The notes under the pieces: model-generated | Databases searched by the model: none | Told to the model about the DNA's origin: nothing | Seen by the model: only the letters and a program-made list of their open reading frames with translations | NCBI GenBank assembly: GCA_964421015.1 | Contig: CAYQUS010000001.1 | Span: 364,726-428,725, forward strand | Length of the DNA: 64,000 nucleotides | Source of the DNA: an uncultured Planctomycetia bacterium | GTDB taxonomy: Bacteria > Omnitrophota > Gorgyraeia > Tantalellales > Tantalellaceae | Reading direction: 5' to 3' | Made by a program: the position numbers and the translations under genes | In this document: one piece after another, positions 1 to 64,000 of the stretch | How positions within the stretch are numbered: the first letter of the stretch is position 1 | Layout: every line of letters starts with the position of its first letter

Positions 1-1569
1 CTTCCACTCCGGACCCAATTTCTTAACGAATATTTCCTTTTTAGGACTTGTGACCTGATTATTTACGGTTACATACTCTATCCCGGCAGCGTTCAGCTCA
101 TCAACTTCATATGGCATCGCCGGAAGAGTGCTGAGGAACTGCCCCTGACTGGAAGGATCTTCGTAGAGAAAGTAAAGCGGGTAACCCGTCTCGGCGGGAT
201 CTGAAACACTTATCATGAGTTCCAACTTGATATCCGAAACGCTGGAATTTTCTTTATACCCTCTTTTTTTCAGGCGTTTTTCCACAAGCTGAGAATAAGG
301 CTGGCTTAAGGCGGGCCTGAAACTGGTGCTGTCGCAGGCTATCCTTGAACCTTGCTTCACGTTATCTTTTATCCACTGCGCCGCTATTACGCGAGTATCC
401 AGAGAACTGAAAAGAATATCGGCCTTGACCGATTTAACTGTGGTAGGGACTAAAAACAAAAATGCCATCATGATCGCCGCTCTTCTGGCTTTCAGGCCGG
501 ATCCCAAAAACCCTAACCGGTCAAACAAAAGATATCCTGCCCCTATGGCCAGAAAAGGCACAAGAAAGATGACATATCTTGAAAAATGCTGGCTTTTAAA
601 GACAAGAACAGCGTATAACGCGACCGGGAATACCGCTACGATCTTGTGCCATCCGTCATTACTAAAAGCGAAAAAAAATATCCCAAGCCCGCCCATTAGA
701 GCTATAGGAACTGAGATGCCCTGAAAAAGAGAGTATGTCAAATGATGCGTCCAGCCAGTATAACAGAAGGCTCCGCTCTGGCTCAAAGATGACCTCATAA
801 AACCATCGAGATCAATTACGGCAAAAGGGTTTACCATAATAAATGCCGCGGCGATAAGGAGAAAACCCAACCACAATTTCGCTGAAAAGAATATTTCCCC
901 AAGGGACTTCCGTGACGACATAAAATGGGCCAGAAGATAAGGCGCCAGCATCACTACCCCGTTATATTTTACCCCTATGCAAAGACCGATGAAAATACCT
1001 GACAGGCAGTAATTTTTAAAATTCGGAGCCTTAAAAAGGAAAAACAACCTCTCGTAAGCAAGCAGTATAAGCGCCGTAAGAAGCATATCGGTGTATATGT
1101 AATGCGAATTGACGACGTTCAAGAAGCTGAACGACATTACGGCCGCGGCGAAAAGCGCGGCGTTTTTCGTCAGAGATCTTTCAGCTAACTTGTATGTAAG
1201 AAAAATGGACGCTGTTCCCGGGAGAACCCCTATGAAAAATCTTCCGACGAGGTAAAATATCGTGGGATCCCTGAAAAATGAAACAGCAAAATCCTGAGTC
1301 CCCTGCCAGGCGCCCATGACCTTTCCGACAAGGAACATGAGCCCGTATAGAGAGAAGAGAATATACGAAGTGAGCGGCGGGATAGCGAAGAACCCGGGGT
1401 TAAGATCCCCCGTACCGTAGGCAAGAGCATGGTTCACCACAATAGGCTCATCCTGATGGAATTGATAAGGAAGCCCGAAACTTATTCCCCACACGCGAAG
1501 TAAAAACCCGGCCAACAGGATACCTAAAAGCGTTAACCGCGTTTTTTCAGGCAAAACTACCCGTGACAT
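1..1569 (-). CDS. 5'-complete, 3'-truncated (runs off window) membrane glycosyltransferase, GT39/ArnT/PMT-like (GT-C fold)
   Basis: Not in the ORF track (no stop inside the window); translated manually. ATG at 1569 (rc) overlaps the upstream GT2 stop by 13 nt. Frame spot-checked at five places (1441-1569, 1141-1260, 721-780, 301-360, 1-60) with no stops. Hydrophobic multi-TM N-terminus with 'LPYQFHQDEPIVVNHA' in the first loop, typical of ArnT/PMT-type transferases. Confidence 0.55.
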   Translation of the reverse strand, partial: MSRVVLPEKTRLTLLGILLAGFLLRVWGISFGLPYQFHQDEPIVVNHALAYGTGDLNPGFFAIPPLTSYILFSLYGLMFLVGKVMGAWQGTQDFAVSFFRDPTIFYLVGRFFIGVLPGTASIFLTYKLAERSLTKNAALFAAAVMSFSFLNVVNSHYIYTDMLLTALILLAYERLFFLFKAPNFKNYCLSGIFIGLCIGVKYNGVVMLAPYLLAHFMSSRKSLGEIFFSAKLWLGFLLIAAAFIMVNPFAVIDLDGFMRSSLSQSGAFCYTGWTHHLTYSLFQGISVPIALMGGLGIFFFAFSNDGWHKIVAVFPVALYAVLVFKSQHFSRYVIFLVPFLAIGAGYLLFDRLGFLGSGLKARRAAIMMAFLFLVPTTVKSVKADILFSSLDTRVIAAQWIKDNVKQGSRIACDSTSFRPALSQPYSQLVEKRLKKRGYKENSSVSDIKLELMISVSDPAETGYPLYFLYEDPSSQGQFLSTLPAMPYEVDELNAAGIEYVTVNNQVTSPKKEIFVKKLGPEWK

Positions 1570-2273
1570 TTTTTTATCCTGAATAGGTCCATGAACATGT
1601 TAAGGGAACTGTTCAAAACCGTTACTTTACTTTCGGGAGAATTCTCCCACACGACCCCTGTTTCTTTTATCCTGTAACCCTTCTTTTGGGCCAGATATAC
1701 CATTTCCACATCAAAACAAAATCCGTCGATCTTCATCTCAAGAGCTATTTCTCTCGCCGCTTCTCCTTTTATAAGTTTGAACCCGCACTGCGTGTCGTTA
1801 TACTCACTGAAGAAAAGCGCTTTCACGAAAACATTGAAGATCCTTCCCATCGTCTGGCGATACCATGGCTGCGGCACCTTGAGCTTAGACCCTTTTACGC
1901 TTCGTGAAGCCATCACAAGATCGTACCCCTGTGCCATGACATCAAGTAGCGTATCGAATTCAGCAATTGGAGTGGAAAGATCTGCGTCCGAGAAAAGAAC
2001 ATATTCTCCCTTAGAGGCCAAAATGCCGGTTCTGACGGAAAACCCTTTACCTCTGTTCTTAGCGTTGGAGAGTATTCTGAGTTTTCCTTCGGCCTCGAGT
2101 AGGCTCTTCCTTGAAACTTTCACCGTCCCGTCAACACTTCCGTCATCAACCAGTATTACCTCATACTTAATGTTACGCCCCTCAAAATAGGCGTGTATTT
2201 TGTCAAGTGACGCGGCTATGCGTTTTTCCTCGTTATAGGCCGGGATAATTATTGAAAGATACATGTTATTCAT
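1557..2273 (-). CDS. GT2 polyprenyl-phosphate sugar synthase-like glycosyltransferase (DPM1/GtrB/ArnC-like)
   Basis: 'LSIIIPAYNEEKRI...VILVDDGSVDGT...FSDADLS': GT-A DXD and N-terminal motifs; 238 aa. Confidence 0.85.
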   Translation of the reverse strand: MNNMYLSIIIPAYNEEKRIAASLDKIHAYFEGRNIKYEVILVDDGSVDGTVKVSRKSLLEAEGKLRILSNAKNRGKGFSVRTGILASKGEYVLFSDADLSTPIAEFDTLLDVMAQGYDLVMASRSVKGSKLKVPQPWYRQTMGRIFNVFVKALFFSEYNDTQCGFKLIKGEAAREIALEMKIDGFCFDVEMVYLAQKKGYRIKETGVVWENSPESKVTVLNSSLNMFMDLFRIKKCHG

Positions 2274-2338
2274 TTTTTTTAGATCCTTCGGTCGGCCTTG
2301 CGGCCTCTCTCAGGATGACTGCTGCTGCTTTCTAGTTT

Positions 2339-2367
2339 GGTGACAGGCACCGGTGGTGCCTGTCACC
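2339..2367. repeat. REP-like palindrome GGTGACAGGCACC-ggt-GGTGCCTGTCACC
   Basis: Perfect 13-bp arms; lies between the two GT2 genes. Confidence 0.8.
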
Positions 2368-2371
2368 AATA

Positions 2372-3085
2372 TCAGTTGTATTTTCCAGCAAGGTCGTTCA
2401 CCCTTATTTTTGCAAGGCTCAAAAAACTTTTGATGCCGTCCCTTAAAGGTCTGACCTTTGACGTGTACTTATGTTTCCATTCCACGGGTATTTCTTTTAT
2501 CTTGTAGCCGTATTTTTTAGCTATAAAAAGATCTTCCGCGTCAAAGCTCCAATCGTTCATTATCTGTTTTCTGAAAACATCCCGGGAGGACTTTTTGTCG
2601 TATACCTTGAACCCACAGTTGATATCACTTACGCAAAGCCCCAAAAGCATCCTTGCGAAAAGTATGTACACAAGACCCAGTACGCGCCGTAATACCGGCA
2701 CCTTCACATCCGCGCCCGACATGCGCCTTGAAGCTATGTAAATAGAATTTTCGGAGCCGAATTCCGAATAAAACTTCTCAAGCTCTTTTATGGAAGTGGA
2801 ATTATCGGCGTCCATAAAAAGAACGTACTCTCCCCTTGCCTCAAGCATGGCCTTTTTAACAACGTAACCCTTTCCATGATTGGGTTTGCTTTCTATTATC
2901 CTGAAATTGACAATTCGCCCTTCAAATCCTCGGGCTTTGGTGACTGTCCGGTCTGTCGACCCATCATCGGCTAGTATTAGTTCTGAAAGAAAATCTTTTT
3001 TGGACAGATAGCTCTCTATCTCGGATAGAGTACCCTCTATATTCTTTTCTTCGTTGTAAGCAGGGATAATGACAGATAGATACAT
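2372..3085 (-). CDS. GT2 polyprenyl-phosphate sugar synthase-like glycosyltransferase (second paralogue)
   Basis: 'YLSVIIPAYNEEKNI...LILADDGSTDRT...FMDADNS'; 237 aa. Confidence 0.8.
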   Translation of the reverse strand: MYLSVIIPAYNEEKNIEGTLSEIESYLSKKDFLSELILADDGSTDRTVTKARGFEGRIVNFRIIESKPNHGKGYVVKKAMLEARGEYVLFMDADNSTSIKELEKFYSEFGSENSIYIASRRMSGADVKVPVLRRVLGLVYILFARMLLGLCVSDINCGFKVYDKKSSRDVFRKQIMNDWSFDAEDLFIAKKYGYKIKEIPVEWKHKYTSKVRPLRDGIKSFLSLAKIRVNDLAGKYN

Positions 3086-3126
3086 AGTTTTGTCTTATTT
3101 TTATGCGCCTTACATGGAGACACTTT

Positions 3127-3155
3127 GGTGCCTGGCACTAATAGTGCCAGGCACC
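3127..3155. repeat. REP-like palindrome GGTGCCTGGCACT-aat-AGTGCCAGGCACC
   Basis: Perfect 13-bp arms; 5' flank 'gagacactttggtg' shared with the 31080-31093 copy. Confidence 0.8.
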
Positions 3156-3165
3156 GAGTCCCGGA

Positions 3166-4293
3166 CTAGAACGCCAATACGGTATCTATCACGTACTGTA
3201 TCATTTCTTCCGTAAGTTCAGGATATACGGGCAGGGACAGAACGCTTTTCGCGGCCTTCTCGGAAACCGGGAAATCCCCTTCTTTGTGGCCAAGGTTCTT
3301 GTAACATGGCTGAAGATGCATCGGCACAGGATAGTACACCCTTGAGCCTATACCTTTTTCCTCGAGATACTTCAGCATGCCGTCCCTGTCGGGAACCGCT
3401 ATAGTATACTGGTGATAAGTGTGGACATTACCCTCCCCTGTTTTAGGAGCGATTATCTTACCCGAGTTCGAGAATGCCTTATTGTATTCCGCGGCTATCT
3501 TTCTGCGTTTTTCAAGCCAGGTATCAAGTTTTTTAAGCTTAACCCTGAGTATGGCGGCCTGCAGGCTGTCAAGACGGGAATTGTACCCTATAAGATCGTG
3601 AACATACTGTTTGCTGCTTCCATGAACCCTGAGCTTTTTGACAAGCGCGATAAATGCTTCGCTCGAAGAAAGGACCATTCCTCCGTCACCGAACCCGCCC
3701 AGATTCTTGCTGGGGAAAAAGCTAAATGCCCCGGCAAGTCCGAAACTCCCGGCTTTCTTACCCTTGTAGACCGCTCCCATAGCCTGGGCACAGTCCTCTA
3801 TTATCGTAAGCCCATATTTCTCAGCGATAGCCATGATAGGATCCATATCTGCGCACTGGCCATAAAGGTGGACTGGGATAATAGCTTTTATCGTTCTGAG
3901 TTCTGCGTTATTGCGTTTTTGCGTTTCGATTAAAAGTTCCTCGACTTTTCTGGGGTCGATGTTGTATGTGTCGGGATCGATATCGACAAATACCGGTACA
4001 GCGCCAAGAACGGATATTGACTCGGCTGTAGCGAAAAATGTGAAAGGTGTCGTTATTACCCTGTCACCCTCGCCTATACCGGCTGCTTTAAGAGCGAGAA
4101 TTATGGCGTCGGTACCAGAAGCTACACCGACACCGTGAGAAACGCCGGTGTACGCTGCTACTTCCTTTTCAAGAAACGAAACTTCGGGGGAAAGTATAAA
4201 ATGTTGATTTTCAAGGACACCGGCTATAGCCGCGTCTATTTCTTTTTTTATTCCCAGATACTGGCCTTTCAGATCCAAAAGCGATACTTTCAT
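3166..4293 (-). CDS. DegT/DnrJ/EryC1/StrS-family PLP-dependent sugar aminotransferase (Per- or ArnB-like)
   Basis: Family-typical N-terminus 'LLDLKGQY...ENQHFILSPEVSFLEKEVAAYTGVSHGVGVASGTDAI'. The ORF-track start (4317) includes the SD; the true start is ATG 4293 (MKVSLLDL) with AAGGAGAG 11 nt upstream. Confidence 0.85.
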   Translation of the reverse strand: MKVSLLDLKGQYLGIKKEIDAAIAGVLENQHFILSPEVSFLEKEVAAYTGVSHGVGVASGTDAIILALKAAGIGEGDRVITTPFTFFATAESISVLGAVPVFVDIDPDTYNIDPRKVEELLIETQKRNNAELRTIKAIIPVHLYGQCADMDPIMAIAEKYGLTIIEDCAQAMGAVYKGKKAGSFGLAGAFSFFPSKNLGGFGDGGMVLSSSEAFIALVKKLRVHGSSKQYVHDLIGYNSRLDSLQAAILRVKLKKLDTWLEKRRKIAAEYNKAFSNSGKIIAPKTGEGNVHTYHQYTIAVPDRDGMLKYLEEKGIGSRVYYPVPMHLQPCYKNLGHKEGDFPVSEKAAKSVLSLPVYPELTEEMIQYVIDTVLAF

Positions 4294-4352
4294 TATAATG
4301 CCTCTCCTTTTTTTCAACCTCTACCTTAACCTGTCCCTTCTTTTGACCCCTT

Positions 4353-4398
4353 AGTGACAGGCACTACAACTCGGAAAATACGATCTGTGCCAGTCACT
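4353..4398. repeat. REP-like imperfect palindrome AGTGACAGGCAC-N22-GTGCCAGTCACT
   Basis: 11 of 12 arm positions complementary; gmd-degT spacer. Confidence 0.6.
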
Positions 4399-4448
4399 TC
4401 GACCTTAACCTGAACCTCAACCTCTTTCTGCTTCCCCCTTCTTACTTC

Positions 4449-5429
4449 CTACCCCTTGGCTAAATACTCGTAATCCGACTTCACCATCTCGTTAACCAGA
4501 TCTTCGAACGAGAGCTTATATTCCCAGTCCAGTTCTTTTCTGGCTTTAGACGGATCCGCCACAAGAAGATCCACTTCCGCCGGACGGAAAAAATTCTTGT
4601 CTATTTCGACATATTTTTCGTAGTTGAGCCCGAGGTATTTAAAAGCGAGTTCGGCGAACTCCCTAACCGAGTGGGTTTCGCCCGTTCCTATGACATAATC
4701 CTCCGGTCTGTTCCTCTGGAGCATCGAATGCATCGCCTTAACATATTCCCCGGCGTGTCCCCAGTCCCTTTTCGCCTCCAGATTTCCAAGATACAGTTTC
4801 TTTTCTCTTCCAAGTTTTATCCTGGCCGCGGCGGAAGTGATCTTTCTTGTCACAAACTCGTATCCTCTTCTCGGGGACTCATGGTTAAAAAGTATCCCGC
4901 TCACCGCGAACATATCGTACGCCTCCCGGTAATTTCGCGTAAGGTCGAATCCTGCAACCTTGGATATGCCGTAGACGGACCGCGGGTGGAACCTGGTCTT
5001 CTCACTTTGCGGGACTTCCTCTACCCTGCCGAACATCTCGCTGGATGCGGCGAAATAGAACCTGCAATCCGGGACTACGCTCTGGAGAGCCGATAATATG
5101 TAATGCGTGCCGTTTATATTGGCGTTAAGCGTAGAGAACTCGTCTTCGAAAGAATACGTAACAAAACTTTGGGCGGCGAGATGATAACATTCGTCAGGCT
5201 TGATCCTCTGCACTATCTTAAATAAACTCGGATAACTTTCCAGTGACCCTGAATGAAAAACTATCCTGTCGGCTATGTGGTTTATCCTCCACATCCTGTG
5301 TTTCTGGTCCTCGAGAGCCACTCTCCGGACAACACCGTGAACCTCGTATCCCAGTCCCAAAAGATATTCGGCAAGATAACTCCCGTCCTGCCCCGTTATC
5401 CCAGTTATTAAAGCTTTCTTGGCCGGCAT
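4449..5429 (-). CDS. gmd: GDP-mannose 4,6-dehydratase
   Basis: 'KKALITGITGQDGSYLAEYLLGLGYEVHG...YHLAAQSFV' canonical Gmd. Confidence 0.9.
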   Translation of the reverse strand: MPAKKALITGITGQDGSYLAEYLLGLGYEVHGVVRRVALEDQKHRMWRINHIADRIVFHSGSLESYPSLFKIVQRIKPDECYHLAAQSFVTYSFEDEFSTLNANINGTHYILSALQSVVPDCRFYFAASSEMFGRVEEVPQSEKTRFHPRSVYGISKVAGFDLTRNYREAYDMFAVSGILFNHESPRRGYEFVTRKITSAAARIKLGREKKLYLGNLEAKRDWGHAGEYVKAMHSMLQRNRPEDYVIGTGETHSVREFAELAFKYLGLNYEKYVEIDKNFFRPAEVDLLVADPSKARKELDWEYKLSFEDLVNEMVKSDYEYLAKG

Positions 5430-5439
5430 AGTGCTCCTT

Positions 5440-6372
5440 TTATTTTAAAGATCCTTTAGCCCACTCGATAGTTTTGCTGATCCCTTCCTCCAGACTGACC
5501 CTGGGTTCCCAGCCAAGCTCTTTCCTGGCTTTTGTTATATCCGGACGCCTTACCTTGGGATCGTTGACCGGGAGCGGCTTAAAGATTATATCGCTTTTTG
5601 TTCCCGTAAGTCTTTTTATGATTTTGGCGAAATCAAGAACACTCAACTCTTCCGGGTTGCCGATATTCACAGGTTCATTTAGCTTTGAGTTCATAAGACG
5701 TATTATTCCCTCAACAAGATCGGAAACATAGCAGAAACTTCTGGTCTGGGATCCGTCGCCGTAGACTGTCAGCGGCTCTCCCTTAAGGGACTGATCTATA
5801 AAATTCGGCACCACTCTGCCGTCATTATGGCGCATTCTTTCCCCGTAGGTGTTGAATATCCGCACGATCTTAGTGTCAATACCATGGGTCCTGTGATAAG
5901 CCAGGGTTATAGCCTCGGCGAACCTTTTCGCTTCGTCATAACATCCCCTTGGGCCTATGGGATTCACATTTCCCCAGTATGTCTCCGGCTGTGGATTCAC
6001 AAGCGGGTCACCGTAAACCTCGGAAGTCGAGGCCAGGAGAAATTTAGCCTCGTGTTCTTTCGCTACCCCAAGAGCGTTATGTGTGCCGAGAGACCCCACC
6101 TTAAGCGTCTTTATCGGATGCTGCAGATAATCCTCAGGGCTGGCCGGAGAAGCGAAATGCAGCACATAATCTATCTTTTCGTCGAGTATTATGAACTTTG
6201 AGACATCATGCTTTATGAACTCGAAATTCTCATTGGACGCCAGGCGAGAAATATTATCCGTACTTCCGGTTATCAAATTGTCCATACAGACAACTTTGTG
6301 CCCGTCCTTGAGCAACCTCTCCGATAAATGTGATCCAAGAAACCCGGCGCCGCCTGTAAGTAATATCCGCAT
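5440..6372 (-). CDS. UDP-glucuronate decarboxylase family (UXS/ArnA C-domain-like SDR)
   Basis: '[16 protein letters not shown]...[10 protein letters not shown]...[17 protein letters not shown]' UXS hallmark motifs. Confidence 0.8.
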
Positions 6373-6463
6373 ATTAGTCCTTTTTTGTTCCTTTTGTTCT
6401 GTTAAATCAACCTCAACCTTAACCTGAAGCTCAATCTTAGCTCTTTACCCTAACTACTTTAAC

Positions 6464-6622
6464 TCAAAATAACGTGTATATGAACGGCGCCACGGCCGAT
6501 GATTCCGTAAAAAGGACCAGGAGCCCCAGAAGAATAAGAATAACAACTATCGGGAGAAGCCACCATTTTTTTCTTACCTTCATGAAATCCCAAAGCTCTC
6601 TAAAAAGCTCCATTTTTCCCAT
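6464..6622 (-). CDS. SxtK/DUF5989-like 52-aa membrane protein (not in ORF track, below 60 aa)
   Basis: Manual translation: MGKMELFRELWDFMKVRKKWWLLPIVVILILLGLLVLFTESSAVAPFIYTLF*. GAGGAG SD upstream. This family commonly sits next to carbamoyltransferase/SxtJ genes. Confidence 0.6.
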   Translation of the reverse strand: MGKMELFRELWDFMKVRKKWWLLPIVVILILLGLLVLFTESSAVAPFIYTLF

Positions 6623-6682
6623 TTTTTCTCCTCATGTTACTTCGAGTAAATCTTTCCTGTCTTGCAATGTCAAGCAGGCTCG

Positions 6683-7084
6683 TCAATACTGCTTCTCAAG
6701 ACTTTCTCTATCTGCCGATATAACCGCTCTTTTTCTCCAGTAAGTATCTGAGGGCCTGTTGAAATTTTTGTCTAGAATATCCTTGCCCAGAAACCTCATA
6801 ACAAGTCCGATAGGCGTGAGGATAAGGTAATAAACCGCTATAAGTATGACCCTCGTGTTAAACCACCCTATAGCGTGGGCCACCCTTAGAAATATCCTGA
6901 AAACAGGAGAAAGAAGGACCGGAAAGATAAGCGCCGATATAAGAGCCGCGCCTGAAAACCCGGCAAACCACATAAACAGGTTCTCATTGCCTTTTCTGAA
7001 ATGCAAAAAGGACAGTATGGCAAGAATAAGCGCCAAGACCGTTCCGAATTCCCTTAAATCTTTTTTTCCCCAATCGTTTTTCAT
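6683..7084 (-). CDS. SxtJ-like small membrane protein
   Basis: 133 aa with 2-3 TM segments, immediately downstream of the carbamoyltransferase, the usual SxtJ position. Confidence 0.55.
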   Translation of the reverse strand: MKNDWGKKDLREFGTVLALILAILSFLHFRKGNENLFMWFAGFSGAALISALIFPVLLSPVFRIFLRVAHAIGWFNTRVILIAVYYLILTPIGLVMRFLGKDILDKNFNRPSDTYWRKRAVISADRESLEKQY

Positions 7085-7096
7085 CTTTGTATGGCC

Positions 7097-8926
7097 TTAA
7101 TCAAGTTCAAATTCGAACACTTCCTCCAGCCTGAGCCTGGCAGGATCCTGCTGTTTTTTATCTATGACGAAACTACCCATTACCAGATAATCCATATTGG
7201 TTCTCATGAAACAACGGTAAGCGTCATCCGGAGTGCAAACAATAGGTTCACCCCTTACGTTAAATGACGTATTGATAACAAGCGGACATCCATGAAGCTC
7301 TGAAAATTTTTCGATAAGAGCGTAATAATCCGGATTATCTTCCCTTTTTACTGTCTGCACCCTGGCGGAATAGTCTACATGCGTTATGGCGGGAACTTCC
7401 GAGCGCTTTTCTTTAAGTTTTTCCATACCCCGCGATAAAGAGTCATTTTTCATCGGGACCCTCTTCTCTTCGGCAACGGGCGAGACGATCAGCATGTAAG
7501 GGCTTTCTGAATCAAGCCCGAAATATTCTTTGGCGTTCTCCGCGAGGATACTCGGAGCGAAGGGTCTGAAAGACTCCCTGAACTTTATTTTCCTGTTTAT
7601 TACAGACTGCATTTTTTCGGATCGGGGATCCCCAAGGATACTTCTTGAGCCGAGAGCCCTGGGACCGAATTCCATCCTTCCCTGAAACCACCCTATCACG
7701 TTTTCCGCCGCGATCAGGCTTGCCACCCGGGAATAAAGATCCTCTTTTCCCATACGCGTGTAAGGAATACCGTTCTCCTTAAGATATCTTTCCACTTCTT
7801 CATCCGAAAAATCAGGCCCCAGGAGACTCGCCTTTTGTGAATCGCGTGTTTTAGTGGCGTGCCGAACATTACCCAGGTATTCATGCCAGGCAACAAGAGC
7901 CGCGCCAAGAGCTCCGCCGGCATCCGAAGAAGCGGGTTGTATCCAGATCTTTTCAAAGGGACCTTCTCTTAAGACCTTTCCGTTAGACACACAGTTAAGA
8001 GCTACCCCTCCGGCCATGCAAAGATTTCTACAGGATGTCGTATCGTAAAGGTGACGCGCCATCTTCATTACCACGGATTCCGTTACGACCTGCACGGATC
8101 TGGCAAGGTCCATATGTCTCTGTTCGACTTCAGCCTCTTTTTTTCGCGGCGGACCGCCGAAAAGCTTATGAAACTTTCGGTTTGTCATGGTAAGTCCGGC
8201 GCAGTAGTTAAAATACTTCATATTGAGCTTAAAAGAACCGTCCGGTTTGAGATCGATGAGCTCATCAAGAATGATCTGAGCGTATACAGGTTCACCGTAA
8301 GGCGCCAGGCCCATAAGCTTGTATTCTCCGGAATTAACCTTAAAACCGCAATAGTAAGTAAAAGCCGAGTATAAAAGCCCCAGAGAATGAGGGAACCTTA
8401 TCTCCTCAAAAAGTTCTATTCTGTTTCCCCTGCCCTTCCCGAGGGTTACCGTAGCCCATTCTCCCACGCCATCCACCGTAAGAATCGCCGCCTCTTCGAA
8501 TGGAGAGGGGTAAAAAGCGCTGGCCGCGTGAGAATGATGGTGTTCCGGAAAAATGATCCTCCCCTGGTACCCAAGCTCCGACTTTATGTGTTCTTTCATG
8601 AAAAGTTTCTTTTTTATCCAGGGCGGCATAGCTTGAATAAAAGACCGTATTCCGGAAGGGGCATAAGCAAGATAGGTCTCAAGAAGACGTTCGAATTTAA
8701 CAAACGGCTTATCATAAAAGGCCACTACATCCAGATCTCCCGGCTCTACTCCCGCCTCTTTAAGACAGTATTCCACAGCCTTTGACGGAAAAGAAGGATC
8801 ATGTTTCTTCCTCGTGAACCTTTCCTCCTGAGCAGCGGCGATAATATTACCGTTCTCCAAAAGCGCGGCGGCGGAATCGTGATAATAAGCGGAAATTCCA
8901 AGTATGTATGTTTTGTTATTTTTCAT
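7097..8926 (-). CDS. Carbamoyltransferase, NodU/CmcH/SxtI family
   Basis: 'YILGISAYYHDSAAALLENGNIIAAAQEERFTRKKHD' N-terminal ASKHA-like domain plus a C-terminal carbamoyltransferase domain; 609 aa. Confidence 0.9.
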   Translation of the reverse strand: MKNNKTYILGISAYYHDSAAALLENGNIIAAAQEERFTRKKHDPSFPSKAVEYCLKEAGVEPGDLDVVAFYDKPFVKFERLLETYLAYAPSGIRSFIQAMPPWIKKKLFMKEHIKSELGYQGRIIFPEHHHSHAASAFYPSPFEEAAILTVDGVGEWATVTLGKGRGNRIELFEEIRFPHSLGLLYSAFTYYCGFKVNSGEYKLMGLAPYGEPVYAQIILDELIDLKPDGSFKLNMKYFNYCAGLTMTNRKFHKLFGGPPRKKEAEVEQRHMDLARSVQVVTESVVMKMARHLYDTTSCRNLCMAGGVALNCVSNGKVLREGPFEKIWIQPASSDAGGALGAALVAWHEYLGNVRHATKTRDSQKASLLGPDFSDEEVERYLKENGIPYTRMGKEDLYSRVASLIAAENVIGWFQGRMEFGPRALGSRSILGDPRSEKMQSVINRKIKFRESFRPFAPSILAENAKEYFGLDSESPYMLIVSPVAEEKRVPMKNDSLSRGMEKLKEKRSEVPAITHVDYSARVQTVKREDNPDYYALIEKFSELHGCPLVINTSFNVRGEPIVCTPDDAYRCFMRTNMDYLVMGSFVIDKKQQDPARLRLEEVFEFELD

Positions 8927-9050
8927 TCTTTAAGCCGCATTCGTGCCAGTCACTTAAACTAAACCTTGACCTCAACCTTAGCCTGTCTCCAGACACTTAC
9001 ACTCAACCTTAACCTTGCCCCTTTACTTCCCTCTTACTCCTTACATCTTG

Positions 9051-9986
9051 CTACTTGCTCTTAACAAACCACTTAACAGTTCTCTCTAACCCTTCGTGAA
9101 AACCCACTGACGGAGTAACCCCCAGCTTTTCCTTAAGCGCCGTTATATCAGCGTATGTTTTAAGAACATCTCCCCTTCTTTTCTCACCATATACGGGTGG
9201 AATATTTTTCCCCATTATCTTAGCTATCGTTTTGGCTGTTTCGTTCACCGAATAACTTTCCCCGCAGGCCACATTAAAGACCATGCCCGCTACACCCTTT
9301 GCGTGACAAGAAGCTATGTTAGCGTCCACAACGTTCTTTACATAAGTAAAATCCCGAGACTGTTCGCCTGTTCCGTCTATTATACACGGCTGGTCTTTCA
9401 TAAGCCTGTCAATAAAAGCCGGGATAACCGCCGAATACTTTGACTCGGGATTCTGTCTGGGGCCGAAAACGTTGAAATATCTTAGACTTACGGTCTCAAG
9501 GCCCATTGTGTAAGTAAACATCCTGGCATAAAGCTCTCCCGCCAGTTTACTGACGGCATAAGGCGAAATGGGATTGGGGCAAAGACCCTCATGTTCCGGG
9601 AAAACCTCACAGTCGCCGTACGCTGAACTGCTCGAAGCATAAACAAATCTTTTTACTTTGTGTTCGGCCGATATAAGCAGCATATTAAGAGTGCCCCAAA
9701 CGTTGACGTCGTTCGTGGGTACGGGCGCTTCAACGCTTTTAGCTACACTTCTTAAGGCCGCCTGGTGTATAACGTAATCCATTCCGGACACGGCCTTTTT
9801 TACGTCTTCTTCCTTACGAACATCCCCCTTAAGAAATTCTATCTTATCCATAAAGGGCTTTAAATGAGCTTCGAACCCGGTAGAGAGGTTGTCCAGTACG
9901 CGGACGGTCTCGCCTTTAGAAACAAGTTCCTCTACAATGTTGGAGCCTATGAAACCGGCTCCGCCTGTTACCAGGTATTTAGACAT
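9051..9986 (-). CDS. UDP-sugar 4-epimerase, WbpP/TviC-like SDR
   Basis: 'KYLVTGGAGFIGSN...YASSSSAYG...SPYAVSK(YxxxK)...LRYFNVFGPRQ'. Start trimmed to ATG 9986 (MSKYL), which has an AGGAG SD 7 nt upstream. Confidence 0.8.
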   Translation of the reverse strand: MSKYLVTGGAGFIGSNIVEELVSKGETVRVLDNLSTGFEAHLKPFMDKIEFLKGDVRKEEDVKKAVSGMDYVIHQAALRSVAKSVEAPVPTNDVNVWGTLNMLLISAEHKVKRFVYASSSSAYGDCEVFPEHEGLCPNPISPYAVSKLAGELYARMFTYTMGLETVSLRYFNVFGPRQNPESKYSAVIPAFIDRLMKDQPCIIDGTGEQSRDFTYVKNVVDANIASCHAKGVAGMVFNVACGESYSVNETAKTIAKIMGKNIPPVYGEKRRGDVLKTYADITALKEKLGVTPSVGFHEGLERTVKWFVKSK

Positions 9987-10292
9987 GTTTTTACTCCTTG
10001 TAGACACGTTAGTGCCAGGCACCATTACAAACACACGTTGGTTCCCCCTCGCTACAGTTCAGCTATGCAGTTTCAGTTTTCTCTGCTCATAAAACTGCAG
10101 CTTCACTGGCTCGGGACAGTTCGACCAGGCACCGTCTCGTTATTGCGTTTTTGCGTTACGCGTTATTGCGTCATAACCTTAACTTGACTATAGATTCTTC
10201 GCTTCGCTCATAATGACGTCTCTCAGCCTGGACCTTAACCTAAACCTCAGCCTTAACCTACCCGTTTCCCCTTTCTACTTTCTACTTTCTAC

Positions 10293-11606
10293 TTACAACT
10301 TAACTATATTCTCTCCCTTTATCCCCAGTTTCCCGGTAATATTACGGGTATCGAATATTTTTTTAGCGTTCCTCGCCACCAGTTTGTAATCCACATCGGA
10401 ATGGTCGGTAAGGACAATTACGAGGTCCTGTTCCTTGATGAGTTCCGGCAGGATCTTCACGCTCCTGGACTTAAGACCGTGTATGTCAAGGTACGGTATA
10501 TAGCTGTCGTTATATATCCAGGCGGATTTCTTTTTATCCAGGATCTTTATAACGTCCAGAGCCGGTGACTCGCGAAGATCGTTTATGTCCTTTTTGTACG
10601 CCACACCCAGAACAAGTATTTTGGCGCCCTTAAGTTTTTTGCCGGCCGCCTTGAGGAGTTCCTCCACCCTGTCTGCCACGTGCCTGGGGGCGTTGATATT
10701 GACCCTGGCGGCAAGATCTATCATCTTTGTCTCAAACCCTACTTTACGGGCTTTCCAGGAAAGATACATCGGATCCGCCGGTATGCAGTGTCCTCCAACT
10801 CCCGGACCGGGATAGAAAGGCATGAAACCGAAAGGTTTAGTTTTAGCCGCCTCAACGACCTCCCACACGTCTATACCAAGCTTATGACAGAGATGGGCAA
10901 ACTCGTTTATAAGGCCGATATTGACTATCCGGAAAGAGTTTTCCAGAAGTTTCGTGACCTCGGCGGTCTCAGGAGATGTCAGCCCTATGACCTTAGCTGT
11001 AACCTGCTCATAAAGCAGCTTAGCCAGTTCCGTGCACCTGTCTGTTATCCCGCCGACCAGTTTGGGTATGTTTGAAAAGTCGTATTTGGGGTTTCCCGGA
11101 TCTATCCTTTCCGGGGAGAACGCGAGAAAGAAATCCTCTCCCGCCAGGAAAGTCTTTCCGGAAATCGTGGGAAGAAGAATGTCCCTCGTAGTTCCCGGGT
11201 AGGTTGTGCTTTCAAGTACCACAAGCTGGCCTTTTCTGAAATTCTCTTTTACCGTTTTAGCCGCTGAAAGTATATATGAGATATCCGGTTTAAGGGCCTT
11301 GTTTATCGGTGTGGGCACGCAAATTATAATGACGTCACATTTGGAAAGAGCTTTATTGTTGGCCGTAACAGAGAACTTACCGGTTGAAGAGGCTTCGGCT
11401 ATATCCTCGTCTTTCATGTCTCCTATGTAGGATTCCCCTTTCTTAAGGCGGGCTATCCTTTTCTTGCTGGAGTCAAGCCCGATGACATTAAAACCTTTCC
11501 GTGAAAATTGTATGGCCATCGGAAGCCCGACATAACCGAGACCTATAACCCCGACAACGGCTGTTTTGTCTAGAATTTTCTTTTCAAGATTTGTGTATGT
11601 ATTCAT
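10293..11606 (-). CDS. UDP-N-acetyl-D-hexosamine / UDP-glucose 6-dehydrogenase family (WbpO/TviB-like)
   Basis: 'VGVIGLGYVGLPMA' Rossmann fold and 'GGHCIPADP' catalytic Cys motif; 437 aa. It pairs with the adjacent WbpP-like epimerase. Confidence 0.85.
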   Translation of the reverse strand: MNTYTNLEKKILDKTAVVGVIGLGYVGLPMAIQFSRKGFNVIGLDSSKKRIARLKKGESYIGDMKDEDIAEASSTGKFSVTANNKALSKCDVIIICVPTPINKALKPDISYILSAAKTVKENFRKGQLVVLESTTYPGTTRDILLPTISGKTFLAGEDFFLAFSPERIDPGNPKYDFSNIPKLVGGITDRCTELAKLLYEQVTAKVIGLTSPETAEVTKLLENSFRIVNIGLINEFAHLCHKLGIDVWEVVEAAKTKPFGFMPFYPGPGVGGHCIPADPMYLSWKARKVGFETKMIDLAARVNINAPRHVADRVEELLKAAGKKLKGAKILVLGVAYKKDINDLRESPALDVIKILDKKKSAWIYNDSYIPYLDIHGLKSRSVKILPELIKEQDLVIVLTDHSDVDYKLVARNAKKIFDTRNITGKLGIKGENIVKL

Positions 11607-11636
11607 GTTTTTATATCCTTCGTCTTAGAACACATG

Positions 11637-11678
11637 GGTGACAGGCGCTCTGAAAAAGTAATGAGTGCGCCGGTCACC
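11637..11678. repeat. REP-like palindrome GGTGACAGGCGC-N18-GCGCCGGTCACC
   Basis: 11 of 12 complementary; between the rmlD start and the wbpO-like stop. Confidence 0.6.
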
Positions 11679-12561
11679 TTGATATATATTCCCGAAGAGC
11701 CTCTTCCCATTTTCTAAGTTCCATTCCGGTATACGCCGTGAACTTACCGGTATCCATAACCGAAAAAGCGGGCCTCGCGGCCGGCCTTCCCAGACTGTCC
11801 GAAGAAACCGGGACTATCGACGTATCAGACATTTGGGGAACAAAACTTTTTATCTTCACCGCGAATTCATACCAGGAACACTGTCCGGAGTTACACACGT
11901 GATATATCTCACGCCCGTTTACGCCTTTCGCGATAAGCTCCTTCAAAGCCAGCGCAAGATCCTTTGTATATGTCGGAGAGCCCACCTGATCGTTAACCAC
12001 CTTTAGACTCTTTTCCGCGGATGATTTTGATATTATCGTATCGACAAAATTTTTCCCGCCAGGCCCGAAAAGCCAGCTTGTACGCACTATGGCAAAATCT
12101 CCGGCCTGTTTTTTGACGGTTTCTTCCCCCAGGACCTTGGTCCTGGCGTACTCTCCTAAAGGTCCGAGCTCATCGGTTTCTTTGTAAGGAAAGTTCTTCC
12201 TGCCGTCAAAAACAAAATCCGTGCTGATAAAGACCAGTTTGGTCCCGATCGCCCCCGAAACCGATGCCACGTTGATCGTGCCTTCAATGTTTATCCTGCG
12301 GGCCCTGTCCTTGTCCAGTTCGCACCCGTCCACGTCTGTCCATGCCGCCGCATGGATGACAACATCGGGCCTTTCTGTTTCTAAAGCCTTCCTGACCCGG
12401 CCGGCGTCCGATATATCGGCTTCGTAAAATTTATCCAAAGATGGATACCTCGTACCGGGCTCTCTTATGTCCATTCCGGACAACTCTGCCCCGCTCTTTG
12501 AAAGAACACCGCAAAGTTCCTGCCCGAGCATGCCGCTTGAGCCAGTTATCAATATTTTCAT
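11674..12561 (-). CDS. rmlD: dTDP-4-dehydrorhamnose reductase
   Basis: 'MKILITGSSGMLGQEL...VIHAAAWTDVD' RmlD family. Confidence 0.85.
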   Translation of the reverse strand: MKILITGSSGMLGQELCGVLSKSGAELSGMDIREPGTRYPSLDKFYEADISDAGRVRKALETERPDVVIHAAAWTDVDGCELDKDRARRINIEGTINVASVSGAIGTKLVFISTDFVFDGRKNFPYKETDELGPLGEYARTKVLGEETVKKQAGDFAIVRTSWLFGPGGKNFVDTIISKSSAEKSLKVVNDQVGSPTYTKDLALALKELIAKGVNGREIYHVCNSGQCSWYEFAVKIKSFVPQMSDTSIVPVSSDSLGRPAARPAFSVMDTGKFTAYTGMELRKWEEALREYISR

Positions 12562-12591
12562 AGACCCGCTATCCCGGGAAACGCGAGATCC

Positions 12592-13569
12592 TCACCACTT
12601 TATGATCTCGGCTTTTTCCCTGAGTTTTCTCCACCAAAGTTCATTACCCTTGTACCAGCGCACCGTCTTGTCTATATCTCCCGAAAAATCCGAAGAGGGT
12701 TTCCACCCCAAATCTTTCATTTTAGAAGAATCAAGAGCGTACCTTCTGTCATGCCCCGGCCTGTCCTTCACATACTCGATAAGATCTTTTCCCTTCCCCA
12801 TCGAGGATAGTATGGCGTTTGTAAGGTCAAGGTTGGAGACGTGGTTGCCGCCGCCTATATTGTATATTTCTCCGCTCTTTCCTTTACGCATTACTATATC
12901 CAGGCCTCTGCAGTTGTCCTCCACAAAAATCCAGTCCCTTACGTTACCGCCGTCCCCGTAAAGCGGGACTTTTTTACCATCGATAAGGTTGGTTATAAAA
13001 AGAGGTATTACCTTCTCGGGGAACTGATACGGTCCGAAATTGTTAGAACTCCTCGTGACTATTACAGGCAGACCGTATGTGGTGAAATACGAAAGGGCCA
13101 GAAGGTCGGCCGCGGCCTTGGTGGCCGAGTAGGGACTATTAGGCTTAAGGGGATCTTCTTCCGATGAAAGCCCCTTGGCCACGCTGCCGTAAACCTCATC
13201 CGTACCTATCTGTATGAATCTGGACACCCCTTTTTTTCGGGCCGCTTCGAGAAGCGTCTTTGTGCCGTAGACATTAGTTACGATAAAGTCGTCGGGGTAT
13301 TTTATAGACCTGTCCACATGGGTTTCCGCCGCGAAATTCACCACAACGTCAGACGCCCCCACGAGAGACTCCACAAGTTCCTTGTCGCATATATCACCTT
13401 TAACGAAAGAATAACGGGCGTCAGACGATATATCGTCGAGACTCTCCGGGTTACCGCAATACGTGAGCTTGTCGAGGTTAGTTATCCTTATATCCTTGTA
13501 CTCCCGGAGCAAAAGCCTTATAAAATTCGACCCTATAAAGCCGCACCCTCCCGTCACCAGAAGCCTCAT
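12592..13569 (-). CDS. rmlB: dTDP-glucose 4,6-dehydratase
   Basis: 'MRLLVTGGCGFIGSNFIRLLL...NFAAETHVDRSI'. Start trimmed to 13569; its ATGA overlaps the rmlA stop. Confidence 0.9.
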   Translation of the reverse strand: MRLLVTGGCGFIGSNFIRLLLREYKDIRITNLDKLTYCGNPESLDDISSDARYSFVKGDICDKELVESLVGASDVVVNFAAETHVDRSIKYPDDFIVTNVYGTKTLLEAARKKGVSRFIQIGTDEVYGSVAKGLSSEEDPLKPNSPYSATKAAADLLALSYFTTYGLPVIVTRSSNNFGPYQFPEKVIPLFITNLIDGKKVPLYGDGGNVRDWIFVEDNCRGLDIVMRKGKSGEIYNIGGGNHVSNLDLTNAILSSMGKGKDLIEYVKDRPGHDRRYALDSSKMKDLGWKPSSDFSGDIDKTVRWYKGNELWWRKLREKAEIIKW

Positions 13570-14312
13570 TCGGCGCCCTCCCCTGAAAACTTTTTCTCTT
13601 CTTTTTCGGCCACCAGATTGGTAGCTCTCCGAAGCGACCTGAAAGTTCCGGCATCGGTCCACCAGCCGTCAAGCATGGAGTATTCCAGCTGGCCTTTTTT
13701 GATATACATATTGTTAACGTCGGTGATCTCAAGCTCTCCCCTGTCAGAGGGATCAAGTCCCTTTATAAAATCAAAAACCTGCGGATCGTACATATACACG
13801 CCGGTAACTATGTAATTCGTAGGCGGATTTTTGGGCTTTTCTATTATCCTTTTTATCTTCTTGCCGTCAAATTCCACGACGCCGAACCTTTCGGGGTTGG
13901 AGGACTCCTTTATCATTATACGAGCGCCTTTTTTCTGCGCGGCGAACTTCTCGACTTCGCTTTTTATGCTTTTTTCAATTATGTTGTCTCCAAGAATAAC
14001 GACACATTTGTCGTTATCGGCAAAGTATTCGGCAAGGCCCAGGGCCTCGGCTATGCCACCCTCTTTTTCCTGATAGGCGTAATTTATCCCTTTGAGGCCG
14101 AATTCCGTTCCGTTACCGAGAAGCCGGAGAAAACTTCCAGCGTGGCTGCCGCCCGTAACTACCATTATCTCGGTTATTCCGGCGTCCACAAGGGTCTGTA
14201 TGGGATAATAGATCATGGGTTTATCGTAAACAGGAAGAAGATGCTTGTTGGTTATCTTTGTCAGGGGGAAAAGCCTGCTGCCAAGACCGCCCGCTAGTAC
14301 TATACCTTTCAT
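13566..14312 (-). CDS. rmlA: Glucose-1-phosphate thymidylyltransferase (short form)
   Basis: 'MKGIVLAGGLGSRLFPLTKITNKHLLPVYDKPMIYYPI'. Confidence 0.9.
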   Translation of the reverse strand: MKGIVLAGGLGSRLFPLTKITNKHLLPVYDKPMIYYPIQTLVDAGITEIMVVTGGSHAGSFLRLLGNGTEFGLKGINYAYQEKEGGIAEALGLAEYFADNDKCVVILGDNIIEKSIKSEVEKFAAQKKGARIMIKESSNPERFGVVEFDGKKIKRIIEKPKNPPTNYIVTGVYMYDPQVFDFIKGLDPSDRGELEITDVNNMYIKKGQLEYSMLDGWWTDAGTFRSLRRATNLVAEKEEKKFSGEGAE

Positions 14313-14374
14313 GAATCCACCTTTTTATTTAGATCCTTCGGTCGCTTCGCTTCCTCAGGATGACGTTCGCCTCG

Positions 14375-14821
14375 TTATTTCTTCCAGTCAAACGGTATAT
14401 CGTTGTCAAAAGCATCTACACGGTACTCGTCAGGATCGTTCTTATCGTAGGGCCGGGTTACCGTATTTATGACCACAGCCTCCTCATCGCTCACACACTT
14501 GAACCCGTGGTACACTTCGGCCGGGATCTGTACGAGAAGAGGGTTCTCGAGGCTGATAGTGTACTCTTCCGTTTTACCGTAAGTCGGGGAAGTTTTCCGG
14601 GCGTCATAAAGACCCAGTCGCATCTTCCCTCTTATGCATGTAAAGTTATCAGTCTGCTTTTTATGATAATGCCATGCTTTCACCACTCCGGGAAAAGCCG
14701 TTGTCATGTAAACCTGCCCGAAAACCTGGAAAATATCATCGTCGTTCCGTAATATTTCCATCAAACGTCCGCGGTCATCCGGTATGAGCCTTAGTTTTTT
14801 CACTTTGACGCCCTCTATCAT
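14375..14821 (-). CDS. rmlC: dTDP-4-dehydrorhamnose 3,5-epimerase-like cupin
   Basis: 148-aa cupin with 'RGLHYH'-type motif (here 'KAWHYHKKQTD'); it lies in an rmlC-A-B-D gene order. Confidence 0.8.
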   Translation of the reverse strand: MIEGVKVKKLRLIPDDRGRLMEILRNDDDIFQVFGQVYMTTAFPGVVKAWHYHKKQTDNFTCIRGKMRLGLYDARKTSPTYGKTEEYTISLENPLLVQIPAEVYHGFKCVSDEEAVVINTVTRPYDKNDPDEYRVDAFDNDIPFDWKK

Positions 14822-14875
14822 TGTTGCTCCTTTCTATACATATTGGTGCCCCCTCACTGCCAGGCACCAAAACCC

Positions 14876-16183
14876 TCAGCTCGACGCCCGGCCTATCCCC
14901 TCATATGTAAAACCCATCTTGGCCATCTTTTTCGGGTCGTATATGTTGCGGCCGTCCAGTACCGCGGGCTCGGCCATCTCTTTCTTTATTCTCGCCCAAT
15001 CAACCTCTTTAAATTCGTTCCATTCCGTCATAACGGCCACGCAATCGGCTCCGGAGGCGGCCTCGTAGACGCTCGAACAGAATTCTATTTTGCCCGAGTC
15101 CGCCAGTTCCCTCTCGGCGTTTACCGCAGCCACGGGATCATAAGCTTTTATTTTAGCTCCCTGGGAAAGCAAACGCCTTATTATGTCGATAGCCGGCGCC
15201 GAACGTATATCGTCGGTATCAGGCTTAAAAGCAAGGCCCCATACGGCAATGACCTTACCGGAGATGTTCCACATCATCTTACGTATCTTTTCGACCACCA
15301 TTTCTTTCTGGCGCTCGTTTATCTTTTCCACCTCTTTAAGAAGCCCGAAATCATACCCCATATTCTCGCAGATATGTATGAAGGCCTTGAGGTCTTTCGG
15401 AAAACACGACCCTCCGAACCCTACGCCGGCCCTCAAAAAGTGGCGATTTATCCTGGAGTCCAGCCCTATGCCCTCGGCTACCTGCTCAACGTCCGCCCCG
15501 GTTTTCTCGCATATATTGCTGAGCGCGTTGATGAACGATATCTTTGTAGCCAGGAACGAGTTAGCCGCGTGTTTTATTATCTCCGCGCCTTTTATGTTAG
15601 TTACCACTATCTTAGTGTTCAGCGGCTCATAAAGCTCTCTCAAAAGTTTCTCGGCTCGCTGTGACTCCACGCCTATCACTACCCTATCCGGGTTCATAAA
15701 GTCTTTTATAGCCGATCCTTCCCTCAGGAATTCAGGATTGGACGCTATCTCGAATTCACTGCCGCTTTTATTGAACTTACTTATCGTGCGTCTCACCCAT
15801 TCCCCTGTTTCCACCGGAACAGTGCTCTTTTCCACTATAAGTTTGTACGAATCAACATGTTCCGCTATATCCTTGGACACCTTCTCTATACCCGTGAGGT
15901 CAGCGCTACCGTCATCTCTGGGAGGGGTACCCACACAAATAAAAACTACCTCTGACCCGGAAACCGCTTTTTTGATGTCGGTTGTAAAGCTTAACCTGCC
16001 GCCTTTAACGTTCTTCTTTATGAGCTCGTCAAGCCCCGGCTCATATATGGGAACGCCCCCTTTTTTGAGAGTATCTATCTTAACGGGGTCGCTGTCGGCG
16101 CATATTACCTGGTTACCCAGATCCGAGAAACAGGTTCCCGTTACAAGACCCACATAACCGCTGCCGACTATAGTTATTTTCAT
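14876..16183 (-). CDS. ugd: UDP-glucose 6-dehydrogenase
   Basis: 'MKITIVGSGYVGLVTG...VFICVGTP'. Start trimmed to 16183; GGAGAAAGG SD upstream. Confidence 0.9.
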   Translation of the reverse strand: MKITIVGSGYVGLVTGTCFSDLGNQVICADSDPVKIDTLKKGGVPIYEPGLDELIKKNVKGGRLSFTTDIKKAVSGSEVVFICVGTPPRDDGSADLTGIEKVSKDIAEHVDSYKLIVEKSTVPVETGEWVRRTISKFNKSGSEFEIASNPEFLREGSAIKDFMNPDRVVIGVESQRAEKLLRELYEPLNTKIVVTNIKGAEIIKHAANSFLATKISFINALSNICEKTGADVEQVAEGIGLDSRINRHFLRAGVGFGGSCFPKDLKAFIHICENMGYDFGLLKEVEKINERQKEMVVEKIRKMMWNISGKVIAVWGLAFKPDTDDIRSAPAIDIIRRLLSQGAKIKAYDPVAAVNAERELADSGKIEFCSSVYEAASGADCVAVMTEWNEFKEVDWARIKKEMAEPAVLDGRNIYDPKKMAKMGFTYEGIGRASS

Positions 16184-16400
16184 AATACGCCTTTCTCCTG
16201 TTAAGGGAGAAGAAAACACATATTCACAGGAGCTTAAAAAATGAATATTCCCTTATAATAATAAAGGTCACATCCCTGTTTAACAAATACTGTAAAACAT
16301 CAAAAAACAGCGCCCCAAAAAGCGAAAAACTAAGTTGAAATTATAGCATACCCCTATAAAGGCCGCAATAAAATATGGGTTAGAAGTTGTAGGGGGAAAC

Positions 16401-16443
16401 CCGCGGGGAGAGTGTATCCGAGCACCACAAACGATCCGCCGCC
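16401..16443. repeat. Conserved 43-bp intergenic element, copy 1 (39/43 identical to copy 2 at 31145-31187)
   Basis: ccgcggggagagtgtatccgagcaccacaaacgatccgccgcc. It lies 134 bp after the lptD-like stop and 218 bp before the ugd start. Confidence 0.7.
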
Positions 16444-16576
16444 CGGAAGGGATAAAAATAAGGACACCCCCTGAAGAATCTACTCCTGAAGTATAAAGAT
16501 AGCAGGCTGATCTTGAGGAGCGCAGGATACGCTCTCCCTTAGGTAATCGGTTAGTTCAAGCCGGCACAACCAGATA

Positions 16577-19318
16577 TTACTGCTCCGGTGCCGCGGCGGG
16601 CGGAGAAACCTGTGAAAGTGCTCCCGGGGGCGTCTTGTCATATGCCCTTGAAAGCCCTATCGGAAGCTCGGGGAAGGCCTTAAGCCTGAAGGCCATCCAG
16701 AACGTGAAATCATCCTCGAAAATATTGCTGCCGTCGATGTCATATACCATATCCACAGCCCAGCAGTGAAGGTCTCTTGTAACGGTAAGCTGCTGCTCTT
16801 CTATGTCCAGTTTCTCAATATCATACCTCTGGTAAAGCCCCACACTCCATTTGGGGTTTATTATCCAGCTGGTATCGAAAGTGAACTGGTTACGCGATTC
16901 CTCATCCGGCCTTTTCTCGTATCTGTATCCCAAAGCTGCCTGGAAGGTCTTCCATGGCTGGAGCACAGCTTCCACGCTGTTGGTCTTTACGGCAAAATTT
17001 TCGGTCTCAACTTCCATCCTGTTGTCGAAGTAAAGCCAACTGTACGGCCTGACCTCGAGTTCGGAAGATAACATTGTAAGGCGCGGGCCTTCTTCTTTCT
17101 CCCTGAAAGAGTAGTCCGCCGTCACTATGCTTCGAAGAAGATCAACCGATGCCATTTCCCCGGGAAGCCCTCTTTTTGTCTGAAATTTATTTTCAAAAGA
17201 AAGCTCTATGCCGTTCTGGTGTTCAAGCGCGTCTATCGCGTCCATCTGGTAGAAATGCTCCTTGCTCATGCTGGGCCGGTAGGTGTAGTAATACTGAGCT
17301 TTAGGCACGACTATGTGCCTGAGGCCGTTTATGTCAAGCCCCAGGTAGTCGGTCTTAACATCGTAAACGCGATGGAACCTTATAAAATTATCTACGCCCC
17401 CTCCGAAAGTCCCCCTTGCCGCCGGCTGACTCTGGTTCTTAGTTTTACTGTAGGCAGTCCCCTCAACGGTACCGTACGGCACAATACTCAAAGGCCCGAT
17501 ACCCGTAGCGTAAGATAGTTTCTGATAGGTGTCGGCTCTCCCCACTTTCTCCGGAGGAGACGAAAGAAACTCGTACTCTTTCTCGAAATAGGTCACGGAC
17601 GAAGTAGATCCGTAATAGAACGGTGTATTCCACAACCTCTGGTCGAAGATATCTATCTTGGCCTCCGGCAGACGCTGAGTCACCGTGTAAAAATCGTTAA
17701 ACCTTTTATTAGCCTCAAGGCTGAAGGAATAGTTCGGTTTGGAATTAATGATCGAGATGTAGTTCGCAGGTACGGGATTGTTTTCCTCGTACTCGTTATA
17801 GAAATAGTCCCGTAGAACGTGCTCATCGCTGAGCTTATTGAATTCCATCATACCCACGGTCTCATCGTCAAAATCAAGACGGTGTTTCCACTGTATACGC
17901 CTTCTCCACTCCTGTTTGGTTCCCTCATCCCTGAACTCCGACGGGTCGTATGTGGCGAAACCGTTCTGGTCTATGAAGTATCCTCTGAGAAGTCCTTTGC
18001 CAAGCCCCTCTATCCCGGTGTCGTCAAGGTCGTAGTATAGGTTCCCGCCGAAAGCAAAACCTTTCTTTGTCCTGTAGTCGAGAAGAAGATCGGCCTTGGT
18101 CTCGCCTTTTATGTGCATACGCCAGGCGGAAAGGAGAAAATATCCCCAGTCCGAAGTGACTCCCGGGATGAACTGTACCTTGGCTTTCAAGTCTATGTTG
18201 GGCTGATAGTAGTAAGGTATCCACAAAACCGGAACATCCCCAAGGTAATAGACCACGTTCTTGGCTATCACTTTTTCATTCGGAAAAACCCTTATTTCTT
18301 TGGCTTTCAGATGATAATGCGGTTTGTCATGGTCACAGGTGGTGATGTATCCGTTCTTAAGAACATATTCGTTGGGCCCCACCTTGCCGGTTTCTTCGGC
18401 TGTTGCGAACCACGGGAAGGCCTTGAGATCGGCTCCGGCTATTTCGCCTTCCTTGTTGGCCAGGTCGTACCTTATGTAATCCCCTTCCAGCACGCCTTTG
18501 GGATGCTGTATACGCACGTTACCCTCGCATAGGGCTATCTTAGCCTTGGTATCTATGGATATTTTGTCGCATTTAAGTATCACGTCGCCGTATTGTATGG
18601 CAACGTTACCCTCTGCCGAAATAGTGCCTTTCTCCTGCAGATACTCTACCTTATCCCCATCCACAACGATCGAATGCCCTGACCCGGCGAGAAGATCCAG
18701 CTCGGCGTCCTCTCTTCTTTCAAAAGCGCTCGAAATTTCCTGTTCGTCGACAGATGTTTCTTTTGCGCTTTCCTCCGTCAATACGGCTTTTTCCTCCGCC
18801 AAGCTCTCCGCGGGCGCCGCCTCTTCTTCCTTCTCCCTCAAAGCGTCTTTCTCTTTTTTCTTCTCAAGTTCGGCCGCTTCCTTTTCGGATCTTTTCCTGT
18901 CGGCTTCCTCTTTTTTACGCGCCTTTAAGGCCTGCTTCTGCGTCAAAGCCTCTTTCTTCTGCTTTATTTTAAGATCTTTCAGATCTGCCTGGTATTTCTT
19001 CCACCTCTGTTCGGCGTCGTCAAGATGCTCTAAAAAGGCTTTGGCCACGGGGCTATCCGGGCTCAGTTTCAGAGCCTTTTCTCCGTACGCCCTTGCTTTG
19101 GAATAGTTGTTTACTCCTCTTTCCGCCCTGGCTTTCTCCAGAACCTTGTATATCTCAAGGTTCTTTTTCTGGACTTTCTGGAACTCGGGATCAGCGGAGG
19201 ATTTACCTGCTCCCCAGAAAGCCTCGGAAGGAGCGGCCCAGCCAAGAACCATGGAAAGGCAAAGCAGAACCGAGCATAATTTAGCGAATTTCCCGGTGGT
19301 GATGATATTTTTCATCAA
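16577..19318 (-). CDS. lptD: LPS-assembly outer-membrane protein LptD-like (OstA N-domain plus C-terminal beta-barrel), with a K/E-rich coiled-coil N-terminal extension
   Basis: Signal peptide and OstA-like region 'DGDKVEYLQEKGTISAEGNVAIQYGDVILKCD...ITTCD'; long aromatic-rich C-terminus; the 'KKEEADRKRSEKEAAELEKKKEKDALREKEEE' segment is unusual for LptD. Confidence 0.7.
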   Translation of the reverse strand: MMKNIITTGKFAKLCSVLLCLSMVLGWAAPSEAFWGAGKSSADPEFQKVQKKNLEIYKVLEKARAERGVNNYSKARAYGEKALKLSPDSPVAKAFLEHLDDAEQRWKKYQADLKDLKIKQKKEALTQKQALKARKKEEADRKRSEKEAAELEKKKEKDALREKEEEAAPAESLAEEKAVLTEESAKETSVDEQEISSAFERREDAELDLLAGSGHSIVVDGDKVEYLQEKGTISAEGNVAIQYGDVILKCDKISIDTKAKIALCEGNVRIQHPKGVLEGDYIRYDLANKEGEIAGADLKAFPWFATAEETGKVGPNEYVLKNGYITTCDHDKPHYHLKAKEIRVFPNEKVIAKNVVYYLGDVPVLWIPYYYQPNIDLKAKVQFIPGVTSDWGYFLLSAWRMHIKGETKADLLLDYRTKKGFAFGGNLYYDLDDTGIEGLGKGLLRGYFIDQNGFATYDPSEFRDEGTKQEWRRRIQWKHRLDFDDETVGMMEFNKLSDEHVLRDYFYNEYEENNPVPANYISIINSKPNYSFSLEANKRFNDFYTVTQRLPEAKIDIFDQRLWNTPFYYGSTSSVTYFEKEYEFLSSPPEKVGRADTYQKLSYATGIGPLSIVPYGTVEGTAYSKTKNQSQPAARGTFGGGVDNFIRFHRVYDVKTDYLGLDINGLRHIVVPKAQYYYTYRPSMSKEHFYQMDAIDALEHQNGIELSFENKFQTKRGLPGEMASVDLLRSIVTADYSFREKEEGPRLTMLSSELEVRPYSWLYFDNRMEVETENFAVKTNSVEAVLQPWKTFQAALGYRYEKRPDEESRNQFTFDTSWIINPKWSVGLYQRYDIEKLDIEEQQLTVTRDLHCWAVDMVYDIDGSNIFEDDFTFWMAFRLKAFPELPIGLSRAYDKTPPGALSQVSPPAAAPEQ

Positions 19319-19396
19319 ATCTTCCTTCTTGTTTTTTACCGCCAGCAGTATACCACTTTGAAAATCAAAAATCTACCGCGGTTTTAAGGAATATGC

Positions 19397-20779
19397 CTAC
19401 ACGGTGCACACTTTGTTACGCCCCCTGCGCTTGGCCTTATAAAGGGCTGTGTCGGCCTTTTCCAGAAGCGTTTCTATTCTTGTGCCGTCCTCGGGATAGG
19501 TGGCTATTCCCACGCTGACCGTCATCTTGAGTTCTTCGTCAAAGGCCTTTATGTCTTCCTCTTCCACGCCTTTTCTTATACGTTCGCCTACCGATACAGC
19601 CAGGTCCTTTGTTGTTTCAGGCAGCACCAGACAGAATTCCTCCCCGCCGTACCGGGCTATCATGTCGACTTCCCGAACGGACTTTTTAAGCCTTGAAGCT
19701 ATCTTATTAAGCACCGCGTCTCCCACAAGATGCCCGTACTTATCGTTGCAGTTCTTAAAATGGTCGACATCCACCATCCCTATGGAAAAGGTGAGTTTAA
19801 GCCTTTCCGCTCGGTCTACCTCCTCGGTAAGACGCTCCATGAGATGCCGTCTCAGATAAACTTCGGTAAGCCCGTCCATTATGGAAAGTTCCTGTACCTT
19901 TTCATAAAGCTGCACTTTCCGGAATTCAAGAGCTATCTGCGGAATAAGTATCCTGAACCTTCCGTACATCGCCCTTTGCGCCCCCTCTATGGCAAGTATC
20001 GCGCATATCTCTCCGGCCACGCTTATGGGGAACACGGTAAAAGTGTCAGAAACGACGCCCATTTCCTCGAACAGTTCCTCTGATTCTTCGCGCGTCATAA
20101 AGAACGACCCGGTATCATGTGCGGCGGAACACTCTATTACTTTCCCGCAGTTAATGGAGTCTTCGGCGCGAGAAACCCCGTCCGGCTTCTCCACTCTTTT
20201 TGAAACGCATTTCACGAATTCCATACCCGGGCACACTAAAAGATGCGCCGCCGTGAGGCTGAAATTCTCTTCCAGAAAATCAAAAAGTTCATCAAGAAGG
20301 TTCTCGAACGTAAGCGCCGGGGCGAGTTTCTTTGTTATCTCATACAGCCTGGATATCCTGGAAAGCTCCGTCTCTATCTTCTTCCCTCTCCTGTCGATAG
20401 ACTCAAGTTCGGAAACAAGGCTGTTATACTTTCTCTGGGCCCCTCCCGCCTCATCAAGATAAAGTTCCTCGAACATTCCGTAAAGGGCCGAAGCCACATA
20501 ACTTGCCAGAGCCACCAAAAAGAACAGCGACATAAAAACGACTATATCAATGACGTTAAGAGCGCCCAGGGTCTTGTAAAATACGAGAAAAACAAAGTTC
20601 ATCACGGTTATGACGGCGGCCTGCCGGGGCGAAAAAACGAAGGGCATCATCGCGTAAACTATAGGAACGGCGAAAAGAAAAAGGTATTCGTCTCCGTGCG
20701 GGAACACGTATGCCGCCCAGCTGGCCGCCAAAAGAAGAGCGTTAAGCGCAAAGAGCATGAAAGGCTTCATTTTGAGCAT
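19397..20779 (-). CDS. Membrane-anchored diguanylate cyclase (GGDEF)
   Basis: N-terminal TM helices and 'RYGGEEFCLVLPETT' GGEEF motif. Confidence 0.8.
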   Translation of the reverse strand: MLKMKPFMLFALNALLLAASWAAYVFPHGDEYLFLFAVPIVYAMMPFVFSPRQAAVITVMNFVFLVFYKTLGALNVIDIVVFMSLFFLVALASYVASALYGMFEELYLDEAGGAQRKYNSLVSELESIDRRGKKIETELSRISRLYEITKKLAPALTFENLLDELFDFLEENFSLTAAHLLVCPGMEFVKCVSKRVEKPDGVSRAEDSINCGKVIECSAAHDTGSFFMTREESEELFEEMGVVSDTFTVFPISVAGEICAILAIEGAQRAMYGRFRILIPQIALEFRKVQLYEKVQELSIMDGLTEVYLRRHLMERLTEEVDRAERLKLTFSIGMVDVDHFKNCNDKYGHLVGDAVLNKIASRLKKSVREVDMIARYGGEEFCLVLPETTKDLAVSVGERIRKGVEEEDIKAFDEELKMTVSVGIATYPEDGTRIETLLEKADTALYKAKRRGRNKVCTV

Positions 20780-22227
20780 ACTCTGTTCTTTCCCTTGTTT
20801 TTAGCCCTGTATAAAGCGCGGTCGGCCTCCATTATTATGTCGTCCTTAAGCCTGGCATCCTCGGGAAAAACGCTCACGCCTATGGATACGGTAACTGAAC
20901 ATTTCTTTCTCCTGACTGTTACCGGCGTCTCCTGCACCCTGGCCCTTATTTCTTCCGCTATCTTCACGGCCGATTCCCTATCGGCATTCAAAGCCAGAAA
21001 AGCGAACTCCTCGCCGCCGTACCTGGCGACGGTGTCTCCGGCAGAGGCCTTGCTCTTCAGTATGCTGCCGATATTGTGAAGTATAACGTCTCCCGTCATG
21101 TGTCCGTACTCGTCATTGAACGTCTTAAAATTATCTATATCCAGCATCAAAAGCGCGAAGGAGCTTCCGCTTCTCAAGGCTCTTTTGACTTCCTCATCGA
21201 GCCTTTCCATGAAGTACCTGTGCACATATAGGCCGGTCAGGCTGTCCCTTATTGCCAGGTCCTCGGTTTTTCGGTACAGCCTGGCGTTCTCCATGGCCAC
21301 AGCCGCCAGGTCCCCTATAATATCCAGCATTCTCAGCTCATGCGCCGTGAAGTCGTCCTCTTTGGGAGAATCGACCCGCAAGACCCCGAGAACACGTCCT
21401 TCCATTATGAGGGGTTTTACCATAAGAGAAACAGCGTCGTCTTTCTCCTCTTTTCCCTTCACAGAGAACCTGAAGTCTTCCTTGACGTCTCTGACCAGAA
21501 GGCTCTTGGTGTTCTTTATGGCCCAACCGTCGAATATGCCTCCTTTTTTGCTCTCGAAAGCCTTTCTACCCGGGCCCTTCAGTGTACAGCAAAGATTAAG
21601 CCCCCCGGACTCGGGATTGACGGTAAAAAGTAGAACACGGTTGTCCCCCTTGAATATCTCGAAGGTCTCATGCGCGACGGTGTTAAGTATCTCCTCTTCC
21701 CTTAAAGTTATCCCTATCTTGTCGGCTACGCCTTTAAGTTTCAAAAGCCCGTCTATCTTGGTCCCCATCGCGGAAACTTCTCTCTCCCTGTTCTTCATGT
21801 GGTCGCTTATGAGATTGTTGTCCTCCGAGATCTTCTCCATAGTGACCTTGTGGTTCTGACGGGACCTGTGGTATTTCCTGTTAAGGTGATACCCTTCGAA
21901 TATAAAAACAAAGAAAACCACTATCAGAGAAGCGTAATATTGCGGATCCGTGGATGTCAGGGGCCGATGCAGGAATATCATGGTAAGAAGAAAAGAAATA
22001 AGCCCTGACACTACCCCAAGAGCGCTCCAAAGGAACATCATTAAGGCGCCCGTAAGAATTACCGAACTGAGTATTATGAACTCGACATGCTGCACTTTCC
22101 CGGAAAGAAAAGGTCCTATGGAATTTATGTTGCGTAAAAGAAGAAGGAAAAGCAACAGAGAAAAACCGGCAAGAACGTTTTTTCTTACAGTTGGCGTAAT
22201 GAAGTTGGCCATAAAAAGCCTAAACAA
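20767..22227 (-). CDS. Membrane-anchored diguanylate cyclase (TM, GAF-like, GGDEF)
   Basis: 'RYGGEEFAFLAL' motif; overlaps the downstream GGDEF gene by 13 nt. Confidence 0.8.
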   Translation of the reverse strand: MFRLFMANFITPTVRKNVLAGFSLLLFLLLLRNINSIGPFLSGKVQHVEFIILSSVILTGALMMFLWSALGVVSGLISFLLTMIFLHRPLTSTDPQYYASLIVVFFVFIFEGYHLNRKYHRSRQNHKVTMEKISEDNNLISDHMKNREREVSAMGTKIDGLLKLKGVADKIGITLREEEILNTVAHETFEIFKGDNRVLLFTVNPESGGLNLCCTLKGPGRKAFESKKGGIFDGWAIKNTKSLLVRDVKEDFRFSVKGKEEKDDAVSLMVKPLIMEGRVLGVLRVDSPKEDDFTAHELRMLDIIGDLAAVAMENARLYRKTEDLAIRDSLTGLYVHRYFMERLDEEVKRALRSGSSFALLMLDIDNFKTFNDEYGHMTGDVILHNIGSILKSKASAGDTVARYGGEEFAFLALNADRESAVKIAEEIRARVQETPVTVRRKKCSVTVSIGVSVFPEDARLKDDIIMEADRALYRAKNKGKNRVCSK

Positions 22228-23323
22228 TGGTTTTTTCGGTCACCTTATCGAAAAAGTGCACCTTGCTCATATCGAAAACAACGTCCATGTCCAGGTTTAT
22301 CTGAGGGTTGGCGTCCCCGGGAACTTTGGCTATTAAAACATGTTTTCCCGTATTGAGATGCACATACGCTTCCGAGCCCAAATGTTCCACGACTTCGCAT
22401 GTCATGGTAACAATATTTTCCGGGGGGACCTCCGAAACCGAAAGTTTGTCGTAAATATTCTCGCTCCTTATACCCATAAGAAGCCTCTTGTCCGTATAGC
22501 TGTCCAGAACGTCGTACATACCCTCGACAAGTTTTATACGGAAGTTCCCCTCGTCGAAATACAGCTTTTTGTCCTTTTTCACTATCTTGCCCTCCATGAA
22601 ATTCATGGGAGGCGCGCCTATAAAACTTGCCACGAATTTATTGACAGGCCTGTTATACACAGCTGTGGGGGTATCTATCTGCTGTATGACCCCGTCCTTC
22701 ATTACTACTATCCTGTCCCCCAGTGTCATGGCCTCGGTCTGATCATGCGTCACGTATATCATGGTGGACTGTAGCCTTATATGAAGCCTTCTTAATTCGA
22801 TCCGCATCTGGGCCCTGAGCTTGGCGTCGAGGTTGCTCAGAGGTTCGTCGAAAAGAAAAACAAGAGGTTTTCTCACTATGGCTCTTCCCACAGCCACCCT
22901 CTGTCTCTGCCCGCCTGAAAGTTCACGTGGCTTACGGCTGAGCAGGTTCTCAAGCCCCAGTATGCCCGCGGCTTCCTTTACACGGGTATCTATCTCTTCC
23001 TGCGGATATTTTTTGAGTTTAAGGCCGAAAGCCATATTCTCATATACCGTCATATGAGGATACAAAGCATAGTTCTGAAAGACCATCGCTATATCACGGT
23101 CTTTTGGAGGAAGGCCGTTCACCTTGCGTTCGCCGATGAATATCTCCCCGGCGGAGACGTTCTCGAGCCCGGCTATAAGGCGGAGCGTAGTGGTCTTGCC
23201 GCACCCGGAAGGCCCTACTATCACCATGAATTCCTTGTTGTCAACCCCGAAACTAACGTCGTTGACAGCTTTTATTCCGCCTTGGAACTCTTTAACAACG
23301 CTTCTTAGACTGACTTGTGCCAT
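22220..23323 (-). CDS. ABC transporter ATP-binding protein, MalK/UgpC/MsmK sugar-import type
   Basis: Walker A 'GPSGCGKTT', signature 'LSGGQRQRVA', Walker B 'FLFDEPLSNLD' and a C-terminal TOBE-like domain. No permease or substrate-binding-protein genes are adjacent. Confidence 0.85.
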   Translation of the reverse strand: MAQVSLRSVVKEFQGGIKAVNDVSFGVDNKEFMVIVGPSGCGKTTTLRLIAGLENVSAGEIFIGERKVNGLPPKDRDIAMVFQNYALYPHMTVYENMAFGLKLKKYPQEEIDTRVKEAAGILGLENLLSRKPRELSGGQRQRVAVGRAIVRKPLVFLFDEPLSNLDAKLRAQMRIELRRLHIRLQSTMIYVTHDQTEAMTLGDRIVVMKDGVIQQIDTPTAVYNRPVNKFVASFIGAPPMNFMEGKIVKKDKKLYFDEGNFRIKLVEGMYDVLDSYTDKRLLMGIRSENIYDKLSVSEVPPENIVTMTCEVVEHLGSEAYVHLNTGKHVLIAKVPGDANPQINLDMDVVFDMSKVHFFDKVTEKTIV

Positions 23324-23422
23324 TTTATCACTTTTTTTATTTTCAGGAAAATCTTCTTCCCTAAACTATATACAACAGTCTGACAGCCATTGTCAACGCA
23401 ATTCAGGCCGTTCCCGGGCCCG

Positions 23423-24265
23423 TCAAGCCTCGGAAGTGTAGTCTATGAGCGAACCTATTTTTTTTCTTATGTCGTTGCGGTGGACTATCATATCTATGAG
23501 ACCATGCTCAAGAAGGAACTCCGAGCTCTGGAACCCTTCCGGAAGGTCCTGCTTTATGGTCTGCTGTATTACCCTCGGGCCGGTAAACCCTATGAGTGCC
23601 CTGGGTTCTGCCATTATTATGTCGCCGAGCGACGCGAAACTCGCCATTACCCCCGCCATTGTCGGGTTAGTAAGAAGGGATATGAAAAATCCCCCGTTCC
23701 GGTTGAACCTGTCCAGCGCCGCGCTGGTTTTAGCCATCTGCATAAGAGAGAACATCCCCTCGTACATCCTGGCGCCTCCGCCCGAACCCGACACTATTAT
23801 TAGCGGTAATTTCTCCGCGTCGGCAAACTCTATAAGCCTCGTTATTTTCTCCCCAACGACCGATCCCATGGAGCCCATTATGAACCTCGAGTCCGTGGCT
23901 CCGATGGCCACCCTTCTTGAATCTATGTATCCTTCTCCCACGACAGCCGCTTCTTTAAGACCTGTTGCCTTCTGATCGTTCTTGATCTTTATCGGGTAGC
24001 CGGTCGGCCCCTTGAACTTAAGGGGATCCTTGCTTTCCATGTCCTTGAACATTTCAGAGAAAGTCCCGGGATCCACCATGTTTTCTATTCTTTCATAAGC
24101 CCCAAGCCTGAAATGGTAATCACATTTCGAGCATACGCTTGAAGACTCTTTCAGCTTCTTGTTGTACAAAAGCTCGCCGCACCCGGGACATTTGGTCCAA
24201 AGTCCGCCGGGCATATCTCTTTTTTTCTTTTTACCGAAAATCGGTTTTCTGGAGAAAAATGACAT
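23423..24265 (-). CDS. accD: Acetyl-CoA carboxylase carboxyltransferase beta subunit
   Basis: N-terminal Zn ribbon 'CPGCGELLYNKKLKESSSVCSKCDYH' plus a CT domain. Confidence 0.9.
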   Translation of the reverse strand: MSFFSRKPIFGKKKKRDMPGGLWTKCPGCGELLYNKKLKESSSVCSKCDYHFRLGAYERIENMVDPGTFSEMFKDMESKDPLKFKGPTGYPIKIKNDQKATGLKEAAVVGEGYIDSRRVAIGATDSRFIMGSMGSVVGEKITRLIEFADAEKLPLIIVSGSGGGARMYEGMFSLMQMAKTSAALDRFNRNGGFFISLLTNPTMAGVMASFASLGDIIMAEPRALIGFTGPRVIQQTIKQDLPEGFQSSEFLLEHGLIDMIVHRNDIRKKIGSLIDYTSEA

Positions 24266-24282
24266 CTTTTTTCCTTATTTTG

Positions 24283-25593
24283 TTATGATATGCAGCTTTT
24301 GCCGGCTTTTTCCTTCTGGTCCTCGAACCTGTTTATAACAAGCCCCGTGAGCAGCTTCGGATAGAAATAGGTGGATTTCTGCGGCATCATTTCCCCGTCC
24401 TCAGCTACCGCCTTAAGCTGCCCTATTTTTGTGGGATTGAGGAAAAAAGCGGCTTTACCCTCGCCTTTCAGGACCATTTCGCGAGCCTCTTCCGGGTCTT
24501 TAAAATAGACTATATCCCCCTCTTCGGCCTTTATTCCAAGTACCTTATCAAAAACTGAGGAATGCAGAACGCTAACGTCTAGACCTTTCCAGGATTCTGG
24601 TTTGCCTTTTATAAAATCCCTGAGCGCGATGGGATCTATCGGTTCAAGGAGCGTGTACCCTTCTGTATCGAACAAGCCGTAAACATAACTTTTCTGCCTG
24701 CGCCTGTCCATCTGGTCTATAAGCTCATCCAGACCGTTAAACTTTGTAAGATTGAAATATTCGCCGAGACGGGAACGTATATCTCTTACGGATGTACCCT
24801 TAAAGCCTTTTATCACCCTGTGCGTGGCAAGTACCGTAAGGTTCTCCGGATCGGACATGTCCGTAAGGTACATAAGCACATGATCCGCTCTGCCGTCGTA
24901 CCCCTGTTTCTCCCGGCACATATCCCTGTAGGCTCTCGCCACAGCGTACCGGTGATGCCCGTCGGCTATGAAGATTTTTCTGCCTGCCATCGCTCCCGTT
25001 ATTTCCGATATCTCTCCGTCGTCGTGAAGTCTCCACAGCATGTGTCTCACGCCGTCGATCTCTATATCTATGATGGGCTTCTCGGATGATGCCTGCCGCT
25101 TAAGAACACCGGATATCCTGCCACCATCGCCGCCGTAAAGACCGAATATAGGACTCAAGTTGCTCTCAACCTCTTTTATGAGCTTCATGCGGTCTTCTTT
25201 GGGTTTGGAAAGGGTATGTTCGTGAGGAAGAACGACCTCTGTTCCCTCGACCTTCATAAGACAGAGAAAACCCAAACGTCTGAAAATTTCGCCGCGCAGC
25301 TCATATTCCTGCTGGTATACGTAAAAGGCCTCTTCCTGATCCGTACGTAGAACGCCTGAACGTATCCATTCCGACATAGCTATTCTGGCGCGCGAATACT
25401 TGTTGTTTTTTTCGTCATCGCCGGGATTGTCCTTGCCAAGGATCAGCTTTACAACGTTATATTCGCTTTTCCGGTAAAGTTCTTCCCTCATTTCCGGAGA
25501 TATTACGTCGTAAGGCGGAGCCATGACTTCCGCCATGTCCCGCAGAAACTCAAAATTATAAAGTAACCCTTTGAATGGCTTTACTTCCGCCAT
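24283..25593 (-). CDS. DUF1015-family protein
   Basis: 'VKPFKGLLYNFEFL...APPYDVIS' N-terminal signature of DUF1015 (COG4198). Confidence 0.65.
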   Translation of the reverse strand: MAEVKPFKGLLYNFEFLRDMAEVMAPPYDVISPEMREELYRKSEYNVVKLILGKDNPGDDEKNNKYSRARIAMSEWIRSGVLRTDQEEAFYVYQQEYELRGEIFRRLGFLCLMKVEGTEVVLPHEHTLSKPKEDRMKLIKEVESNLSPIFGLYGGDGGRISGVLKRQASSEKPIIDIEIDGVRHMLWRLHDDGEISEITGAMAGRKIFIADGHHRYAVARAYRDMCREKQGYDGRADHVLMYLTDMSDPENLTVLATHRVIKGFKGTSVRDIRSRLGEYFNLTKFNGLDELIDQMDRRRQKSYVYGLFDTEGYTLLEPIDPIALRDFIKGKPESWKGLDVSVLHSSVFDKVLGIKAEEGDIVYFKDPEEAREMVLKGEGKAAFFLNPTKIGQLKAVAEDGEMMPQKSTYFYPKLLTGLVINRFEDQKEKAGKSCIS

Positions 25594-25970
25594 AACACCA
25601 ACCTTCCGAAATATAGTCCTGCAGCAGCTCCTCCGGAGTTAAAAAGAGCGTCATACAGACAGGTCTCTCTTCCCGGCACAAAGCTCTGGAACAGTTCAAT
25701 TAAGATACCATAACCTATTATTAATATCAACGCAAATGCTGTATTTTTGAAGGAAGGAATTACCCCTGAAGATTTAATGCCCAATGCCGACAGAAAAGCC
25801 AGAGAACCATACGCGGCGAAGTGTAACACTTTATCAAAATGATCTGGCTGGAGATCCGCCTTTAATTTATAAGGAAGCAGGGAGAAAAAAAGTATACCGA
25901 AAGCCAGCATGCCCGCGGGCGCCCAGGGGAAAAAACGCTTTTTTGCCTCGTCCCGGCTTAAAAATGCCAT
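25581..25970 (-). CDS. VanZ-like membrane protein
   Basis: 129 aa, 3-4 TM segments, 'DKVLHFAAYGSLAF...ELFQSFVPGR'. Confidence 0.55.
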   Translation of the reverse strand: MAFLSRDEAKKRFFPWAPAGMLAFGILFFSLLPYKLKADLQPDHFDKVLHFAAYGSLAFLSALGIKSSGVIPSFKNTAFALILIIGYGILIELFQSFVPGRETCLYDALFNSGGAAAGLYFGRLVLWRK

Positions 25971-25971
25971 C

Positions 25972-26226
25972 TTACCCCGAACAGGAGTCGCAGCAGCCTT
26001 TAGCCCCGCAGGAAGGTTTTTCGGGACTTTTATCTTTTCCGCAAGAGGGTTTATAATCAGTCTGGTAAAAACCTTTACCTTTAAAGATCACTCCGGCACC
26101 CGTGCTTATCATTCGTTCCACGTCGCCTTTGCATTGCGGGCATTCTTTTACCGGACTTTCCGTCATGCTCTGGAACTTCTCGAATTTGTGGCCGCATTTC
26201 TTACACTGATATTCATAAGTGGGCAT
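25972..26226 (-). CDS. FmdB-family zinc-ribbon protein
   Basis: '[13 protein letters not shown]...CPQCKG' paired CxxC motifs; 84 aa. Confidence 0.6.
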
Positions 26227-26237
26227 TCTGTCTCCTT

Positions 26238-27356
26238 TTATGTGAAAATATCCTTTACCTTGTTGACGATATTCTTTTTCCCGGCGGTTTTCTTCCCTCC
26301 AAGGCTCTCGTTAAACTCAGATAAAAGTTCTTTCTGCCTGGCATTAAGATTCGCAGGAATAATAACGCTGACCTTCACAAGCTGGTCGCCGGAACCTCTG
26401 CCGTCGAGCCTTTTTATTCCTTTGCCTTTTAGCCTGAAAACATGCCCCGAAGATGTTCCCGCGGGAATCGCCAGTTTTACGGATCCATCTATTCCGGGAA
26501 CATCTATTTCATCGCCCATGACAAGCTGATAAAAAGAAACGTCTGCGGAATACAGAAGATCGTACTCTCGCCTTGAAAAGAACTTATGTTCTCTTACGCT
26601 TATCCTGACGTACAGGTCGCCGCACGGACCCCCGTTCTCCCCCGGCTCCCCTTCCCTGGATATCCTGAGCTTAACCCCGGTATCCACACCTGCCGGCACT
26701 TTAACCGATATCTTCTTGGAAACCTCGACCCTGCCGCGTCCCGAGCAGGAGGTACAAGGATCTTTTATGGTCTCTCCCGTACCGCCGCAAACATCACATG
26801 TAGTTGCTATGCTGAAAAAACCGGCGGACCTGGCAACCTGTCCCGTACCGCCGCAGCGTTCACACCTTGCTTTCGATGTCCCCGGCTTAGCCCCGGACCC
26901 ATCGCATGGCGCGCAAACATCCTGTTTTCGTATTTTTATTTCTTTTGTTACCCCTTTTACCGCTTCCATGAAGTCTATAGTGAGCGAATACTCAAGGCTT
27001 GCTCCCCTGGACGCTCTCCTGGGACCGCCGCCCCCGAAACCGAACATACCGTCGAACATCCCCCCGAAAGCCCCGCCGAAAACCTCCCTGAATATCTCGC
27101 TTGGGTCATGGAACCCGAACCCGGAAGATCCCCCGCCCTGGAAAGCCGCTTCCCCAAAACGATCGTACCTTTCTCTTTTTCCGGGATCGCTCAGCACCTC
27201 GTAGGCGTGGGATATCTCCTTGAACTTCTCTTCGGCTTCCTTGTTCCCCGGGTTTTTGTCGGGATGGTATTTGAGCGCGAGTTTCCTGTAGGCTTTTTTC
27301 AGTTCTTCGCCTGAAACTCCGCGCTCAACACCCAGAATATCGTAATAATCACCCAT
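26238..27356 (-). CDS. dnaJ: Chaperone DnaJ
   Basis: J-domain 'YYDILGV...HPDKNPG', G/F-rich region, four CxxCxGxG motifs. Confidence 0.9.
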
Positions 27357-27394
27357 ACTTTCCTTTAAAGCCTCCCCAAAAGCGCCAAGGCCTG

Positions 27395-29305
27395 TCAGTT
27401 TTTATCTTTATCGTCGTCAACTTTGTAATCGGCGTCAACGACATCTTCCTCTTTCTTTCCCTGGCTTTGTTCCTGGCCCGCGGCGGATTCCTGCTTGGAC
27501 TGCGCCGCCTTGTATACTTCCTCTGAAAGCTTGTGGCTCGCTTTCTGGAGAGCCTCCTGGGCTTTTTTCATCTCGGACACGTCCTCGGAAGAAAGCGTTT
27601 TCCTGGCATCTTCCACCGCCGAGGCTATCTTCTTCTTCTCGTCGTCGGAAACCTTATCGCCGTAATCTTTAACCGCTTTCTCCGTAGCGTATATCAGGTT
27701 ATCCAGCTGGTTCCTGACCTCAACCAGTTCCCTCTTCCTCTTGTCGTCGCTTTCGTGGGCCTTAGCATCGGCCTTCATTTTTTCTATCTCGTCCTTGGAA
27801 AGACCGCTGGAAGATTCTATCCTTATGGACTGCTCTTTTCCCGTAGCCTTGTCTTTCGCCGAAACGTGCACTATACCGTTGGCGTCTATGTCGAAGGTCA
27901 CCTCTATCTGGGGGATACCCCTGGGAGCGGGCGGTATTCCCACAAGATCAAAACGCCCGAGCGTCCTGTTGTCGCTTGACATCTCCCTTTCACCCTGAAG
28001 GACCAGTATGGACACCGCCGTCTGGTTATCGGCCGCGGTCGAAAATACCTGGCTTTTCTTGGTAGGGATAGTGGTATTCCTCTCTATGAGTTTTGTCATT
28101 ACTCCGCCCAGGGTCTCTATACCCAGCGATAGAGGTGTAACATCAAGCAGCACGACATCCGAAAGACCTTCCGCGCCGCTTAGAACGCCGCCCTGTATTG
28201 CCGCGCCTATGGCCACAACTTCATCCGGATTTACCCCTTTGTGCGGCTCTTTTCCGAAAATCTCCTTTACCACCTGCTGAACCTTAGGCATACGGGTCTG
28301 GCCGCCTACCAGTATGACCTCGTCGATATCCGAGGGTGAATATCCCGAATCTTTGAGGGCCTTGTAGCACGGCGCCTTTGTCCTTTCCACCAGATCGTCC
28401 ACAAGCTGTTCCAGCTTGGACCTTGTAAGCGTCATTGTAAGGTGTTTCGGCCCGGAAGCGTCGGCCGTTATGAACGGAAGGTTTATCTCCGTTTCAAGAT
28501 TCGAAGAAAGCTCGCATTTGGCTTTTTCAGCGGCTTCCTTCAGCCTTTGCAGAGCCATCTTATCTTTCCTGAGGTCTATCCCGTTCGATTTTTTGAACTC
28601 TTCGGCTATCCAGTTCATAACCGTCTGGTCGAAGTTATCTCCCCCGAGATGTGTGTCTCCGTTAGTGGATTTTACCTCAAAAACACCGTCACCCACGTCA
28701 AGAATGGAGATATCGAAAGTTCCTCCGCCAAGGTCGAATACGGCTATTTTTTCGTTTTTCTTGCTGTCCAGCCCATATGCCAGGCTGGCGGCGGTAGGCT
28801 CGTTTATTATCCTCAAGACTTTAAGACCGGCTATTTCTCCGGCGTCCTTGGTAGCCTGCCTCTGAGAATCGTTGAAGTAGGCCGGTACGGTTATGACCGC
28901 TTCGGTTACCTTTTCTCCAAGATAATCTTCCGCCGTCTGCTTCATTTTTTGGAGTATCATCGCCGACACTTCGGGCGGTGTATATTTTTTGCCGTGACAG
29001 GCTACGACCACGTTACCCTTAGCGTCGTCCTCTACCTTGTACGGCACCAGCTTTTCCTCTTCCATAACTTCGGAATGCTGTCTGCCCATGAACCTTTTTA
29101 TGCTGAAAATAGTGTTGTCGGAGTTGGTCACAGCCTGTCGTTTCGCCGGCTGGCCGACAAGTTTTTCGCCTGTTTTGGTGAACGCCACCACGCTCGGCGT
29201 CGTGCGGGCGCCCTCGGCGTTAGTAATTACCTTAGGCTCCTTGCCTTCCATCACCGCCACGCAAGAATTAGTTGTTCCAAGATCTATACCGATTACTTTT
29301 CCCAT
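27395..29305 (-). CDS. dnaK: Chaperone DnaK (Hsp70)
   Basis: '[13 protein letters not shown]', 'DLGGGTFD', '[10 protein letters not shown]'. Confidence 0.95.
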
Positions 29306-29316
29306 AGTTATCCTCC

Positions 29317-29892
29317 TTATTCCATTTCCCCGGCTATTTCATCTAAACTGTTCTTCGCCACTTTCACCTGAGCGGCGCGCAGTAATCTGTCATTGAACAC
29401 GTACCCCGGCCTTACCTCCTCAACTATCTCACCGTCAGGGACATCGCCGGTCTCAACCGCCATGACGGCCTCATGCAGATTGGGATCGAACTGTTTTCCA
29501 ACCGTTTCTATTTTTTTAACTCCCGAATCCTCAAGCACACGGTGAAACTCCTTCTGCACGAGCTTTATGCCTTCAAGCATAGCGCCTTTATCCTCGGCCT
29601 TTTCCATTGCCGCGAAAGCCATATCAAAATTATCCATGATCGGGAAAAGCCTCGATATTATCCCTTCGTTCGCGAACCTTATATGCTCGTATTTCTCTTT
29701 CTCCAGCCTTTTTTTGGTATTCTCATACTCGGCGTGCACATTGAGCCATTTGTTGTAGTACTCGTCCCTTTCGGCAGCCTTTTTCCTCAGGTCCTCTGCT
29801 TCCGGGGGGAACGATTGCCCTGCGTCCTGTGACTCATCATCCCGGACATCCCGGGAAGCGGCGTCATCTTTGTGTTTTTTGTCCCTGTGCAT
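29317..29892 (-). CDS. grpE: Nucleotide exchange factor GrpE
   Basis: GrpE-family C-terminal region '[20 protein letters not shown]'; sits in the dnaK operon. Confidence 0.85.
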
Positions 29893-29894
29893 GG

Positions 29895-30953
29895 TTATCC
29901 GTCTATCTCCTCAAGTTTCGCGCTTATAAGGCTGGAAAGGCACCTTACTGTCCTTAGCGCCCTGTCATAATCCATCCTGGTAGGCCCCACAACTCCCATT
30001 CTCCCGGCGGCCTTACCCCTGAAAAAATAACCGCAGGTAACTATACTGCAGTCTTTTAGTATCTCGCTGCCGCACTCCTCGCCGATGTAAACCCTTACGT
30101 CTCCCGAAGAGAGATCTCTGGTGAGTATACCGGCAAGCTCGCTCTTCCTGTCCGAAAAAACGTGAAAAACCTTGCGTATGACGTTTATGTCCGAAAATTC
30201 CGGCTCATTCATGAAGTTGTCTATGCCTTCCATGTATATCTCGCTGTCCGCGTTATCGCTTACAATACCGTCCAGTACCTTCAGCGCCGTAAGAGCCGTT
30301 TCTCTGGCCTCTCCCCTGAGCTCACCGGAAACTTTATCCATGGCTGTCTTTATGTTCTCAGATATCCCCGATACAGGTTTTTCGGCGTGATTTTCGTTTA
30401 TGTACCTCGCCACCCTGCCAAGCTCATCCGAACTCATCTCTCTATCCAGCCTTATCAGGTGGTTTTTAACGGCATTGGTCATAGTAACAAGCACCGCCAG
30501 GGCCATCTGAGAACTCAATTTAATAAGTTCAAGATGCTTGAGGTAGAGATTGTCCACTCCGGGCCAAACCATCACTCCGGCATTGTGAAGTTCCCTGCTT
30601 ATAAGATACGTCGTCTTCTCTATGACGTCTTTTATGGTCTCTATCTTTCTCGTATACTCCTGCGCCAGCCGTTCAGCCTCTCTTTTGCGGTAGCTTATGT
30701 TCTCGGTCTTCATCGAGACATAACGCCTGTACCCTGCGGTTGTCGGGACACGTCCCGCCGAAGTATGCGGCTGCTCTATGAACCCCTGATGCTCGAGCTC
30801 TCCCATAACGTTCCTGATGGTAGCGCTTGAGACATTCCCTCCCATTTTCTCGGCCACTGTCTTAGAGCTCACCGGTACTGCGCTCGAAACATAAGCCTCA
30901 ACAATATGGGCTAGAACGATGTCTTTTCTGTGGTCTTTACGCAAATTGTCCAC
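29895..30953 (-). CDS. hrcA: Heat-inducible transcription repressor HrcA (GTG start)
   Basis: wHTH N-terminus, HrcA family, directly downstream of a CIRCE operator. Confidence 0.9.
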   Translation of the reverse strand: MDNLRKDHRKDIVLAHIVEAYVSSAVPVSSKTVAEKMGGNVSSATIRNVMGELEHQGFIEQPHTSAGRVPTTAGYRRYVSMKTENISYRKREAERLAQEYTRKIETIKDVIEKTTYLISRELHNAGVMVWPGVDNLYLKHLELIKLSSQMALAVLVTMTNAVKNHLIRLDREMSSDELGRVARYINENHAEKPVSGISENIKTAMDKVSGELRGEARETALTALKVLDGIVSDNADSEIYMEGIDNFMNEPEFSDINVIRKVFHVFSDRKSELAGILTRDLSSGDVRVYIGEECGSEILKDCSIVTCGYFFRGKAAGRMGVVGPTRMDYDRALRTVRCLSSLISAKLEEIDG

Positions 30954-30983
30954 TTTTATCTGACCTCACTACTTGAAAATCTT

Positions 30984-31010
30984 TTAGCACTCTTTTAGTT
31001 CGAGTGCCAA
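30984..31010 (-). promoter_or_regulatory. CIRCE operator (HrcA binding site)
   Basis: TTAGCACTC-N9-GAGTGCCAA versus consensus TTAGCACTC-N9-GAGTGCTAA (one mismatch); 30 nt upstream of the hrcA GTG. Confidence 0.85.
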
Positions 31011-31011
31011 A

Positions 31012-31039
31012 ATTATATCATTGTCGATGTTTTTGTCAA
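31012..31039 (-). promoter_or_regulatory. Sigma70-type promoter of the hrcA-grpE-dnaK-dnaJ operon
   Basis: On the minus strand: TTGACA (31034-31039), 16 nt, TATAAT (31012-31017), immediately 5' of CIRCE. Confidence 0.7.
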
Positions 31040-31089
31040 GAGGAAGGTTCGAGGCAGTGAGGGGATGAGGTTGGAAACACAGACACTTT

Positions 31090-31118
31090 GGTGACAGGCA
31101 CCAATGGTGCCTGTCACC
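31090..31118. repeat. REP-like palindrome GGTGACAGGCACC-aat-GGTGCCTGTCACC (perfect 13-bp arms); probable hflX terminator
   Basis: Seen directly; shares the 5' flank 'agacactttggtg' with the copy at 3117-3155. Confidence 0.8.
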
Positions 31119-31144
31119 TAGGTATCGGGTATCGTTGAGAACAA

Positions 31145-31187
31145 CCGCGGAGAGAGTGTATTCGAGCACCGAAAACGATCCGCCGCC
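31145..31187. repeat. Conserved 43-bp intergenic element, copy 2
   Basis: ccgcggagagagtgtattcgagcaccgaaaacgatccgccgcc; 115 bp after the hflX stop and upstream of the hrcA promoter. Confidence 0.7.
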
Positions 31188-31301
31188 CTATTCGGCTTTT
31201 TGTTATTGGCGTGATGGATAGATATCGGCGTACAAAACCCTTTCGGAACCATTTTTAGCAGAGAAAAAGCAGGAAGCTGAAATGAGGAAGTTAGGTAAAA
31301 T

Positions 31302-32576
31302 TTACTTCTTGAGCGTCTTGAATATCTGGTTTTTGACCTTCTTGGGGACACGGGCTTTTATGTAAAGACCGTCTTCACGGTAAAGTTCCGAAAGCACCTC
31401 TCCCCTTTCCCGTATTATCGCCGCGGCCGAATAATGTTTATGGGGAAGCACTATCTCCATTTCTTCCATATCCTTTCGCATATAGTCCGTCAAAAGATCG
31501 TCTATGGCCGAGAGACCCTCTTTTTTAAGAGCCGATACAACAATGGGCCTATCGAACTTCCGTTTTATCCTTTCCTTGCCGGGCCCGTCCGGCACAAGAT
31601 CCGACTTATTAAGGACCGTGAACGAAGGCTTATCCGCGACTCCTATGTCGTTAAGGACCTGTATCACCGCTCCGGTCTTCTCATCCATGCGTTCATCATT
31701 CATATCAACCACGTGAAAAAGCACATCAGCTTCCACCACTTCTTCCAGCGTGGCCTTGAAACTCTCTATTAGGTGATGCGGAAGATCGTTCAAAAAACCC
31801 ACGGTATCGGAAAAAAGGACTATCTGATTATTGGAAAGCACCTTCTTTCTCACCGTAGGATCGAGCGTGCTGAAAAACTGATCTTTTGTTTTGACCTCAG
31901 CCGATGTAATCGCGTTAAAAAGAGTGGATTTCCCGGAATTGGTATATCCTACCAAAGCCGCGGAAAGCATGGAAAACTTTTCCCTTCTGGACCTTCTGAG
32001 CTGCCTCTGCGAGGTTATCTCCTTGAGTTCTTTTTTAAGCCGGGATATCCGTTCCCTTACTTTCCTGCGGTCCTCTTCAAGCTGCTGTTCTCCCGGGCCT
32101 TTTGTTCCTATACCTCCGGCCTGTTTGGAAAAATGCAGCCAAAGCCTGCTTAACCTCGGAAGAAGGTACATAAGCTGAGCAAGCTCAACCTGTACCTTGC
32201 CTTCAAGAGAAGTGGCCCTTCTCGCGAATACATCCAGTATTAGCTGCGTACGGTCTATGGTCTTTGCGTTGAACTTTTCGCTGAGATTCTTCTGCTGGGA
32301 CGGTGACAGATCGTTGTTGAATATTACGGTACCGGCTTTAAGTTCGGCCACCTTTAAAGCTATCTCTTCAGCTTTGCCTTTGCCTATAAAAAGGTCGGGT
32401 TTTACCTCTTTTATCCTGCATATCTCGCTTCCCGCTATCACCGCGCCGCACGACGAGGCAAGCGTTTTAAACTCTTCTATCCTGCCGTCAAGATCGGGTT
32501 CATCTTTTCCGAACTGCGTGACGGTGACAAGTATGGCCCTTTCTCTTTCTTTCGACACAGGCTTGGTCTGGTACAT
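31302..32576 (-). CDS. hflX: GTPase HflX
   Basis: G1 'GYTNSGKST' and G4 'NKSD' motifs; HflX N-domain. Confidence 0.9.
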   Translation of the reverse strand: MYQTKPVSKERERAILVTVTQFGKDEPDLDGRIEEFKTLASSCGAVIAGSEICRIKEVKPDLFIGKGKAEEIALKVAELKAGTVIFNNDLSPSQQKNLSEKFNAKTIDRTQLILDVFARRATSLEGKVQVELAQLMYLLPRLSRLWLHFSKQAGGIGTKGPGEQQLEEDRRKVRERISRLKKELKEITSQRQLRRSRREKFSMLSAALVGYTNSGKSTLFNAITSAEVKTKDQFFSTLDPTVRKKVLSNNQIVLFSDTVGFLNDLPHHLIESFKATLEEVVEADVLFHVVDMNDERMDEKTGAVIQVLNDIGVADKPSFTVLNKSDLVPDGPGKERIKRKFDRPIVVSALKKEGLSAIDDLLTDYMRKDMEEMEIVLPHKHYSAAAIIRERGEVLSELYREDGLYIKARVPKKVKNQIFKTLKK

Positions 32577-32598
32577 TTTAACATCCTTTTAAGGGGCC

Positions 32599-33522
32599 TT
32601 AAGGCTTAAAACCCGCCTTTAAGGCTATATCCTGGGCTATCTTCTCCGTCGGCCGCTCGGCATCTATCCATTCTATCCCGTCTACAGACCTCAGCCATGT
32701 CATCTGGCGCTTGGCGTATTGCCGGGTCTTTATCTTCAATTCTTCCTTGGCTTGTTCAATGCTTATCTCTCCGAGAACATACTGTAAAACTTCACTGATC
32801 CCCAGGGCTTTCGACGCCGTTAAACTTACATCCCTTCCCATCAGGCTTTCTACTTCTTCGATAAGCCCGCCCGCGAACATCTCCTCCACTCTTTTGTCTA
32901 TCCGCCCGACAAGAACGTCTCTATTCACCTTCAAAGCGAAAAGTTTAACGTCATACTTGTCCGTAAGACCCTTGGTCTCGGTTTTCTTTTCCGAAAATGT
33001 TTTTCCTGTGAGTTTGAACACCTCGAGCGCCCTGATAACCCGGCGAATATTTTGAGGATCTATCTTCAAAGCGGCTTCCGGGTCTATTCTTTTAAGTTGT
33101 TCATAGATGAACATATACCCTTTTTCGGCGGCCTGTCTCTCCAACTGCGCGCGGAAGTCGCTGTCTTTGGGCGGCGACGGAAAAAGACCGTCTATCAGGG
33201 CCTTGGCGTAAAGCCCTGTACCTCCCGAAATAACCGGCGTCTTTCCCTCGAGTATAAGCCGGTCCACTATCCCGATGGCGGACTCGGCGAAAGATGCCGC
33301 GCTGAACTCCTCCAAGAGAGAGATGACACCCACAAGATGATGCCTTACCCTCTTCATAAGCTCAGGAGACGGAGCCTGGGTAAGTATTTCCATGCCGCTG
33401 TAAACCTGCATGGAATCACAGGATATTATCTCTCCGCCGGCTATCTCGGCAAAACGTACGGCAGTTTCGCTTTTCCCGCTGGCCGTCGGACCGAGTATAA
33501 AAATAACGGTGCGCGATGTCAT
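32599..33522 (-). CDS. miaA: tRNA dimethylallyltransferase
   Basis: 'VIFILGPTASGKSE' P-loop. Start trimmed to 33522 (MTSRT); its ATGA overlaps the RAYT stop. Confidence 0.9.
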   Translation of the reverse strand: MTSRTVIFILGPTASGKSETAVRFAEIAGGEIISCDSMQVYSGMEILTQAPSPELMKRVRHHLVGVISLLEEFSAASFAESAIGIVDRLILEGKTPVISGGTGLYAKALIDGLFPSPPKDSDFRAQLERQAAEKGYMFIYEQLKRIDPEAALKIDPQNIRRVIRALEVFKLTGKTFSEKKTETKGLTDKYDVKLFALKVNRDVLVGRIDKRVEEMFAGGLIEEVESLMGRDVSLTASKALGISEVLQYVLGEISIEQAKEELKIKTRQYAKRQMTWLRSVDGIEWIDAERPTEKIAQDIALKAGFKP

Positions 33523-34151
33523 ATATGTTTTTCCTTGCTGGGGGCAAGAAGGGACACGGCATGCCGTTCCCCCACTTCCCCCCATTTAACAGGGTTATTC
33601 ATGATATATTCACGAATTCGTGCAAGATCGGATCCGTCCCGGATAATATGTTCGTAATAATTGCGTTGCCAAAGGCACGTTCCGGATGTATTTTGGATTT
33701 CGTTTATTCGTTTTGTCACCGCGGATTTAAATGAACGCATGACCGTTGATAATGATCCGGATACCGGTTTCCCGAAACGTTCGATTTTTTCGTTACGACT
33801 TCCGTCCGATGTAGGGGCACTTCCGTCCGATGTAGGGGCACGGCATGCCGTGCCCCTACATGCATCATCAACACCATCGTTGGACAATTGATCGCCGCAT
33901 CCACCGATCATTATTATTCCATGTATGTGATCGGGCATGACAACATATTCGTCCAATTTGATATTTGAAAAATGTTCGGGAATTGCGCTCCAACATTGTT
34001 TGATGATATTACCATACACATTTAACACCATTTTGCCGTTGTTAACATCACCGAATATGCATTTGCCGTTGGCACACACCGTCACATAATACGCTCCTTC
34101 CCGGGTGTAATCGTATCCTTTTAAACGTATTGACCTGCGGCTACCCGTCAT
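33519..34151 (-). CDS. IS200-like HuH-Y1 transposase / REP-associated tyrosine transposase (RAYT) with an in-frame low-complexity insertion
   Basis: 'YYVTVCANGKCIFGDV', HuH motif 'VVMPDHIHGII', catalytic Tyr region 'WQRNYYEHIIRD'. Its start overlaps the miaB stop by 1 nt (TAATG) and its stop overlaps the miaA start (ATGA). It contains a 21-bp tandem duplication (33799-33840) and a 28-bp perfect palindrome (33832-33859). Confidence 0.7.
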   Translation of the reverse strand: MTGSRRSIRLKGYDYTREGAYYVTVCANGKCIFGDVNNGKMVLNVYGNIIKQCWSAIPEHFSNIKLDEYVVMPDHIHGIIMIGGCGDQLSNDGVDDACRGTACRAPTSDGSAPTSDGSRNEKIERFGKPVSGSLSTVMRSFKSAVTKRINEIQNTSGTCLWQRNYYEHIIRDGSDLARIREYIMNNPVKWGEVGERHAVSLLAPSKEKHI

Positions 34152-35521
34152 TACGATACAACTTCCCCCTTAAACGTATTCGGACTTGCGCCCGTGACTT
34201 GAACATTCACGATTTTCCCGATAAGATCTTCCCCTCCCGGAAAAACACAAGTAACGTTGCTTCTCGTCCTTCCCATCATCTCTTCTCCGGACATCCGGCT
34301 TTTGCCCTCGACCAGGACTTCCACCGTCCTTCCGATAAACTCTTTGTTTTTCTTAAGGGATATACTCCTCTGAAGGGCCAAAAGCTCGGTGTTACGCCTC
34401 TTTTTTTCCTCTTCCGGCACGTCATCCGCAAGACATGCCGACATTGCGGGGGGTCTTGGGGAATACTTGAATATAAAAGCGGCGTTATATCCTATTTCCT
34501 CGACCGCTTTTCTCGTAGCTTCGTAATCTCTTTCCTTTTCGGAAGGGAACCCCACTATGATATCGGTGCTAAGGCCGCCTTCCGGAACGGTCTTACGGTA
34601 ACTTTCCACTTTTTTTAGATAATCTTCATACTTATATTTCCTGTTCATAAGATCGAGTATCTTGTCTGACCCGGACTGAAGCGGAAGATGCAGGCTTTCG
34701 CATACCTTTCCGAGGTCTCTCATAGCCCTGAAAAGCGGCATACCGGCGTCCTTGGGGTGGCTCGTAACAAAACGTATGCGCTCTATGCCCCTAACCTTGT
34801 TGGCCGCCTCAAGTATATCCGGAAAAGTGGTATCGCTATTGAGCCTTTTACCGTAAGAGTTAACGTTCTGTCCCAAAAGAGTGACTTCTTTGCATCCCCT
34901 GTCCGCGAGAGCCCATATTTCCTCGAGTATGTCGCGTTTCGTGCGTGACACCTCCCTGCCCCTTACATGCGGCACAATGCAGTAGGAACAAAAATTGTCA
35001 CAGCCGTACATAATGTTGACAAAAGCCGAGAGCTCCCCTTTTGTATGCCCCGCTGAATCACCCTTGGCGGACTTGCGCTTACCTCCGAGAGCGGCCGAAC
35101 GCTCTCCGGCAATGGACTTCTCTATAAGTTCGGGAATGTCGTAAATATTTCCCGGCCCGCAGATAATATCCACCATGGGGTATTCTTTAAGCAGCATTTC
35201 CTTATGCCTCTCGGCCATGCATCCTACTACGCCTATCCTGAAATCCGGATCTTTCTTTCTACGGGAAGCCAGCTTGTGCAGGTTCCCCGTCACCCTGTCT
35301 TCGGCATGCTGACGGACACTGCACGTATTGAACAGCACAACACCGGCCTCATCCTCGTTATAGGTAAACTCATATCCCTTCCCGGCCAGAACTCCCGTAA
35401 TTATTTCTGAATCCCTGAAGTTCATTTGACATCCGAAGGTGCGCAAAAGTATACGCTTTCCATGACCCGGCTTGCCCTCGGATTTGCCTGTATTGGTGTC
35501 GTTTCGCTCTTTTTCTGCCAT
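34151..35521 (-). CDS. miaB: tRNA-i6A37 methylthiotransferase MiaB (radical SAM MTTase)
   Basis: 'RTFGCQMN' UPF0004 N-domain, 'CDNFCSYC' radical SAM motif, TRAM C-terminus. The N-terminal 23 aa overlap the recombinase 3' end; an internal TTG start (LRTFGCQMN) is possible. Confidence 0.85.
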   Translation of the reverse strand: MAEKERNDTNTGKSEGKPGHGKRILLRTFGCQMNFRDSEIITGVLAGKGYEFTYNEDEAGVVLFNTCSVRQHAEDRVTGNLHKLASRRKKDPDFRIGVVGCMAERHKEMLLKEYPMVDIICGPGNIYDIPELIEKSIAGERSAALGGKRKSAKGDSAGHTKGELSAFVNIMYGCDNFCSYCIVPHVRGREVSRTKRDILEEIWALADRGCKEVTLLGQNVNSYGKRLNSDTTFPDILEAANKVRGIERIRFVTSHPKDAGMPLFRAMRDLGKVCESLHLPLQSGSDKILDLMNRKYKYEDYLKKVESYRKTVPEGGLSTDIIVGFPSEKERDYEATRKAVEEIGYNAAFIFKYSPRPPAMSACLADDVPEEEKKRRNTELLALQRSISLKKNKEFIGRTVEVLVEGKSRMSGEEMMGRTRSNVTCVFPGGEDLIGKIVNVQVTGASPNTFKGEVVS

Positions 35522-37101
35522 TTTAACCCCTCTTCATAACACATTTTCCAAGGTTCGTTGATCTCGACCTTGACGATCTCTTTGTTTTGAATGTAAATGC
35601 CCTTAAAGATGATCCTCATGAACGTTTTGACGAGGTAATCCATCTTTTCACTGCTCGGATTGCTCCGTAGGCAAAGCAAAAAGTCCTGCGTTGCCTTGAC
35701 CAGATTCACCGCATTACGCTTTTCAAGGATCTTGATTTGAATCGACTTCACATCCTGACGAAGCTTCTTCTCCTCGTTTCTCAAAAGCTCGGCCCGATCC
35801 TTGTAGATATCAATATTGATCTTGTCCTCCGAGAAAACCTCGTAAAGTCCTTTTTGCTTCTCGATATTTCTGGCGAGATCCTTCTCTTTGCCTTCCAACT
35901 CTTCAATAATCTTATGCTCCGGCTCGGTCGCGCTAAGTTTAATGACGTCGCTCAATTCTTCGATAACATGCAAGTTTTTGCTGATGGTGTCAATGATGTC
36001 CCAAACTTGCTTAGTGAGAACGTCGGCGCGAACCGCCTTATTCGAGCAATTGACATACGACACGCCAAGCGCCGAGCACGCATACCACGGCCGCCTCATC
36101 TTTGTGCGATGATTGCATGTGATCATGAGCCCGCGGTAATTGCGGCCGCATTCATTGCATTTGACCACACCGGACAAGTGATACACATTATTCCGGAAAC
36201 GGACAACCGCATTCGTGCGGTTACGCGCTAAAAGCTTCTGCGCGGCATCGTACATCTCTTGCGTAACAATCGGCTCGTGGGCGTTGGGAACTTCGATCAC
36301 CTTTGACGGATCATTATTGACGTAGCAATACCCTTTGCCCTCGCCATTTTTTGTCTTGCGTTTCTTATCATAATGCCGCCGGTTCCACGTGATCGTGCCC
36401 AAGTAGACCTTGCTATGCAAAATATCTGAAATAAACTTGCCGTAAAACCTGCCACCTTGCCTCGCCGAAACTCCAAGATGATAATAATGCCCGGCGATCT
36501 GCGCGGTGCTCTTACCGCCTAAATATTGATCGTAAATATCTCTGACAATCTTTGCCTCTTCCGGATGAATCTCGAGCTTCTTGGTTTCTTTATTGTGACG
36601 ATAACCATACGGAGCAAAGCGAGCGCCTTGCCAATGCCCGCGCTTAACACCCATGACCATACCCGGGAATACGCGCTCAACCAGACGATTGCGCTCAAAC
36701 TCCGCGCAACTTCCAAGCATCTGGATAGCCATCTTACCTGCGCTGGATGTTGTGTCAAACGGCTCAGTCGCTGACTTATAGCCAATGCCAAGCGTCTCAA
36801 ATTCTTCCAGCAAGCCCAACAGGTCCTTGAGCCGCCTGCTCAAACGATCCTGTTTATACACCAAGACCAGATCGAACATCTTAATCCGCGCATCAAAAAG
36901 AAGCTTCTTGAGCGCCGGTCTGTCCATATTGCCGCCCGAGAAACCATCATCCATGTAAACATCCCGGCCGGACATACTGCAAACAACATCCCAGCCGAAG
37001 TTCTTCGCGTACTGCAACAGATAATTCCTCTGCACCTCCAGCGAAAAACCTTCCCGGGCTTGATCCTCTGTACTGACTCTCGTATATAGTGCGACTTTCA
37101 C
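35422..37101 (-). CDS. Large serine recombinase (resolvase/invertase N-domain plus recombinase and zinc-ribbon domains)
   Basis: 'MKVALYTRVSTEDQ' catalytic Ser; 559 aa; Cys-rich region 'CNECGRNYRGLMITCNHR'. Confidence 0.85.
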   Translation of the reverse strand: MKVALYTRVSTEDQAREGFSLEVQRNYLLQYAKNFGWDVVCSMSGRDVYMDDGFSGGNMDRPALKKLLFDARIKMFDLVLVYKQDRLSRRLKDLLGLLEEFETLGIGYKSATEPFDTTSSAGKMAIQMLGSCAEFERNRLVERVFPGMVMGVKRGHWQGARFAPYGYRHNKETKKLEIHPEEAKIVRDIYDQYLGGKSTAQIAGHYYHLGVSARQGGRFYGKFISDILHSKVYLGTITWNRRHYDKKRKTKNGEGKGYCYVNNDPSKVIEVPNAHEPIVTQEMYDAAQKLLARNRTNAVVRFRNNVYHLSGVVKCNECGRNYRGLMITCNHRTKMRRPWYACSALGVSYVNCSNKAVRADVLTKQVWDIIDTISKNLHVIEELSDVIKLSATEPEHKIIEELEGKEKDLARNIEKQKGLYEVFSEDKINIDIYKDRAELLRNEEKKLRQDVKSIQIKILEKRNAVNLVKATQDFLLCLRSNPSSEKMDYLVKTFMRIIFKGIYIQNKEIVKVEINEPWKMCYEEGLKWQKKSETTPIQANPRASRVMESVYFCAPSDVK

Positions 37102-37322
37102 TATTCTTCCTTTAGCGTCTCACGCCACTCTTTAATCTTGGCGATACACTCGTCCGTAAACACCGGCCAATCTTTGTAATCGCGCTTTGGCTTAACCCAG
37201 CCCTTGCGGATCCAATTGATCATGGTCTGCCGGTGAACGCCCAACATCTTTGCCGTCTCTGTCATGGTGTAAGTTTTCATTTTGGCATCCTCTAATGGTG
37301 CCCAGTATACCGTATTATACAA
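37101..37322 (-). CDS. Small HTH DNA-binding protein (excisionase/AlpA/MerR-like)
   Basis: 'MTETAKMLGVHRQTMINWIRKGWVKPKR' HTH_17-like; it overlaps the recombinase start. Confidence 0.6.
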   Translation of the reverse strand: MYNTVYWAPLEDAKMKTYTMTETAKMLGVHRQTMINWIRKGWVKPKRDYKDWPVFTDECIAKIKEWRETLKEE

Positions 37323-37333
37323 CCCTATACAAG

Positions 37334-37549
37334 CTATTTTATCTTCTCCACGTCATAGCAATTGATGAACATCCTCGACAATAGCTCAATCCCCTCATCA
37401 AACGATTTATGCGCCTCTTGGATTTCAGCACAAGACAAACCACGGCTTTTGAGCTTTATTTCTAAAGCCTCCCAGCCCCGCAGGGTAACCGCCTGATCCT
37501 TATTTGTGCTTGCATCCTTGTCCATTTTTCCTACTGCCCAATAGGACAT
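37334..37549 (-). CDS. Hypothetical 71-aa protein
   Basis: ORF only. The start codon is embedded in a GGACAT repeat/hairpin and no SD is visible, so it is doubtful. Confidence 0.25.
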   Translation of the reverse strand: MSYWAVGKMDKDASTNKDQAVTLRGWEALEIKLKSRGLSCAEIQEAHKSFDEGIELLSRMFINCYDVEKIK

Positions 37550-37763
37550 TCGGACATTTCAAATGTCCGGTTGTGTCCGGTTTTACTGACACACTGACAT
37601 GACTCGTGTCAGTGAATGTCAGTCAAAACACCCTCCAAAACCCATCAAATACCCAATAATTGACGCTTTTTCCGCAAAAAACGCCTATTTTGCGCCTTCT
37701 TGACCTCATTCTGACGCTCTCCCGATAACCCCATATGACATGACATCGCTTTTTGAAATTTTG

Positions 37764-37828
37764 TATCACTGACAGAGCGCGCCTCGCCCGACCCTCGGCC
37801 GACACCCCCTTCCAAGGACCCGCGAACC
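37764..37828. repeat. Direct repeat A (about 65 bp, roughly 80% identical to 57044-57106)
   Basis: Shared blocks tatcactg...cgcgcctcgcccgaccctc...ttccaaggaccc..gaacc. Confidence 0.7.
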
Positions 37829-37968
37829 GGCATCGAGCAACCAGTGACAACAATGACATTTTTTCTCACGGTTATCTTCTTACTTTCCACACTCAACCCC
37901 TTTGCTCCTTACTCTTAACCTACGAACACAATTAATGAAAATTCCTGTCATAATCGTCATAGCCGTCA

Positions 37969-40098
37969 CTAAAACGGCCGCTCCGAATAATCGACCTCAC
38001 CCTCCCTGCGGACGCGTATGCCGTCCCACCGGCGAGACGCGCCACAACGCCCCTTGTTAACCGAAGGATATTGACGCAACAACTCCCGGCCAAACATGAT
38101 CTTGCTAAGCGGCCGGTACTCACTCTCAAGACACCAGTCCCGATAAGCCACATACAAGGCGTCACTGCCCACATCCGCTTGAGCGTCTAAAACACATTGC
38201 TCCTCAACGAAAATAATGACGTTATTGTTCTCCTTGCGATAGGCGTCCTTCACGGTCTGCATGGACGCGCTCTCCTCAAAATACCCGCGCTTCCTTAATC
38301 GCGTAAGACCGTTAAGCGACCACAAGAAGATCCCGTCCAGCTCGCTGGCCACAATCTTGTGCTTTAGCTTGGGATCACGTTCCTCTATGGAAAACTGCCG
38401 ATTAAACGGAAGGATTAAAAGACGCCGGTAATACCCCTCGGTCTTATCCCCGACGCGCGGCATGTTATTGGTTGAGAAAAGAAGCTTGCAGTAAGGTTTG
38501 AATTGAAACGGTTGGCCGTATTTTTCGTCAGCGGAGATCGTATCGCCGGTCACGATCGCCTTAAACATATTGTCATAGACATTGGTCTTGGCATTGGTTT
38601 CAAGGCTGATATTGACTAATTTGTCCCGAAGCCGGGCGATGTAATGGGAATCGTTAAACTTCTCAAGCGGGATGGATGAACAATTGTCCTTGCCAATAAG
38701 CTCCTCAAGCACATACAAAACAACGCTCTTGCCGTTGGCCCCCTCGCCAAAGAGAAAAAGCGCCTTTTCATAATCATTGTCCCGGGTCAGGCAATAGCCG
38801 AAATACTCCTGCAAGAGCATGATCCGGGCCGCGTCGCTCTCAAAGATCTGATCCAGACTTTTCTGCCACAACAAACATTCGGCGTTCTCGCGGTATGTCA
38901 CATTTAGCTGATTAATGGAATAGACATCCGCCGAATGCGGCAAGAGCTTCATCTTGTCGATGTCATAAAGCCCGTTTTTGACATTAAAGAGCGTGATGCC
39001 ATTGATGATGTCCGGCTTAACAAAAGTCTCTGTCTTAAGCGCGACAAGAACATTGCGAAGCCTGCTTGCTGAAAAACCAGCCCCGCACGCGTCCTTGATC
39101 CACTTCTGCACCTCCTCGACAAACAGCGGCCGGTAACATCCGCCTTTGTATTCATAATAGGTATCAGCGAAGTTGATCAGCCGGTGATGCTTGAGAATCT
39201 CGTCAGCGATTTCATTGGCATTAACTTTTCGTGCGATAAGCAGACTTGGCCGCGACGGCGCATAGACTTCCCGGCAATCATTGACCGCTTTTTCGATGAC
39301 AGATTGTCCATATGTCCGGCCATCGCCAAAATGCTTCTCGTCCCACTTGGGCCGCATGAGTCCGGACTGGCGAAAGAGCGAATCCATCTGCCCGGCGTCC
39401 TTGCCCGTCCAGAAGGCCAGCTTATTGCATAACGCCAGATCCGCTTCGCTTTGAGAGGGATAATCGTTCTGCCACTGGCCGGAATAGAGCCGCTGAAACC
39501 TCTCCGCGTCTTTGCTTTTGGCGATCAAGGAAAGAATGTCGTCCGCGGGCACTTTATCTACATACCGGCCGAATATCTCTTTAAGCGCTTCGGTGCATTC
39601 ATTAAGCTCAGCCGGATAATTTTCAAGACGGTTGCCGGTAACGGTAAAGAATCGACCCTTCGTATAAATCTCCAAGCCGATCTTTGAAATCTTGCAGGCC
39701 CGGGCGATCTTGCCTTTACAAAGGATATGAACACCTGTGCCGCTTGGCGAATACTCGGAATATGAATTAAGCGCGCTTAAAATTTCTACCGCATACGGCG
39801 CGATCGCTCCGTCCTTGACGCAGTGGTCGATATCCACACCTACATACGGCGGCTGAAATACAAAGCCCACCCCCGCATACCCGCGCTGAAACGCAAGGTC
39901 GCTTGCAGTCGTATAATCCGTCCATGTCCTTGGATCGTTTGTTTTGGCAGGACGTCCGGTCAGGACGTTCATCGGGACCTTGTCGGTGCGGTCTTTATTT
40001 CGCCTGAGTTGATAACCAACCCAACAAGGCAATTTGAGCAATTCCTGAGGAATGACCTCTTCGATCTTTCTCTTCTCTTTTCTTCTCTCGTCTTCCAT
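37969..40098 (-). CDS. Bifunctional primase-polymerase (PrimPol) / D5_N / P4-family SF3 helicase replication protein
   Basis: 'VGFVFQPPYVGVDIDHC' Prim-Pol DxD motif; 'LFGEGANGKSV' P4/D5-type Walker A; 709 aa. Confidence 0.8.
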   Translation of the reverse strand: MEDERRKEKRKIEEVIPQELLKLPCWVGYQLRRNKDRTDKVPMNVLTGRPAKTNDPRTWTDYTTASDLAFQRGYAGVGFVFQPPYVGVDIDHCVKDGAIAPYAVEILSALNSYSEYSPSGTGVHILCKGKIARACKISKIGLEIYTKGRFFTVTGNRLENYPAELNECTEALKEIFGRYVDKVPADDILSLIAKSKDAERFQRLYSGQWQNDYPSQSEADLALCNKLAFWTGKDAGQMDSLFRQSGLMRPKWDEKHFGDGRTYGQSVIEKAVNDCREVYAPSRPSLLIARKVNANEIADEILKHHRLINFADTYYEYKGGCYRPLFVEEVQKWIKDACGAGFSASRLRNVLVALKTETFVKPDIINGITLFNVKNGLYDIDKMKLLPHSADVYSINQLNVTYRENAECLLWQKSLDQIFESDAARIMLLQEYFGYCLTRDNDYEKALFLFGEGANGKSVVLYVLEELIGKDNCSSIPLEKFNDSHYIARLRDKLVNISLETNAKTNVYDNMFKAIVTGDTISADEKYGQPFQFKPYCKLLFSTNNMPRVGDKTEGYYRRLLILPFNRQFSIEERDPKLKHKIVASELDGIFLWSLNGLTRLRKRGYFEESASMQTVKDAYRKENNNVIIFVEEQCVLDAQADVGSDALYVAYRDWCLESEYRPLSKIMFGRELLRQYPSVNKGRCGASRRWDGIRVRREGEVDYSERPF

Positions 40099-40100
40099 CG

Positions 40101-40331
40101 TTACACTCCGTTTTGAAATAGATAATCTTTAACCCTTCGATAACAATCGAACAGCTTGCGCGCCTCTGAATCGGCATAAAAGTCCTCGCAGGCTTTATGA
40201 ACAGCCTGGATGTCATCAAACAAGACCCGTTTAAGCCTCCCCGAGCCCTCAATCCCCCGCATGGCAAACCCGCAATACAGTAAGTAGGTAGCCAGATAGA
40301 GATTCCCTGCCTCAAAATGCTTGTTTTTCAT
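40101..40331 (-). CDS. Hypothetical 76-aa protein upstream of the primase
   Basis: ORF only; its stop abuts the primase start. Confidence 0.3.
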   Translation of the reverse strand: MKNKHFEAGNLYLATYLLYCGFAMRGIEGSGRLKRVLFDDIQAVHKACEDFYADSEARKLFDCYRRVKDYLFQNGV

Positions 40332-40344
40332 GGTTTCAATGCCT

Positions 40345-40830
40345 CCTACTAGCTACATACGCAATGTTTTGGGAAACTGACGAAAATATTTTCATTTTTT
40401 TGACCCTCTACTAGCTACATACGACGTTTTTGGTAAACCTGCCGGAAATATTTTCACTTTCTTCACTAATTTCACTCCCCTAAGCGTATATTCCGGATTT
40501 TTCCGGGAAGTGTCGGAACTTTCTGCCCCCTCATAGGTGATTACGCAAAATTTCCAAAGTGTCGATGCTTTTGGCCAACTATTTTTGCCTTCCATAGGTG
40601 AAGACGATATTTTTCTCAAAGTGTCGGGGCCCTCTACCATAGGTATTACGTTTTCGGGTCCAAAATTTCGCATAATCCTTCAACTTTCCTTCCCCAAGAC
40701 GTATATACGACCTTTTTTGCCAAAGTGTCCCACCCCTCACCTATTAACACGCAAAAAATCGAAAAGTGTAACACCCCTCATGCCCTCCCATAGATGATTA
40801 CAGGAAAAATCCGAAAGTGTCGGGGCTAAA
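40345..40830. repeat. Iteron-like repeat array (putative replication origin)
   Basis: Two 62-bp tandem units starting with ctactagctacatacg (40345, 40407), then at least six spaced copies of AAAGTGTC(G/C) with a CATAGGTGATTACG sub-motif (40507, 40546, 40618, 40722, 40762, 40814). Confidence 0.65.
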
Positions 40831-41143
40831 AATAAAAAAAACCATTCCCGGCCAATTGACTGGAAATGGCTTTTCCCGCACAGGCGGAACAGTGATCAGC
40901 TGTCCCGTAAGTCTATATTGATTTTATAACAGCGCGAATCTTTCTTTAGCCCAAATAATGACAGCGAAGCTGGCATTATTTGCCCGAAGGGTCGGCCGAT
41001 AAAATCGCCAGATTTTATCGAAGCCGAGGCAATCCCGAAAAATGCACTATCTATATTTTAATCCAGCCATTTTTCGGGGCAAGGGGGTCGTTACTACAAA
41101 TTGGTAATAATTCGGAGAGGGCTAAAAACGGAGATTTTGAAGC

Positions 41144-41524
41144 TTAATCTTCATGCTCAAGAGGCTTGTCCGGGATCATGTCATAAACCATAGTCTGAAT
41201 CTCATATTCAAACCAGTCCTGAAACACCTTCCAAGACCTGTCTTTGGGCCACATTTCAGGATCCGTATACCAGCCGCCAAGCTCGTGCTCAAATATTTCT
41301 ACGCAATGCTTCTTCAGAAACTTTGCGTACTTCTCGTTTTCCTCATAAGCCGGGATCAGATACACATGCTTTGAATCAAAACCTTCGGTTTCAACCTCAT
41401 CCGGCTTCATCTCATGCTCAGGCCCGTCATATTCCTTGCTGGTGTAGACCAGCCAGTCAATGAACGGCTTCTTGAGCTTGACGATCAAAGCGGCGCGATT
41501 GATATCAGGAAATTCTTCTAACAT
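41144..41524 (-). CDS. Hypothetical 126-aa acidic protein, last gene of the coupled operon
   Basis: ORF only; the hairpin cgataaaatc-gccag-gattttatcg (40980-41010) lies downstream. Confidence 0.4.
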   Translation of the reverse strand: MLEEFPDINRAALIVKLKKPFIDWLVYTSKEYDGPEHEMKPDEVETEGFDSKHVYLIPAYEENEKYAKFLKKHCVEIFEHELGGWYTDPEMWPKDRSWKVFQDWFEYEIQTMVYDMIPDKPLEHED

Positions 41525-41531
41525 AATACCC

Positions 41532-42122
41532 TCATTCTAAGCGTAAGAAGGCTGAAACTGTGCCGTCAGCATTTAAATCCCAGAAACGTGGCATGCGAGG
41601 TTTTAGCTTGCCATCGGGAGTTATATCTGCGCCAAAGATTTCACCTTCAATTATTGCTAACCGTTTAAGATTATCTTGAGCCAGTGAAGAAAAATCAATG
41701 CCGCTAACTTTTGGACTCATGTGATGGACGTCATTGCGGTAACTACCATATATGCCCCTTGCGGAATCAGCGCATGATTTTGATATTGTTTCATTTTGCT
41801 CTAACTCGTTAATCAGTTCTTCTATTGATTTCGCTCCGCCGTCACCCATATTTTTATTCAACCCGATTCGGCCTGCAATAAACACGATAATACCCTCATT
41901 AATGCTATGGCTCATCATTACTGCGGCAATAAAATGACCGTCGCGGTACAAATTAATACACTCTGCTGATGCCGCGGCGAAATGATGATTACCAATTATC
42001 CATTGATGTCCAATCTCTATGTATCTGTCGACTCGCTGATTGACTGAAGAATTAAAATCAGAGATTATCGCTTCTTTGACTTGTTGCATTTTTATTGCTT
42101 TCTGAATATCTGAATTTTGCAT
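41532..42122 (-). CDS. Hypothetical 196-aa protein, possible HEPN-like (weak)
   Basis: 'GSYRNDVHHM' fits an Rx4H pattern; otherwise unassigned. Confidence 0.35.
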   Translation of the reverse strand: MQNSDIQKAIKMQQVKEAIISDFNSSVNQRVDRYIEIGHQWIIGNHHFAAASAECINLYRDGHFIAAVMMSHSINEGIIVFIAGRIGLNKNMGDGGAKSIEELINELEQNETISKSCADSARGIYGSYRNDVHHMSPKVSGIDFSSLAQDNLKRLAIIEGEIFGADITPDGKLKPRMPRFWDLNADGTVSAFLRLE

Positions 42123-42123
42123 A

Positions 42124-43149
42124 TTAATTACATAAATTTATATCACTAAATACCTGACACCCGCCCCTGCACACCGAGAAATGCAAACAGGTTTTGCATT
42201 TTTCGGAAGCCAGCTTATTCCGCATATTAAGAAATATCGCGCTATTCTGCCAAGCATTCACAATCGATGACCGCTTAAGATCAACACCCTTGACTTTACG
42301 CTCCATAAATGAACATGGATACAGCATTAAATCTTCAGAAATAAAAGCAGAAAAACATCCCGCTTCACAAGCTTCCACCGAAACAGGATTGTACTCAAGA
42401 TGCGTAACGATACCTGGAACACAACAACTATCAAAGCCAATCTTTATCTTGGAATTGTTGACTAGTGAAAAGAAAAAGTCAACTTCGGGAGACATTTTTA
42501 GCATATCTGAACAGCTACCTTTACCAGCAGGTTTGAATAATAAGAATATCAAAGCATTGACTCCTGCAATTTTCTTGACATCGGCTGTCAGAAGTCTTAT
42601 TGCAGACTCAATCGAATTAGCAGATAACACAAAATGAATATTTGTTTTAATTCCGGAGTTTATTAATTTGTGAAGATTGAAATAGAATTGGCTTTCCGGC
42701 TCATAAAAACTGATCGCCACTGCTCCGCAATATTTCTTGGAAGCGAGAATGATATTTTCTGTTAAGCCGTCGCCATTCGTGGTATATGAAGGAACAATAT
42801 TGTACTTATCGCGGGTTACCTCAAGAATCTTTTCAAAGCTTGAATGCTGATTCGGGTTCCCGCCACCAAGAGCTATTTGTAGGACACCGCAGTCCTTCGC
42901 CTGTCTCAAAATATATTCATAATCAGCAAATGGCATCTCTTTCCCGGCTTTTGACGACGCCCTATAGCAGAAAGAACAGCTTCTTTCACAATAGTTTGTT
43001 ATCGATACATCAAGAAGCTCGGGACCATGAGCTGAGTATATTGGTTCTGATGAATTGCTATCTTCAACGCGCGCAAAAAACCCGGTATTTTGGTTAAAAA
43101 TTACGGAATATTTTTGCTCGTCATATCTCTTAAGCAATAAAGAGTTCAT
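42124..43149 (-). CDS. Radical SAM protein with C-terminal SPASM/twitch-like Cys cluster
   Basis: 'NYCERSCSFCY' CxxxCxxC motif; C-terminal 'CKTCLHFSVCRGGCQVFSDINLC'; 341 aa. Confidence 0.8.
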   Translation of the reverse strand: MNSLLLKRYDEQKYSVIFNQNTGFFARVEDSNSSEPIYSAHGPELLDVSITNYCERSCSFCYRASSKAGKEMPFADYEYILRQAKDCGVLQIALGGGNPNQHSSFEKILEVTRDKYNIVPSYTTNGDGLTENIILASKKYCGAVAISFYEPESQFYFNLHKLINSGIKTNIHFVLSANSIESAIRLLTADVKKIAGVNALIFLLFKPAGKGSCSDMLKMSPEVDFFFSLVNNSKIKIGFDSCCVPGIVTHLEYNPVSVEACEAGCFSAFISEDLMLYPCSFMERKVKGVDLKRSSIVNAWQNSAIFLNMRNKLASEKCKTCLHFSVCRGGCQVFSDINLCN

Positions 43150-43151
43150 GC

Positions 43152-43574
43152 TTACCAGCTTGAATTTGTAGCATCAATATAAATATTTTTTCCTTCAATC
43201 TTAAAAGAGTCACAACAAACAAATGTTTCTAATGCATTTACATCTGAAGATAAAGTTCCGAAATACAAGGAATCGCCATGCGCTTTAGCACACTTTATTT
43301 TTCCGACTAAGTCTGCAGAAAAAACATCAGCAATAAAAACATCCCATTGCCTGCCCTTGTTCCAGCGATGAGAAGCAACTGCCGCATCGAACGGCTCCAT
43401 ATTTGAAGCGAACATTTTAAACAACTCTAAAAACATGGGATAAACCGGAGATTTCTTATTGATGCCAACGCATTTCATGAATTGATCCTCTGTAAATTCC
43501 TGACCTTTTTTCAGGACCACAACAAAACATGTAGATGAGCTATTTGTAACGAAATCAAACTTTATTTTCATCAC
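43152..43574 (-). CDS. Hypothetical 140-aa protein
   Basis: ORF, translationally coupled (20-nt overlap with the upstream gene). Confidence 0.4.
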   Translation of the reverse strand: MMKIKFDFVTNSSSTCFVVVLKKGQEFTEDQFMKCVGINKKSPVYPMFLELFKMFASNMEPFDAAVASHRWNKGRQWDVFIADVFSADLVGKIKCAKAHGDSLYFGTLSSDVNALETFVCCDSFKIEGKNIYIDATNSSW

Positions 43575-43983
43575 GCACTCCTAGCACAGAATTTAATATA
43601 TTCAGGGCGCCATCGGAACTCATGGTGAACATTTCTAAATTGTAATCCCCTGTAACGTGCTCTTTGCGCCACAGCAACACAGTATTCTTGTGTTTTAATA
43701 ATTTTTCCGCTCCGGCTACCGCCACATCGTCCGGAAGACAATACTTTTTTTGAAGGAATTCACTAAATGACCCGTATTCACGACTGTGATAATTTCTATA
43801 CTCATCACGCAAATCGACCGTTTCCGAAAAAAAGCAGTCATAGACTCTGCTTAATAGCCTTCCCGCAAAACTGTTGCGCCCAACCCGCATTGCTCTTAAG
43901 AATCTCCCCTTGCTGATATTCTTTACAACATGAAAAATATACGCCTTGTTATGGTCTTTCTTGTATTCGTAATGAATCATCAA
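43555..43983 (-). CDS. Hypothetical 142-aa protein
   Basis: ORF; ATGA overlap with the NACHT gene. Confidence 0.4.
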   Translation of the reverse strand: MMIHYEYKKDHNKAYIFHVVKNISKGRFLRAMRVGRNSFAGRLLSRVYDCFFSETVDLRDEYRNYHSREYGSFSEFLQKKYCLPDDVAVAGAEKLLKHKNTVLLWRKEHVTGDYNLEMFTMSSDGALNILNSVLGVRDENKV

Positions 43984-46214
43984 ACACCACCATGCATTAA
44001 CTTGACTTCGTTTATCAAAGTATCGGCTCGATTTTTATAATACTCATTGTTGCATTTCTGATATTTCTCGAATATCGCCAAGGCAGTCACTTGGGAATCC
44101 CTATACAATAAAGACAGTATATTTTTTGCCGTAGCAGAGCCAGCCTTTTCAGCAGATGCAATGAAGAATAAAAATTCTAAGGCAGGGTTATTTACATCAC
44201 CGGCTTTAATAACCTCATTTATATATTCAAAATAATGCTCCAAGCGTATCTCGTCATCTCTACCGCCATAAGTGCTTAAAAGCCTCTTAATCAAAAACGC
44301 CTCAAATTTCTCCTGGCGATCAACGTCTTGCATTGCGACCAATAAAGAAAAAAGCATTGTAATATTTAATTTTTTGTATGTCTCCGGATCATAACGATAA
44401 TAAATCAACATTTTTAGAATAAACTCGGCCTTTTCCTTAGAAGACAAATATTCTCTCTTTACCTGCTCGACATCTTGATCTGTTAGATCGGCGTCATTTG
44501 TTTCGAATAAATAATGAAGATATTTCTCTTTCCACCATCCCGTTCTCGCTAATATTTGATCAAGTTTCTGTTTACTCCGGTCTTTTTTCGAAATAAAAAA
44601 TAAATATTTACTGACCCCTTCGAACAAAGGTTTCTGCGGCAAAACCTCATCAGCGATAAATTGGGTGAATTTTTGTTCATCTTCGGGCAACAATACATTG
44701 GCCAAATAATCGGCGATTAGAAAGTCTCGGATTTCATCAAATGTAAAGCTTATAACTTCCCCATCCAACAAAACGCCAGTTTTATCAACCACATCCCTTC
44801 TAAAGAAGATGTTTTCATCTATCAGCTTAAGTATCACATTTTTATCAATCGCAGTCTTGTCGATAACAACCTGCATTGGAACATCTTTGTGTAGCCTGGA
44901 ATCAACCATGTGTTTTACGATTTCACGAATAACTTTCTGAATGGAATCATTCCCATTAGTTTTACCTTTGATCCCATCTCGAATCTGCCTATAGTATTCT
45001 TGGAAAAGGTCAAGCATGTAAACGTTCAGAATTGAACCGATGCTTCGTCCTTGATGCGCTTCGCAAAAAATACGCAATAACAAGAAATTACTGACCAGCT
45101 TCTCATAAACTCGCCCGGCAAAAGACTTCCATTCAATTTCAAAAAACGAAAGATACTTTCGGAATAACTTATCCTTCTCATGCTCCTCAAGTTTTGAATT
45201 TATGCCCTTAATCTTTTGTATTTCTGAAGCAAAAGACGCAGTCTGGATACCCTTAAAATTTAAATCATAATATTCTGTTCTGCATGTCAGAATTATTCGG
45301 ACAAACGGGTTTGAAAGCATATCTCCAATAAAAACATTCAATGCGTTGGGAAAATTTGCATCACTCGATTCATTTAAAGCATCGATAATTACAATGAAAT
45401 TTGTTTTTCTTCGCCCACATTCATGCTCAATGAATTTATTTAAGGTATCAAAATCTGTTCCGCCGGTTATTCTTTCTGTGACAAAAGCTCTCATTGAGCT
45501 GTTATTCAGTCCGTAAAAATCACCCCCGTAGAATAAGGCAACAGGTATTTCCAGCTTTAATAAAAATTCTTTTGTAAGATCGCATATTAGATTTGTTTTC
45601 CCTTGCCCTGCATCATCTAACAGCACAAGAACTCGCGACTTCAATACATTAAACTTTGCAATGGTCTCATCCATTTTCCAGCGGGCTTGCCAAGGAAAAT
45701 CATTGCTCTTCTCCGGCATGTTATTTAAAACAACGGCATTTCGTGCAATTGAAAGGTTCAATTCTTCAAGTTTAGCTTCAAGCGTTTTCAAGGAAGGGCG
45801 TGCGAGCTTCCGAAAAACCTTAAATGCAATTTTTTGTTGAATCTCCTTGTTGAGGACAGCATTTGTGTATGTAAAATCGCGTCTGTTTATATGGTCGATA
45901 AATTTATTACAGAACAAAAAAGGATGACAAAAATATCTGAGCTCCTCTTTAACTTGATTGATTTCTATATAGGAATCTGGCAGGTATTTTTTTGAATTGA
46001 TTTGTTTTTGAATTTGATCCTGCGTAAATGACAATAGTTTCTTCTGAATGGCTATATTCTGCTTTCTACGCTTAAGGCACTCTCGAATATAATTAAACGG
46101 CCATTTAACAAACCCCTTCAAGAAAGGCACCACAAGTAAAGTAATAATAAGGCCGACCACAATTGCGACGGAATTCTGCGAAATATATTGTTTTACCGCT
46201 GGCCAATCCATCAA
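43980..46214 (-). CDS. Membrane-anchored NACHT-type STAND NTPase
   Basis: N-terminal TM 'SVAIVVGLIITLLVVPFL'; Walker A 'DDAGQGKTNL'; Walker B 'FIVIIDALNESSD'; sensor-1 'RIILTCRTEY'; helical C-terminal half; 744 aa. Confidence 0.65.
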   Translation of the reverse strand: MMDWPAVKQYISQNSVAIVVGLIITLLVVPFLKGFVKWPFNYIRECLKRRKQNIAIQKKLLSFTQDQIQKQINSKKYLPDSYIEINQVKEELRYFCHPFLFCNKFIDHINRRDFTYTNAVLNKEIQQKIAFKVFRKLARPSLKTLEAKLEELNLSIARNAVVLNNMPEKSNDFPWQARWKMDETIAKFNVLKSRVLVLLDDAGQGKTNLICDLTKEFLLKLEIPVALFYGGDFYGLNNSSMRAFVTERITGGTDFDTLNKFIEHECGRRKTNFIVIIDALNESSDANFPNALNVFIGDMLSNPFVRIILTCRTEYYDLNFKGIQTASFASEIQKIKGINSKLEEHEKDKLFRKYLSFFEIEWKSFAGRVYEKLVSNFLLLRIFCEAHQGRSIGSILNVYMLDLFQEYYRQIRDGIKGKTNGNDSIQKVIREIVKHMVDSRLHKDVPMQVVIDKTAIDKNVILKLIDENIFFRRDVVDKTGVLLDGEVISFTFDEIRDFLIADYLANVLLPEDEQKFTQFIADEVLPQKPLFEGVSKYLFFISKKDRSKQKLDQILARTGWWKEKYLHYLFETNDADLTDQDVEQVKREYLSSKEKAEFILKMLIYYRYDPETYKKLNITMLFSLLVAMQDVDRQEKFEAFLIKRLLSTYGGRDDEIRLEHYFEYINEVIKAGDVNNPALEFLFFIASAEKAGSATAKNILSLLYRDSQVTALAIFEKYQKCNNEYYKNRADTLINEVKLMHGGV

Positions 46215-49180
46215 TAATACTCCCTTATATACCCATACGCCCGGTCGAAGAGGTCTTGGTCAGTGTGGAGATTATATTTGAGCAGGGTTTTGCGGAGGGC
46301 TTTTTTGACTTCGCGCTCACCGGCGGCAGTGGACTGCCAACCCGGGAATCGCACAACCTTAACAATTTCATCTATGTCATTGACTATGCGTTCCACGATG
46401 GCAGGCGTCTGATCTGTGCGGACTTCCAAGAATAACTCGGTTAGCGCCGACTTCGCGCCACGACGCTCTTCCTGAGTCTCTTCTTCCTTTTCAGCCTGAA
46501 CGACTTCCTTGGCCAGCTCGATCAAATGCTTGAGGAAATCAACGCTATTAATGAGCCCGCGCTCAACCTTATCGCGCAACTCCTCAAGTCGCTGGCCAAG
46601 TTCTTCAAATTTCGGATTCCCCTTATGCTTCCGTAGGCGATTAACAATCTCGATCTCGATTAACTTGGTCTTTTTGGCATCCTTTGTTTTCATGAGATCT
46701 TCGACCACATCCGCATCGAGTATGATCTTCTCCAAGTCATCGCTGATCTTCTCGACATGGATATGCTCATGAATTAGCTTCATCGTCTGGGCACCCAAAG
46801 CATGCCACAATAGCCTGCCGGTATCACTGGACGGCGGCTTCACTGATTCGTACACCTTGGTCAACCAGCGGTAATCCTTCTCATAAACGTTCAGAATTGA
46901 ATCCGGCGACAGTGCCTCCCAGAGAAGCGACAAATAACTGTAATCATTTGCAAAGGCATCCCGCTTGGTATTCGTATTCACACATTCCTGCGCGAGTAAA
47001 AGCCCTTCATATCCCTCAATACTTCTATCCACATTGGGAAAGTGCGCCAGACATAGGGCTATTGCCTGCTTCAGCTTGTCTTTAAGCGTCCCAATATTCG
47101 TAATGACTTGCCGCACGGATGCCTCGTCAAATTCCAGAGCCCGGGCCACGTTATCAAAAACACCGTAATAATCCACGATCAATCCATGCGTCTTGTCTTT
47201 ATAAACACGGTTTGTCCGGCAGATAGCCTGAAGCAGATTGTGATCCTTCATGGCTTTGTCGAGATACATGGCCTGAAGAATCGGCGCGTCAAAACCAGTT
47301 AAAAGCTTGGCTGTTACGATGACAAATTTGAGCGGGTCCACAGGATCACGGAATCGGTCTAACAGTTTCTCCTGCTCATCACGCTCCATTCGATACTTCT
47401 TCTTGAAGGCTTCATCGTCTGAATGGTTGGTCGAGATGACAACCACACTCTCTTCTGGCGGGATTAGCTTGTCCAACTCTTCCTTGTAAAGTTCGCACGC
47501 AAAACGATCCGGACAGACGATCTGCGCCTTGAACCCTTGCGGCTCAATCTTTTCATGGAAGTGCTGAACAATATCAGCGGCAATCTTCCGAATGCGATCC
47601 GGTGACTTCAGGAAAGCCGACATTTGTGCCGCTTTCTGAACAAGCAATGCCTTCTGCTCTCCCGACAATGTCTCTGTCATCTGGGCAAATTCGGCATCAA
47701 TGAGCTCTTTATCTACGTGGATATCCAGCAACCTCGGCTCAAAATGAAGCGGAAGTGTGGCTTTATCCCGTAACGACTCCTCAAAAGAATATCGGGACAA
47801 GTAACCGGATAAATCTTCTTCCGCGCTAAACGTTCTAAATGTATTCCTGTCTCGCTGGTTAATTGGTGTGCCGGTAAGCCCAAAGAAAAACGCATTAGGC
47901 AAGGCATTGCGCATTTTCCGGCCCAAATCACCCTCTTGTGTTCGATGCGCCTCATCAACCAGAGCAATAATATTCTCCCGATCATTCAAAAGGCCGTCTG
48001 CCTCAGCGAATTTATGCATGGTCGTTATAATGATCTTGCGCGTGTCCTGTTTTAACAACCGTTGTAATTCTTCCCGGCTATCTGTCGCCACAATATTGGG
48101 AACATCACAGGCATTAAACGTAGCCGTAATCTGAGTATCTAAGTCCACACGATCAACCACAATAAGCACTGTAGGACTTTTAAGCTCCGGCATCTGGCGC
48201 ATCTTCTGCGCGGCAAAGACCATTAAAAGTGATTTGCCTGAACCCTGAAAATGCCAAATAAGCCCTTTCTTGACCGCGCCCTCTTTGACGCGCTGGACGA
48301 TTAGGTTTGCACCCTCATACTGCTGATACCGAGCGATGATCTTAATTCTTCGGTTCTTCCGGTCAGTTGCAAAGATCGTGAAGTGCTCCAGCAGATCCAG
48401 AATCACCGCTGGTTTGAACATTGACTCAAGCGCAACCTCGATCTCTTTCAAGCCGATCAGTTCCTTTAAGGCAACATCTTTATTTGACTCATCCCGCCAC
48501 GGCCCCCAGATTTCAAGCGGCATGCGAATAGAACCATAGCGGAATGTTTTCCCTTCCGAGGCGAATGAAAAAATATTCGGCACAAATAGCTCTGGAACAG
48601 TATTCTCATAATCGTCATGAATCTGGACAGCGCCATCCAACCAAGAAATAGACGGCCGCACCGGCGTCTTAAATTCTCCGACTACAATCGGAATGCCGTT
48701 TATAAGCAAGACCATGTCCGGAATCTTGGTAACACCCCTGATAATCTTGTACTGATTGGTTGCTATGAAAACATTGTTTGAGAGCTTATCGAAGTCAATC
48801 AACCGCACCGGGACGTGCTGGTTATTTTCGCCAAAGGGCATCGTCTTCTCGCCCTGAAGCCACTTTGTGAATTCCTCGTTGGCTTTAACAAGACCGACGT
48901 CATTGACCGATAACAAAATGGCCCGAAGCTTGTAGATGACCTCGTCCGCCCGCTCCGGTATGGCGCGAATCTCGGCATTGATCCGAATAAGGGCATCTTT
49001 GAGCATCTTCTCAACCACAACCTCGCCTTCATCACGGCCAAGCTGATCGGCTGATAGATATTTCCACTGCACTGTCTCGGCATACTCTGGACGCGCACTA
49101 TCTCCAACGCCGCCAGATCCTTGACCGGTTAACTTAGATATTACATATTGCTCGATAGTATTTTGTTCGTTAAATGTCAT
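46211..49180 (-). CDS. hsdR: Type I restriction enzyme R subunit
   Basis: N-terminal nuclease region 'LINGIPIVVGEFKTP'; SF2 helicase motifs 'HFQGSGKS' and 'VDEAHRTQ'; 989 aa. Confidence 0.9.
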   Translation of the reverse strand: MTFNEQNTIEQYVISKLTGQGSGGVGDSARPEYAETVQWKYLSADQLGRDEGEVVVEKMLKDALIRINAEIRAIPERADEVIYKLRAILLSVNDVGLVKANEEFTKWLQGEKTMPFGENNQHVPVRLIDFDKLSNNVFIATNQYKIIRGVTKIPDMVLLINGIPIVVGEFKTPVRPSISWLDGAVQIHDDYENTVPELFVPNIFSFASEGKTFRYGSIRMPLEIWGPWRDESNKDVALKELIGLKEIEVALESMFKPAVILDLLEHFTIFATDRKNRRIKIIARYQQYEGANLIVQRVKEGAVKKGLIWHFQGSGKSLLMVFAAQKMRQMPELKSPTVLIVVDRVDLDTQITATFNACDVPNIVATDSREELQRLLKQDTRKIIITTMHKFAEADGLLNDRENIIALVDEAHRTQEGDLGRKMRNALPNAFFFGLTGTPINQRDRNTFRTFSAEEDLSGYLSRYSFEESLRDKATLPLHFEPRLLDIHVDKELIDAEFAQMTETLSGEQKALLVQKAAQMSAFLKSPDRIRKIAADIVQHFHEKIEPQGFKAQIVCPDRFACELYKEELDKLIPPEESVVVISTNHSDDEAFKKKYRMERDEQEKLLDRFRDPVDPLKFVIVTAKLLTGFDAPILQAMYLDKAMKDHNLLQAICRTNRVYKDKTHGLIVDYYGVFDNVARALEFDEASVRQVITNIGTLKDKLKQAIALCLAHFPNVDRSIEGYEGLLLAQECVNTNTKRDAFANDYSYLSLLWEALSPDSILNVYEKDYRWLTKVYESVKPPSSDTGRLLWHALGAQTMKLIHEHIHVEKISDDLEKIILDADVVEDLMKTKDAKKTKLIEIEIVNRLRKHKGNPKFEELGQRLEELRDKVERGLINSVDFLKHLIELAKEVVQAEKEEETQEERRGAKSALTELFLEVRTDQTPAIVERIVNDIDEIVKVVRFPGWQSTAAGEREVKKALRKTLLKYNLHTDQDLFDRAYGYIREYY

Positions 49181-50337
49181 GTTTTGCTCACGAATAATTG
49201 ATTAATAATCTTATTTTGAATTTCGATTGTTCTATCGATAAAAGCCTCTATTGATTTCTTTTGCTTTACAATTCTATCTAACTCTTTGACTATCCTATTT
49301 TGTTCTTTTAATTCGGGAACAGGCACTTCCACAGACCTAAAAACATTGGCATTCATTTTAAAATTAACTTGTTGAGCGACATCTTTAGTAAAGTATTCTG
49401 TCCTACGTAAAAAATTAAACAAATAGAACCCATATTCCGGCAAAAATAGTTCTCTATTAGACCTAATTCGCAAAACAAAGGATGCGTAGGTATAACTGCC
49501 ATCTAAATCAAATATGGCCGTTTTCCCGACATGAGCTGGCGATCCAGATCGCCAATTAAGTAATAGATCTCCCTTCTTTAAAAAGAATTGGTCTTTTTTG
49601 GGTGGTTCAATGTAAACCTTCTTAGACATCTCAATATCGCCTTCAAGTGAAATGTTGGCTCCTGTTATGATCGGCCAACCAATTTTAGAATCTTTGTTAT
49701 CTGCTACAGATTCTGAAATTCCATAATCAACCTGAGCAATTTCTTCGATTCTGCCAACTTTCCATTTTCGCTTCTTAAAAATATCCCATTCTAAGGATTG
49801 CCTTAATTGCCCAAGACGCAATGATATCTTTGAATATGCCTCTATTGCGGAATTAATGCTCCATAGCAAGCTGGCAATATTTTCTTGTTCTTTTAAAGGC
49901 GGCACCAATAAAGTATACTTTGCTAAATCTCTCCATTTTACTCGTTTTGACATCGTGCCAGCAGCATGAGAATTTGCATATTGCCACAATGGTTCTCCAT
50001 TAAAAATAAAAGCCAAAAAACCAGGAACAATCGCTTCTTTATTCTCCCTAATAACAAAAGCATCTCCTGAACAAATACCATCGAAGTCGACCATTGACGC
50101 ACGTTTAAGGTATGCATTTCTACGAGCAAAGAGGATATCGCCTTTTTTAAAAAGTTTCATCGCGGATACTAAATTTTCAGTTGAACCCCATTTCTTAATT
50201 TTCAAATCCCCAGAAACAAAATGTTCAAGCCCAACAAAACGTTCATACCCTGACTTAGACGGATTATCAATGCGCTCAGATATTTCTGTGGCAATCTCAC
50301 CCAAACATATCTTTTGCCATTTTTCGACATTAATCAT
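49177..50337 (-). CDS. hsdS: Type I R-M specificity subunit
   Basis: Two target-recognition-domain halves with conserved spacer helices ('LKEQENIASLL', 'LKEQNRIVKEL'). Confidence 0.85.
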   Translation of the reverse strand: MINVEKWQKICLGEIATEISERIDNPSKSGYERFVGLEHFVSGDLKIKKWGSTENLVSAMKLFKKGDILFARRNAYLKRASMVDFDGICSGDAFVIRENKEAIVPGFLAFIFNGEPLWQYANSHAAGTMSKRVKWRDLAKYTLLVPPLKEQENIASLLWSINSAIEAYSKISLRLGQLRQSLEWDIFKKRKWKVGRIEEIAQVDYGISESVADNKDSKIGWPIITGANISLEGDIEMSKKVYIEPPKKDQFFLKKGDLLLNWRSGSPAHVGKTAIFDLDGSYTYASFVLRIRSNRELFLPEYGFYLFNFLRRTEYFTKDVAQQVNFKMNANVFRSVEVPVPELKEQNRIVKELDRIVKQKKSIEAFIDRTIEIQNKIINQLFVSKT

Positions 50338-51796
50338 TAGACAATGCCTCTATTAAATTTAGCATTTCAACCTTTACTACATCTGATTTCAAGTCCCAAT
50401 TAGTTATGGCAGCTTTTAAATCACCACTCTGCGTACTTTCAGAGATGTGCCGCTGAACATAAAGTTGAACACTAAGATTTCCATTGTTCTTTAAAATATC
50501 TTTGGTTGATACAATTTTGCAAAATCGCTCAATATTCTTATGCCCCCTATACGCAGTTAAAATATTTTGTATGTTTTCCTTCTCCAAATAACTCATTGTT
50601 TTTTCTTTTCTTATCTCATCAACCGCGTCAATGAAAATAACTTTATGGCGAATTTCCTTTTTCTTGTTACAAATCACAATACAAGAAACCATTGATGAGT
50701 TATAAAAGAGATTGGGACCCATCCCAATAACAGCCTCAACGACATCAGATTCAATCATTTTCTTTCGCATCTCAATTTCAGAATCCCGAAACAGTATCCC
50801 ATGTGGCCAAAGAACTGCACACCGGCCATTTTTATCATCAAGACTTTTAATAATGTGCTGCTGAAACGCGTAATCCGCGCACCCTTGCGGCGGCGTGCCG
50901 TAGATATTTCGGCCGTAAGGATCTTTTTCAAATTCCGTCCTGTTCCATGACTTGATCGAATACGGCGGATTAGCGAGGATGATATTAAATTGCTTGAGCT
51001 TATCCTTTTCCAAAAATGCCGGATGTTTTAAGGTATCCCCGCGTGCAATCTTGAAATCCTCAATGCCGTGTAAGAACATATTCATCCGCGCGATAGCCGA
51101 CGTCATCAGGTTAAGTTCTTGTCCATAGAGCTTAAGCGACCGATATTCTTTCTTATCAGCCTTAAGTTTATTCACACAAGAAAGTAGCATGCCGCCTGAT
51201 CCGCACGTGGGGTCATAAATCGACTCGCCCGGCTTTGGATCCATGATCAGCGTCATTAAGTGGACAACCGTGCGGTTGGTATAAAACTCCGCGGCCGTAT
51301 GGCCACTGTCGTCCGCAAATTGCTTGATAAGAAATTCATAGCCCTGTCCAAGTTCATCATTGGGAACATTCTTAATAGATAATGTCTCTGATGAAAAATG
51401 CTCCATCAGGTTAATAAGCGTCTCATCGCTCAACCGATCTTTATTCGTCCACTGCGCATCACCAAATATGCCAAAAAGCGTATCCGGGTTGGCTTTTTCA
51501 ATCTGGCGCATGGCCTTCTCGATCGCCATGCCGACATTCTTTGTATTCTCGCGGGTATGCTTCCAATGCGCCCCCTTGGGTATCTGGAAACGGTGATTCT
51601 CGGCAAATTCGGCAAACTTCAAGTCCCCGCGTGATTCTTTAAGCGCGTTCTGATACTCTTCATCGTAAACATCACAAATACGCTTATAGAAAAGAAGCGG
51701 GAATATGTATTGTTTGTAATCTCCGGCATCAATCAGGCCACGCAACAGCGTTGCCGCTCCCCAGAGATATTTTTCTAATGCCTGTTGTGTCATCAT
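50330..51796 (-). CDS. hsdM: Type I R-M N6-adenine DNA methyltransferase, paralogue 1
   Basis: HsdM N-domain; 'DPTCGSGGML' (motif I); 'NPPYS' (motif IV); 'EFYTNRTVV' deviates from the usual FYTP. Confidence 0.9.
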   Translation of the reverse strand: MMTQQALEKYLWGAATLLRGLIDAGDYKQYIFPLLFYKRICDVYDEEYQNALKESRGDLKFAEFAENHRFQIPKGAHWKHTRENTKNVGMAIEKAMRQIEKANPDTLFGIFGDAQWTNKDRLSDETLINLMEHFSSETLSIKNVPNDELGQGYEFLIKQFADDSGHTAAEFYTNRTVVHLMTLIMDPKPGESIYDPTCGSGGMLLSCVNKLKADKKEYRSLKLYGQELNLMTSAIARMNMFLHGIEDFKIARGDTLKHPAFLEKDKLKQFNIILANPPYSIKSWNRTEFEKDPYGRNIYGTPPQGCADYAFQQHIIKSLDDKNGRCAVLWPHGILFRDSEIEMRKKMIESDVVEAVIGMGPNLFYNSSMVSCIVICNKKKEIRHKVIFIDAVDEIRKEKTMSYLEKENIQNILTAYRGHKNIERFCKIVSTKDILKNNGNLSVQLYVQRHISESTQSGDLKAAITNWDLKSDVVKVEMLNLIEALSND

Positions 51797-53286
51797 TTTA
51801 GTAATCCAAATTCCTTCAACTGTTCTTTCATTTTCTCTTCCGCTTTGACTGCTTCATTAAATGCCGCTTTAAGGTCCTTGAGCGCCTCTTTAACGCTGGG
51901 CAAATTGTCCTCAATCTTTTTTTCGACATAGAGCGGAATGTTCAAATTAAAATCATTGGCTTCAATATCCGATAGCGTCGCCACTTTGACATGATCTTGG
52001 ACGTCTTCATAGCCGCGATACCAGTCATAAATACATTTTATATGCTCTTCTTCGAGATAATTTTGCGCTCGCCCAATTCTGATCTGATCTGAAGCATCAA
52101 TAAAAAGAACCTTATCTCGCCTATCCTTCTTTTTCATTGCACGAAAGACTAAAATACAAGCCGCTAATTGTGTTCCATAAAATATGTTTTGTCCTAGTCC
52201 AATAATTGCTTCTAAAATATCCATCTTCAATAACTGCCTACGTATGTTGCCGTCTTTGTCCATCCGAGCCAATGTCCCCTGTGGCAAAACAACAGCTATC
52301 CGACCATTTGGATATTCCATCGACTTCACCATATGCTGAACCCAGGCCAAATCACCATTACTATCCGAGGGAACTCCTACAATATTGCGTCCATATGGAT
52401 CTTTTTCCCACAGGTCAGCGCCCCATTTCTTTAATGAAAACGGCGGATTGGCTATCACGCAATCAAATGTGGCAAGGTTATCCCCATTAAAGAAAGCCGG
52501 ATTGCGGAGAGTGTCATCGCGGACAATGGTAAAGTCCTCTACCCCATGCAAAAACATATTCATACGAGCAATTGTTGAGGTGGTAAGGTTCTTCTCTTGG
52601 CCAAAAATCTTGAGCGTCCGGCAATCCTGCTTCTTTTCTTTGAGATGGTTGATACATTCCAAAAGCATGCCGCCGGTACCGCAAGCCGGGTCATAAATTG
52701 ACTCTCCGGGCTTGGCATCGATAATCCGCCCCATTAGATTGACTACGGAACGCGGCGTATAAAACTCCCCCGCTTTCTTATTCGTTAAGTCAGCAAAGTG
52801 CTTGATCAAATATTCATACGCCTGACCAAGAATATCCGGTTCAATGTGGCCGTTAGCCAGATAGTATTGAGAGAAATGTTCAATGAGATTAATGAGAAGC
52901 TCGTCCGAAAGCCGGTCTTTATTCGTCCACTGGGCGTCGCCAAAGATGCCGTAAAGAAACTTCTGGTTAGCTTTCTCAATCTCGCGGAAAGCATATTGAA
53001 GCGCCTGCCCAACATTCTTTGTAACCTGCCGCACATCATTCCAGTGACAGTTCTCCGGGATAATGAACCGATGAAATTCCGGCAAGCTCGCATATTCCAC
53101 ATCTCCGCCCGACTCTTCTAAGGCTTGTTTGTATTCATCGTCATAGACGTCTGAAATGCGTTTGAAGAACAGAAGCGGGAATATATAAACCTTGAAGTCA
53201 GCCGCATCTACCGGGCCCTTGAGTATCCAAGCGGCTTTGGAGAGATATTGTTCGAGTTGCGAGAGGGTTATTTTGCCGTTGTTCAT
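51793..53286 (-). CDS. hsdM: Type I R-M N6-adenine DNA methyltransferase, paralogue 2
   Basis: 'EFYTPRSVV', 'DPACGTGGML', 'NPPFS'; about 50% identical to paralogue 1. Confidence 0.9.
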   Translation of the reverse strand: MNNGKITLSQLEQYLSKAAWILKGPVDAADFKVYIFPLLFFKRISDVYDDEYKQALEESGGDVEYASLPEFHRFIIPENCHWNDVRQVTKNVGQALQYAFREIEKANQKFLYGIFGDAQWTNKDRLSDELLINLIEHFSQYYLANGHIEPDILGQAYEYLIKHFADLTNKKAGEFYTPRSVVNLMGRIIDAKPGESIYDPACGTGGMLLECINHLKEKKQDCRTLKIFGQEKNLTTSTIARMNMFLHGVEDFTIVRDDTLRNPAFFNGDNLATFDCVIANPPFSLKKWGADLWEKDPYGRNIVGVPSDSNGDLAWVQHMVKSMEYPNGRIAVVLPQGTLARMDKDGNIRRQLLKMDILEAIIGLGQNIFYGTQLAACILVFRAMKKKDRRDKVLFIDASDQIRIGRAQNYLEEEHIKCIYDWYRGYEDVQDHVKVATLSDIEANDFNLNIPLYVEKKIEDNLPSVKEALKDLKAAFNEAVKAEEKMKEQLKEFGLLK

Positions 53287-54056
53287 AGCCCTCCCTGATC
53301 GGCAAAGCTGAAATGCTTGTCGCCTGCGATAATAATGTGATCCAGAAGCTTTATATCCAAGAGCTTCCCGGCATTGGACAAGTCTTGAGTGAATTTCTTG
53401 TCTTGCGTGCTAGGCGAGCATTCCGAGCTGGGATGGTTATGAACACAAACAATCGACTTGGCGAATTTCTGTAGCGCGGCGTGGATTATCTCACGGACAA
53501 TCGGGAATGCCTGATCAACGGTCCCAACGGCAGTATCCACGATATCGATAATGCGGTTATTACTATCAAGATAGACAACCTTAAAAACCTCTGTCTTAAG
53601 GTCGCGAAGCTGGGGCATGATGATATCCACAACATCCTTGGCAGAGGCGATCTTCTGCTTCCCGGTGGACACATCATCCTCGCGATAGCGCCGCCCGATT
53701 TCAAGCGCGGCCTGAATATGGGCAATCTTGGCCCCGCCCAAGCCTTTGAACTCTTTCCAGTCCCGGGCGTCGGTGTGGGCCATGTTGCGGAATGTGCTGA
53801 ATTTTTTAAGAATCTTGCGGGCGAGGTCAATGGCGCTGGTGCCCTGCGTGCCGGTGCGAAGAAGAATAGCCAGAAGCTCTGAATTACTCAAAGCCCCTGC
53901 ACCCTTCTTGAGGAGTTTCTCTCTCGGCCTGTCATCGGCAGGCCATGATTTTATCCCTGCTATTTTCTTCTCGTTTACCATTCTCTTCTCTATTCTTCTC
54001 TTCTCTCGAATTAACCCGTAATCAAACTGTCCTACGGAAGTACAAAGTGGCGACAC
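53283..54056 (-). CDS. radC: RadC-like JAB/MPN-domain protein
   Basis: 'HNHPSSECSPSTQD' JAMM-type motif; HhH-like N-terminus 'LSNSELLAILLRTG'. Confidence 0.8.
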   Translation of the reverse strand: MSPLCTSVGQFDYGLIREKRRIEKRMVNEKKIAGIKSWPADDRPREKLLKKGAGALSNSELLAILLRTGTQGTSAIDLARKILKKFSTFRNMAHTDARDWKEFKGLGGAKIAHIQAALEIGRRYREDDVSTGKQKIASAKDVVDIIMPQLRDLKTEVFKVVYLDSNNRIIDIVDTAVGTVDQAFPIVREIIHAALQKFAKSIVCVHNHPSSECSPSTQDKKFTQDLSNAGKLLDIKLLDHIIIAGDKHFSFADQGGL

Positions 54057-54541
54057 TTAATACGAATCTCTTTAAGCTCCTTCAGCACTGCCGCCAAATC
54101 AAACGATTCACCGCGAAACGTCAAAGCCTGCGCTAAAGGATCATACGCCCTATGATGATTGGTAGGGACGTTTCCAAAGATTGACTTAAATGGATCCACT
54201 GCCAAATCGCTGTAAACCGCTGAAGATTGCTTTTTGAACCAATCTTCTATTCGCTCGTCATAGTGCTCGAAATGATTGCGGAATTTGCGATCAGAAAGAA
54301 TGTTTCTCTCTGAAATTTTAAGTAACTCCCGCAATTTTTCGCCGCGTTCTTCATATCCCTTAGATGGCCATAAAATCTTCGATACGTTTCCAGCGGCCAC
54401 GAGAATCGATTGAATTGAACTCCAAACTTCAATCTGATCGAAATTGTCCTTGATCGCCGATAAACGTTTAGAAGCCAATTCTGCAATCTTTGATTGCGTT
54501 ACAATCTCACCTATAAAAACCGTTTCAGCAAGGGCCTGCAT
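54032..54541 (-). CDS. Hypothetical 169-aa protein, possible HEPN-like (weak)
   Basis: 'RKFRNHFEHYDE' contains Rx4H patterns; overlaps radC by 25 nt. Confidence 0.35.
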   Translation of the reverse strand: MQALAETVFIGEIVTQSKIAELASKRLSAIKDNFDQIEVWSSIQSILVAAGNVSKILWPSKGYEERGEKLRELLKISERNILSDRKFRNHFEHYDERIEDWFKKQSSAVYSDLAVDPFKSIFGNVPTNHHRAYDPLAQALTFRGESFDLAAVLKELKEIRIKCRHFVLP

Positions 54542-55079
54542 CTTTATTCCCCCCGCACTTCTTCTCTTCCTTCAAGAATGTTGCAATTACGGAACTGATC
54601 TGTTTAAACGCAACCGGATAATAGTCCCAGACCTCGACACAAAGATTCACGATTATTGAATTCTCGTTCAATCGTTTGATCTTATATTTTTCATGAACGT
54701 GGCCGCAGAAATTCCACGGCACGTTTGGGTCCGCATCCTCGGCCCGGTGCGTCATGCAGATATCCTTTGAGCCGTAGTGAATATAGACCTTCGAAATGAT
54801 CGTGTTGAGGCTGTTGTGCCGGTCATGATTGCCCTTGATGAAAATGAATTTACCGTTCAGCCTCTTTTCGAAATGCCTGTATTTCTCCTCGCCGCCTTCT
54901 TTGCCGCCCTTGAATATAAAGTCTCCGAGGAAAAAGACAGTATCTTCCGGCTTCACCCGCTCATTATGCTTGCGGATGATCGTCTCGTTCATTTCCTCGA
55001 CCGTCTCAAACGGCCGGTTGCAATACCGAATGATATTGGCATGCGAAAAGTGATAATCTGATGTCCACCAGTAGTTCAT
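54525..55079 (-). CDS. Calcineurin-like metallophosphoesterase
   Basis: 'TSDYHFSH', 'LGDFIF', 'GNHDRHN', 'GHVHE' motifs. Confidence 0.75.
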   Translation of the reverse strand: MNYWWTSDYHFSHANIIRYCNRPFETVEEMNETIIRKHNERVKPEDTVFFLGDFIFKGGKEGGEEKYRHFEKRLNGKFIFIKGNHDRHNSLNTIISKVYIHYGSKDICMTHRAEDADPNVPWNFCGHVHEKYKIKRLNENSIIVNLCVEVWDYYPVAFKQISSVIATFLKEEKKCGGNKDAGPC

Positions 55080-55100
55080 AATGCCCTGTATTTGCGAGTC

Positions 55101-56105
55101 TTAGCCCGACTCATTTTTCTTCTTCCCCTCAAGACGTTTTATCTCACGGTCAAAATCAGAAATGTAATCCTTATCTTGTTTCAATCGATAGACGCCATAT
55201 TCAGCTTCGGCTTTAAGCCTTGCTTCCAGCATACTTACTTTACCCTTATCCTTTAAGATCGGATAATCCGATAATTTTAAAAAACGGTCTAGAAATTCTT
55301 TCCAATCAGACATCATAGTCAATTGCTGTCTTTTTGCTCGAGTTTCGGCTAAATCCAAATACGCTGATATGATCCTATTCAACTCTTCTATATGCGCTTT
55401 GTTTAAATAGTTTTTAGCCACTGTCACATCGGACTTTAGTATCTTTCCATCCGGGGCATTCTTCCAAGTTGTAAGCCCCATGTATATTTTTTTCGCATCT
55501 GCGGTTGAATAAATAATCTCTGCCGCAGTCTTACCTGTAATCGCCCAATGGAGCTTGTTTTGTGTTTCAGCATAAAAATCCTTAGTCAACAACGCATTTT
55601 TATCGTAATCCGCTGAAAGAGCATAGATATCAGTAATTTTCTGATAAAATCTGCGTTCACTGGCGCGAATCTCCCTAATACGTTCGAGCAACTCATCAAA
55701 ATAGTCTTTACCGAACCTCTTACCTTGTTTGAGCCGCTGGTCATCCAACACAAAGCCCTTGATCATAAATTCTTTGAGTGTTTTTGTAGCCCATATTCTA
55801 AACTGTGTTGCTCTAACGCTATTGACCCGATACCCAACTGCAATGACAGCGTCAAGATTATAAAATGTTGTCTGATACTTCTTGCCATCTGCGGCAGTTA
55901 TTTCCATTTTGGAAACAACTGAAGACTCTTGTAATTCACCGCTATCAAAAATATTCTTTAGATGTTTACTAACAGCTGGTACGGCCACACCAAAAAGCTC
56001 AGCCATTTTCTTCTGAGTAAGCCAAAAAGTTTCGGCATTGTACACCACCTCAATCTGAACATTACCCTGGGGAGAGTTATAAAAAATAATATTGGATTCG
56101 CGCAT
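55101..56105 (-). CDS. rhuM: RhuM-family virulence protein
   Basis: 'IIFYNSPQGNVQIEVVYNAETFWLTQKKMAELFGV...NIFDSGEL...FYNLDAVIAVGYRVNS' closely matches the RhuM family N-terminus. Confidence 0.8.
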   Translation of the reverse strand: MRESNIIFYNSPQGNVQIEVVYNAETFWLTQKKMAELFGVAVPAVSKHLKNIFDSGELQESSVVSKMEITAADGKKYQTTFYNLDAVIAVGYRVNSVRATQFRIWATKTLKEFMIKGFVLDDQRLKQGKRFGKDYFDELLERIREIRASERRFYQKITDIYALSADYDKNALLTKDFYAETQNKLHWAITGKTAAEIIYSTADAKKIYMGLTTWKNAPDGKILKSDVTVAKNYLNKAHIEELNRIISAYLDLAETRAKRQQLTMMSDWKEFLDRFLKLSDYPILKDKGKVSMLEARLKAEAEYGVYRLKQDKDYISDFDREIKRLEGKKKNESG

Positions 56106-56112
56106 ACGTCTC

Positions 56113-56724
56113 CTATCTAATATCCTTTTGCTCTAACTTCTTTATTGTTTTCTCCATCCACGCCGGGGCATAACGAAGATCGCTCATCAGCTGTTTTTTA
56201 TCCTCGACCGATAATCTTCTTTTAAGTTTATTAATAATCTTGTCGTCGATGTTCTCCTGCTTTATATAACGCAAGGCTTGAATAACCAAGCCGCTCACGC
56301 GACCGGCAGTCGCCATATTCTTTGGCGATGTCTTCTTAAACATAATATGCCAGTTACCAACTTGAACCACCCGGGTAGAGCCATCTGTTAATAAAGCAAT
56401 CTTTGCCGGTACTTGGTCGGATAAGCCCAGCAAGTTGGCCGCGTATGCTCCGGAAGGTTGAATCTTAAGATTATCTTTTTCAGCAAGCGCGGCGGTAAGA
56501 CGCTCAACGCTTGGCGGCATCTCTCCAAAATCCGGATGCTTTCGTGGATAATCATAAAGCCCGCGCGCTAATCGGCGAATCTCACCAGATCGAACTAACC
56601 GGCTCAACGCCTGATCTACAGCGGCCCGATTGCCAAGATCAAGAAAATGACTAGGAGCAAACACCCAGCCTTTTTTCTTGCCGATAATCCGACGAAAAAT
56701 CTTGCTCTCAATAGATTCAGTCAT
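56113..56724 (-). CDS. AbiEi/DUF6088-family antitoxin-like wHTH regulator (no cognate AbiEii nucleotidyltransferase seen)
   Basis: 'SIESKIFRRI...GWVFAPSHFLDLGNRAAVDQALSRLVRSGEIRRLARGLYDYP' typical AbiEi N-terminal domain. Confidence 0.7.
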   Translation of the reverse strand: MTESIESKIFRRIIGKKKGWVFAPSHFLDLGNRAAVDQALSRLVRSGEIRRLARGLYDYPRKHPDFGEMPPSVERLTAALAEKDNLKIQPSGAYAANLLGLSDQVPAKIALLTDGSTRVVQVGNWHIMFKKTSPKNMATAGRVSGLVIQALRYIKQENIDDKIINKLKRRLSVEDKKQLMSDLRYAPAWMEKTIKKLEQKDIR

Positions 56725-56739
56725 ATTTAACTCTTTTTG

Positions 56740-56771
56740 ATGTCAGAAATAATATATCGCACTTCTGACAT
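56740..56771. promoter_or_regulatory. Inverted repeat operator upstream of the AbiEi-like gene
   Basis: ATGTCAGAA-N14-TTCTGACAT (perfect 9-bp arms), 16 nt upstream of the start codon. Confidence 0.55.
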
Positions 56772-57043
56772 AAAGTAAAGCTATTTCTACGCTCCACGGG
56801 CATAATTAACCCCGAAATGTCCACCGGCCGGGAATGTCCACTATTTACGAGATATTTCGATTTAATGGACATTTGCATGTCCATCCATGTCCATCAAAAC
56901 GCCCTTTTTGGGCCCTCCCGAACACCCGCAGGATACCCCTAAAATCGCCTGTTTTCCGACGCTGGACGCTTATTTTAGCCGGTTTGACCACTTATGCCCA
57001 AACCCCAAAAGTGATGGACATGGACATCAATTTGTCTGACCGC

Positions 57044-57106
57044 TATCACTGGCTCCCCGCGCCTCGCCCGACCCTCACCCAAGCCCCATTCCAAGGACCC
57101 TGAACC
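57044..57106. repeat. Direct repeat B (partner of 37764-37828)
   Basis: See repeat A; embedded in a GACAT/ATGTCC-rich non-coding border region. Confidence 0.7.
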
Positions 57107-57249
57107 GCTTCCAAGCATAAAAAATCCCCATGGCCACGCCTCTCCAGCTCTACCACAGGGACTTGAGTTGCTGATCGATGTTGATCCTTACAACGCCCCG
57201 ACAACCGCCGCCGCCAAGCTTGCCATCGCATTACTATAAATCTGCCACC

Positions 57250-57285
57250 GGCCAGCCGAAAGTCTTTATAAAGACTTTCGGCTGG
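57250..57285. repeat. 36-bp perfect palindrome GCCAGCCGAAAGTCTTTATAAAGACTTTCGGCTGGC
   Basis: Seen directly; about 75 bp 3' of the SET gene. Bidirectional terminator or recombination site. Confidence 0.7.
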
Positions 57286-57357
57286 CACATCGTTTCTTTC
57301 GTACACTCCGTATCCGACACTACTTCTGAATCCCGTCGTTCTAAGCCCGAAGCAAAC

Positions 57358-57933
57358 TTATCTTCCATATTCCACACCTCTTTTTTTCTCAAGTTGCAGC
57401 GGCAAGAATATCGATTTTCTCGCCAGGGCCTCTTTGAGCGGCTGCTCGACTTTATTTACAAGTTTTAGCGCGGCACTCACCTTTTCATCCCAGAACCTCT
57501 GGAGTTCTTTTGGAACAGGATGCTTGAAATCAACCACCTTGCAGCAATTACTCTCACCGCAGAAACACGGCATTTTTACATCATCATAAAAATCCCTGTA
57601 GTCGTAAGTAGCCTCTTCACCCTTCTTTATGTCTCTTACCACGATATCAAACCCGTATTCGGCCCCCAGGATGTTAGCGTTACACGAATGGTTAAGATAT
57701 CTCGTCTCGTCGCAAGGCAAAACAAATGTTCCGTCCTTTTTGCGGTAAGCGTAATCCAAAAGCGCCATTTTTTCTTTATCCGACATCCTGTAATACCCTA
57801 GCTCTTCCGCGGACCGCGTCCGGCATTTATCACACTCAAAACAGACTATTGTTCCTTTGGGTACGACCTCTTTCGCGAAAAGCCCCTTACCTTTATTCTT
57901 GGTTTCTTTGACCTCAAATAATCTCGCTATCAT
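57358..57933 (-). CDS. SET-domain protein (lysine methyltransferase fold)
   Basis: 'RYLNHSCNANI' and 'EEATYDY' SET motifs plus a Cys-rich post-SET region. Confidence 0.75.
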   Translation of the reverse strand: MIARLFEVKETKNKGKGLFAKEVVPKGTIVCFECDKCRTRSAEELGYYRMSDKEKMALLDYAYRKKDGTFVLPCDETRYLNHSCNANILGAEYGFDIVVRDIKKGEEATYDYRDFYDDVKMPCFCGESNCCKVVDFKHPVPKELQRFWDEKVSAALKLVNKVEQPLKEALARKSIFLPLQLEKKRGVEYGR

Positions 57934-58211
57934 CCGGTCCCCCCATTTTCATTTACCAGCTCTTCTTTCTGTTTTCGGGTAAGTTTTTTGATCCTTTTCT
58001 CTTCCAGGAACGCCTTCTTGAAATACTTGTACTCCCTGTGCCACACGAGTTTAACGGGACGCCTGTCTCTTGTATACTTGGCCCCCTTGCCGTCGTTATG
58101 GACTTTAATACGCTTCTCGAGATCCGGGGTATACCCCGTGTAATAGGTCTTATCCGCACATTCGACAATGTACGTGAAAAACCTGCCTGTTCGCTTTATC
58201 CTGCCCGTCAT
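57930..58211 (-). CDS. GIY-YIG nuclease superfamily small protein
   Basis: 'FFTYIVECADKTYYTGYTPDLEKRIKVHNDGKGAKYTRDRRPVKLV'. Start trimmed to M13 of the track ORF. Confidence 0.7.
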   Translation of the reverse strand: MTGRIKRTGRFFTYIVECADKTYYTGYTPDLEKRIKVHNDGKGAKYTRDRRPVKLVWHREYKYFKKAFLEEKRIKKLTRKQKEELVNENGGTG

Positions 58212-58312
58212 GGGACGTATCTTAACATGAAAGCTATCTTGTAACAACCGCCGCGGGGCAAACTCTAACCCGCCTTGACGAAATATTCATAGGATAGGCA
58301 GGAGATCTCAAC

Positions 58313-59104
58313 CTATAAAAGCTTTTTGGATCTAAAAACTTCCCTGACTATCTCTTTCGCCGTAATACCGTAAGGTTCTTCACCGCCGGTAATATTACAA
58401 GCAAAAACATATGTCGTATCGCCATGCTCGAGAAAACCTACGAACCAGCCCAGGTTCCATTCACCGTCCGGCCCCATACCGGATCCTGTCTTACCGTAAA
58501 GCGTGCCTTTATCGGTCTTCTCTACCAGCATGATATCACGCAGAATAGCGATATTCTTTCCGGAGAACGGAAGTTTGCCGTCCAAGAGCCTGTTCAAAAG
58601 AGCTACTTGCTCATACGCGGTGATCTTTATGGAAGTTGAATCCTGACGCGGAAGCCAAAAAATATCGACCCCTGCCGAAATATCCCTTGAACCATACCCG
58701 ATCCTTTCAATATACTCCATCATCCTTTCTTCGCCTATCTCCCGCGCCAGGGCCTGGTACGCAGGCACGGCCGACACCCGAAACGCCTCGCGCAGCGTTA
58801 GGTCCCGATTCCAACCCTCTATATCGCGCTTCACCCCATCCCATTTATACCAAGGCTTATCGGCTCCGTTTATAAGCCCGAGTTCAAGACCGATAAGGGT
58901 GTTGTAAATTTTGAATGTAGAGCATGGGGCAAGCTGCCGGGAGCTAAGCACCGGATCGATATCGGCCGTATCCCCCGACATCCGGTCATGTATAACTAAA
59001 GCCGCTTCATATCCGTTCAAAAGGGATCTATCTATCTGCTGAGAGAACGAAACCGGACTTATTAAAAAAATGAAAAGAAATGGTGTTATCTTGCCTATTT
59101 TCAT
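58313..59104 (-). CDS. Class D (OXA-like) beta-lactamase family protein / penicillin-binding transpeptidase-fold sensor domain, secreted
   Basis: Signal peptide; motifs S-T-F-K ('CSTFKI'), S-x-V ('SAVP'), K-T-G ('KTGSG') and W-x-x-G ('WFVG'). Confidence 0.6.
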   Translation of the reverse strand: MKIGKITPFLFIFLISPVSFSQQIDRSLLNGYEAALVIHDRMSGDTADIDPVLSSRQLAPCSTFKIYNTLIGLELGLINGADKPWYKWDGVKRDIEGWNRDLTLREAFRVSAVPAYQALAREIGEERMMEYIERIGYGSRDISAGVDIFWLPRQDSTSIKITAYEQVALLNRLLDGKLPFSGKNIAILRDIMLVEKTDKGTLYGKTGSGMGPDGEWNLGWFVGFLEHGDTTYVFACNITGGEEPYGITAKEIVREVFRSKKLL

Positions 59105-59874
59105 TTCTCCGCCACTACAAGCATCTCGAAGTCTTCCGTGGTCAGCTTGTCGTTCCTCGAAAAGGCCCCGAGCTTGGCGCCGAAAATGTCTATTTTCTTA
59201 AATCCCAGGGTTTTTAAAAGCCATGAGATCTCGCTTGGCACATAGTATCGCTCGTTACAGGCCAATTCCTTTTTAGTTCCCGCGTCGTCCTCGAACACGA
59301 CGGTGTTATGGTCCCGGAACGTCATAAGGTCAAAAGAACAATTCTTGCACGCCGAATTGCCTTCCTTGGCCGCGGACTCATAAAATTCCTTAACGGAATG
59401 AAAAAGCGGAAATAACCCGTTCAATGTCGTAAAGATGAACTTGCCTTTATCTTTTAAGGCTTTCGCGGCGTTCTTTAATATTTCAAAATTCATCTCATCT
59501 GTTTCCATTAAAGAAAACCCGCCCTCACAAAGCATGATAGCGAGGTCGAATTCACATCGGAAAGGAAGACTGCGGGCGTCCTGTACCTGAAAATCCACGG
59601 TAAGACCGTTTTCGAGAGCCTTTTCCCTCGCTCTTTTGATCTGGCTGGCGGAAAGATCGACACCGGTAACGCTATACCCTCTTCGCGACAGTTCTATGGC
59701 ATGACGCCCTGTGCCGCATCCTATATCGATGATCTTTGTAGGGCCACAGCACACTGTGCCCCTACGTATCTCATCTTCTATAAAATCGCACTCGCCCAGG
59801 GTTCCATGGACAAAACACTCATTGTCGTATTTACGGGCGTAATTCTCAAAAAGTTCCTCATACCATTGCTTCAT
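59101..59874 (-). CDS. Class I SAM-dependent methyltransferase
   Basis: 'IIDIGCGTGRHAIELSRRGYSVTGVDLS' motif I. Confidence 0.8.
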   Translation of the reverse strand: MKQWYEELFENYARKYDNECFVHGTLGECDFIEDEIRRGTVCCGPTKIIDIGCGTGRHAIELSRRGYSVTGVDLSASQIKRAREKALENGLTVDFQVQDARSLPFRCEFDLAIMLCEGGFSLMETDEMNFEILKNAAKALKDKGKFIFTTLNGLFPLFHSVKEFYESAAKEGNSACKNCSFDLMTFRDHNTVVFEDDAGTKKELACNERYYVPSEISWLLKTLGFKKIDIFGAKLGAFSRNDKLTTEDFEMLVVAEK

Positions 59875-59892
59875 ATAAAGATCGCCTTTCCC

Positions 59893-60657
59893 TCACCGTC
59901 CTTTTTCAGGGACAACGCGCCGGGTGTAAGATGCCGCGGCAAGATCGTATACCTCGAATTCCGCCGGAGAATCGGTGAACCTCACGTAACGTTCGACGTC
60001 ATAGGAAAGATTATTTTCGAACTTTTCAGACCAGACTTTCTCACCGGAAGGATCGAGAAGCACAAACTCCATATCATACGACTTATCCCCACGGGTAGCC
60101 GCAAGGACATATCTGCCGTCAGGAGAAAGCGTTATCGCCACCATATCGGGTAAACCCGCGGAGCGGTACCAGACCTCATCCCCGGTAGAAGCATCGAACA
60201 GCGTCACAGTCGCGCTTTCGGAGCCGTTACCGCCCACGGCGAAATATTTGCCGTCGGCAGATACGCTTGTAGCCCTGACCCATCTCAAGGTTTCCTGGCT
60301 CATTGAAGTGCCCCTGAAAAGAACTTTCCTCGCGAATTCCCCTTTCCCGTCAAAGATCACCACCCCGCTCGAAGCCCCCTCGTCTCTCCAGCCCCAAAGT
60401 GTCAGTATTATGGTCTCGCCGTTATCCGAAACAACAACGGGTCCCGGTTCTTCGGTAAGAGGTTTCGACCATACTTCGATCCCGTCCTCTTTAAGGCTCC
60501 ATGAAGGGAACCCTTCTCCGTACTTTATGGATACCTCGTATCGTCCGTTCTCCGAAGTGTATGTATCTACTGACCCCGGTTCGACGGGCATCATTTCCGC
60601 CGAGAGCCCCGCCGAAAAAAGGCACAGAATGATCGCCAAACATGTAAAAACCTTCAT
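59893..60657 (-). CDS. Secreted hypothetical protein (possible beta-propeller)
   Basis: Signal peptide 'MKVFTCLAIILCLFSAGLSA'; no recognisable catalytic motifs. Confidence 0.4.
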   Translation of the reverse strand: MKVFTCLAIILCLFSAGLSAEMMPVEPGSVDTYTSENGRYEVSIKYGEGFPSWSLKEDGIEVWSKPLTEEPGPVVVSDNGETIILTLWGWRDEGASSGVVIFDGKGEFARKVLFRGTSMSQETLRWVRATSVSADGKYFAVGGNGSESATVTLFDASTGDEVWYRSAGLPDMVAITLSPDGRYVLAATRGDKSYDMEFVLLDPSGEKVWSEKFENNLSYDVERYVRFTDSPAEFEVYDLAAASYTRRVVPEKGR

Positions 60658-60703
60658 AGAACCTTCCTTTTTTGATCCTAAAAGATAAATTATCCGGAAG
60701 TTA

Positions 60704-60931
60704 TTATTCTGTATCTACCGGAACGGCTTCGGGCTCTGGAATAGAAACTTCGACATCGGTGAAATCTATATCCATCCCGGACCTTCTGCCGTCACTGCCG
60801 TCAAAAGACACCCCTGTATTCTCCATATCCTGAAGCTGGTCCATCGCCTCGCCCGCCATGAGCTGAGAAGCCGATAAGAGAACAAGGCATAACATAGTAA
60901 TAACGCTTGCCACCGTAAATTTTTTCATCAC
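60704..60931 (-). CDS. Small secreted acidic protein
   Basis: ORF with a signal peptide. Confidence 0.3.
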   Translation of the reverse strand: MMKKFTVASVITMLCLVLLSASQLMAGEAMDQLQDMENTGVSFDGSDGRRSGMDIDFTDVEVSIPEPEAVPVDTE

Positions 60932-60943
60932 ATTCTCCTTTTT

Positions 60944-61564
60944 TTATCGTATCATTCTGAAAGAATCCGCTATTTTCTGGAATACCGAAAGGAACTCTTC
61001 ATACACGCTCTCAGGCGCGGAATACTCCAGAACAAAAAAGCCTTCGCCGTCGGCAGCGGGAATTACGTATATCTTTTCTTTTATCAGGACCTTGGTATCG
61101 TCCTTCGAGTTAGGAAAAAGGAACCGACTCCTTTCCCTTTCAAACACGATAGCCCTTGCGCCGCCGAGATTTGTTTCTTCGGGCACCGCCATAACTTCAC
61201 CCAGGATATCAACGGTGTTACGGCTCACAAAATCCTCATGACCGTCGAAATCACCGTTACCCGGCCCGAAAAAAGAAAGGTATATAAGCACGGGGGCATT
61301 ATCTGTCCTGGGGCCCGAAAGCTCCATCATGTATGTCATATCGTCGCCGTAATAGGGATCGTTATCTTCCCTCTGCCAATCTCCCGGGATAAAACACGTA
61401 AAATACCCTCCTTCTATGCCGAGTTTTTCGGTTTCCGGGGCCGCCTCCCCTACATCGGAGACAGTTTCGTCTCCAAAGACCATAGAAGCGGTCTGCCAGG
61501 CCATAAGCGATAAAAAAAGAAAAACACGCGCGTAAACCTTCATTACATGGTCTTTTACCATCTC
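60944..61564 (-). CDS. Secreted hypothetical protein
   Basis: Start trimmed to ATG 61564 (MVKDHVMKVY) with a GGAGG SD; the longer track ORF overlaps the upstream gene. Confidence 0.4.
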   Translation of the reverse strand, partial: EMVKDHVMKVYARVFLFLSLMAWQTASMVFGDETVSDVGEAAPETEKLGIEGGYFTCFIPGDWQREDNDPYYGDDMTYMMELSGPRTDNAPVLIYLSFFGPGNGDFDGHEDFVSRNTVDILGEVMAVPEETNLGGARAIVFERERSRFLFPNSKDDTKVLIKEKIYVIPAADGEGFFVLEYSAPESVYEEFLSVFQKIADSFRMIR

Positions 61565-61580
61565 ACTCCCTCCAAAAAAA

Positions 61581-62054
61581 TTATTTTTCGATCTTGCCGG
61601 AACCGCCGCACGCCGGGCACGGGAACTTCCAGTTCTTTCCGCAGGCGCCGTTACACATCGAGCATGTTTCCTGGCCCGAAGAACCGCATCTCCCGCATGA
61701 CACATTTCCCATTCCGTCGCAGTTATTGCAGGTTTCCTCGACCTTGCCGCTACCTCCGCACATCCCGCACCTTTCCTCTCCTATCTGTCCGGAACCCCCG
61801 CAATCAGGACATGGGACGTTAACACTTCCGCTCCCCATGCATATACCGCAACGTTCGGTGCCGGTGCCGTTACACCTCATGCATGATACATTCCCGGAAC
61901 CGCCGCACTTCACGCAATCTCTCCATTCTTCGATACTGCCGGTACCGGAACAATCGTCGCAAGTCACGGTTTCAGCGGCCGAATAGCCGGCAAATGAGTA
62001 ACAGGCAAACAAAAAAAACGCCGCGATAACGGTAAGCGCCTTTAACTTCAACAT
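61581..62054 (-). CDS. Secreted Cys-rich protein built from about 11 DnaJ-type CxxCxGxG zinc-finger repeats
   Basis: Signal peptide followed by 'CDDCSGTGS..CVKCGGSGN..CMRCNGTGT..CGICMGSGS..CPDCGGSGQ..CGMCGGSGK..CNNCDGMGN..CGRCGSSGQ..CSMCNGACG..CPACGGSGK'. Confidence 0.5.
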   Translation of the reverse strand: MLKLKALTVIAAFFLFACYSFAGYSAAETVTCDDCSGTGSIEEWRDCVKCGGSGNVSCMRCNGTGTERCGICMGSGSVNVPCPDCGGSGQIGEERCGMCGGSGKVEETCNNCDGMGNVSCGRCGSSGQETCSMCNGACGKNWKFPCPACGGSGKIEK

Positions 62055-62116
62055 ATTTCCTCCTTTTCAATTAACCTTGACTGTCCGGTAGAGTTACCGG
62101 GCATATACCTTAAAAA

Positions 62117-62392
62117 CTACTTTTTTACCTGTGTTTCTCCGTCATCTTTTATTTCCGCCACCTCTAAATTGCCTTTCTTCATGAGCCGCATGGCTTTAAA
62201 CCCGAGATATATCATGGCAAGACACCCCACGGTCCATATGAGAGAGAACACCGCGACAAAAGGCCTCGCCTCTCCCTCCGCCGCCATTAGGAACAATATC
62301 CCGAGCGGTAGAAAAAGAATACCCAGAATGGTCTGGGCTTTCACCGCAAGAGCCGCCTCCCCGGGAAGGTTTAAATAAATTTTTTTAGACAT
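62117..62392 (-). CDS. Small two-TM membrane protein
   Basis: ORF with hydrophobic segments. Confidence 0.35.
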   Translation of the reverse strand: MSKKIYLNLPGEAALAVKAQTILGILFLPLGILFLMAAEGEARPFVAVFSLIWTVGCLAMIYLGFKAMRLMKKGNLEVAEIKDDGETQVKK

Positions 62393-62463
62393 CTTTTCTC
62401 CTCCGCATTTTAAAGCGCATTATACACTCATCTGTCGCTGATATAAATATGTATCGATCCCCG

Positions 62464-63420
62464 CTATCCCCTGCGTATCAGAAAAACAAGGTAACCCGCG
62501 TAAAGAAAAAGAAAAACCAGTCCCTCCCACCTGTCTATCATCCTTTTTTTACCCGTGAACATGCTGAAAAAAAGGATGAGGCTCGCGAAAATTACTACCG
62601 CGATGTCAGTGTTCATCTCCGGCGAAAACGGGATAGGCCGTATTATCGAACTCAGTCCCAGAACAAAGAAAATATTGAATATGTTGGACCCCACAATGTT
62701 CCCCACGGCTATATCCGGGTTTCTTTTATACGCCGCTACGGCCGACGTGGCAAGTTCCGGCAGTGAAGTGCCTATGGCGACTACGGTAAGACCTATGAAA
62801 GACTCGCTCAGGCCCATGATCTTAGCAAGATATACGGCTCCCTCAACCACCCATACCGACCCCAGCCAGACACCGGCAAGTCCCCCCAAAATAAGGCTCG
62901 ATATCCTTGCCGGCCCTATTTCTCCGGGTACATCTCCAGCCGAAATATCCTTGTTTTCACCTGCCATACGGTAAATGTAATACAGAAAAACGCAGAAAAG
63001 CGCTACCAAAACCGCGCCGTCAAAACCACTGAGGATGGTATCTACGCTTCCCCGCCAGGTATCGTTGACCATTAGTCCGACAATTATTATTGCGGCCAAA
63101 GCCATGGGTATCTCTTTCCATACCGTACCTTTAGCGACGGAAAGCGGGAAAATGACCGCTGATATGCCCAGTATCAGAAAGATATTAGCCGCGTTACTCC
63201 CCAACACATTTCCGATAGCTATATCCGTGTTACCTTTTACGCTCGCGATTATATTAACCGAAAGTTCGGGCAGAGACGTCCCGAAAGCTATGACCGTAAG
63301 TCCGATAGCAAGATCCGACACCCTTAGCCTGCGGGCGAGTACCCTCGCTCCATCTACCAGAAAATCCGCCGACTTAATTAAAACTACAAAACCCGCTACA
63401 AGAAGAATTATTTCCCGCAT
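62464..63420 (-). CDS. CaCA-family cation (Na+/Ca2+) antiporter, YrbG-like
   Basis: Two alpha-repeat motifs 'GTSLPELSV...NVLGSN' and 'GTSLPELATS...NIVGSN'. Confidence 0.85.
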   Translation of the reverse strand: MREIILLVAGFVVLIKSADFLVDGARVLARRLRVSDLAIGLTVIAFGTSLPELSVNIIASVKGNTDIAIGNVLGSNAANIFLILGISAVIFPLSVAKGTVWKEIPMALAAIIIVGLMVNDTWRGSVDTILSGFDGAVLVALFCVFLYYIYRMAGENKDISAGDVPGEIGPARISSLILGGLAGVWLGSVWVVEGAVYLAKIMGLSESFIGLTVVAIGTSLPELATSAVAAYKRNPDIAVGNIVGSNIFNIFFVLGLSSIIRPIPFSPEMNTDIAVVIFASLILFFSMFTGKKRMIDRWEGLVFLFLYAGYLVFLIRRG

Positions 63421-63463
63421 CCCTCACCCGTTATTTTTTTAAATAGACTTTCTCTCCCGCGAG

Positions 63464-63997
63464 TCATTGTCCCGGAGCCCCTGCAGGTTTGCCCTTAAGC
63501 GCCCTGAAAACGTTTTTCAGGAACCGGAACATGATCTTAAGGAACCATATGGAAATGAGCACAAAAATAAACACCAGAACAGCGGCTATTACGGGATGGC
63601 GTATCACAAGCCATAGAACAGCCACAACAAGACCGTCTTCGGTGAAACTGGCTATGGAATTTGTAAAAGGCTCCGGGGAAGTGTTTATCGCCGCCCTCGT
63701 TGTGGCCTTTGTAAGATGTGTGTCCATGGCCAGCGTCCCGCCCATTATTGCCGAAGATAACTGCAAAGCGGGAGCCGCGTCCGAAAGCCCCATATACGCT
63801 ATCAGAGCTCCCCCCACGGGACGTATAAAAGTATGTACGGAATCCCAGGCTGAATCGACAAAAGGTATCTTGTCGGCGAAAAATTCCACGACCGTCATGA
63901 ATAGGGCCGCCGCTATCACAAGAGGATGGGACAGTATATCAAGATTTCCCGGGAGATCTATCACGCCAATCCTGTTAATTATGCCAAGACCGGCCAC
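63464..63997 (-). CDS. DUF4126-family membrane protein (5' end may extend beyond the window)
   Basis: 'FFADKIPFVDSAWDSV' motif; four TM segments. Confidence 0.5.
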   Translation of the reverse strand: MAGLGIINRIGVIDLPGNLDILSHPLVIAAALFMTVVEFFADKIPFVDSAWDSVHTFIRPVGGALIAYMGLSDAAPALQLSSAIMGGTLAMDTHLTKATTRAAINTSPEPFTNSIASFTEDGLVVAVLWLVIRHPVIAAVLVFIFVLISIWFLKIMFRFLKNVFRALKGKPAGAPGQ

Positions 63998-64000
63998 TGT

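Follow-up and report, generated by a model that had tools for sequence, protein, structure and literature searches.

The 64-kb stretch of DNA analyzed here (hereafter the window), from a strain of Candidatus Omnitrophota, contains a miaB-miaA-hflX operon in which a RAYT-type Y1 transposase gene (RAYT, or TnpAREP) is wedged between miaB and miaA (Table 1). As the initial annotation had already read from the sequence, this gene is joined to both of its neighbors by codon overlaps: read along the coding strand, the miaB stop (34153-34151) overlaps the RAYT ATG (34151-34149) in the string TAATG, and the RAYT TGA (33521-33519) overlaps the miaA ATG (33522-33520) in the string ATGA. A Shine-Dalgarno element for miaA, AAGGA, lies 9 nt upstream of its ATG, inside the tail of the RAYT gene; the start codon of miaB is uncertain because its ORF overlaps a recombinase gene by 100 nt. 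Given the codon overlaps, the RAYT gene probably shares the transcript of the operon and is probably translated through stop/start coupling. A scan of the operon for promoters and terminators returned consensus-level matches only, with no terminator-like site within the RAYT gene. We also considered whether the miaB/miaA neighborhood is conserved for the RAYT clade and rejected this idea, as the neighbors of homologues P0002 and P0007 lack MiaA/MiaB domains and other homologues occur in unrelated contexts.

Table 1. Features of the miaB-RAYT-miaA locus (positions in the window)
Feature	Position	Strand	Evidence or description
miaA, downstream gene	32599..33522	-	TIGR00174, 274 bits, match from residue 6
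657-bp strain-specific cassette	33504..34160	-	BLAST against sister-strain contigs L127 and L128; junction alignments
RAYT/TnpAREP gene, TnpAY1 subclass 2.4 (Bertels group 4)	33519..34151	-	210 aa; ORF list, Pfam, 4ER8 profile match
Second REP, decayed; + strand GAAGGGACACGGCATGCCGTTCCCCCAC, coding strand with a GTGG foot	33548..33575	.	within the C-terminal tail (..GERHAVS..)
Y motif YIMNNP, predicted catalytic Tyr182	33591..33608	-	aligned with DYIYINP (Y115) of 4ER8
Predicted GTAG-foot recognition motif WQRNYYEHIIR, W161-Q162...E167-H168...R171	33639..33671	-	4ER8 alignment
Variable disordered loop, residues 83-133, HuH strand to helix alphaC; houses the REP and the tandem duplication	33753..33905	-	AlphaFold2, alignment A1
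Exact 2 x 21-bp tandem duplication	33798..33839	.	units 33798-33818 and 33819-33839, 100% identity
28-nt double-foot REP GTAGGGGCACGGCATGCCGTGCCCCTAC, translated (C)RGTACRAPT	33832..33859	.	perfect palindrome over 32 nt, 33830-33861
HuH motif H75-I76-H77 in PDHIHGI	33921..33929	-	invariant in A1; aligned with HMH of 4ER8
miaB, upstream gene	34151..35521	-	TIGR01574, 462 bits

The assignment of the ORF to the RAYT-type Y1 transposases, made in the initial annotation, is borne out by a match to the Pfam model Y1_Tnp (PF01797; 32.1 bits, E=1.4e-7, above the gathering cutoff of 23) and by alignment to E. coli TnpAREP (PDB: 4ER8). A profile derived from our alignment A1 matched 4ER8 only (E = 1.2e-5), the alignment taking in the HuH, WQ..EH..R and Y..NP regions. 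The protein has at least 8000 homologues, and its gene is the single Y1 gene of the window; the ORF is unbroken, and no catalytic residue is missing. Judged from its sequence, the gene belongs, as an unremarkable member, to a published RAYT family, namely TnpAY1 subclass 2.4 of Quentin, Siguier, Chandler and Fichant (2018, BMC Genomics 19:475, PMC6006769), which equals RAYT group 4 of Bertels et al. (2017, PMC5581495), because its WQ and YIxNNP motifs, its length and its insertion between strand beta3 and helix alphaC fit the table of the former authors. Two observations argue against this placement: the NCBIfam equivalog REP_Tyr_transpos (NF047646) aligns in two stretches with the loop between them and reaches 73.4 bits where its cutoff is 80, and the HuH motif reads DHIH where NH[IFV]H would be expected.

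The conserved motifs of the protein were placed by A1 and by the alignment to 4ER8. That HIHGI is the HuH motif, as originally proposed, agrees with the invariance of H75, H77 and G78; the preceding residue 74 is D in the window protein, while N is conserved there in at least 90% of close homologues. A D at this position (DHIH) is usual in subclasses 2.2 and 2.5, and NH[IFV]H is the form of subclass 2.4 (Quentin et al. 2018, PMC6006769). The catalytic tyrosine had been sought in NYYEH, which proved mistaken: it is Y182, in YIMNNP, that aligns with Y115 of the E. coli enzyme, and NYYEH sits in the region predicted to recognize the GTAG foot. Neither Y182 nor N186 varies in A1, and YIMNNP conforms to the YIxNNP signature of subclass 2.4. 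In the predicted recognition region LWQRNYYEHIIR pairs with IWQPRFWEHAIR of 4ER8, such that the matched residues of the E. coli enzyme are W94, Q95, E100, H101 and R104, which have a role in GTAG recognition (Quentin et al. 2018, PMC6006769); in A1, W161 does not vary and Q162 hardly at all.

Between the HuH motif and the tyrosine, where the initial annotation had noticed an insertion, alignment to the RAYT family locates a loop at the position of the beta3-alphaC insertion of subclass 2.4. AlphaFold2 gave no secondary structure for residues 83-133 (pLDDT 46-63, against 84-97 for the core blocks). Loop length varies in A1, and the spacing from HuH to WQ ranges from 51 to 176 residues among the 120 closest homologues.

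The 28-bp perfect palindrome reported earlier is indeed present in this loop, and it has the architecture GTAG-GGGCACGG-CATG-CCGTGCCC-CTAC, in frame with the gene, in which an 8-bp G+C stem separates each foot from the CATG loop; folded, it forms a 14-bp stem with a 4-nt loop. Folding the 101-nt region around it gave -39.1 kcal/mol (z -3.35) for RNA and -21.2 (z -3.18) for DNA. The adjacent 21-bp tandem duplication is likewise exact, its register lying one base from the earlier figures and being equivalent to them. On the coding strand its unit, GCCCCTACATCGGACGGAAGT, joins the REP's 3' foot to 13 further nt, and the two units encode APTSDGS twice; comparable repeats lie beside the REP in homologues P0008, P0028, P0046, P0104 and P0106.

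A related core had also been noted at 33553-33571, and this turned out to be part of a second, decayed REP, which differs from the 28-mer at 4 positions and has ACGGCATGCCGT as its core (33556-33567). When the 22-nt core was sought at up to 3 mismatches in 100 dinucleotide shuffles of the window, none of them contained a match. REP-derived peptides in C-terminal tails, or REPs just outside the gene, are seen in homologues too. The gene, its internal REP and the decayed 3' REP together constitute a compact REPtron. The window holds no further copy of the 28-mer and a single variant double-foot GTAG hairpin (59738-59765), located in a methyltransferase gene. As a string for finding copies of the REP we give GGNCACGGCATGCCGTGNCC. 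The GGTGACAGGCACC hairpins, a family that the initial annotation had proposed to scan for beside the palindrome, are unrelated: they are intergenic, with a 13-bp stem and no GTAG foot, and one of them also occurs in the sister strain, which has no RAYT gene. Scanning against Rfam gave nothing meaningful, either for the locus (E-value mode) or for the whole window together with sister-strain contig L128 (gathering mode).

In 97 of the 120 closest homologues the loop peptide is a reading frame of the palindrome (with at most 1 mismatch), the peptides being RGTACRAPT (65), VGARHAVPL (30) and MPCPY (2); the frame that would turn a foot into a TAG stop is nearly missing from this set. Nine RAYT genes whose DNA was read have the identical 28-mer (28/28), that is, the window gene and eight others, of which L001, L003, L005, L006, L031 and L086 have it in frame 1 and L131 and L132 in frame 0. 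At the same loop position the 28-mer recurs in homologues that are about 55% identical and come from several phyla, Desulfobacterota and Chloroflexota among them, and from several metagenomes. Seven of the genes, aligned by codon, are 58% identical in amino acids, 63% in nucleotides and 42% at third positions, and the 28-mer is their only run of at least 6 invariant nucleotides. Since frame-switched peptides are encoded by identical DNA, it is the DNA that is conserved and not the protein. The initial annotation had allowed that homologues might share the segment as a structured domain; the segment is shared, but as DNA conserved in different frames and in a loop of low pLDDT.

Outside RAYT genes, a 20-nt core of the REP was found in at least 120 stretches of genomes from many phyla. 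There was no RAYT gene within the locus examined for 125 of the 133 core occurrences, and 19 of the 133 are perfect 28-mers; to judge by these matches, the palindrome is a genuine dispersed REP in other genomes. Perfect double feet were counted in 2 of 3 intragenic and 19 of 130 dispersed copies, a difference that is not significant (Fisher p = 0.065) in what is the sole sample unbiased for feet, and one too small. The idea that the exact 28-mer is universal in the family was rejected: a search with the N-terminal 84 residues, blind to the loop, recovered it in 1 of 44 full-length representatives, the rest having clade-specific palindromes, and in other RAYT clades the loop has different palindromes or one foot only, with some members free of a REP. 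Phages were likewise dismissed as carriers of the REP and RAYT, as 3 viral contigs have the 28-mer and none of these a RAYT gene. A literature search for the REP nucleotide string and the three loop peptides found no relevant paper.

The RAYT gene lies within a segment that is peculiar to the strain. The cassette comprises the last three sense codons of miaB, which are ancestral-like, the miaB stop, the RAYT gene and a new set of first six miaA codons. In the sister strain (L127/L128) the flanks are 98.3-99.6% identical by BLAST and the place of the cassette is taken by an unrelated 313 bp; the two outgroups L129 and L130 have miaB-miaA spacers of 110 bp and 55 bp, without a RAYT gene. Because the cassette is missing from the sister strain and from both outgroups, parsimony suggests that it was probably gained recently in one Candidatus Omnitrophota strain, displacing the spacer together with miaA's first codons. 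Alternatively, there may have been a loss or replacement in the sister strain, which has the different 313-bp element in the same spacer. The arrival of the cassette deleted part of miaA and left no recognizable 5' REP, and is therefore unlike a clean Y1 transposition.

Taken jointly, with a probability that we put at roughly 0.8, the gene is a subclass 2.4 RAYT, the REP in its loop is a cognate REP that is translated through as a passenger, and the cassette was recently gained in the miaB-miaA spacer. What had been described as a low-complexity insertion would then be the 28-nt double-foot REP of the family itself, lodged in a disordered surface loop and simply translated; the decayed second REP at the 3' end would have been absorbed into the C-terminal tail, and the 21-bp duplication would have arisen as a copy of the 3' foot with the next 13 nt. 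By analogy with the E. coli enzyme, the protein would bind the folded REP hairpin on single-stranded DNA, read the GTAG foot through its WQ..EH..R motif, and cut and rejoin the strand by means of a metal bound to His75 and His77 and of Tyr182. Binding to REP single-stranded DNA and its cleavage are thus predicted from conserved catalytic and recognition residues. We prefer to regard the intragenic REP as a tolerated passenger whose role as the substrate of its own enzyme keeps it identical. Concerted evolution with the pool of dispersed REPs may be the means, or the REP sequence may be under co-evolutionary constraint; in our view the REP is not a feature of the protein.

Identity at 28 of 28 positions across phyla exceeds what hairpin structure alone would need, and a selected cis-acting role may accordingly be kept as the rival of the passenger reading, though we think it unlikely. 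As an RNA hairpin, such an element might throttle translation or set the mRNA stability of the transposase and the downstream miaA-hflX; as a single-stranded DNA hairpin, it might be bound by the RAYT protein for autoregulation or be required in cis for the gene's own mobilization. The preservation of the 28-mer in nine genes, as the only invariant run of such length amid 42% third-position identity, speaks for this idea, as do its constant position in the protein across the clade, the strength of the hairpin in both its RNA and DNA forms, and the evidently recent movement of the cassette. Against it, dispersed copies away from RAYT genes are often as perfect (19/133), such that identity can stem from a shared REP pool; the excess of perfection in intragenic copies falls short of significance; other clades use different palindromes or a single foot, or lack them in some members; and the loop is peripheral, with no effect on activity in the model of Quentin et al. 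(2018, PMC6006769). We regard it as rather improbable that the RAYT clade conserves the 28-mer as a cis-acting nucleic-acid element, base-identical across phyla despite codon drift and change of frame. Were it true, the element would be the enzyme's handle on its own gene, for autoregulation or mobilization; it might explain the strain-specific 657-bp cassette of a supposedly immobile, "domesticated" transposase, and in the window genome the hairpin would also modulate miaA-hflX expression.

The remaining explanations fare worse. One reading, close to that of the initial annotation, has a REP of the same genome freshly invading a resident transposase gene, the frame being preserved by chance. 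The in-frame translation of the REP stands, and both the exactness of the tandem duplication, presumably a recent event, and the capacity of REPs to sit in the coding sequence of this genome, as the variant in the methyltransferase gene attests, are compatible with such an invasion; but translation of the REP within its own transposase gene is a published hallmark of subclass 2.4, the same 28-mer occupies the same loop position in Desulfobacterota, Chloroflexota and several metagenome homologues, there is no donor copy in the 64 kb, and the gene and REP are both missing from the sister strain and therefore arrived together, which makes a fresh invasion very improbable. It is scarcely credible that CRGTACRAPTSDGSAPTSDGS is a functional protein module, for instance a Cys-containing motif for metal binding or DNA contact: the alignment of close homologues does have RGTACRAPT as its majority consensus, but 30 of the 120 make VGARHAVPL from the same DNA (verified at the DNA level), so that no motif survives the change of frame, and the loop, structureless in the AlphaFold2 model, varies freely in length and in its flanking repeats. 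An insertion sequence of the IS200/IS605 type, or a pseudogene in decay that does no more than interrupt the operon, is also highly unlikely. The Pfam Y1_Tnp model is titled "Transposase IS200 like", and presence or absence at the level of strains resembles a mobile element; against this, the IS200 model NF033573 scores 18.9 bits relative to a cutoff of 55, the tyrosine motif is Y...NP and not Y...Q, the neighbors are miaB and miaA with no adjoining tnpB, a second Y1 gene is absent from the window, and there are no subterminal hairpins of the IS type. A pseudogene is at odds with the intact, catalytically complete ORF coupled by codons on both sides.

Several practical and evolutionary points follow. 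RGTACRAPT, VGARHAVPL and MPCPY in proteins annotated as "hypothetical" or "transposase" should be understood as translated REPs and not as protein motifs, and variation of loop length in RAYT proteins stems from DNA repeats. In the passages of Quentin et al. (2018, PMC6006769) that deal with them, insertions are treated as tolerated, and the occurrence of an exact 28-mer across frames and phyla in genes about 55% identical is not stated there. Two points go beyond that study: the 28-mer as sole invariant run of 6 nt or more in seven genes, and the probable recent arrival of the cassette in one strain. The locus adds two small data points on how RAYT genes and their REPs persist and spread: one exact REP occurs in different frames of RAYT genes no more than about 55% identical from many phyla, and a cassette coupled by codons into a housekeeping operon is present or absent between strains 98-99% identical. 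Both leave current views standing and render the cis-element hypothesis testable.

Comparison with known systems sets the locus apart from some and close to others. The TnpA proteins of IS200/IS605 belong to the same HuH/Y1 superfamily and work on single-stranded DNA hairpins, but IS200 elements are marked by Y...Q, multiple identical copies, subterminal hairpins and often tnpB, none of which is seen at the window locus. The GTAG-tagged REP families surveyed by Di Nocera et al. (2013, PMC3733652) share with the window REP the GTAG foot, a short G+C-rich hairpin and the occurrence of REPs inside coding regions, and their hosts include Cyanobacteria, Chloroflexi and the PVC group; the window REP is, however, not listed there (0 matches to GGGGCA), and that survey stresses replication and repair genes, not the RAYT gene, as hosts. 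With E. coli TnpAREP (4ER8; subclass 2.2, RAYT group 2) the window protein shares the HuH/Y1 fold, the counterparts of W94-Q95, E100-H101 and R104, a catalytic Tyr in a Y..NP helix, a GTAG-tagged REP (in E. coli, the REP/BIME sequences) as the known or, here, predicted substrate, and a low copy number, here one Y1 gene in the window. The sequence relationship to it is nevertheless weak (the profile E-value given above), the E. coli enzyme has neither the beta3-alphaC insertion nor an intragenic REP, and E. coli REPs are single-foot elements with bulged stems that flank the gene (Quentin et al. 2018, PMC6006769).

The closest system is subclass 2.4, whose marks are WQ, YIxNNP, a variable beta3-alphaC insertion, "double-foot" GTAG...CTAC REPs and in-frame intragenic REPs (Quentin et al. 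2018, PMC6006769). Table S1 of that paper gives, for the 2.4 entry ACF44614.1, GTAGGGGCACGGCATGCCGTGCCC(C), which equals the 5' foot, stem and loop of the window REP, and contains several other 28-nt double-foot REPs. The window gene agrees with this subclass in both motifs, in its length (210 aa, near the median of 194 aa), in the repeat-bearing insertion and in a double-foot REP (5' GT[AG]G, 3' C[TC]AC) in frame between HuH and Y. It differs in having DHIH for NH[IFV]H, in its host phylum, Omnitrophota, and in its residence in a miaB-miaA-hflX operon with codon overlaps on both sides, where it is polymorphic between strains 98-99% identical.

The 210-residue product encoded between miaB and miaA is a REP-associated tyrosine transposase (RAYT), as the initial annotation had recognized. 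It matches the Pfam Y1_Tnp model at 32.1 bits (cutoff 23), and a profile built from 32 homologues matches one solved structure only, that of E. coli TnpAREP (4ER8). The NCBIfam REP_Tyr_transpos model scores just below its cutoff (73.4 against 80 bits) and the NCBIfam IS200 model far below (18.9 against 55 bits). In the alignment with 4ER8, the HuH segment VMPnHvHGi lies opposite VLPEHMHCI, and vWQrnYyEHiiR opposite IWQPRFWEHAIR, which corresponds to W94, Q95, E100, H101 and R104; according to Quentin et al. (PMC6006769), it is these residues that recognize the GTAG foot of the REP. The segment eYIvnNP lies opposite DYIYINP, the site of Y115, which identifies Y182 (in YIMNNP) as the catalytic tyrosine; NYYEH, previously taken for the catalytic motif, aligns with the GTAG-recognition region. 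The HuH, WQ..EH..R and Y182 residues are all intact.

A repeat search of the window defined the tandem duplication, the palindrome and the decayed relative within this gene (see table), bearing out all three repeats described earlier. The 22-nt core, at up to 3 mismatches, occurs at the latter two sites only in the 64 kb, and shuffled versions of the window never contained it. Read in the coding direction, the tandem unit, GCCCCTACATCGGACGGAAGT, consists of the REP 3' foot plus 13 nt, so that APTSDGS is encoded twice and, the 3' foot being duplicated, a single left arm has two possible right-arm partners (pairs I4 and I6 of the inverted repeats). Similar repeats beside the REP in five homologues (P0008, P0028, P0046, P0104 and P0106) may have arisen from hairpin-promoted slippage or from the enzyme's own cutting and rejoining. 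The decayed REP encodes a stretch of the C-terminal tail (..GEVGERHAVSLL..), and homologues have REPs across start or stop codons, or tails derived from a REP. The 101-nt REP region folds as a 14-bp stem with a 4-nt loop (RNA, -39.1 kcal/mol, z -3.35; DNA, -21.2, z -3.18), and the hairpin is not terminator-like, as no T-run follows the stem.

Coordinates of the RAYT gene, its repeats and other features of the window
Feature	Position	Strand	Details
RAYT ORF	33519..34151	-	210 aa
Exact 21-bp tandem duplication	33798-33818 + 33819-33839		repeat search
Perfect 32-nt palindrome	33830-33861		core 28-mer GTAGGGGCACGGCATGCCGTGCCCCTAC at 33832-33859
Decayed REP	33548-33575		GTGG foot on coding strand, 2 stem mismatches
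Integrative-element-like block	35422-40098	-	abuts miaB 5' end
Large serine recombinase	35422..37101	-	Resolvase, Recombinase, Zn_ribbon_recom domains
Small MerR/HTH_17 excisionase-like gene	37101..37322	-	integrative-element-like block
Primase-polymerase/D5-like helicase	37969..40098	-	integrative-element-like block
Perfect sigma-70 consensus	31012-31039	-	TTGACA, 16-nt spacer, TG, TATAAT; 12/12 matches
Variant hairpin GTAGGGCCACAGCACACTGTGCCCCTAC	59738-59765		within ORF 59101..59874 (-)
GGTGACAGGCACC-N3-GGTGCCTGTCACC hairpins	2339-2367 + 31090-31118		13-bp stem, 3-nt loop, intergenic
44-nt repeat	16401-16444		also matched by sister-strain contig L127

The segment that carries the REP is conserved as DNA and not as a protein module. 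In an alignment of RAYT homologues, some of them annotated as Latescibacteria, Candidatus Electrothrix, Blastocatellia, Chloroflexi and Thermosynechococcus, the same loop reads RGTACRAPT, VGARHAVPL or MPCPY, which are three reading frames of one palindrome: GTA GGG GCA CGG CAT GCC GTG CCC CTA yields VGARHAVPL, (GT) AGG GGC ACG GCA TGC CGT GCC CCT AC(N) yields RGTACRAPT, and the third frame of the palindrome opens with TAG. The REP peptide, with at most 1 mismatch, is present in the loop of 97 of the 120 best-scoring homologues (65 RGTACRAPT, 30 VGARHAVPL and 2 MPCPY), and the stop-bearing frame is almost missing from these 120. The single MPCPY gene read as DNA (contig L133) has a 29-nt variant, in which a one-base indel in the hairpin loop shifts the frame. 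The 28-mer is identical at 28/28 positions in P0002 (L001, L002), P0007 (L003, L004), P0012 (Candidatus Electrothrix, L005) and P0040 (Chloroflexi MAG, L006), in two genes from the DNA scan (L031, Dehalococcoidia; L086, Anaerolineae) and, in the VGARHAVPL frame, in P0031 (L131) and P0045 (L132). Seven codon-aligned genes are on average 58% identical in amino acids, 63% in nucleotides and 42% at third codon positions, and the sole run of at least 6 nt identical in all seven is the 28-mer. A conserved structured domain in the homologues, the alternative initially envisaged, is contradicted by the reading of the same DNA in different frames and by the predicted disorder of the loop: with the homologue alignment as input, AlphaFold2 gave pLDDT of 84-97 for 10-residue blocks of the core, and 46-63, with no secondary structure, for residues 83-133, in agreement with the peripheral loop modelled by Quentin et al. 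(PMC6006769).

In other genomes the 28-mer is a genuine dispersed REP. Its 20-nt core, GGNCACGGCATGCCGTGNCC, occurs in at least 120 stretches of species-representative genomes, and the annotated hosts among the matches listed span Acidobacteriota, Chloroflexota, Planctomycetota, Omnitrophota, Bacteroidota, Cyanobacteria, Gemmatimonadales, Nitrospirae, Verrucomicrobiia, Myxococcota, several Proteobacteria and one Methanosarcinales MAG. Among these matches, 125 of 133 occurrences have no RAYT inside the fetched locus, and most are single-foot; perfect 28-mers outside RAYT ORFs account for 19 of the 133, and 3 fall within RAYT ORFs. Among viral contigs, just three contain the 28-mer, none with a RAYT. 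On one contig binned as a Methanosarcinales archaeon (L051, 6044-6063), the core has the double foot GTAAGGG...CCCCTAC, reflecting either misbinning or a rare archaeal case of a bacterial-type GTAG REP.

The window has only one other GTAG-foot hairpin, the variant GTAGGGCCACAGCACACTGTGCCCCTAC. It is double-footed (GTAG...CTAC), differs from the RAYT's REP at 5 positions, and encodes, in frame, RRGTVCCGPTK within a gene for a class I SAM-dependent methyltransferase, just ahead of the SAM-binding motif IIDIGCGTG; compared with PDB 1WZN, this segment shows no net length insertion. The GGTGACAGGCACC-N3-GGTGCCTGTCACC hairpins, one of which lies between hflX and hrcA, have no GTAG foot and belong to a separate repeat or terminator-like family; one is conserved in L127, from a sister strain lacking the RAYT.

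A loop-blind search with the N-terminal 84 residues only, against 1.84 billion cluster representatives, recovered 18,730 relatives at E <= 1e-3. Among the best 150 of these, 44 proteins are full-length. One of them has the exact 28-mer palindrome, whereas in most of the others the foot-derived peptide differs (VGAIHELPL, VGATHASPL, VGAKNFSPL, VGAGLKPAPT and GRGNRAPT are examples); 16 of the 44 match the strict two-foot pattern. Thus, the intragenic REP is widespread in the family and the palindrome is clade-specific, a pattern expected under RAYT-REP co-evolution; the exact 28-mer is the mark of a clade at approximately 50% or greater identity to the window protein, scattered over many phyla. 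The WQ motif is missing in 106 of the same 150 representatives (P0241-P0390), many of which stop soon after the HuH or run on with out-of-frame-looking tails, suggesting that the repeat-rich loop is often the site of frameshifts or of breaks in gene calls or assemblies. Additionally, a second, different Y1_Tnp gene (197 aa; L006, 13794-14387, minus strand) lies 3.2 kb from the P0040 RAYT, and hence several RAYT-type genes per genome occur in that group.

By analogy with the E. coli paradigm, the RAYT would bind the folded REP on single-stranded DNA, read the foot, and then cut and rejoin through Y182. A GTAG...CTAC hairpin that is cognate by sequence lies in the disordered loop of its own gene. 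As the intragenic REP is the enzyme's predicted substrate, we favour homogenisation or co-evolutionary constraint as the reason for the perfect intragenic copy, and equally perfect copies are known far from any RAYT among the matches listed. The intragenic REP may instead have a selected cis-acting role, as a regulatory hairpin or as a handle for mobilising the gene. The sole foot-unbiased comparison of intragenic with dispersed perfect copies, in an underpowered sample, gave p = 0.065.

The gene is tightly packed into a host operon. Both codon overlaps reported initially were read on the coding strand: the miaB stop (34153-34151) shares TAATG with the RAYT ATG (34151-34149), and the miaA ATG (33522-33520) shares ATGA with the RAYT TGA (33521-33519). 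The flanking assignments are secure (miaB, TIGR01574, 462 bits; miaA, TIGR00174, 274 bits, with the match beginning at residue 6 of the ATG-33522 product), hflX follows miaA, and the tail of the RAYT ORF contains an AAGGA 9 nt before the miaA ATG. By analogy with the E. coli system, the operon promoter would drive transcription of the RAYT, whose translation would be coupled to that of miaB, and that of miaA to it. Where miaB truly begins is uncertain, since the 3' end of the serine recombinase overlaps the miaB ORF by 100 nt. The sigma-70 site, approximately 58 nt upstream of the hrcA start (30953), probably serves the heat-shock operon as its promoter. Close packing in an operon is not unique to the window RAYT, as P0031 (L131, 1126-4462) is likewise wedged, with 1-nt and 11-nt codon overlaps, in a restriction-modification-like operon ordered N6_N4_Mtase, unknown gene, RAYT, ResIII.

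Parsimony points to the cassette being a recent gain in the window strain, whose best named MiaA relatives are all Candidatus Omnitrophota. Two sister-strain contigs, L128 (NCBI GCA_029565455.1) and L127 (JGI metagenome), match the window closely on its flanks: L128 at 99.6% over the miaB 3' end (34161-34397) and 98.3% from miaA onward (33503 downward), and L127 at 98.8% from 33503 through hflX. In the sister strain, window 33504-34160 (657 bp) is swapped for an unrelated 313 bp. In the more distant L129 and L130 (~73% nucleotide identity), miaA comes straight after miaB, with spacers of 110 and 55 bp respectively and no RAYT, and L130 has the order miaB-miaA-hflX-hrcA-grpE-dnaK-dnaJ. The 313-bp element (L128, 239-551; L127, 1-349; ~230 bp internal) is bordered by a perfect 21-nt inverted repeat (AGGGGAACTTCCCTGTGTTTT ... 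AAAACACAGGGAAGTTCCCCT), matches nothing in Rfam, is not found in the window, and could be either a MITE-like insert or a structured RNA; that two different insertions share one place suggests a hot spot in the miaB-miaA spacer.

miaB has an ancestral-like end (..KGEVVS*), whereas miaA starts with MTSRTV|IFILGP in the window, where the sister strain has MKNSGKQTIV|FILGP and L129 has MPDKKQTII|FILGP. These new first codons imply that arrival came with deletion of the old spacer and approximately 8-10 miaA codons, the present start being supplied by the ATGA overlap. Such junctions are not what clean Y1 transposition leaves behind; the cassette may have come in by illegitimate recombination, or by an insertion that was later compacted. 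Its GC content of 45.7% (41.9% once the REP parts are excluded), below that of miaB (49.7%) and of miaA-hflX (48.6%), is mildly consistent with a foreign origin, and the miaB/miaA neighbourhood is absent around the other clade members whose context was read.

In the classification of Quentin, Siguier, Chandler and Fichant (2018, PMC6006769), TnpAY1 proteins are divided into subclasses, of which 2.4, equivalent to RAYT group 4 of Bertels, has 'long' or 'double foot' REPs with 5' GT[AG]G and 3' C[TC]AC, located in frame within their own genes. The initial suggestion of a REP invading its own transposase thus stands as regards the in-frame REP, though not as a striking local event, for this is the published signature of the subclass. 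In their Table S1, GTAGGGGCACGGCATGCCGTGCCC(C), listed under one 2.4 entry (ACF44614.1), equals the 5' foot, stem and loop of the window REP, and the same table has sibling 28-nt double-foot REPs, such as GTAGGGGCACAGCGCGCTGTGCCCCTAC. To the text of that paper as consulted, our modest additions are one 28-mer, read in different frames, as the sole invariant stretch of otherwise diverged genes, its dispersal over many phyla, and the recent strain-specific arrival of a cassette in the miaB-miaA spacer with re-creation of the miaA start. The window protein itself fits every feature of subclass 2.4 except in the HuH, which is DHIH here and NHIH there.

Follow-up and report, generated by a model that had tools for sequence, protein, structure and literature searches.

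Between miaB and a SET gene, the 64,000-nt stretch of Omnitrophota DNA analyzed here (the window) carries a block of mostly replication and defence genes. A sequence-only reading of this DNA had described 35.4-57.3 kb as a mobile-element block set between housekeeping genes. Our searches (Pfam; PADLOC/PHROGs) recovered the genes it had named, on the minus strand, and all of the flanking genes. The features are as follows.

Flank, one side: miaB (34151-35521), a RAYT-like gene (33519-34151), miaA and hflX
34151-35521, minus strand: chimeric miaB, 456 aa (Pfam UPF0004, Radical_SAM and TRAM)
35422-37101, minus strand: large serine recombinase, 559 aa (Pfam Resolvase, Recombinase and Zn_ribbon_recom)
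37101-37322, minus strand: HTH_17/MerR-like 73-aa protein, abutting the recombinase start (Pfam)
37969-40098, minus strand: PrimPol (NrS-1-like) and D5-type helicase replication protein (Pfam; PHROG 1829 DNA primase, E = 7e-167)
40346-40466, no strand: tandem repeat pair, 59-62 nt, 78% alike, upstream of the DUF5659/primase genes (repeat search)
41144-46214, minus strand: low-GC variable cargo block (GC 36-39%)
43980-46214, minus strand: Avs2-like STAND protein (PADLOC Avs2, 5e-22)
46211-53286, minus strand: Type I restriction-modification block (Pfam)
46211-49180, minus strand: hsdR (Pfam)
49177-50337, minus strand: hsdS (Pfam)
50330-53286, minus strand: hsdM, two genes (Pfam)
53283-56724, minus strand: RadC, a 169-aa unknown ORF, metallophosphatase, RhuM and AbiEi/DUF6088 (Pfam)
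55101-56105, minus strand: RhuM (Pfam)
56113-56724, minus strand: AbiEi/DUF6088 (Pfam; PADLOC AbiEi, 2e-74)
56817-57027, no strand: seven GGACAT/ATGTCC motifs, clustered near the P' end (motif search)
Flank, other side: SET (57358-57933) and GIY-YIG

We place the boundaries of the block at 35430/35431 and 57253/57254, just within the coordinates of the earlier reading (35422 and 57360). Its composition is mosaic, with GC of 36-39% at 42-46 kb and 49-51 kb versus 47-50% in the flanks. The cargo block comprises two unknown ORFs, a radical-SAM protein with a weak match to pVip (6e-10, PADLOC), two small ORFs and the Avs2-like protein; in the relative L094 it is swapped for different DNA, while the elements are collinear elsewhere. 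The hsdR gene is common to the window, L094 and the contig L099 (87-88% nt identity). The proposal that the block carries iterons was only partly upheld, by the one tandem pair, which is a possible origin or operator, and by the seven-motif cluster. Three further GGACAT/ATGTCC motifs lie at 37544-37568; five of the six matches to ATGGACAT in the window fall within 56817-57027 (1.7 are expected for the whole window), and the cluster segment is 88% conserved in L099. These motifs are presumed to be protein-binding sites.

The Pfam matches of element ORFs of at least 60 aa included no capsid, portal, terminase or tail family, and none of any element ORF was to a relaxase, coupling protein or type IV secretion gene. 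A PHROGs search, run on the primase-helicase and on those ORFs that Pfam had left unassigned, gave primase families only, the primase-helicase alone matching a family of known function. The integrase, the primase-helicase and the size are in keeping with phage satellites (P4-like, PICI or PLE), several element ORFs being without a family; no genes for hijacking a helper capsid or packaging were recognisable among the element ORFs. From its gene content and junctions, the block is very probably a 21.8-kb integrative element, a presumably self-replicating defence island that sits inside the first codons of an Omnitrophota miaB.

The following features define the junctions.

35405-35456, minus strand: attL (P arm - TG - B' arm), GTATACTTTTGCGCACCTTCGGA-TG-TCAAATGAACTTCAGGGATTC, crossover TG at 35431-35430
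35535-35527 and 35521-35519, minus strand: element-supplied Shine-Dalgarno GAAGAGGGG and ATG (sequence)
57228-57279, minus strand: attR (B arm - TG - P' arm), TATAAAGACTTTCGGC-TG-GCCGGTGGCAGATTTATAG, crossover TG at 57254-57253
57234-57290, minus strand: displaced native miaB 5' end, ATG...MCQPKVFIKTFG, reading on into P' as WPVADL* (translation)
57251-57286, no strand: 36-bp perfect palindrome across the junction and the remnant of native miaB (repeat search, 100% complementary)

The attachment site had been proposed to lie within the 5' end of miaB, and this was borne out at both junctions. As judged from the sequences, the crossover lies at the TG within the Cys codon of T-F-G-C-Q-M-N, an invariant miaB motif, and TG is the only dinucleotide consistently common to the junctions compared. 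Upstream of the junction, the window element and four near-identical relatives (L093-L096) are ~90-91% nt identical across 1.3 kb; downstream, identity falls to ~30%. The five are constant through GGA-TG, the first variable base following directly after the TG. At the far junction, the native 12-codon miaB start (57290-57255) adjoins SET, directly downstream. Because this start remains there, the empty site can be rebuilt in the order SET-miaB, in which the remnant MCQPKVFIKTFG restores a normal attB and N-terminus. The remnant agrees with the native N-termini of relatives, MSKK(V/I)F(I/L)(K/R)TFGCQMN. The P' arm of attR fits the consensus TG-RCCGNTGG, which was found on the P' side of 14 contigs that carry an attP-type junction. 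An imperfect dyad of attP, CCTTCGGA|TG|GCCGNTGG, is centred on the TG.

The 100-nt overlap between the recombinase gene and miaB (35422-35521) is exactly as had been described. Codons 1-30 of miaB (35521-35432) are element-encoded and end in RILLRTFG, with host DNA from the TG of Cys31 onward. The start, GAAGAGGGG-N5-ATG, is in frame with the host gene and is embedded in the recombinase codons E-E-G-L-K-W. The N-terminal extension was rightly regarded as lying outside the conserved core, as its 22 residues are absent from the native MiaB of relatives, which start MSKKVFLRTFGCQMN. An AF2 model shows disorder over residues 1-20 (pLDDT ~31) and a strand at residues 23-29 (RILLRTF); the replacement residues copy the native (K/R)(V/I)x(I/L)(K/R)TFG strand, and the window MiaB keeps all nearly invariant residues. 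All 31 integrated relatives have an in-frame start with a Shine-Dalgarno (29 ATG and 2 GTG), and in 28 of 29 the downstream miaB is intact, with the CxxxCxxC motif. The suggestion that the element supplies a replacement N-terminus or promoter therefore stood for the Shine-Dalgarno, ATG and N-terminus but not for the promoter, as no convincing miaB promoter was found within the element by a sigma-70 scan, which is not informative for this phylum. No terminator was predicted between the recombinase and miaB. These observations support the prediction that the element keeps miaB whole and that MiaB is rebuilt, and a large family of such elements appears to use the same in-frame replacement at miaB.

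Two other readings of the junction were weighed. Strand exchange might have taken place inside the pentamer TTCGG (Phe-Gly codons), since attL and attR of the window share it besides the TG, the one base between them being A in attL and C in attR. However, that base is A in all five near-identical elements, in five hosts, while the next two wobble positions vary; because it is constant across the hosts, this A belongs to the element arm. In the relative L157 the left arms differ at -1, -4 and -7 (ACCTTCGGC versus ACATTTGGA), which breaks the pentamer and keeps the TG, and the centring of the attP dyad is likewise contrary to exchange within TTCGG, which we consider very unlikely. Less probable still is that the insertion merely disrupts miaB, the upstream ATG and extension being fortuitous and the gene silent or decaying. 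The failure to identify a promoter for the chimeric gene would fit such a disruption, as would the relative L096, in which miaB is truncated to 138 aa. Against this, the in-frame start with its Shine-Dalgarno is kept at all 31 loci across recombinase identities of 38-98%, the full-length gene with its radical-SAM motif is nearly always retained, and the replacement reproduces the native first-strand pattern in a protein that retains the nearly invariant MiaB residues.

The recombinase has a catalytic domain (PF00239, residues 3-156, E = 3e-32) in which Y6, T7, R8, V9, S10 and T11 are invariant in 32 homologues, placing the nucleophilic Ser in a Y-x-R-x-S context. PF07508 and PF13408 are also present, and four Cys (C315, C318, C342 and C352) are invariant in the 32-sequence alignment. 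An AF2 model of the homologue P0126 has long helices at 395-479. With a cut-off of E <= 1e-60, the search gave more than 400 homologues, nearly all of the named ones from Omnitrophota, and ~100 of 120 full-length homologues among those listed end in P[ST]xx[KR]. In the window the host contributes the last three recombinase codons and the stop (DVK*), the TGA falling within the host Met-Asn codons ATG-AAC. The recombinase ORF always crosses attP and stops at this host-derived TGA, and its C-terminal tail therefore changes on integration. The directionality of serine integrases is governed by a recombination directionality factor. The HTH_17/MerR-like protein is a candidate for such a factor or for a regulator; L082-L084, L089 and L090-L092 have the same small HTH gene (58-73 aa) upstream of their recombinase.

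It is conceivable, though doubtful, that attP within the recombinase ORF acts as a built-in sensor of the integration state and that transcription of miaB-miaA-hflX depends on the element. If so, the excised form would produce a long recombinase whose C-terminal tail, perhaps helical, is encoded by P' (...PSDGRWQIYSNAMASLAAAVVGAL), and the integrated form a short one with three host-encoded end residues, and the two could differ in activity or stability.

The recombinases of L093-L096 are 97-98% protein-identical to that of the window, and their near-identical elements lie in miaB of four other Omnitrophota hosts. The MiaB proteins of these hosts are 40-44% identical to that of the window and 37-54% identical among themselves, and host GC ranges from 36 to 55%. 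We consider this to reflect recent transfer, because ~90% nt-identical backbones occupy four distantly related hosts. The same block was not encountered at a different locus. In L082 the host miaB is that of the window (one substitution in 424 aa) and carries another element variant, which diverges exactly 5' of TTCGG. An unoccupied site, which the sequence-only reading had proposed to look for, was found with a native miaB start in L085/L086, from a related species with MiaB 77% identical to that of the window. Exact searches of IMG/VR with attB and attP gave no match to a same-species empty site or excised circle. The attP-type contig L099 has the same backbone, its match ending exactly at 35430, and also holds the window segment 57100-56861. 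Two others, L101 and L119, share one P' side and have different recombinases. None of the 14 attP-type contigs has terminal repeats, and tandem arrays rather than circles are possible. L157 is a complete but decayed 5.6-kb relative with both junctions and a frameshifted recombinase, and native miaB remnants are present in both the window and L157.

Decayed relatives such as L157, the palindrome overlapping attR and the lack of virion, packaging or conjugation genes and of a same-species empty site or circle in our searches would suit a fixed, domesticated island that is no longer mobile. We find this unlikely, as the recombinase retains its full length and every invariant residue, both att arms fit the family consensus, the backbone recurs at ~90% nt identity in four distantly related hosts, and in the same species this site is also occupied by a different variant. 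It is somewhat less probable again that the block is a prophage, whether complete or defective, and not a plasmid-like island or satellite: a recombinase relative (74% identity) on the IMG/VR contig L173 lies beside a T7 gp14-like internal virion protein, but the Pfam matches of the window element's ORFs of at least 60 aa include no capsid, portal, terminase or tail family, the 21.8 kb being filled by replication and defence genes.

The closest precedent for the miaB element is provided by dusA-specific islands, the likeness being in strategy, not in enzyme family. The dusA-specific integrases and their islands or prophages insert in the 5' end of a gene for a tRNA-modification enzyme; they are tyrosine recombinases of Proteobacteria, and the study describing them names mnmE, rimO and rluA as the only other tRNA-modification targets, miaB not being among them (Farrugia et al., 2015, PMC4482086). 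In both systems the element enters a conserved gene near the 5' end of its coding sequence, the integrase gene lying at that junction. The element's own sequence replaces this end and provides the first beta-strand anew, the displaced native 5' piece stays at the far junction, and one integrase lineage serves one conserved gene in many hosts. Unlike the dusA islands, the miaB element has a large serine recombinase, an Omnitrophota host, miaB as target, a crossover on the Cys codon of an invariant motif and an attP inside the recombinase ORF.

The domain order of the recombinase (Resolvase, Recombinase, zinc ribbon and long helical region) is that of phiC31, Bxb1, A118, SPbeta SprA, TP901-1 and PLE Int. 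Like those of phages and islands, it has short att sites whose halves are imperfectly symmetric about a central dinucleotide and integrates into a protein-coding gene, and a small excision accessory protein is expected. The classic large serine integrases disrupt their targets (comK, spsM, groEL1 and sigK) and have attP outside the integrase ORF, whereas here the target is rebuilt and attP is inside it. An attP within an element ORF, so that the protein changes, is also found in SSV and in mycobacteriophage integration-dependent immunity. These systems use tyrosine integrases, the SSV integrase being split on integration and the BPs phage repressor losing a C-terminal tag (PMC7253208; PMC4557955). 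In contrast, in the miaB element only an unstructured serine-recombinase tail would be swapped, from ~22 residues to 3.

What is seen directly in the sequence, namely the junctions and remnant, the in-frame replacement with its family-wide conservation, and the near-identical backbone in other hosts, is consistent with the following mechanism. The recombinase would pair attP (...CTTTTGCGCACCTTCGGA-TG-GCCGGTGGCAG...), at the very 3' end of its own ORF, with attB (...AAAGACTTTCGGC-TG-TCAAATGAAC...), the miaB codons K-T-F-G-C-Q-M-N, and strands would be exchanged at the TG of the Cys codon. Integration would leave the native promoter and first 12 miaB codons 21.8 kb upstream, at attR. The P arm would bring the Shine-Dalgarno, the ATG, a disordered 22-residue leader and the replacement first beta-strand RILLRTFG, and would join the rest of miaB in frame, rebuilding the enzyme, including the Cys after the junction; the chimeric MiaB is expected to be active. 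The same ~100 nt would also code for the unstructured C-terminal linker of the recombinase, whose integrated ORF stops at the host Met-Asn TGA and when excised would read into P' for a further ~20 residues. The genes miaB-miaA-hflX would have to be transcribed from within the co-oriented element. Excision would involve the HTH protein, a candidate for this role, and replication the primase.

Attachment sites and a crossover could thus be defined from sequence alone for a large, previously undescribed serine-recombinase lineage, whose natural landing site appears to be the invariant motif of a near-universal gene. The element seems to be a serine-integrase element that rebuilds its target instead of breaking it, with ~100 nt in triple duty: they are the predicted arm for recombinase binding and encode both the N-terminus of MiaB and the tail of the recombinase. 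The comparison of hosts also documents that one element has recently moved among widely separated lineages of a phylum from which hardly any member has been cultured. As most bacterial miaB genes contain the invariant target motif, it is conceivable that the lineage has a wide host range and could provide a non-disruptive integrase. Such recombinases may help to integrate DNA into bacteria that are uncultured or are not model organisms, with no need to install a site beforehand and with the target gene left active. The palindrome at attR could affect excision, and the Logan contig L001 ends inside it.

The attachment site lies within the 5' end of miaB, as the sequence-only reading had proposed, a placement supported by the two junctions of the element, by a remnant of the native gene and by the breakpoints of related elements. 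The overlap that it had described between the recombinase and miaB genes is exactly 100 nt long, and its gene list for the element and flanks was confirmed by Pfam. The long ORFs at 30-60 kb are all on the minus strand (window ORF listing). By its MiaB homologs, the organism belongs to Omnitrophota.

Features of the element and its flanks, with the source of each assignment
34151-35521, minus: miaB; the same flank holds hflX, miaA and a RAYT-like Y1 transposase (Pfam)
35422-37101, minus: large serine recombinase, 559 aa (Pfam)
43980-46214, minus: Avs2-like STAND protein (PADLOC)
Further element genes, minus: HTH_17/MerR protein, PrimPol/D5 primase-helicase, radical-SAM protein (Pfam)
Further element genes, minus: type I R-M with two hsdM, RadC, metallophosphatase, RhuM, AbiEi (Pfam)
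Far flank, minus: SET, GIY-YIG (Pfam)

Read along the minus strand, the junction on the miaB side (attL) is ...CTTTTGCGCACCTTCGGA-TG-TCAAATGAAC... and the one on the SET side (attR) is ATGTGCCAGCCGAAAGTCTTTATAAAGACTTTCGGC-TG-GCCGGTGGCAG..., the latter translating as MCQPKVFIKTFG. This translation agrees with the usual MiaB start in relatives, MSKK(V/I)F(I/L)(K/R)TFGCQMN, which identifies the SET-side sequence (67 nt downstream of SET) as the original miaB 5' end, displaced from its gene. Joining the outer halves of the junctions restores an ordinary miaB (attB, ...TATAAAGACTTTCGGCTGTCAAATGAACTTC...), and joining the inner halves gives the element site (attP, ...TTTTGCGCACCTTCGGATGGCCGGTGGCAGAT...). 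From sequence comparisons, we locate the crossover to TG in the Cys codon of T-F-G-C-Q-M-N and the element ends to 35430/31 and 57253/54, for a length of 21.8 kb.

The crossover assignment is based on several groups of contigs in combination. L082 has the same host miaB as the window (1 substitution in 424 aa) with a different element variant, and the two diverge beginning just 5' of TTCGG. Conversely, the recombinases of L093-L096 share 97-98% protein identity with that of the window; their hosts have 36-55% GC, and the host MiaB proteins share 40-44% identity with the window MiaB. In ungapped comparison, 1.3 kb on the upstream side of the junction is ~91% identical in nucleotides, and the downstream side ~30%. 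A crossover within TTCGG was considered and rejected in favor of TG. Through TTCGGA-TG the five elements (window and L093-L096) agree, apart from a single change in L095, where TTC is replaced by TAC, and the base that follows, at the wobble position of the Cys codon, is variable. L083/L084, L087, and L088 (MiaB 66-80% identical) have related elements in the same miaB position. The sequence-only reading had suggested comparison with relatives lacking the insertion, and in L085/L086 (MiaB 77% identical) the site is indeed empty and miaB has its native start. An attP-type junction follows the recombinase in 14 contigs, with a right arm, TG-RCCGNTGG, that is the window attR sequence, and with a dyad, CCTTCGGA-TG-GCCGNTGG, centered on TG. 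L099 matches the window backbone up to exactly 35430, where it continues into the P' arm, and farther on carries window segment 57100-56861. Lastly, L157 is a complete but decayed 5.6-kb relative that has both junctions and a frameshifted recombinase.

Exact look-ups of the window MiaB, recombinase and MiaA gave no match, a GTDB genome scan found no close relative (best MiaB 55% identical), IMG/VR held no exact match to attP or attB, and terminal repeats indicating a circle were absent from all contigs checked. Look-up of the SET protein led to one Logan contig (L001), which ends inside a palindrome at attR and is uninformative on the empty site. This palindrome, a perfect 36 bp at 57251-57286 (GCCAGCCGAAAGTCTTTAT/ATAAAGACTTTCGGCTGGC), spans the remnant of native miaB, extends 2 nt beyond the crossover into the P' arm and accounts for the unusual native start (MCQP, compared with MSKK in relatives); it may be a fold-back repair product formed after integration. 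The hairpin was also considered as a SET terminator and rejected, as it consists of the native miaB start plus the junction.

In exchange for the displaced start, miaB receives GAAGAGGGG-N5-ATG from the element, together with 30 codons that end in RILLRTFG. The replacement N-terminus that the sequence-only reading had envisaged was borne out, in that all 31 integrated relatives, which span recombinase identities of 38-98%, have an in-frame start (29 ATG, 2 GTG) with a preceding SD, and full-length miaB with CxxxCxxC is kept in 28 of the 29 having enough downstream sequence. In the AF2 model of the window MiaB, residues 1-20 are disordered (pLDDT ~31) and residues 23-29 make up a strand in the N-terminal domain. 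The Cys of FGCQMN is one of three auxiliary [4Fe-4S] cluster ligands in the UPF0004 domain of methylthiotransferases, and this role explains the strong conservation of the motif and hence of attB. Scans for sigma-70 promoters and terminators gave scores no better than shuffles and were uninformative on a promoter for miaB-miaA-hflX in the integrated state.

MiaB itself varies within Omnitrophota. Many of its MiaB proteins have only 350-390 aa and no TRAM domain, among them those of L093, L095, L100, L103, L105, L106, L112, and others; the L095 host likewise belongs to this phylum, to a lineage with TRAM-less MiaB. Others (P0102, P0107-P0118) reach 670-750 aa, with extra TPR and SPOR domains. 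After the near-identical element in L096, miaB (2465-2880) is cut short at 138 aa, possibly by decay to a pseudogene or by misassembly.

Restoration of the target gene is a known strategy, used by dusA-specific islands with tyrosine integrases (PMC4482086), whereas the enzyme here is a serine recombinase, standard by domain content, with miaB as its target. SSV integrases and integration-dependent immunity systems likewise have attP within an element ORF (PMC7253208, PMC4557955). Our literature search found no description of miaB as a serine-recombinase target.

Integration also changes the recombinase C-terminus. The first recombinase stop at every one of the 31 integrated loci, and in ~100 of the 120 top-ranking homologs, is the TGA within the host ATG-AAY (Met-Asn) codons, which leaves tails that match P[ST]xx[KR]*. 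For the window, the integrated form has 559 aa and the excised form a predicted 578 aa. The third reading frame of the same 120 nt has two stops on average, and therefore base composition alone does not account for the open frame of the recombinase. In the attP form, this ORF extends 18-34 codons past TG (...GRWxxY...), a length no greater than expected from chance read-through, while a small excess of synonymous changes, in one subfamily only, hints at protein-level selection. In AF2 models, the overlapping stretch (residues 534-562) is a low-confidence linker and the P'-encoded tail of the long form is predicted as helical with a pLDDT of only 37-51, so that the model gives no structural support for a function of this tail. 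A repeat-like insert, (M/L)D(P/S/A)RFRG(D/N/H)D in translation, occurs in the recombinase linker/miaB leader region of P0121, P0122, P0130, P0132, P0142, and L087 (~250-330), with the recombinase frame and the downstream miaB start both unbroken.

The conserved backbone comprises the recombinase, HTH, small ORFs, primase-helicase, DUF5659, and type I R-M. Relatives bear different cargo beside P', and other DNA replaces the low-GC block at 41.5-46.2 kb in L094. On L173, a 17.3-kb IMG/VR contig, a recombinase of 74% identity that has an attP-type junction is preceded by a gene for a T7 gp14-like internal virion protein and by two large ORFs of unknown function, and is followed by a tyrosine integrase. 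The miaB-targeting module is therefore also present on a likely podovirus and, considering the backbone and cargo differences, common to several element types. No virion or conjugation genes were detected in the element (Pfam on element ORFs; PHROGs on the Pfam-unassigned ORFs and the primase-helicase), and the window copy looks like a replicative defense island or satellite.

GC along the block is a mosaic, with some blocks at 36-39%. A tandem pair of full-length hsdM genes (488 and 497 aa; 50330-53286) is accompanied by one hsdS and one hsdR, and a low-GC (37%) block holds hsdS and the first hsdM. Between miaB and miaA, the RAYT-like (IS200 Y1 transposase) gene (33519-34151) overlaps the miaA start; it is a separate insertion, based on the fact that miaA directly follows miaB in L083, L084, and L087. 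Rfam and tRNA scans of the window gave no matches. GGACAT/ATGTCC motifs are clustered at 56817-57027 (seven in 210 nt; conserved in L099) and 37544-37568 (three in 25 nt), with copies of a related 44-nt repeat at 37764-37807 and 57044-57087. All of these are likely binding sites of an element regulator.

Unusual attP arrangements were observed in a distant subfamily (recombinase 42-44% identical). In L129 (130-306 versus 4389-4565), L127, and L135, an inverted copy of the recombinase 3' end and P arm (78-177 nt, 98-100% identical) is joined to a P' arm that lies 1.6-2.8 kb upstream of the recombinase, which could represent an inversion switch or a head-to-head array. Separately, in L101 and L119 almost the same P'-side sequence follows recombinases that differ widely (71% and 43% identity with that of the window), which suggests tandem arrays or module exchange at attP.

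Follow-up and report, generated by a model that had tools for sequence, protein, structure and literature searches.

Two sites resembling lambda cos in a putative phage satellite of an Omnitrophota bacterium

What could be the function of two homologous non-coding stretches that lie 19,280 bp apart, in the same orientation, in the genome of an uncultured Omnitrophota bacterium? The question arises from a window of 64 kb (64,000 nucleotides, the whole stretch of DNA that was analysed), in which an earlier note described a direct repeat of about 65 bp with clusters of GGACAT/ATGTCC and CTGACA/TGTCAG half-sites beside each copy. A repeat search recovered this repeat, with 37764-37807 pairing with 57044-57087 at 77% identity and a spacing of 19,280 bp. 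Pairwise alignment of both stretches revealed that the homology is longer than was claimed, covering about 250 bp (37.58-37.83 kb and 56.87-57.11 kb), with a GC-rich core at one end and the half-site clusters at the other. A profile search found exactly two copies of the core in the window, both on the minus strand, at 37829-37726 (copy A, E = 1.5e-25) and at 57109-57001 (copy B, E = 6.5e-24), using a profile built from the module family described below, with both window copies included among its sequences. The clustering of half-sites was also borne out: GGACAT is found 38 times in the window, where 25.5 would be expected, and none of 100 shuffles came to 38, with three copies within 37544-37568 and seven within 56817-57027, and the CTGACA/TGTCAG cluster was located at 37586-37621. 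The description of the two stretches as homologous, non-coding and putatively protein-binding modules that form part of an island can thus stand. What was missed is the homology of the 65-bp unit and its flanks with the cos region that precedes the terminase genes in lambda-like phages. The modules are probably lambda-type cos sites fused to gene-proximal operators, in a 21.8-kb satellite, and likely serve for packing the latter into helper capsids.

Read along the minus strand, a module consists of the heptamer GGGTCCT, 17-19 bp of variable sequence, the core GAGGGTCGGGCGAGGCGCG, AGTGAT, an A-run and a doubled pentamer iteron at about 50 bp from the core; a spacer of about 110-130 bp and then more iterons of the same type follow. 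The core is presumed to be the nicking site cosN, and the doubled iteron is presumed to be the R3-equivalent site for the small terminase (TerS). In module B, the site termed cos B here comprises the cosQ-like heptamer at 57094..57100, the GC-rich core and candidate cosN at 57058..57076 with the conserved CAGTGATA after it at 57044-57051, and, at the R3-equivalent distance, the doubled iteron ATGTCCATGTCCAT at 57014..57027, which is of the type found in the commonest phage group. The array GGACAT-N4-GGACAT-N5-ATGTCCA at 56866..56892 comes next, and in the cos region of the phages its first two sites have their homologue in the right-hand iteron pair. In module A, cos A has an exact heptamer match at 37815..37821, a core at 37778..37796 whose 19-mer is identical to that of cos B and which is also followed by CAGTGATA (37764-37771), and a doubled iteron of the TGTCA type, ATGTCATGTCAT, at 37735..37746, again at the R3-equivalent distance. 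Two four-site arrays lie beyond it: O1 (TGACA-N5-TGACA-N7-TGTCA-N3-TGTCA, 37586..37621), which is kept in more than 15 related satellites, and O2 (GGACA-N5-GGACA-N7-TGTCC-N3-TGTCC, 37544..37578), which ends about 20 nt before the start of orf71. The geometry of O2 is that of O1 and of the array at 56866-56892. All of these elements are on the minus strand. The best dyad in the core matches at eight of 11 positions and is centred in GGGCGAGGCGC.

The heptamers are identical to a GGGTCCT that lies 23 nt before the left end of lambda, at lambda 48473-48479, and which is reportedly cosQ (Wieczorek & Feiss 2001). When the sites are aligned, lambda reads TTTACGGGTCCTT and then, 23 nt after GGGTCCT, GGGCGGCGACCT followed by CGCG, and the modules have (G)TTTACGGGTCCTTGG...GGTCGGGCGAGGCGCG; an alignment that comprises lambda, two phages, one other satellite and the two copies of the window shows no change in GGGTCCTT. 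The modules share the sub-site order cosQ-cosN-cosB with the cos sites of lambda, 21, N15, phi80 and gifsy-1. As in lambda, GGGTCCT (with TTTAC...TT flanks in many module copies) is found at a similar distance 5' of a GC-rich core, which itself resembles the lambda core GGGCGGCGA...CGCG; an A-run separates the core from the first TerS site; the TerS-type repeats begin at about 50 bp from the end and continue with inverted ones; and the modules in phages are located just 5' of terS and a gpA-type terL. The R3 site of lambda is at bp 50-65 (PMC9026076). Lambda and 21 have a common core and a repeat type that differs by specificity group (PMC4669245, PMC9026076), and the same applies to the modules. 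The modules differ from lambda cos in their host phylum, which is Omnitrophota, in their repeats, which are doublets of 5-bp units and not 16-bp R sequences, and in the ParB/methylase gene that stands between cos and terS.

For the earlier note, a repeat that is common throughout the genome and has no tie to the island would have counted as a refutation. This holds by half: the unit is widespread, with 129 distinct copies found in public data, but these are always in phages or satellite-like islands, and within this window both copies are inside the island. The family was collected with the exact core 19-mer as the search pattern, and the invariance of the 19-mer across the family is therefore by construction. 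Of 111 distinct modules, 105 have an exact GGGTCCT at 17-19 nt before the core, and 110 have AGTGA at +7; in 100 of 108, the distance from the GGTCGG of the core to the start of the first doubled iteron is 49-50 bp. In 34 distinct phage-type copies the module is directly upstream of a ParB_N/N6_N4_Mtase gene, and in the phage contigs it forms the intergenic region just 5' of ParB/methylase, small terminase and lambda gpA-type large terminase (TerL). The order in contig L014, for example, is module, ParB/MTase, TerS (phrog_57, 3.3e-16), gpA TerL (GpA_ATPase, 5.6e-78; GpA_nuclease, 2.6e-65), lambda-family portal and capsid protein E. Related satellites carry primase, module, their own TerS (phrog_57, 1.3e-19), serine integrase and miaB, which is a cos-terS arrangement. 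Two samples, Ga0302252 and Ga0209507, each hold phage-type and satellite-type copies. Deposited phages gave no blastn match to the module, and the closest TerL among them is just 42.6% identical. Only one other contig, Ga0172371_10002825, bears both module copies, 19,159 bp apart; this spacing is not independent evidence, since the contig is an 88%-identical relative. No second exact 19-mer was present on the contig of the L001-type element. A search of contig termini for physical cos ends found ends scattered at many positions near the core and none fixed (0, 1, 3, 12, 28, 31... after the core; 14, 20, 24, 35, 41 and 74 before it). Given this scatter, and a 55-bp overlap shared by three contigs of one MAG, the ends resemble breaks introduced by assembly at a repeat and are uninformative.

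If the iterons belong to a cos site, their type is expected to go with the TerS that reads them. It was found that iteron type tracks the type of the N-terminal winged-helix (wHTH) domain of TerS and not the adjacent replication initiator. TGTCCaTGTCC iterons go with the '...SPRMIRRYVQQGMP' TerS type, TGTCAtGGTCA or TGTCGtGGTCG iterons with '...YRTVYRWKKDGMP'-like TerS types, and TTGCATGTTCA iterons with the satellite TerS type. The initiator wHTH of L178 is that of L028, L161, L168 and L023, all with TGTCC iterons; by comparison with these four, L178 has a chimeric TerS with a different DNA-binding domain and has different iterons. Across 13 modules linked to AbiEi genes, left and right iterons covary, TGTCC with GGACA and TGTCA with TGACA. 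The repeats at about 50 bp from the end, with a specificity that matches the TerS DNA-binding domain, thus appear to be what a cosB would be. The cos B of the island matches the cos of the phage group, iterons included, whereas the iteron type of cos A, TGTCATGTCA, was absent from all 34 phage-type copies.

The regulatory proposal of the earlier note survives in part. GGACAT/ATGTCC palindromes near the genes do resemble duplicated operators, orf71 and the AbiEi-like gene being preceded by sites of the same geometry. The part of module B proximal to the latter has direct GGACAT repeats at 56817-56839 and a palindrome, ATGTCAGAA...TTCTGACAT, at 56740-56771 (together 56740..56839, minus strand), which overlaps a promoter-like TTTACT-17-TATATT at 56779-56751. 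L199-L202 have lost the cos core but keep this proximal part, and its sites stay GGACA in 13 AbiEi contexts when the cos iterons change. It is probably an operator/promoter that can be separated from cos, and the palindromes beside orf71 and the AbiEi-like gene are most likely operators of the island operons. The arrangement is similar to autoregulated AbiEi-family operators, in which a gene for a winged-helix AbiEi-family protein is preceded by inverted and direct repeats, with a palindrome over a promoter-like site. In those operators the partner gene is the nucleotidyltransferase AbiEii; here it is RhuM, the GGACA half-site is also found in helper-type cos repeats, and the sites are putative ones.

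It could be argued from this that the modules as a whole are transcriptional control regions, namely operator-bearing promoters to which winged-helix proteins of phage or island would bind, copied before two island operons and the phage packaging operon, with no role in packaging the island. Both copies are upstream of operons, in the orientation seen in phages, and the four-site arrays have an operator-like dyad geometry. However, such a reading leaves unexplained the heptamer that we take to be lambda cosQ and its lambda-like spacings, the tight linkage to terminase genes, the covariation with the TerS DNA-binding domain, and the satellites that carry a TerS gene of their own immediately behind the module. 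Furthermore, a sigma-70-like promoter was searched for in module A and none was found, and the distal 120 bp of the module are far better conserved than the adjoining coding sequence. A purely transcriptional role for the modules is therefore given only a small chance.

The genes upstream of the modules suggest another function, an iteron-type replication origin, which would be comparable to the pri-rep-ori layout of SaPIs. As many as 26 phage-type copies follow an HTH_36/replication-initiator gene (phrog_270, 1.6e-12), 21 satellite copies come after a primase gene, and two groups of iterons surround the spacer of about 110-130 bp. Yet in phage-type copies the downstream gene is constant and the upstream gene comes from six clusters, and copies with a membrane protein or a 98-aa ORF upstream keep the same module. 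Copy B is preceded by no replication gene, and a cosQ match has no place in an origin. The comparison of L178 with L028, L161, L168 and L023, where a single initiator wHTH goes with two iteron types and TerS changes with the iterons, led to the rejection of an iteron origin, for which we see a slim chance at best. A tandem 59-bp repeat upstream of the primase operon, at 40346-40466, is an alternative candidate for an origin or a promoter.

The island in which the modules are found, with its mapped junctions and gene content, is an integrated, satellite-like element of 21,823 bp (35430..57252, minus strand). Along this strand the order is left junction, cos B, AbiEi-like gene, RhuM, defence cargo, DUF5659, primase, cos A, orf71, HTH_17, serine integrase, right junction and miaB, and related elements sit at the same site in other Omnitrophota. 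The left junction (host ACTTTCGGCTG, element GCCGGTGGCAG; 57242..57263, minus strand) is also present in L060, and its host side encodes the displaced native MiaB start, ...KVFIKTFG, followed by W. The right junction (element ACCTTCGGATG, host TCAAATGAAC; 35420..35440, minus strand) provides a new MiaB N-terminus, MAEKER...RILLRTFG, joined to CQMN, in a frame that overlaps the 3' end of the integrase gene; homology between elements of different hosts ends at 35421. The junction core, TTCGGnTG, lies in the 'TFGCQMN' codons at the 5' end of miaB, and the two halves of the host gene can still be recognised. No tRNA or tmRNA was found in the window, and there is consequently no tRNA-linked att.

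These junctions bear on the other proposals of the earlier note, that the repeats are att- or res-like recombination sites or mark the junctions of tandem elements. The repeats are direct ones, within an island that has a site-specific recombinase, and tandem islands are known in relatives (L200, Ga0302252_1000381). But the true junctions, at about 35430 and 57252, are elsewhere; the metagenome contig L106, the attP form of a related element, joins the integrase end to the left arm (GCCG(G/T)TG..., which recurs there beside the integrase 3' end) and not module A to module B. Long direct repeats are not generated by serine recombinases. The unit from primase through module A, orf71 and HTH to integrase is kept as one block, at 85-90% identity, in other genomes, and hybrids of A and B, with primase upstream and an AbiEi-like gene downstream, number 0 among the 129 distinct copies. 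Both proposals are very improbable. The term 'border' is apt for copy B, which is about 150 bp inside the left junction, but not for copy A, which is internal, 2.35 kb from the right junction. As for a structured RNA or a small peptide encoded by the core, which shows strong conservation, is rich in G on the transcribed strand and is overlapped in both copies by short ORFs, there is hardly any chance left, and both were ruled out: no Rfam family reached its gathering score, RNAalifold on 20 diverse copies returned -5.8 kcal/mol with a covariation term of -0.06 and no compensatory pair, and the copies differ by 1-2-nt indels, so that no reading frame is kept.

The gene content indicates what kind of element bears the putative cos sites. 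The genes beside cos A were given as orf71, xis and int; orf71 (37334..37549, no family match) can be retained, while 'int' is a large serine recombinase (Resolvase, Recombinase and Zn_ribbon_recom domains, 35422..37101) whose 90%-identity cluster has 72 members, mostly from Omnitrophota MAGs, and 'xis' is a HTH_17/MerR-like winged-helix protein of 73 aa (37101..37322; Pfam HTH_17, 4.5e-6). This small protein matches PHROG excisionase (1.2e-5) and TerS phrog_57 (2.8e-4), its similarity to satellite TerS being only a generic wHTH one (BLASTP E 0.19); it could be an excisionase or a DNA binder like the TerS DNA-binding domain. The orf71 slot, directly 3' of cos A, holds the small terminase in related satellites. 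Upstream of cos A is a P4-family primase/D5-type helicase (domain matches, 37969..40098). The pair described as AbiEi-RhuM has to be named DUF6088/AbiEi_4 plus RhuM, the first gene after cos B encoding a DUF6088/AbiEi-family winged-helix protein (56113..56724; Pfam; PADLOC AbiEi, 1.6e-74). All five genes are on the minus strand. Besides RhuM and the AbiEi-family protein, the defence cargo includes a type I RM system, an Avs2-like NTPase and a pVip-like radical SAM protein. Searches of Pfam, PHROGs and PADLOC gave no matches to capsid, portal, tail or TerL among the island ORFs, several small ones being without a family, and no recognisable TerS, Rpp or capsid-size factor was among the island genes. 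With an integrase, a P4-type primase and cargo, and no capsid, tail or terminase genes, the island is read as a phage satellite. Judged by its genes and junctions, it would be able to excise through an integrase that acts at defined att sites, and would possess its own replication module and a helper-matched packaging signal.

Taking the modules as cos sites, the following course of events can be envisaged. A lambda-like helper phage of the L014 group would infect or be induced; no helper phage of any kind was found in the window. The island would excise via its own serine integrase and replicate with its own primase-helicase. The helper TerS would bind cos B at its GGACA/TGTCC iterons, which are the same as those of the helper, and the gpA-type TerL of the helper would nick the core. 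Packaging would then run towards the AbiEi-like gene and end at a downstream cosQ plus core. In this scheme cos A may be a termination site, or an initiation site for another specificity. Termination in lambda needs cosQ and cosN but not a matching cosB, and chromosomal segments from cos to cos do get packaged by helpers (PMC4669245). Since termination in lambda is independent of cosB, cos A could serve as a termination site; if so, a helper would package a defined 19.3-kb cos-to-cos segment from a monomer, even from the chromosome, as may be compared with Feiss's dilysogen experiments. In the circular form of the island the two cores are just 2.5 kb apart on one side, so that cutting both each time would split the integrase segment from the rest. 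Because the island palindromes share the GGACA half-site with the helper cosB, competition of the AbiEi-like regulator with the helper TerS for one and the same DNA is conceivable. Such competition, if true, would link the sensing of a helper, the expression of island genes and interference with helper packaging. A full division of labour, with cos B and its helper-type GGACA iterons for initiation, cos A for termination or for the admission of a second helper or of an orf71-HTH_17 adaptor, and regulator and helper TerS in possible competition, is a tentative proposal that we rate as rather unlikely in its entirety, although with an appreciable chance.

The island, its relatives and the phages with the same module appear to make up an undescribed family of cos-type satellites and lambda-like helper phages in Omnitrophota; the literature library that was searched contained no paper on phage satellites in this phylum. 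Omnitrophota are mostly uncultured, ultra-small bacteria. The layout of lambda cos, including the heptamer taken to be cosQ, appears to be conserved far beyond enterobacterial phages. The pattern GGGTCCT-N17-19-GC-rich core-iterons may serve as a sequence handle on cos sites and satellites in metagenomes, and the combination of one core with varied iterons and swapped TerS N-terminal domains is a natural data set on packaging specificity. The island also enters a conserved codon block of miaB, a gene of the essential type, rebuilds its N-terminus and brings a large defence cargo.

Among known satellites, P4 resembles the island in its P4-family primase-helicase, in a small protein of the AlpA/HTH_17 type by the integrase and in a cos site that matches that of the helper. 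P4-like satellites carry defence genes as cargo, which is a further likeness to the island. The P4-like marker set of SatelliteFinder consists of psu, delta, sid, alpA, epsilon, integrase and primase. Of these, psu, delta and sid had no family matches in the island (Pfam, PHROGs), and the primase and the AlpA-like HTH alone are shared with the P4-like set; a P4-like satellite in the strict sense was ruled out by the absence of those three matches. The island differs from P4 also in having a serine instead of a tyrosine recombinase and two cos copies, and the helper terminase would be of the lambda gpA type for the island, as opposed to the P2 type for P4.

The closest parallel is provided by phage-inducible chromosomal islands (PICIs). 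Two cos sites, both functional, are present in EcCICFT073, a PICI of E. coli (PMC6092414); their cosQ and cosN are helper-like, and their cosB is different (PMC6092414, PMC6739421). Like the island, EcCICFT073 and the cos-type SaPIs (SaPIbov5, and SaPIbov4 with two putative cos sites) are integrated, lack structural genes and have cosQ and cosN resembling those of their helpers. The cos-rpp layout of PICIs (PMC9026076) is comparable to cos A followed by orf71 and HTH_17 here, and to cos-TerS in the relatives. The island differs from PICIs and SaPIs in its serine integrase, which targets the 5' coding region of miaB and replaces the N-terminus of that gene, in its P4-family primase, its length of 21.8 kb and the lack of a detected Rpp homologue. 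Its cos B keeps helper-type repeats, whereas PICI cos sites are without a recognisable helper cosB. Because EcCICFT073 already has two functional cos sites, the island is read as a new satellite family of a type already known. That satellites copy the cos site of their helper, even twice, is a principle established in E. coli and staphylococci, and the advance made here is therefore one of breadth and variation rather than of a new mechanism.

Both regions were read and aligned, and all descriptions follow the minus strand, since all genes adjoining the repeats lie on it. The 65-bp direct repeat, which the earlier note had placed in two homologous border modules, is present. A repeat search of the window paired 37764-37807 with 57044-57087 as the two members of one family, with 77% identity and a spacing of 19,280 bp, and a profile search with the unit found these two copies only, both on the minus strand. 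Pairwise alignment showed that the homology spans about 250 bp, from a GC-rich unit through to the half-site clusters. The clustering of GGACAT also held, with three copies in 37544-37568 (module A) and seven in 56817-57027 (module B); the window contains 38 copies against 25.5 expected, a number that was reached in none of 100 shuffles.

The island that carries the modules is best supported, from comparison of sequences, as a putative cos-type phage satellite. Lambda reads TTTACGGGTCCTT and then, 23 nt after GGGTCCT, GGGCGGCGACCT/CGCG, and the modules read (G)TTTACGGGTCCTTGG and then, 17-19 nt after GGGTCCT, the core GAGGGTCGGGCGAGGCGCG, a candidate cosN. The GGGTCCT at lambda 48473-48479 is taken here to be cosQ, as reportedly identified by Wieczorek & Feiss 2001. 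As a 7-bp element, cosQ is highly conserved (PMC4669245). Among distinct modules, GGGTCCT was exact in 105 of 111 and AGTGA stood at +7 after the core in 110 of 111. The first doubled pentamer (iteron), a proposed site for the small terminase (TerS), started 49-50 bp from the GGTCGG of the core in 100 of 108; in lambda the first TerS site, R3, spans bp 50-65 (PMC9026076). When lambda, two phages, one other satellite and both window copies were aligned, GGGTCCTT was invariant, and the A-run between core and iterons resembles the poly-dA/dT of lambda I2 (PMC4856287). Lambda-like phages keep cos upstream of the terminase genes, and the module has the same place in phage contig L014.

A search with the 19-mer core gave matches in 15 IMG/VR contigs, 118 metagenome stretches and 55 genome stretches. 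After removal of 37 chance matches in GC-rich genomes, 158 true copies with conserved flanks were left, 129 of them distinct; the invariance of the 19-mer itself reflects ascertainment, as it was the search pattern, and the conservation of the flanks does not. The true copies come mostly from Omnitrophota, including the complete genome of Candidatus Velamenicoccus archaeovorus. Each of the 34 distinct phage-type copies makes up the intergenic region immediately before a ParB_N/N6_N4 methylase gene, which in L014 is followed by a small terminase (phrog_57, 3.3e-16), a lambda gpA-type large terminase (5.6e-78, 2.6e-65), a lambda-family portal and capsid protein E. The remaining copies are in island-like settings, with 21 distinct copies after a P4-type primase gene, like module A, and 13 before a DUF6088/AbiEi-like gene, like module B. 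Five distinct copies have a small-terminase gene directly after the module (phrog_57, 1.3e-19). The order in L173 (primase, module, TerS, 121-aa ORF, serine integrase, miaB) is a cos-terS arrangement inside a satellite, and in the window orf71 and an HTH_17 protein fill the slot that TerS has in such satellites. The match of the HTH_17 protein to excisionases is slightly stronger than that to a TerS DNA-binding domain, and the protein has no more than generic similarity to satellite TerS. Phage-type and satellite-type copies co-occur in samples Ga0302252 and Ga0209507. One further contig carries a B-type copy and an A-type copy at a spacing of 19,159 bp, but it is an 88%-identical relative; another satellite has a module at its left end.

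The island, in a Candidatus Omnitrophota MAG, is the region between the repeats plus a little beyond. Its genes are, in order, a DUF6088/AbiEi-family gene, RhuM, a metallophosphoesterase, RadC, a type I R-M system with two hsdM genes, an Avs2-like NTPase, a pVip-like radical-SAM protein, small unassigned ORFs, DUF5659, a P4-family primase/D5 helicase, module A, orf71, the 73-aa HTH_17 protein and a large serine recombinase. No capsid, portal, tail or large-terminase genes were detected among them. In the cargo (42124-46214 and 50330-53286), the pVip-like protein adjoins the Avs2-like NTPase and two small unassigned ORFs, and the hsdM genes of the R-M system are in tandem. Immediately before the DUF5659-primase operon are two tandem 59-nt direct repeats (40346-40466, 78% identity, 62-bp period), which overlap a short 93-aa ORF and have conserved counterparts in L001 and L033. 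They are candidates for an origin, or for a promoter/operator, of the replication module. Both flanks are ordinary chromosome: miaB, an IS200-like gene, miaA and hflX, and further out dnaK, dnaJ and lptD, on the integrase side; genes for SET-domain, GIY-YIG, transpeptidase and methyltransferase proteins on the far side. The IS200/Y1-transposase-like gene (33519-34151) lies between miaA and miaB, and several REP-like palindromes (GGTGCCTGGCAC...GTGCCAGGCACC) are dispersed between genes (2330, 3118, 10002, 14843, 31081); together these are possibly a RAYT/REP system. A 44-bp direct repeat (91% identity) occurs outside the island at 16401-16444 and 31145-31188, 14.7 kb apart.

Of the readings offered in the earlier note, that of duplicated regulatory regions appears to hold for the part of the modules that adjoins the genes. 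This part is separable from cos, judging from L199-L202, in which the cosQ-core-iteron segment is cleanly deleted and the flanking 'ttttttatgc', the gene-proximal GGACA sites and the palindrome are kept. The proximal sites also remain GGACA in AbiEi-linked modules with TGACA-type cos iterons. In module A, two four-site arrays with the same geometry follow one another, first TGACA-N5-TGACA-N7-TGTCA-N3-TGTCA and then GGACA-N5-GGACA-N7-TGTCC-N3-TGTCC. They stop about 20 nt short of orf71, and their conservation extends to many satellites; module B has a similar array at 56866-56892. These arrays look like operators. The palindrome ahead of the AbiEi-like gene coincides in part with a promoter-like site; no such site was found in module A. 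The L199-L202 deletions (9600-10000) lie in AbiEi-led islands adjoining a transpeptidase gene; in L200 (13934-16039), a second copy of this gene precedes an intact module and an AbiEi/AbiEii pair, an arrangement suggestive of islands accreting in tandem.

A replication origin would have its iterons follow the initiator, and this is not what was found. Doubled iterons of various types (TGTCCaTGTCC, TGTCAaTGTCA, TGTCAtGTCA, TGTCAgTGTCA, TGTCGtGGTCG, TGTCAtGGTCA, TTGCATGTTCA) occur over one common core, and their type tracks the winged-helix domain at the N-terminus of the small terminase. L178 (Omnitrophota MAG CAWDSS010000010.1, 720001-728000) has a naturally chimeric small terminase, in which an L019-like DNA-binding domain is fused to a C-terminal half of the TGTCC group (L014 type), with cos iterons changed to match, a natural counterpart to the lambda/21 hybrid TerS. 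Its initiator wHTH is nearly identical to those of L028, L161, L168 and L023, all with TGTCC iterons, whereas its own iterons are TGTCGtGGTCG. It is thus TerS, rather than the neighbouring initiator, that the iterons match, and this is evidence against an origin. In the 13 AbiEi-preceding modules, the left and right iteron pairs switch together (TGTCC with GGACA; TGTCA with TGACA), as expected if they are the sites of one protein. The apparent covariation of iterons and TerS is good but not conclusive evidence, as independent specificity switches are few and TerS and cos are physically linked.

The proposals that the repeats are att or res sites, or junctions of tandem elements, are not supported, as the island ends were mapped elsewhere. 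At the right end, an ORF for a MiaB N-terminus (...RILLRTFG/CQMN...) overlaps the integrase 3' end in another frame; at the left end, the chromosome retains the displaced native miaB start (...KVFIKTFG/W). TTCGGnTG is common to both junctions. The host/element borders lie at 57253/57252 and about 35430/35429, for an island of 21,823 bp. The island interrupts miaB within its coding region, where the conserved TFGCQMN codons lie (35420-35521, 57253-57360). The last 100 bp or so of the island encode a replacement MiaB N-terminus (MAEKERND...RILLRTFG), and the native start (MEDKF...KVFIKTFG) is a stub at the opposite end. The same design is found in L001, L033, L060 and L173, and related elements in other genomes have the same end point and placement in miaB. 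In L106 (ERZ1292640, a 2224-bp Hainich groundwater contig), at about 1900-2224, the integrase 3' end is joined through CTTTCGGATG/GCCGTTG... to a B-type module, in the order integrase 3' end, TTCGGATG/GCCGTTG arm, terminator-like hairpin, B-type cos; by its sequence, this junction is the attP expected if a related satellite had been excised as a circle or stood in tandem. The block from primase through module A, orf71 and HTH to integrase is, moreover, conserved as one unit with 85-90% identity across several assemblies, which speaks against a tandem junction. A hairpin and T-run directly upstream of the B-type cos (57110-57150; L060, about 1700-1760; L106, about 2110-2160) is conserved in position and not in sequence, and is absent from the output of a simple terminator scan; in a circular form, the hairpin before cos B would terminate the integrase operon. 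A structured RNA (no Rfam match, no covariation) and a peptide (indels disrupt every reading frame) were rejected.

As a cos-type satellite, the island would depend on a lambda-like helper whose TerS would recognise cos B by its helper-type iterons and whose TerL would nick the core; packaging would run towards the AbiEi-like gene and end at a downstream cosQ and core. Helpers package chromosomal cos-to-cos segments, and lambda termination needs cosQ and cosN and not a matching cosB (PMC4669245). By analogy, cos A could serve in termination even if its iterons, a type present in 0 of 34 phage-type copies, go unrecognised by any helper TerS. On a circle, the two cores would be separated by 2.5 kb one way round and by 19.3 kb the other, and packaged lengths of 19.3, 21.8, 41.1, 43.6 kb and so on are possible. 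DNA ends at the core were not observed, contig ends near it being scattered assembly breaks. No helper phage was found in the window, and no deposited phage matches the module.

Satellites that copy the cos of their helper are already established, namely P4, SaPIbov5 and the E. coli PICIs. Even two functional cos sites are known, from EcCICFT073, with helper-like cosQ/cosN, a different cosB and a cos-rpp layout (PMC6092414; PMC6739421; PMC9026076). The island differs from the known cos satellites in its lineage, Omnitrophota, for which no paper on satellites was found in the literature searched; in its serine integrase, whose target is the coding region of miaB and whose insertion replaces the N-terminus; in its P4-type primase without psu, sid or delta; in the unlike repeats of its two cos copies, helper-type in one and of another type in the second; and in having relatives that carry their own TerS. 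It would therefore be a variant or family that is new within the already known cos-copying satellites.
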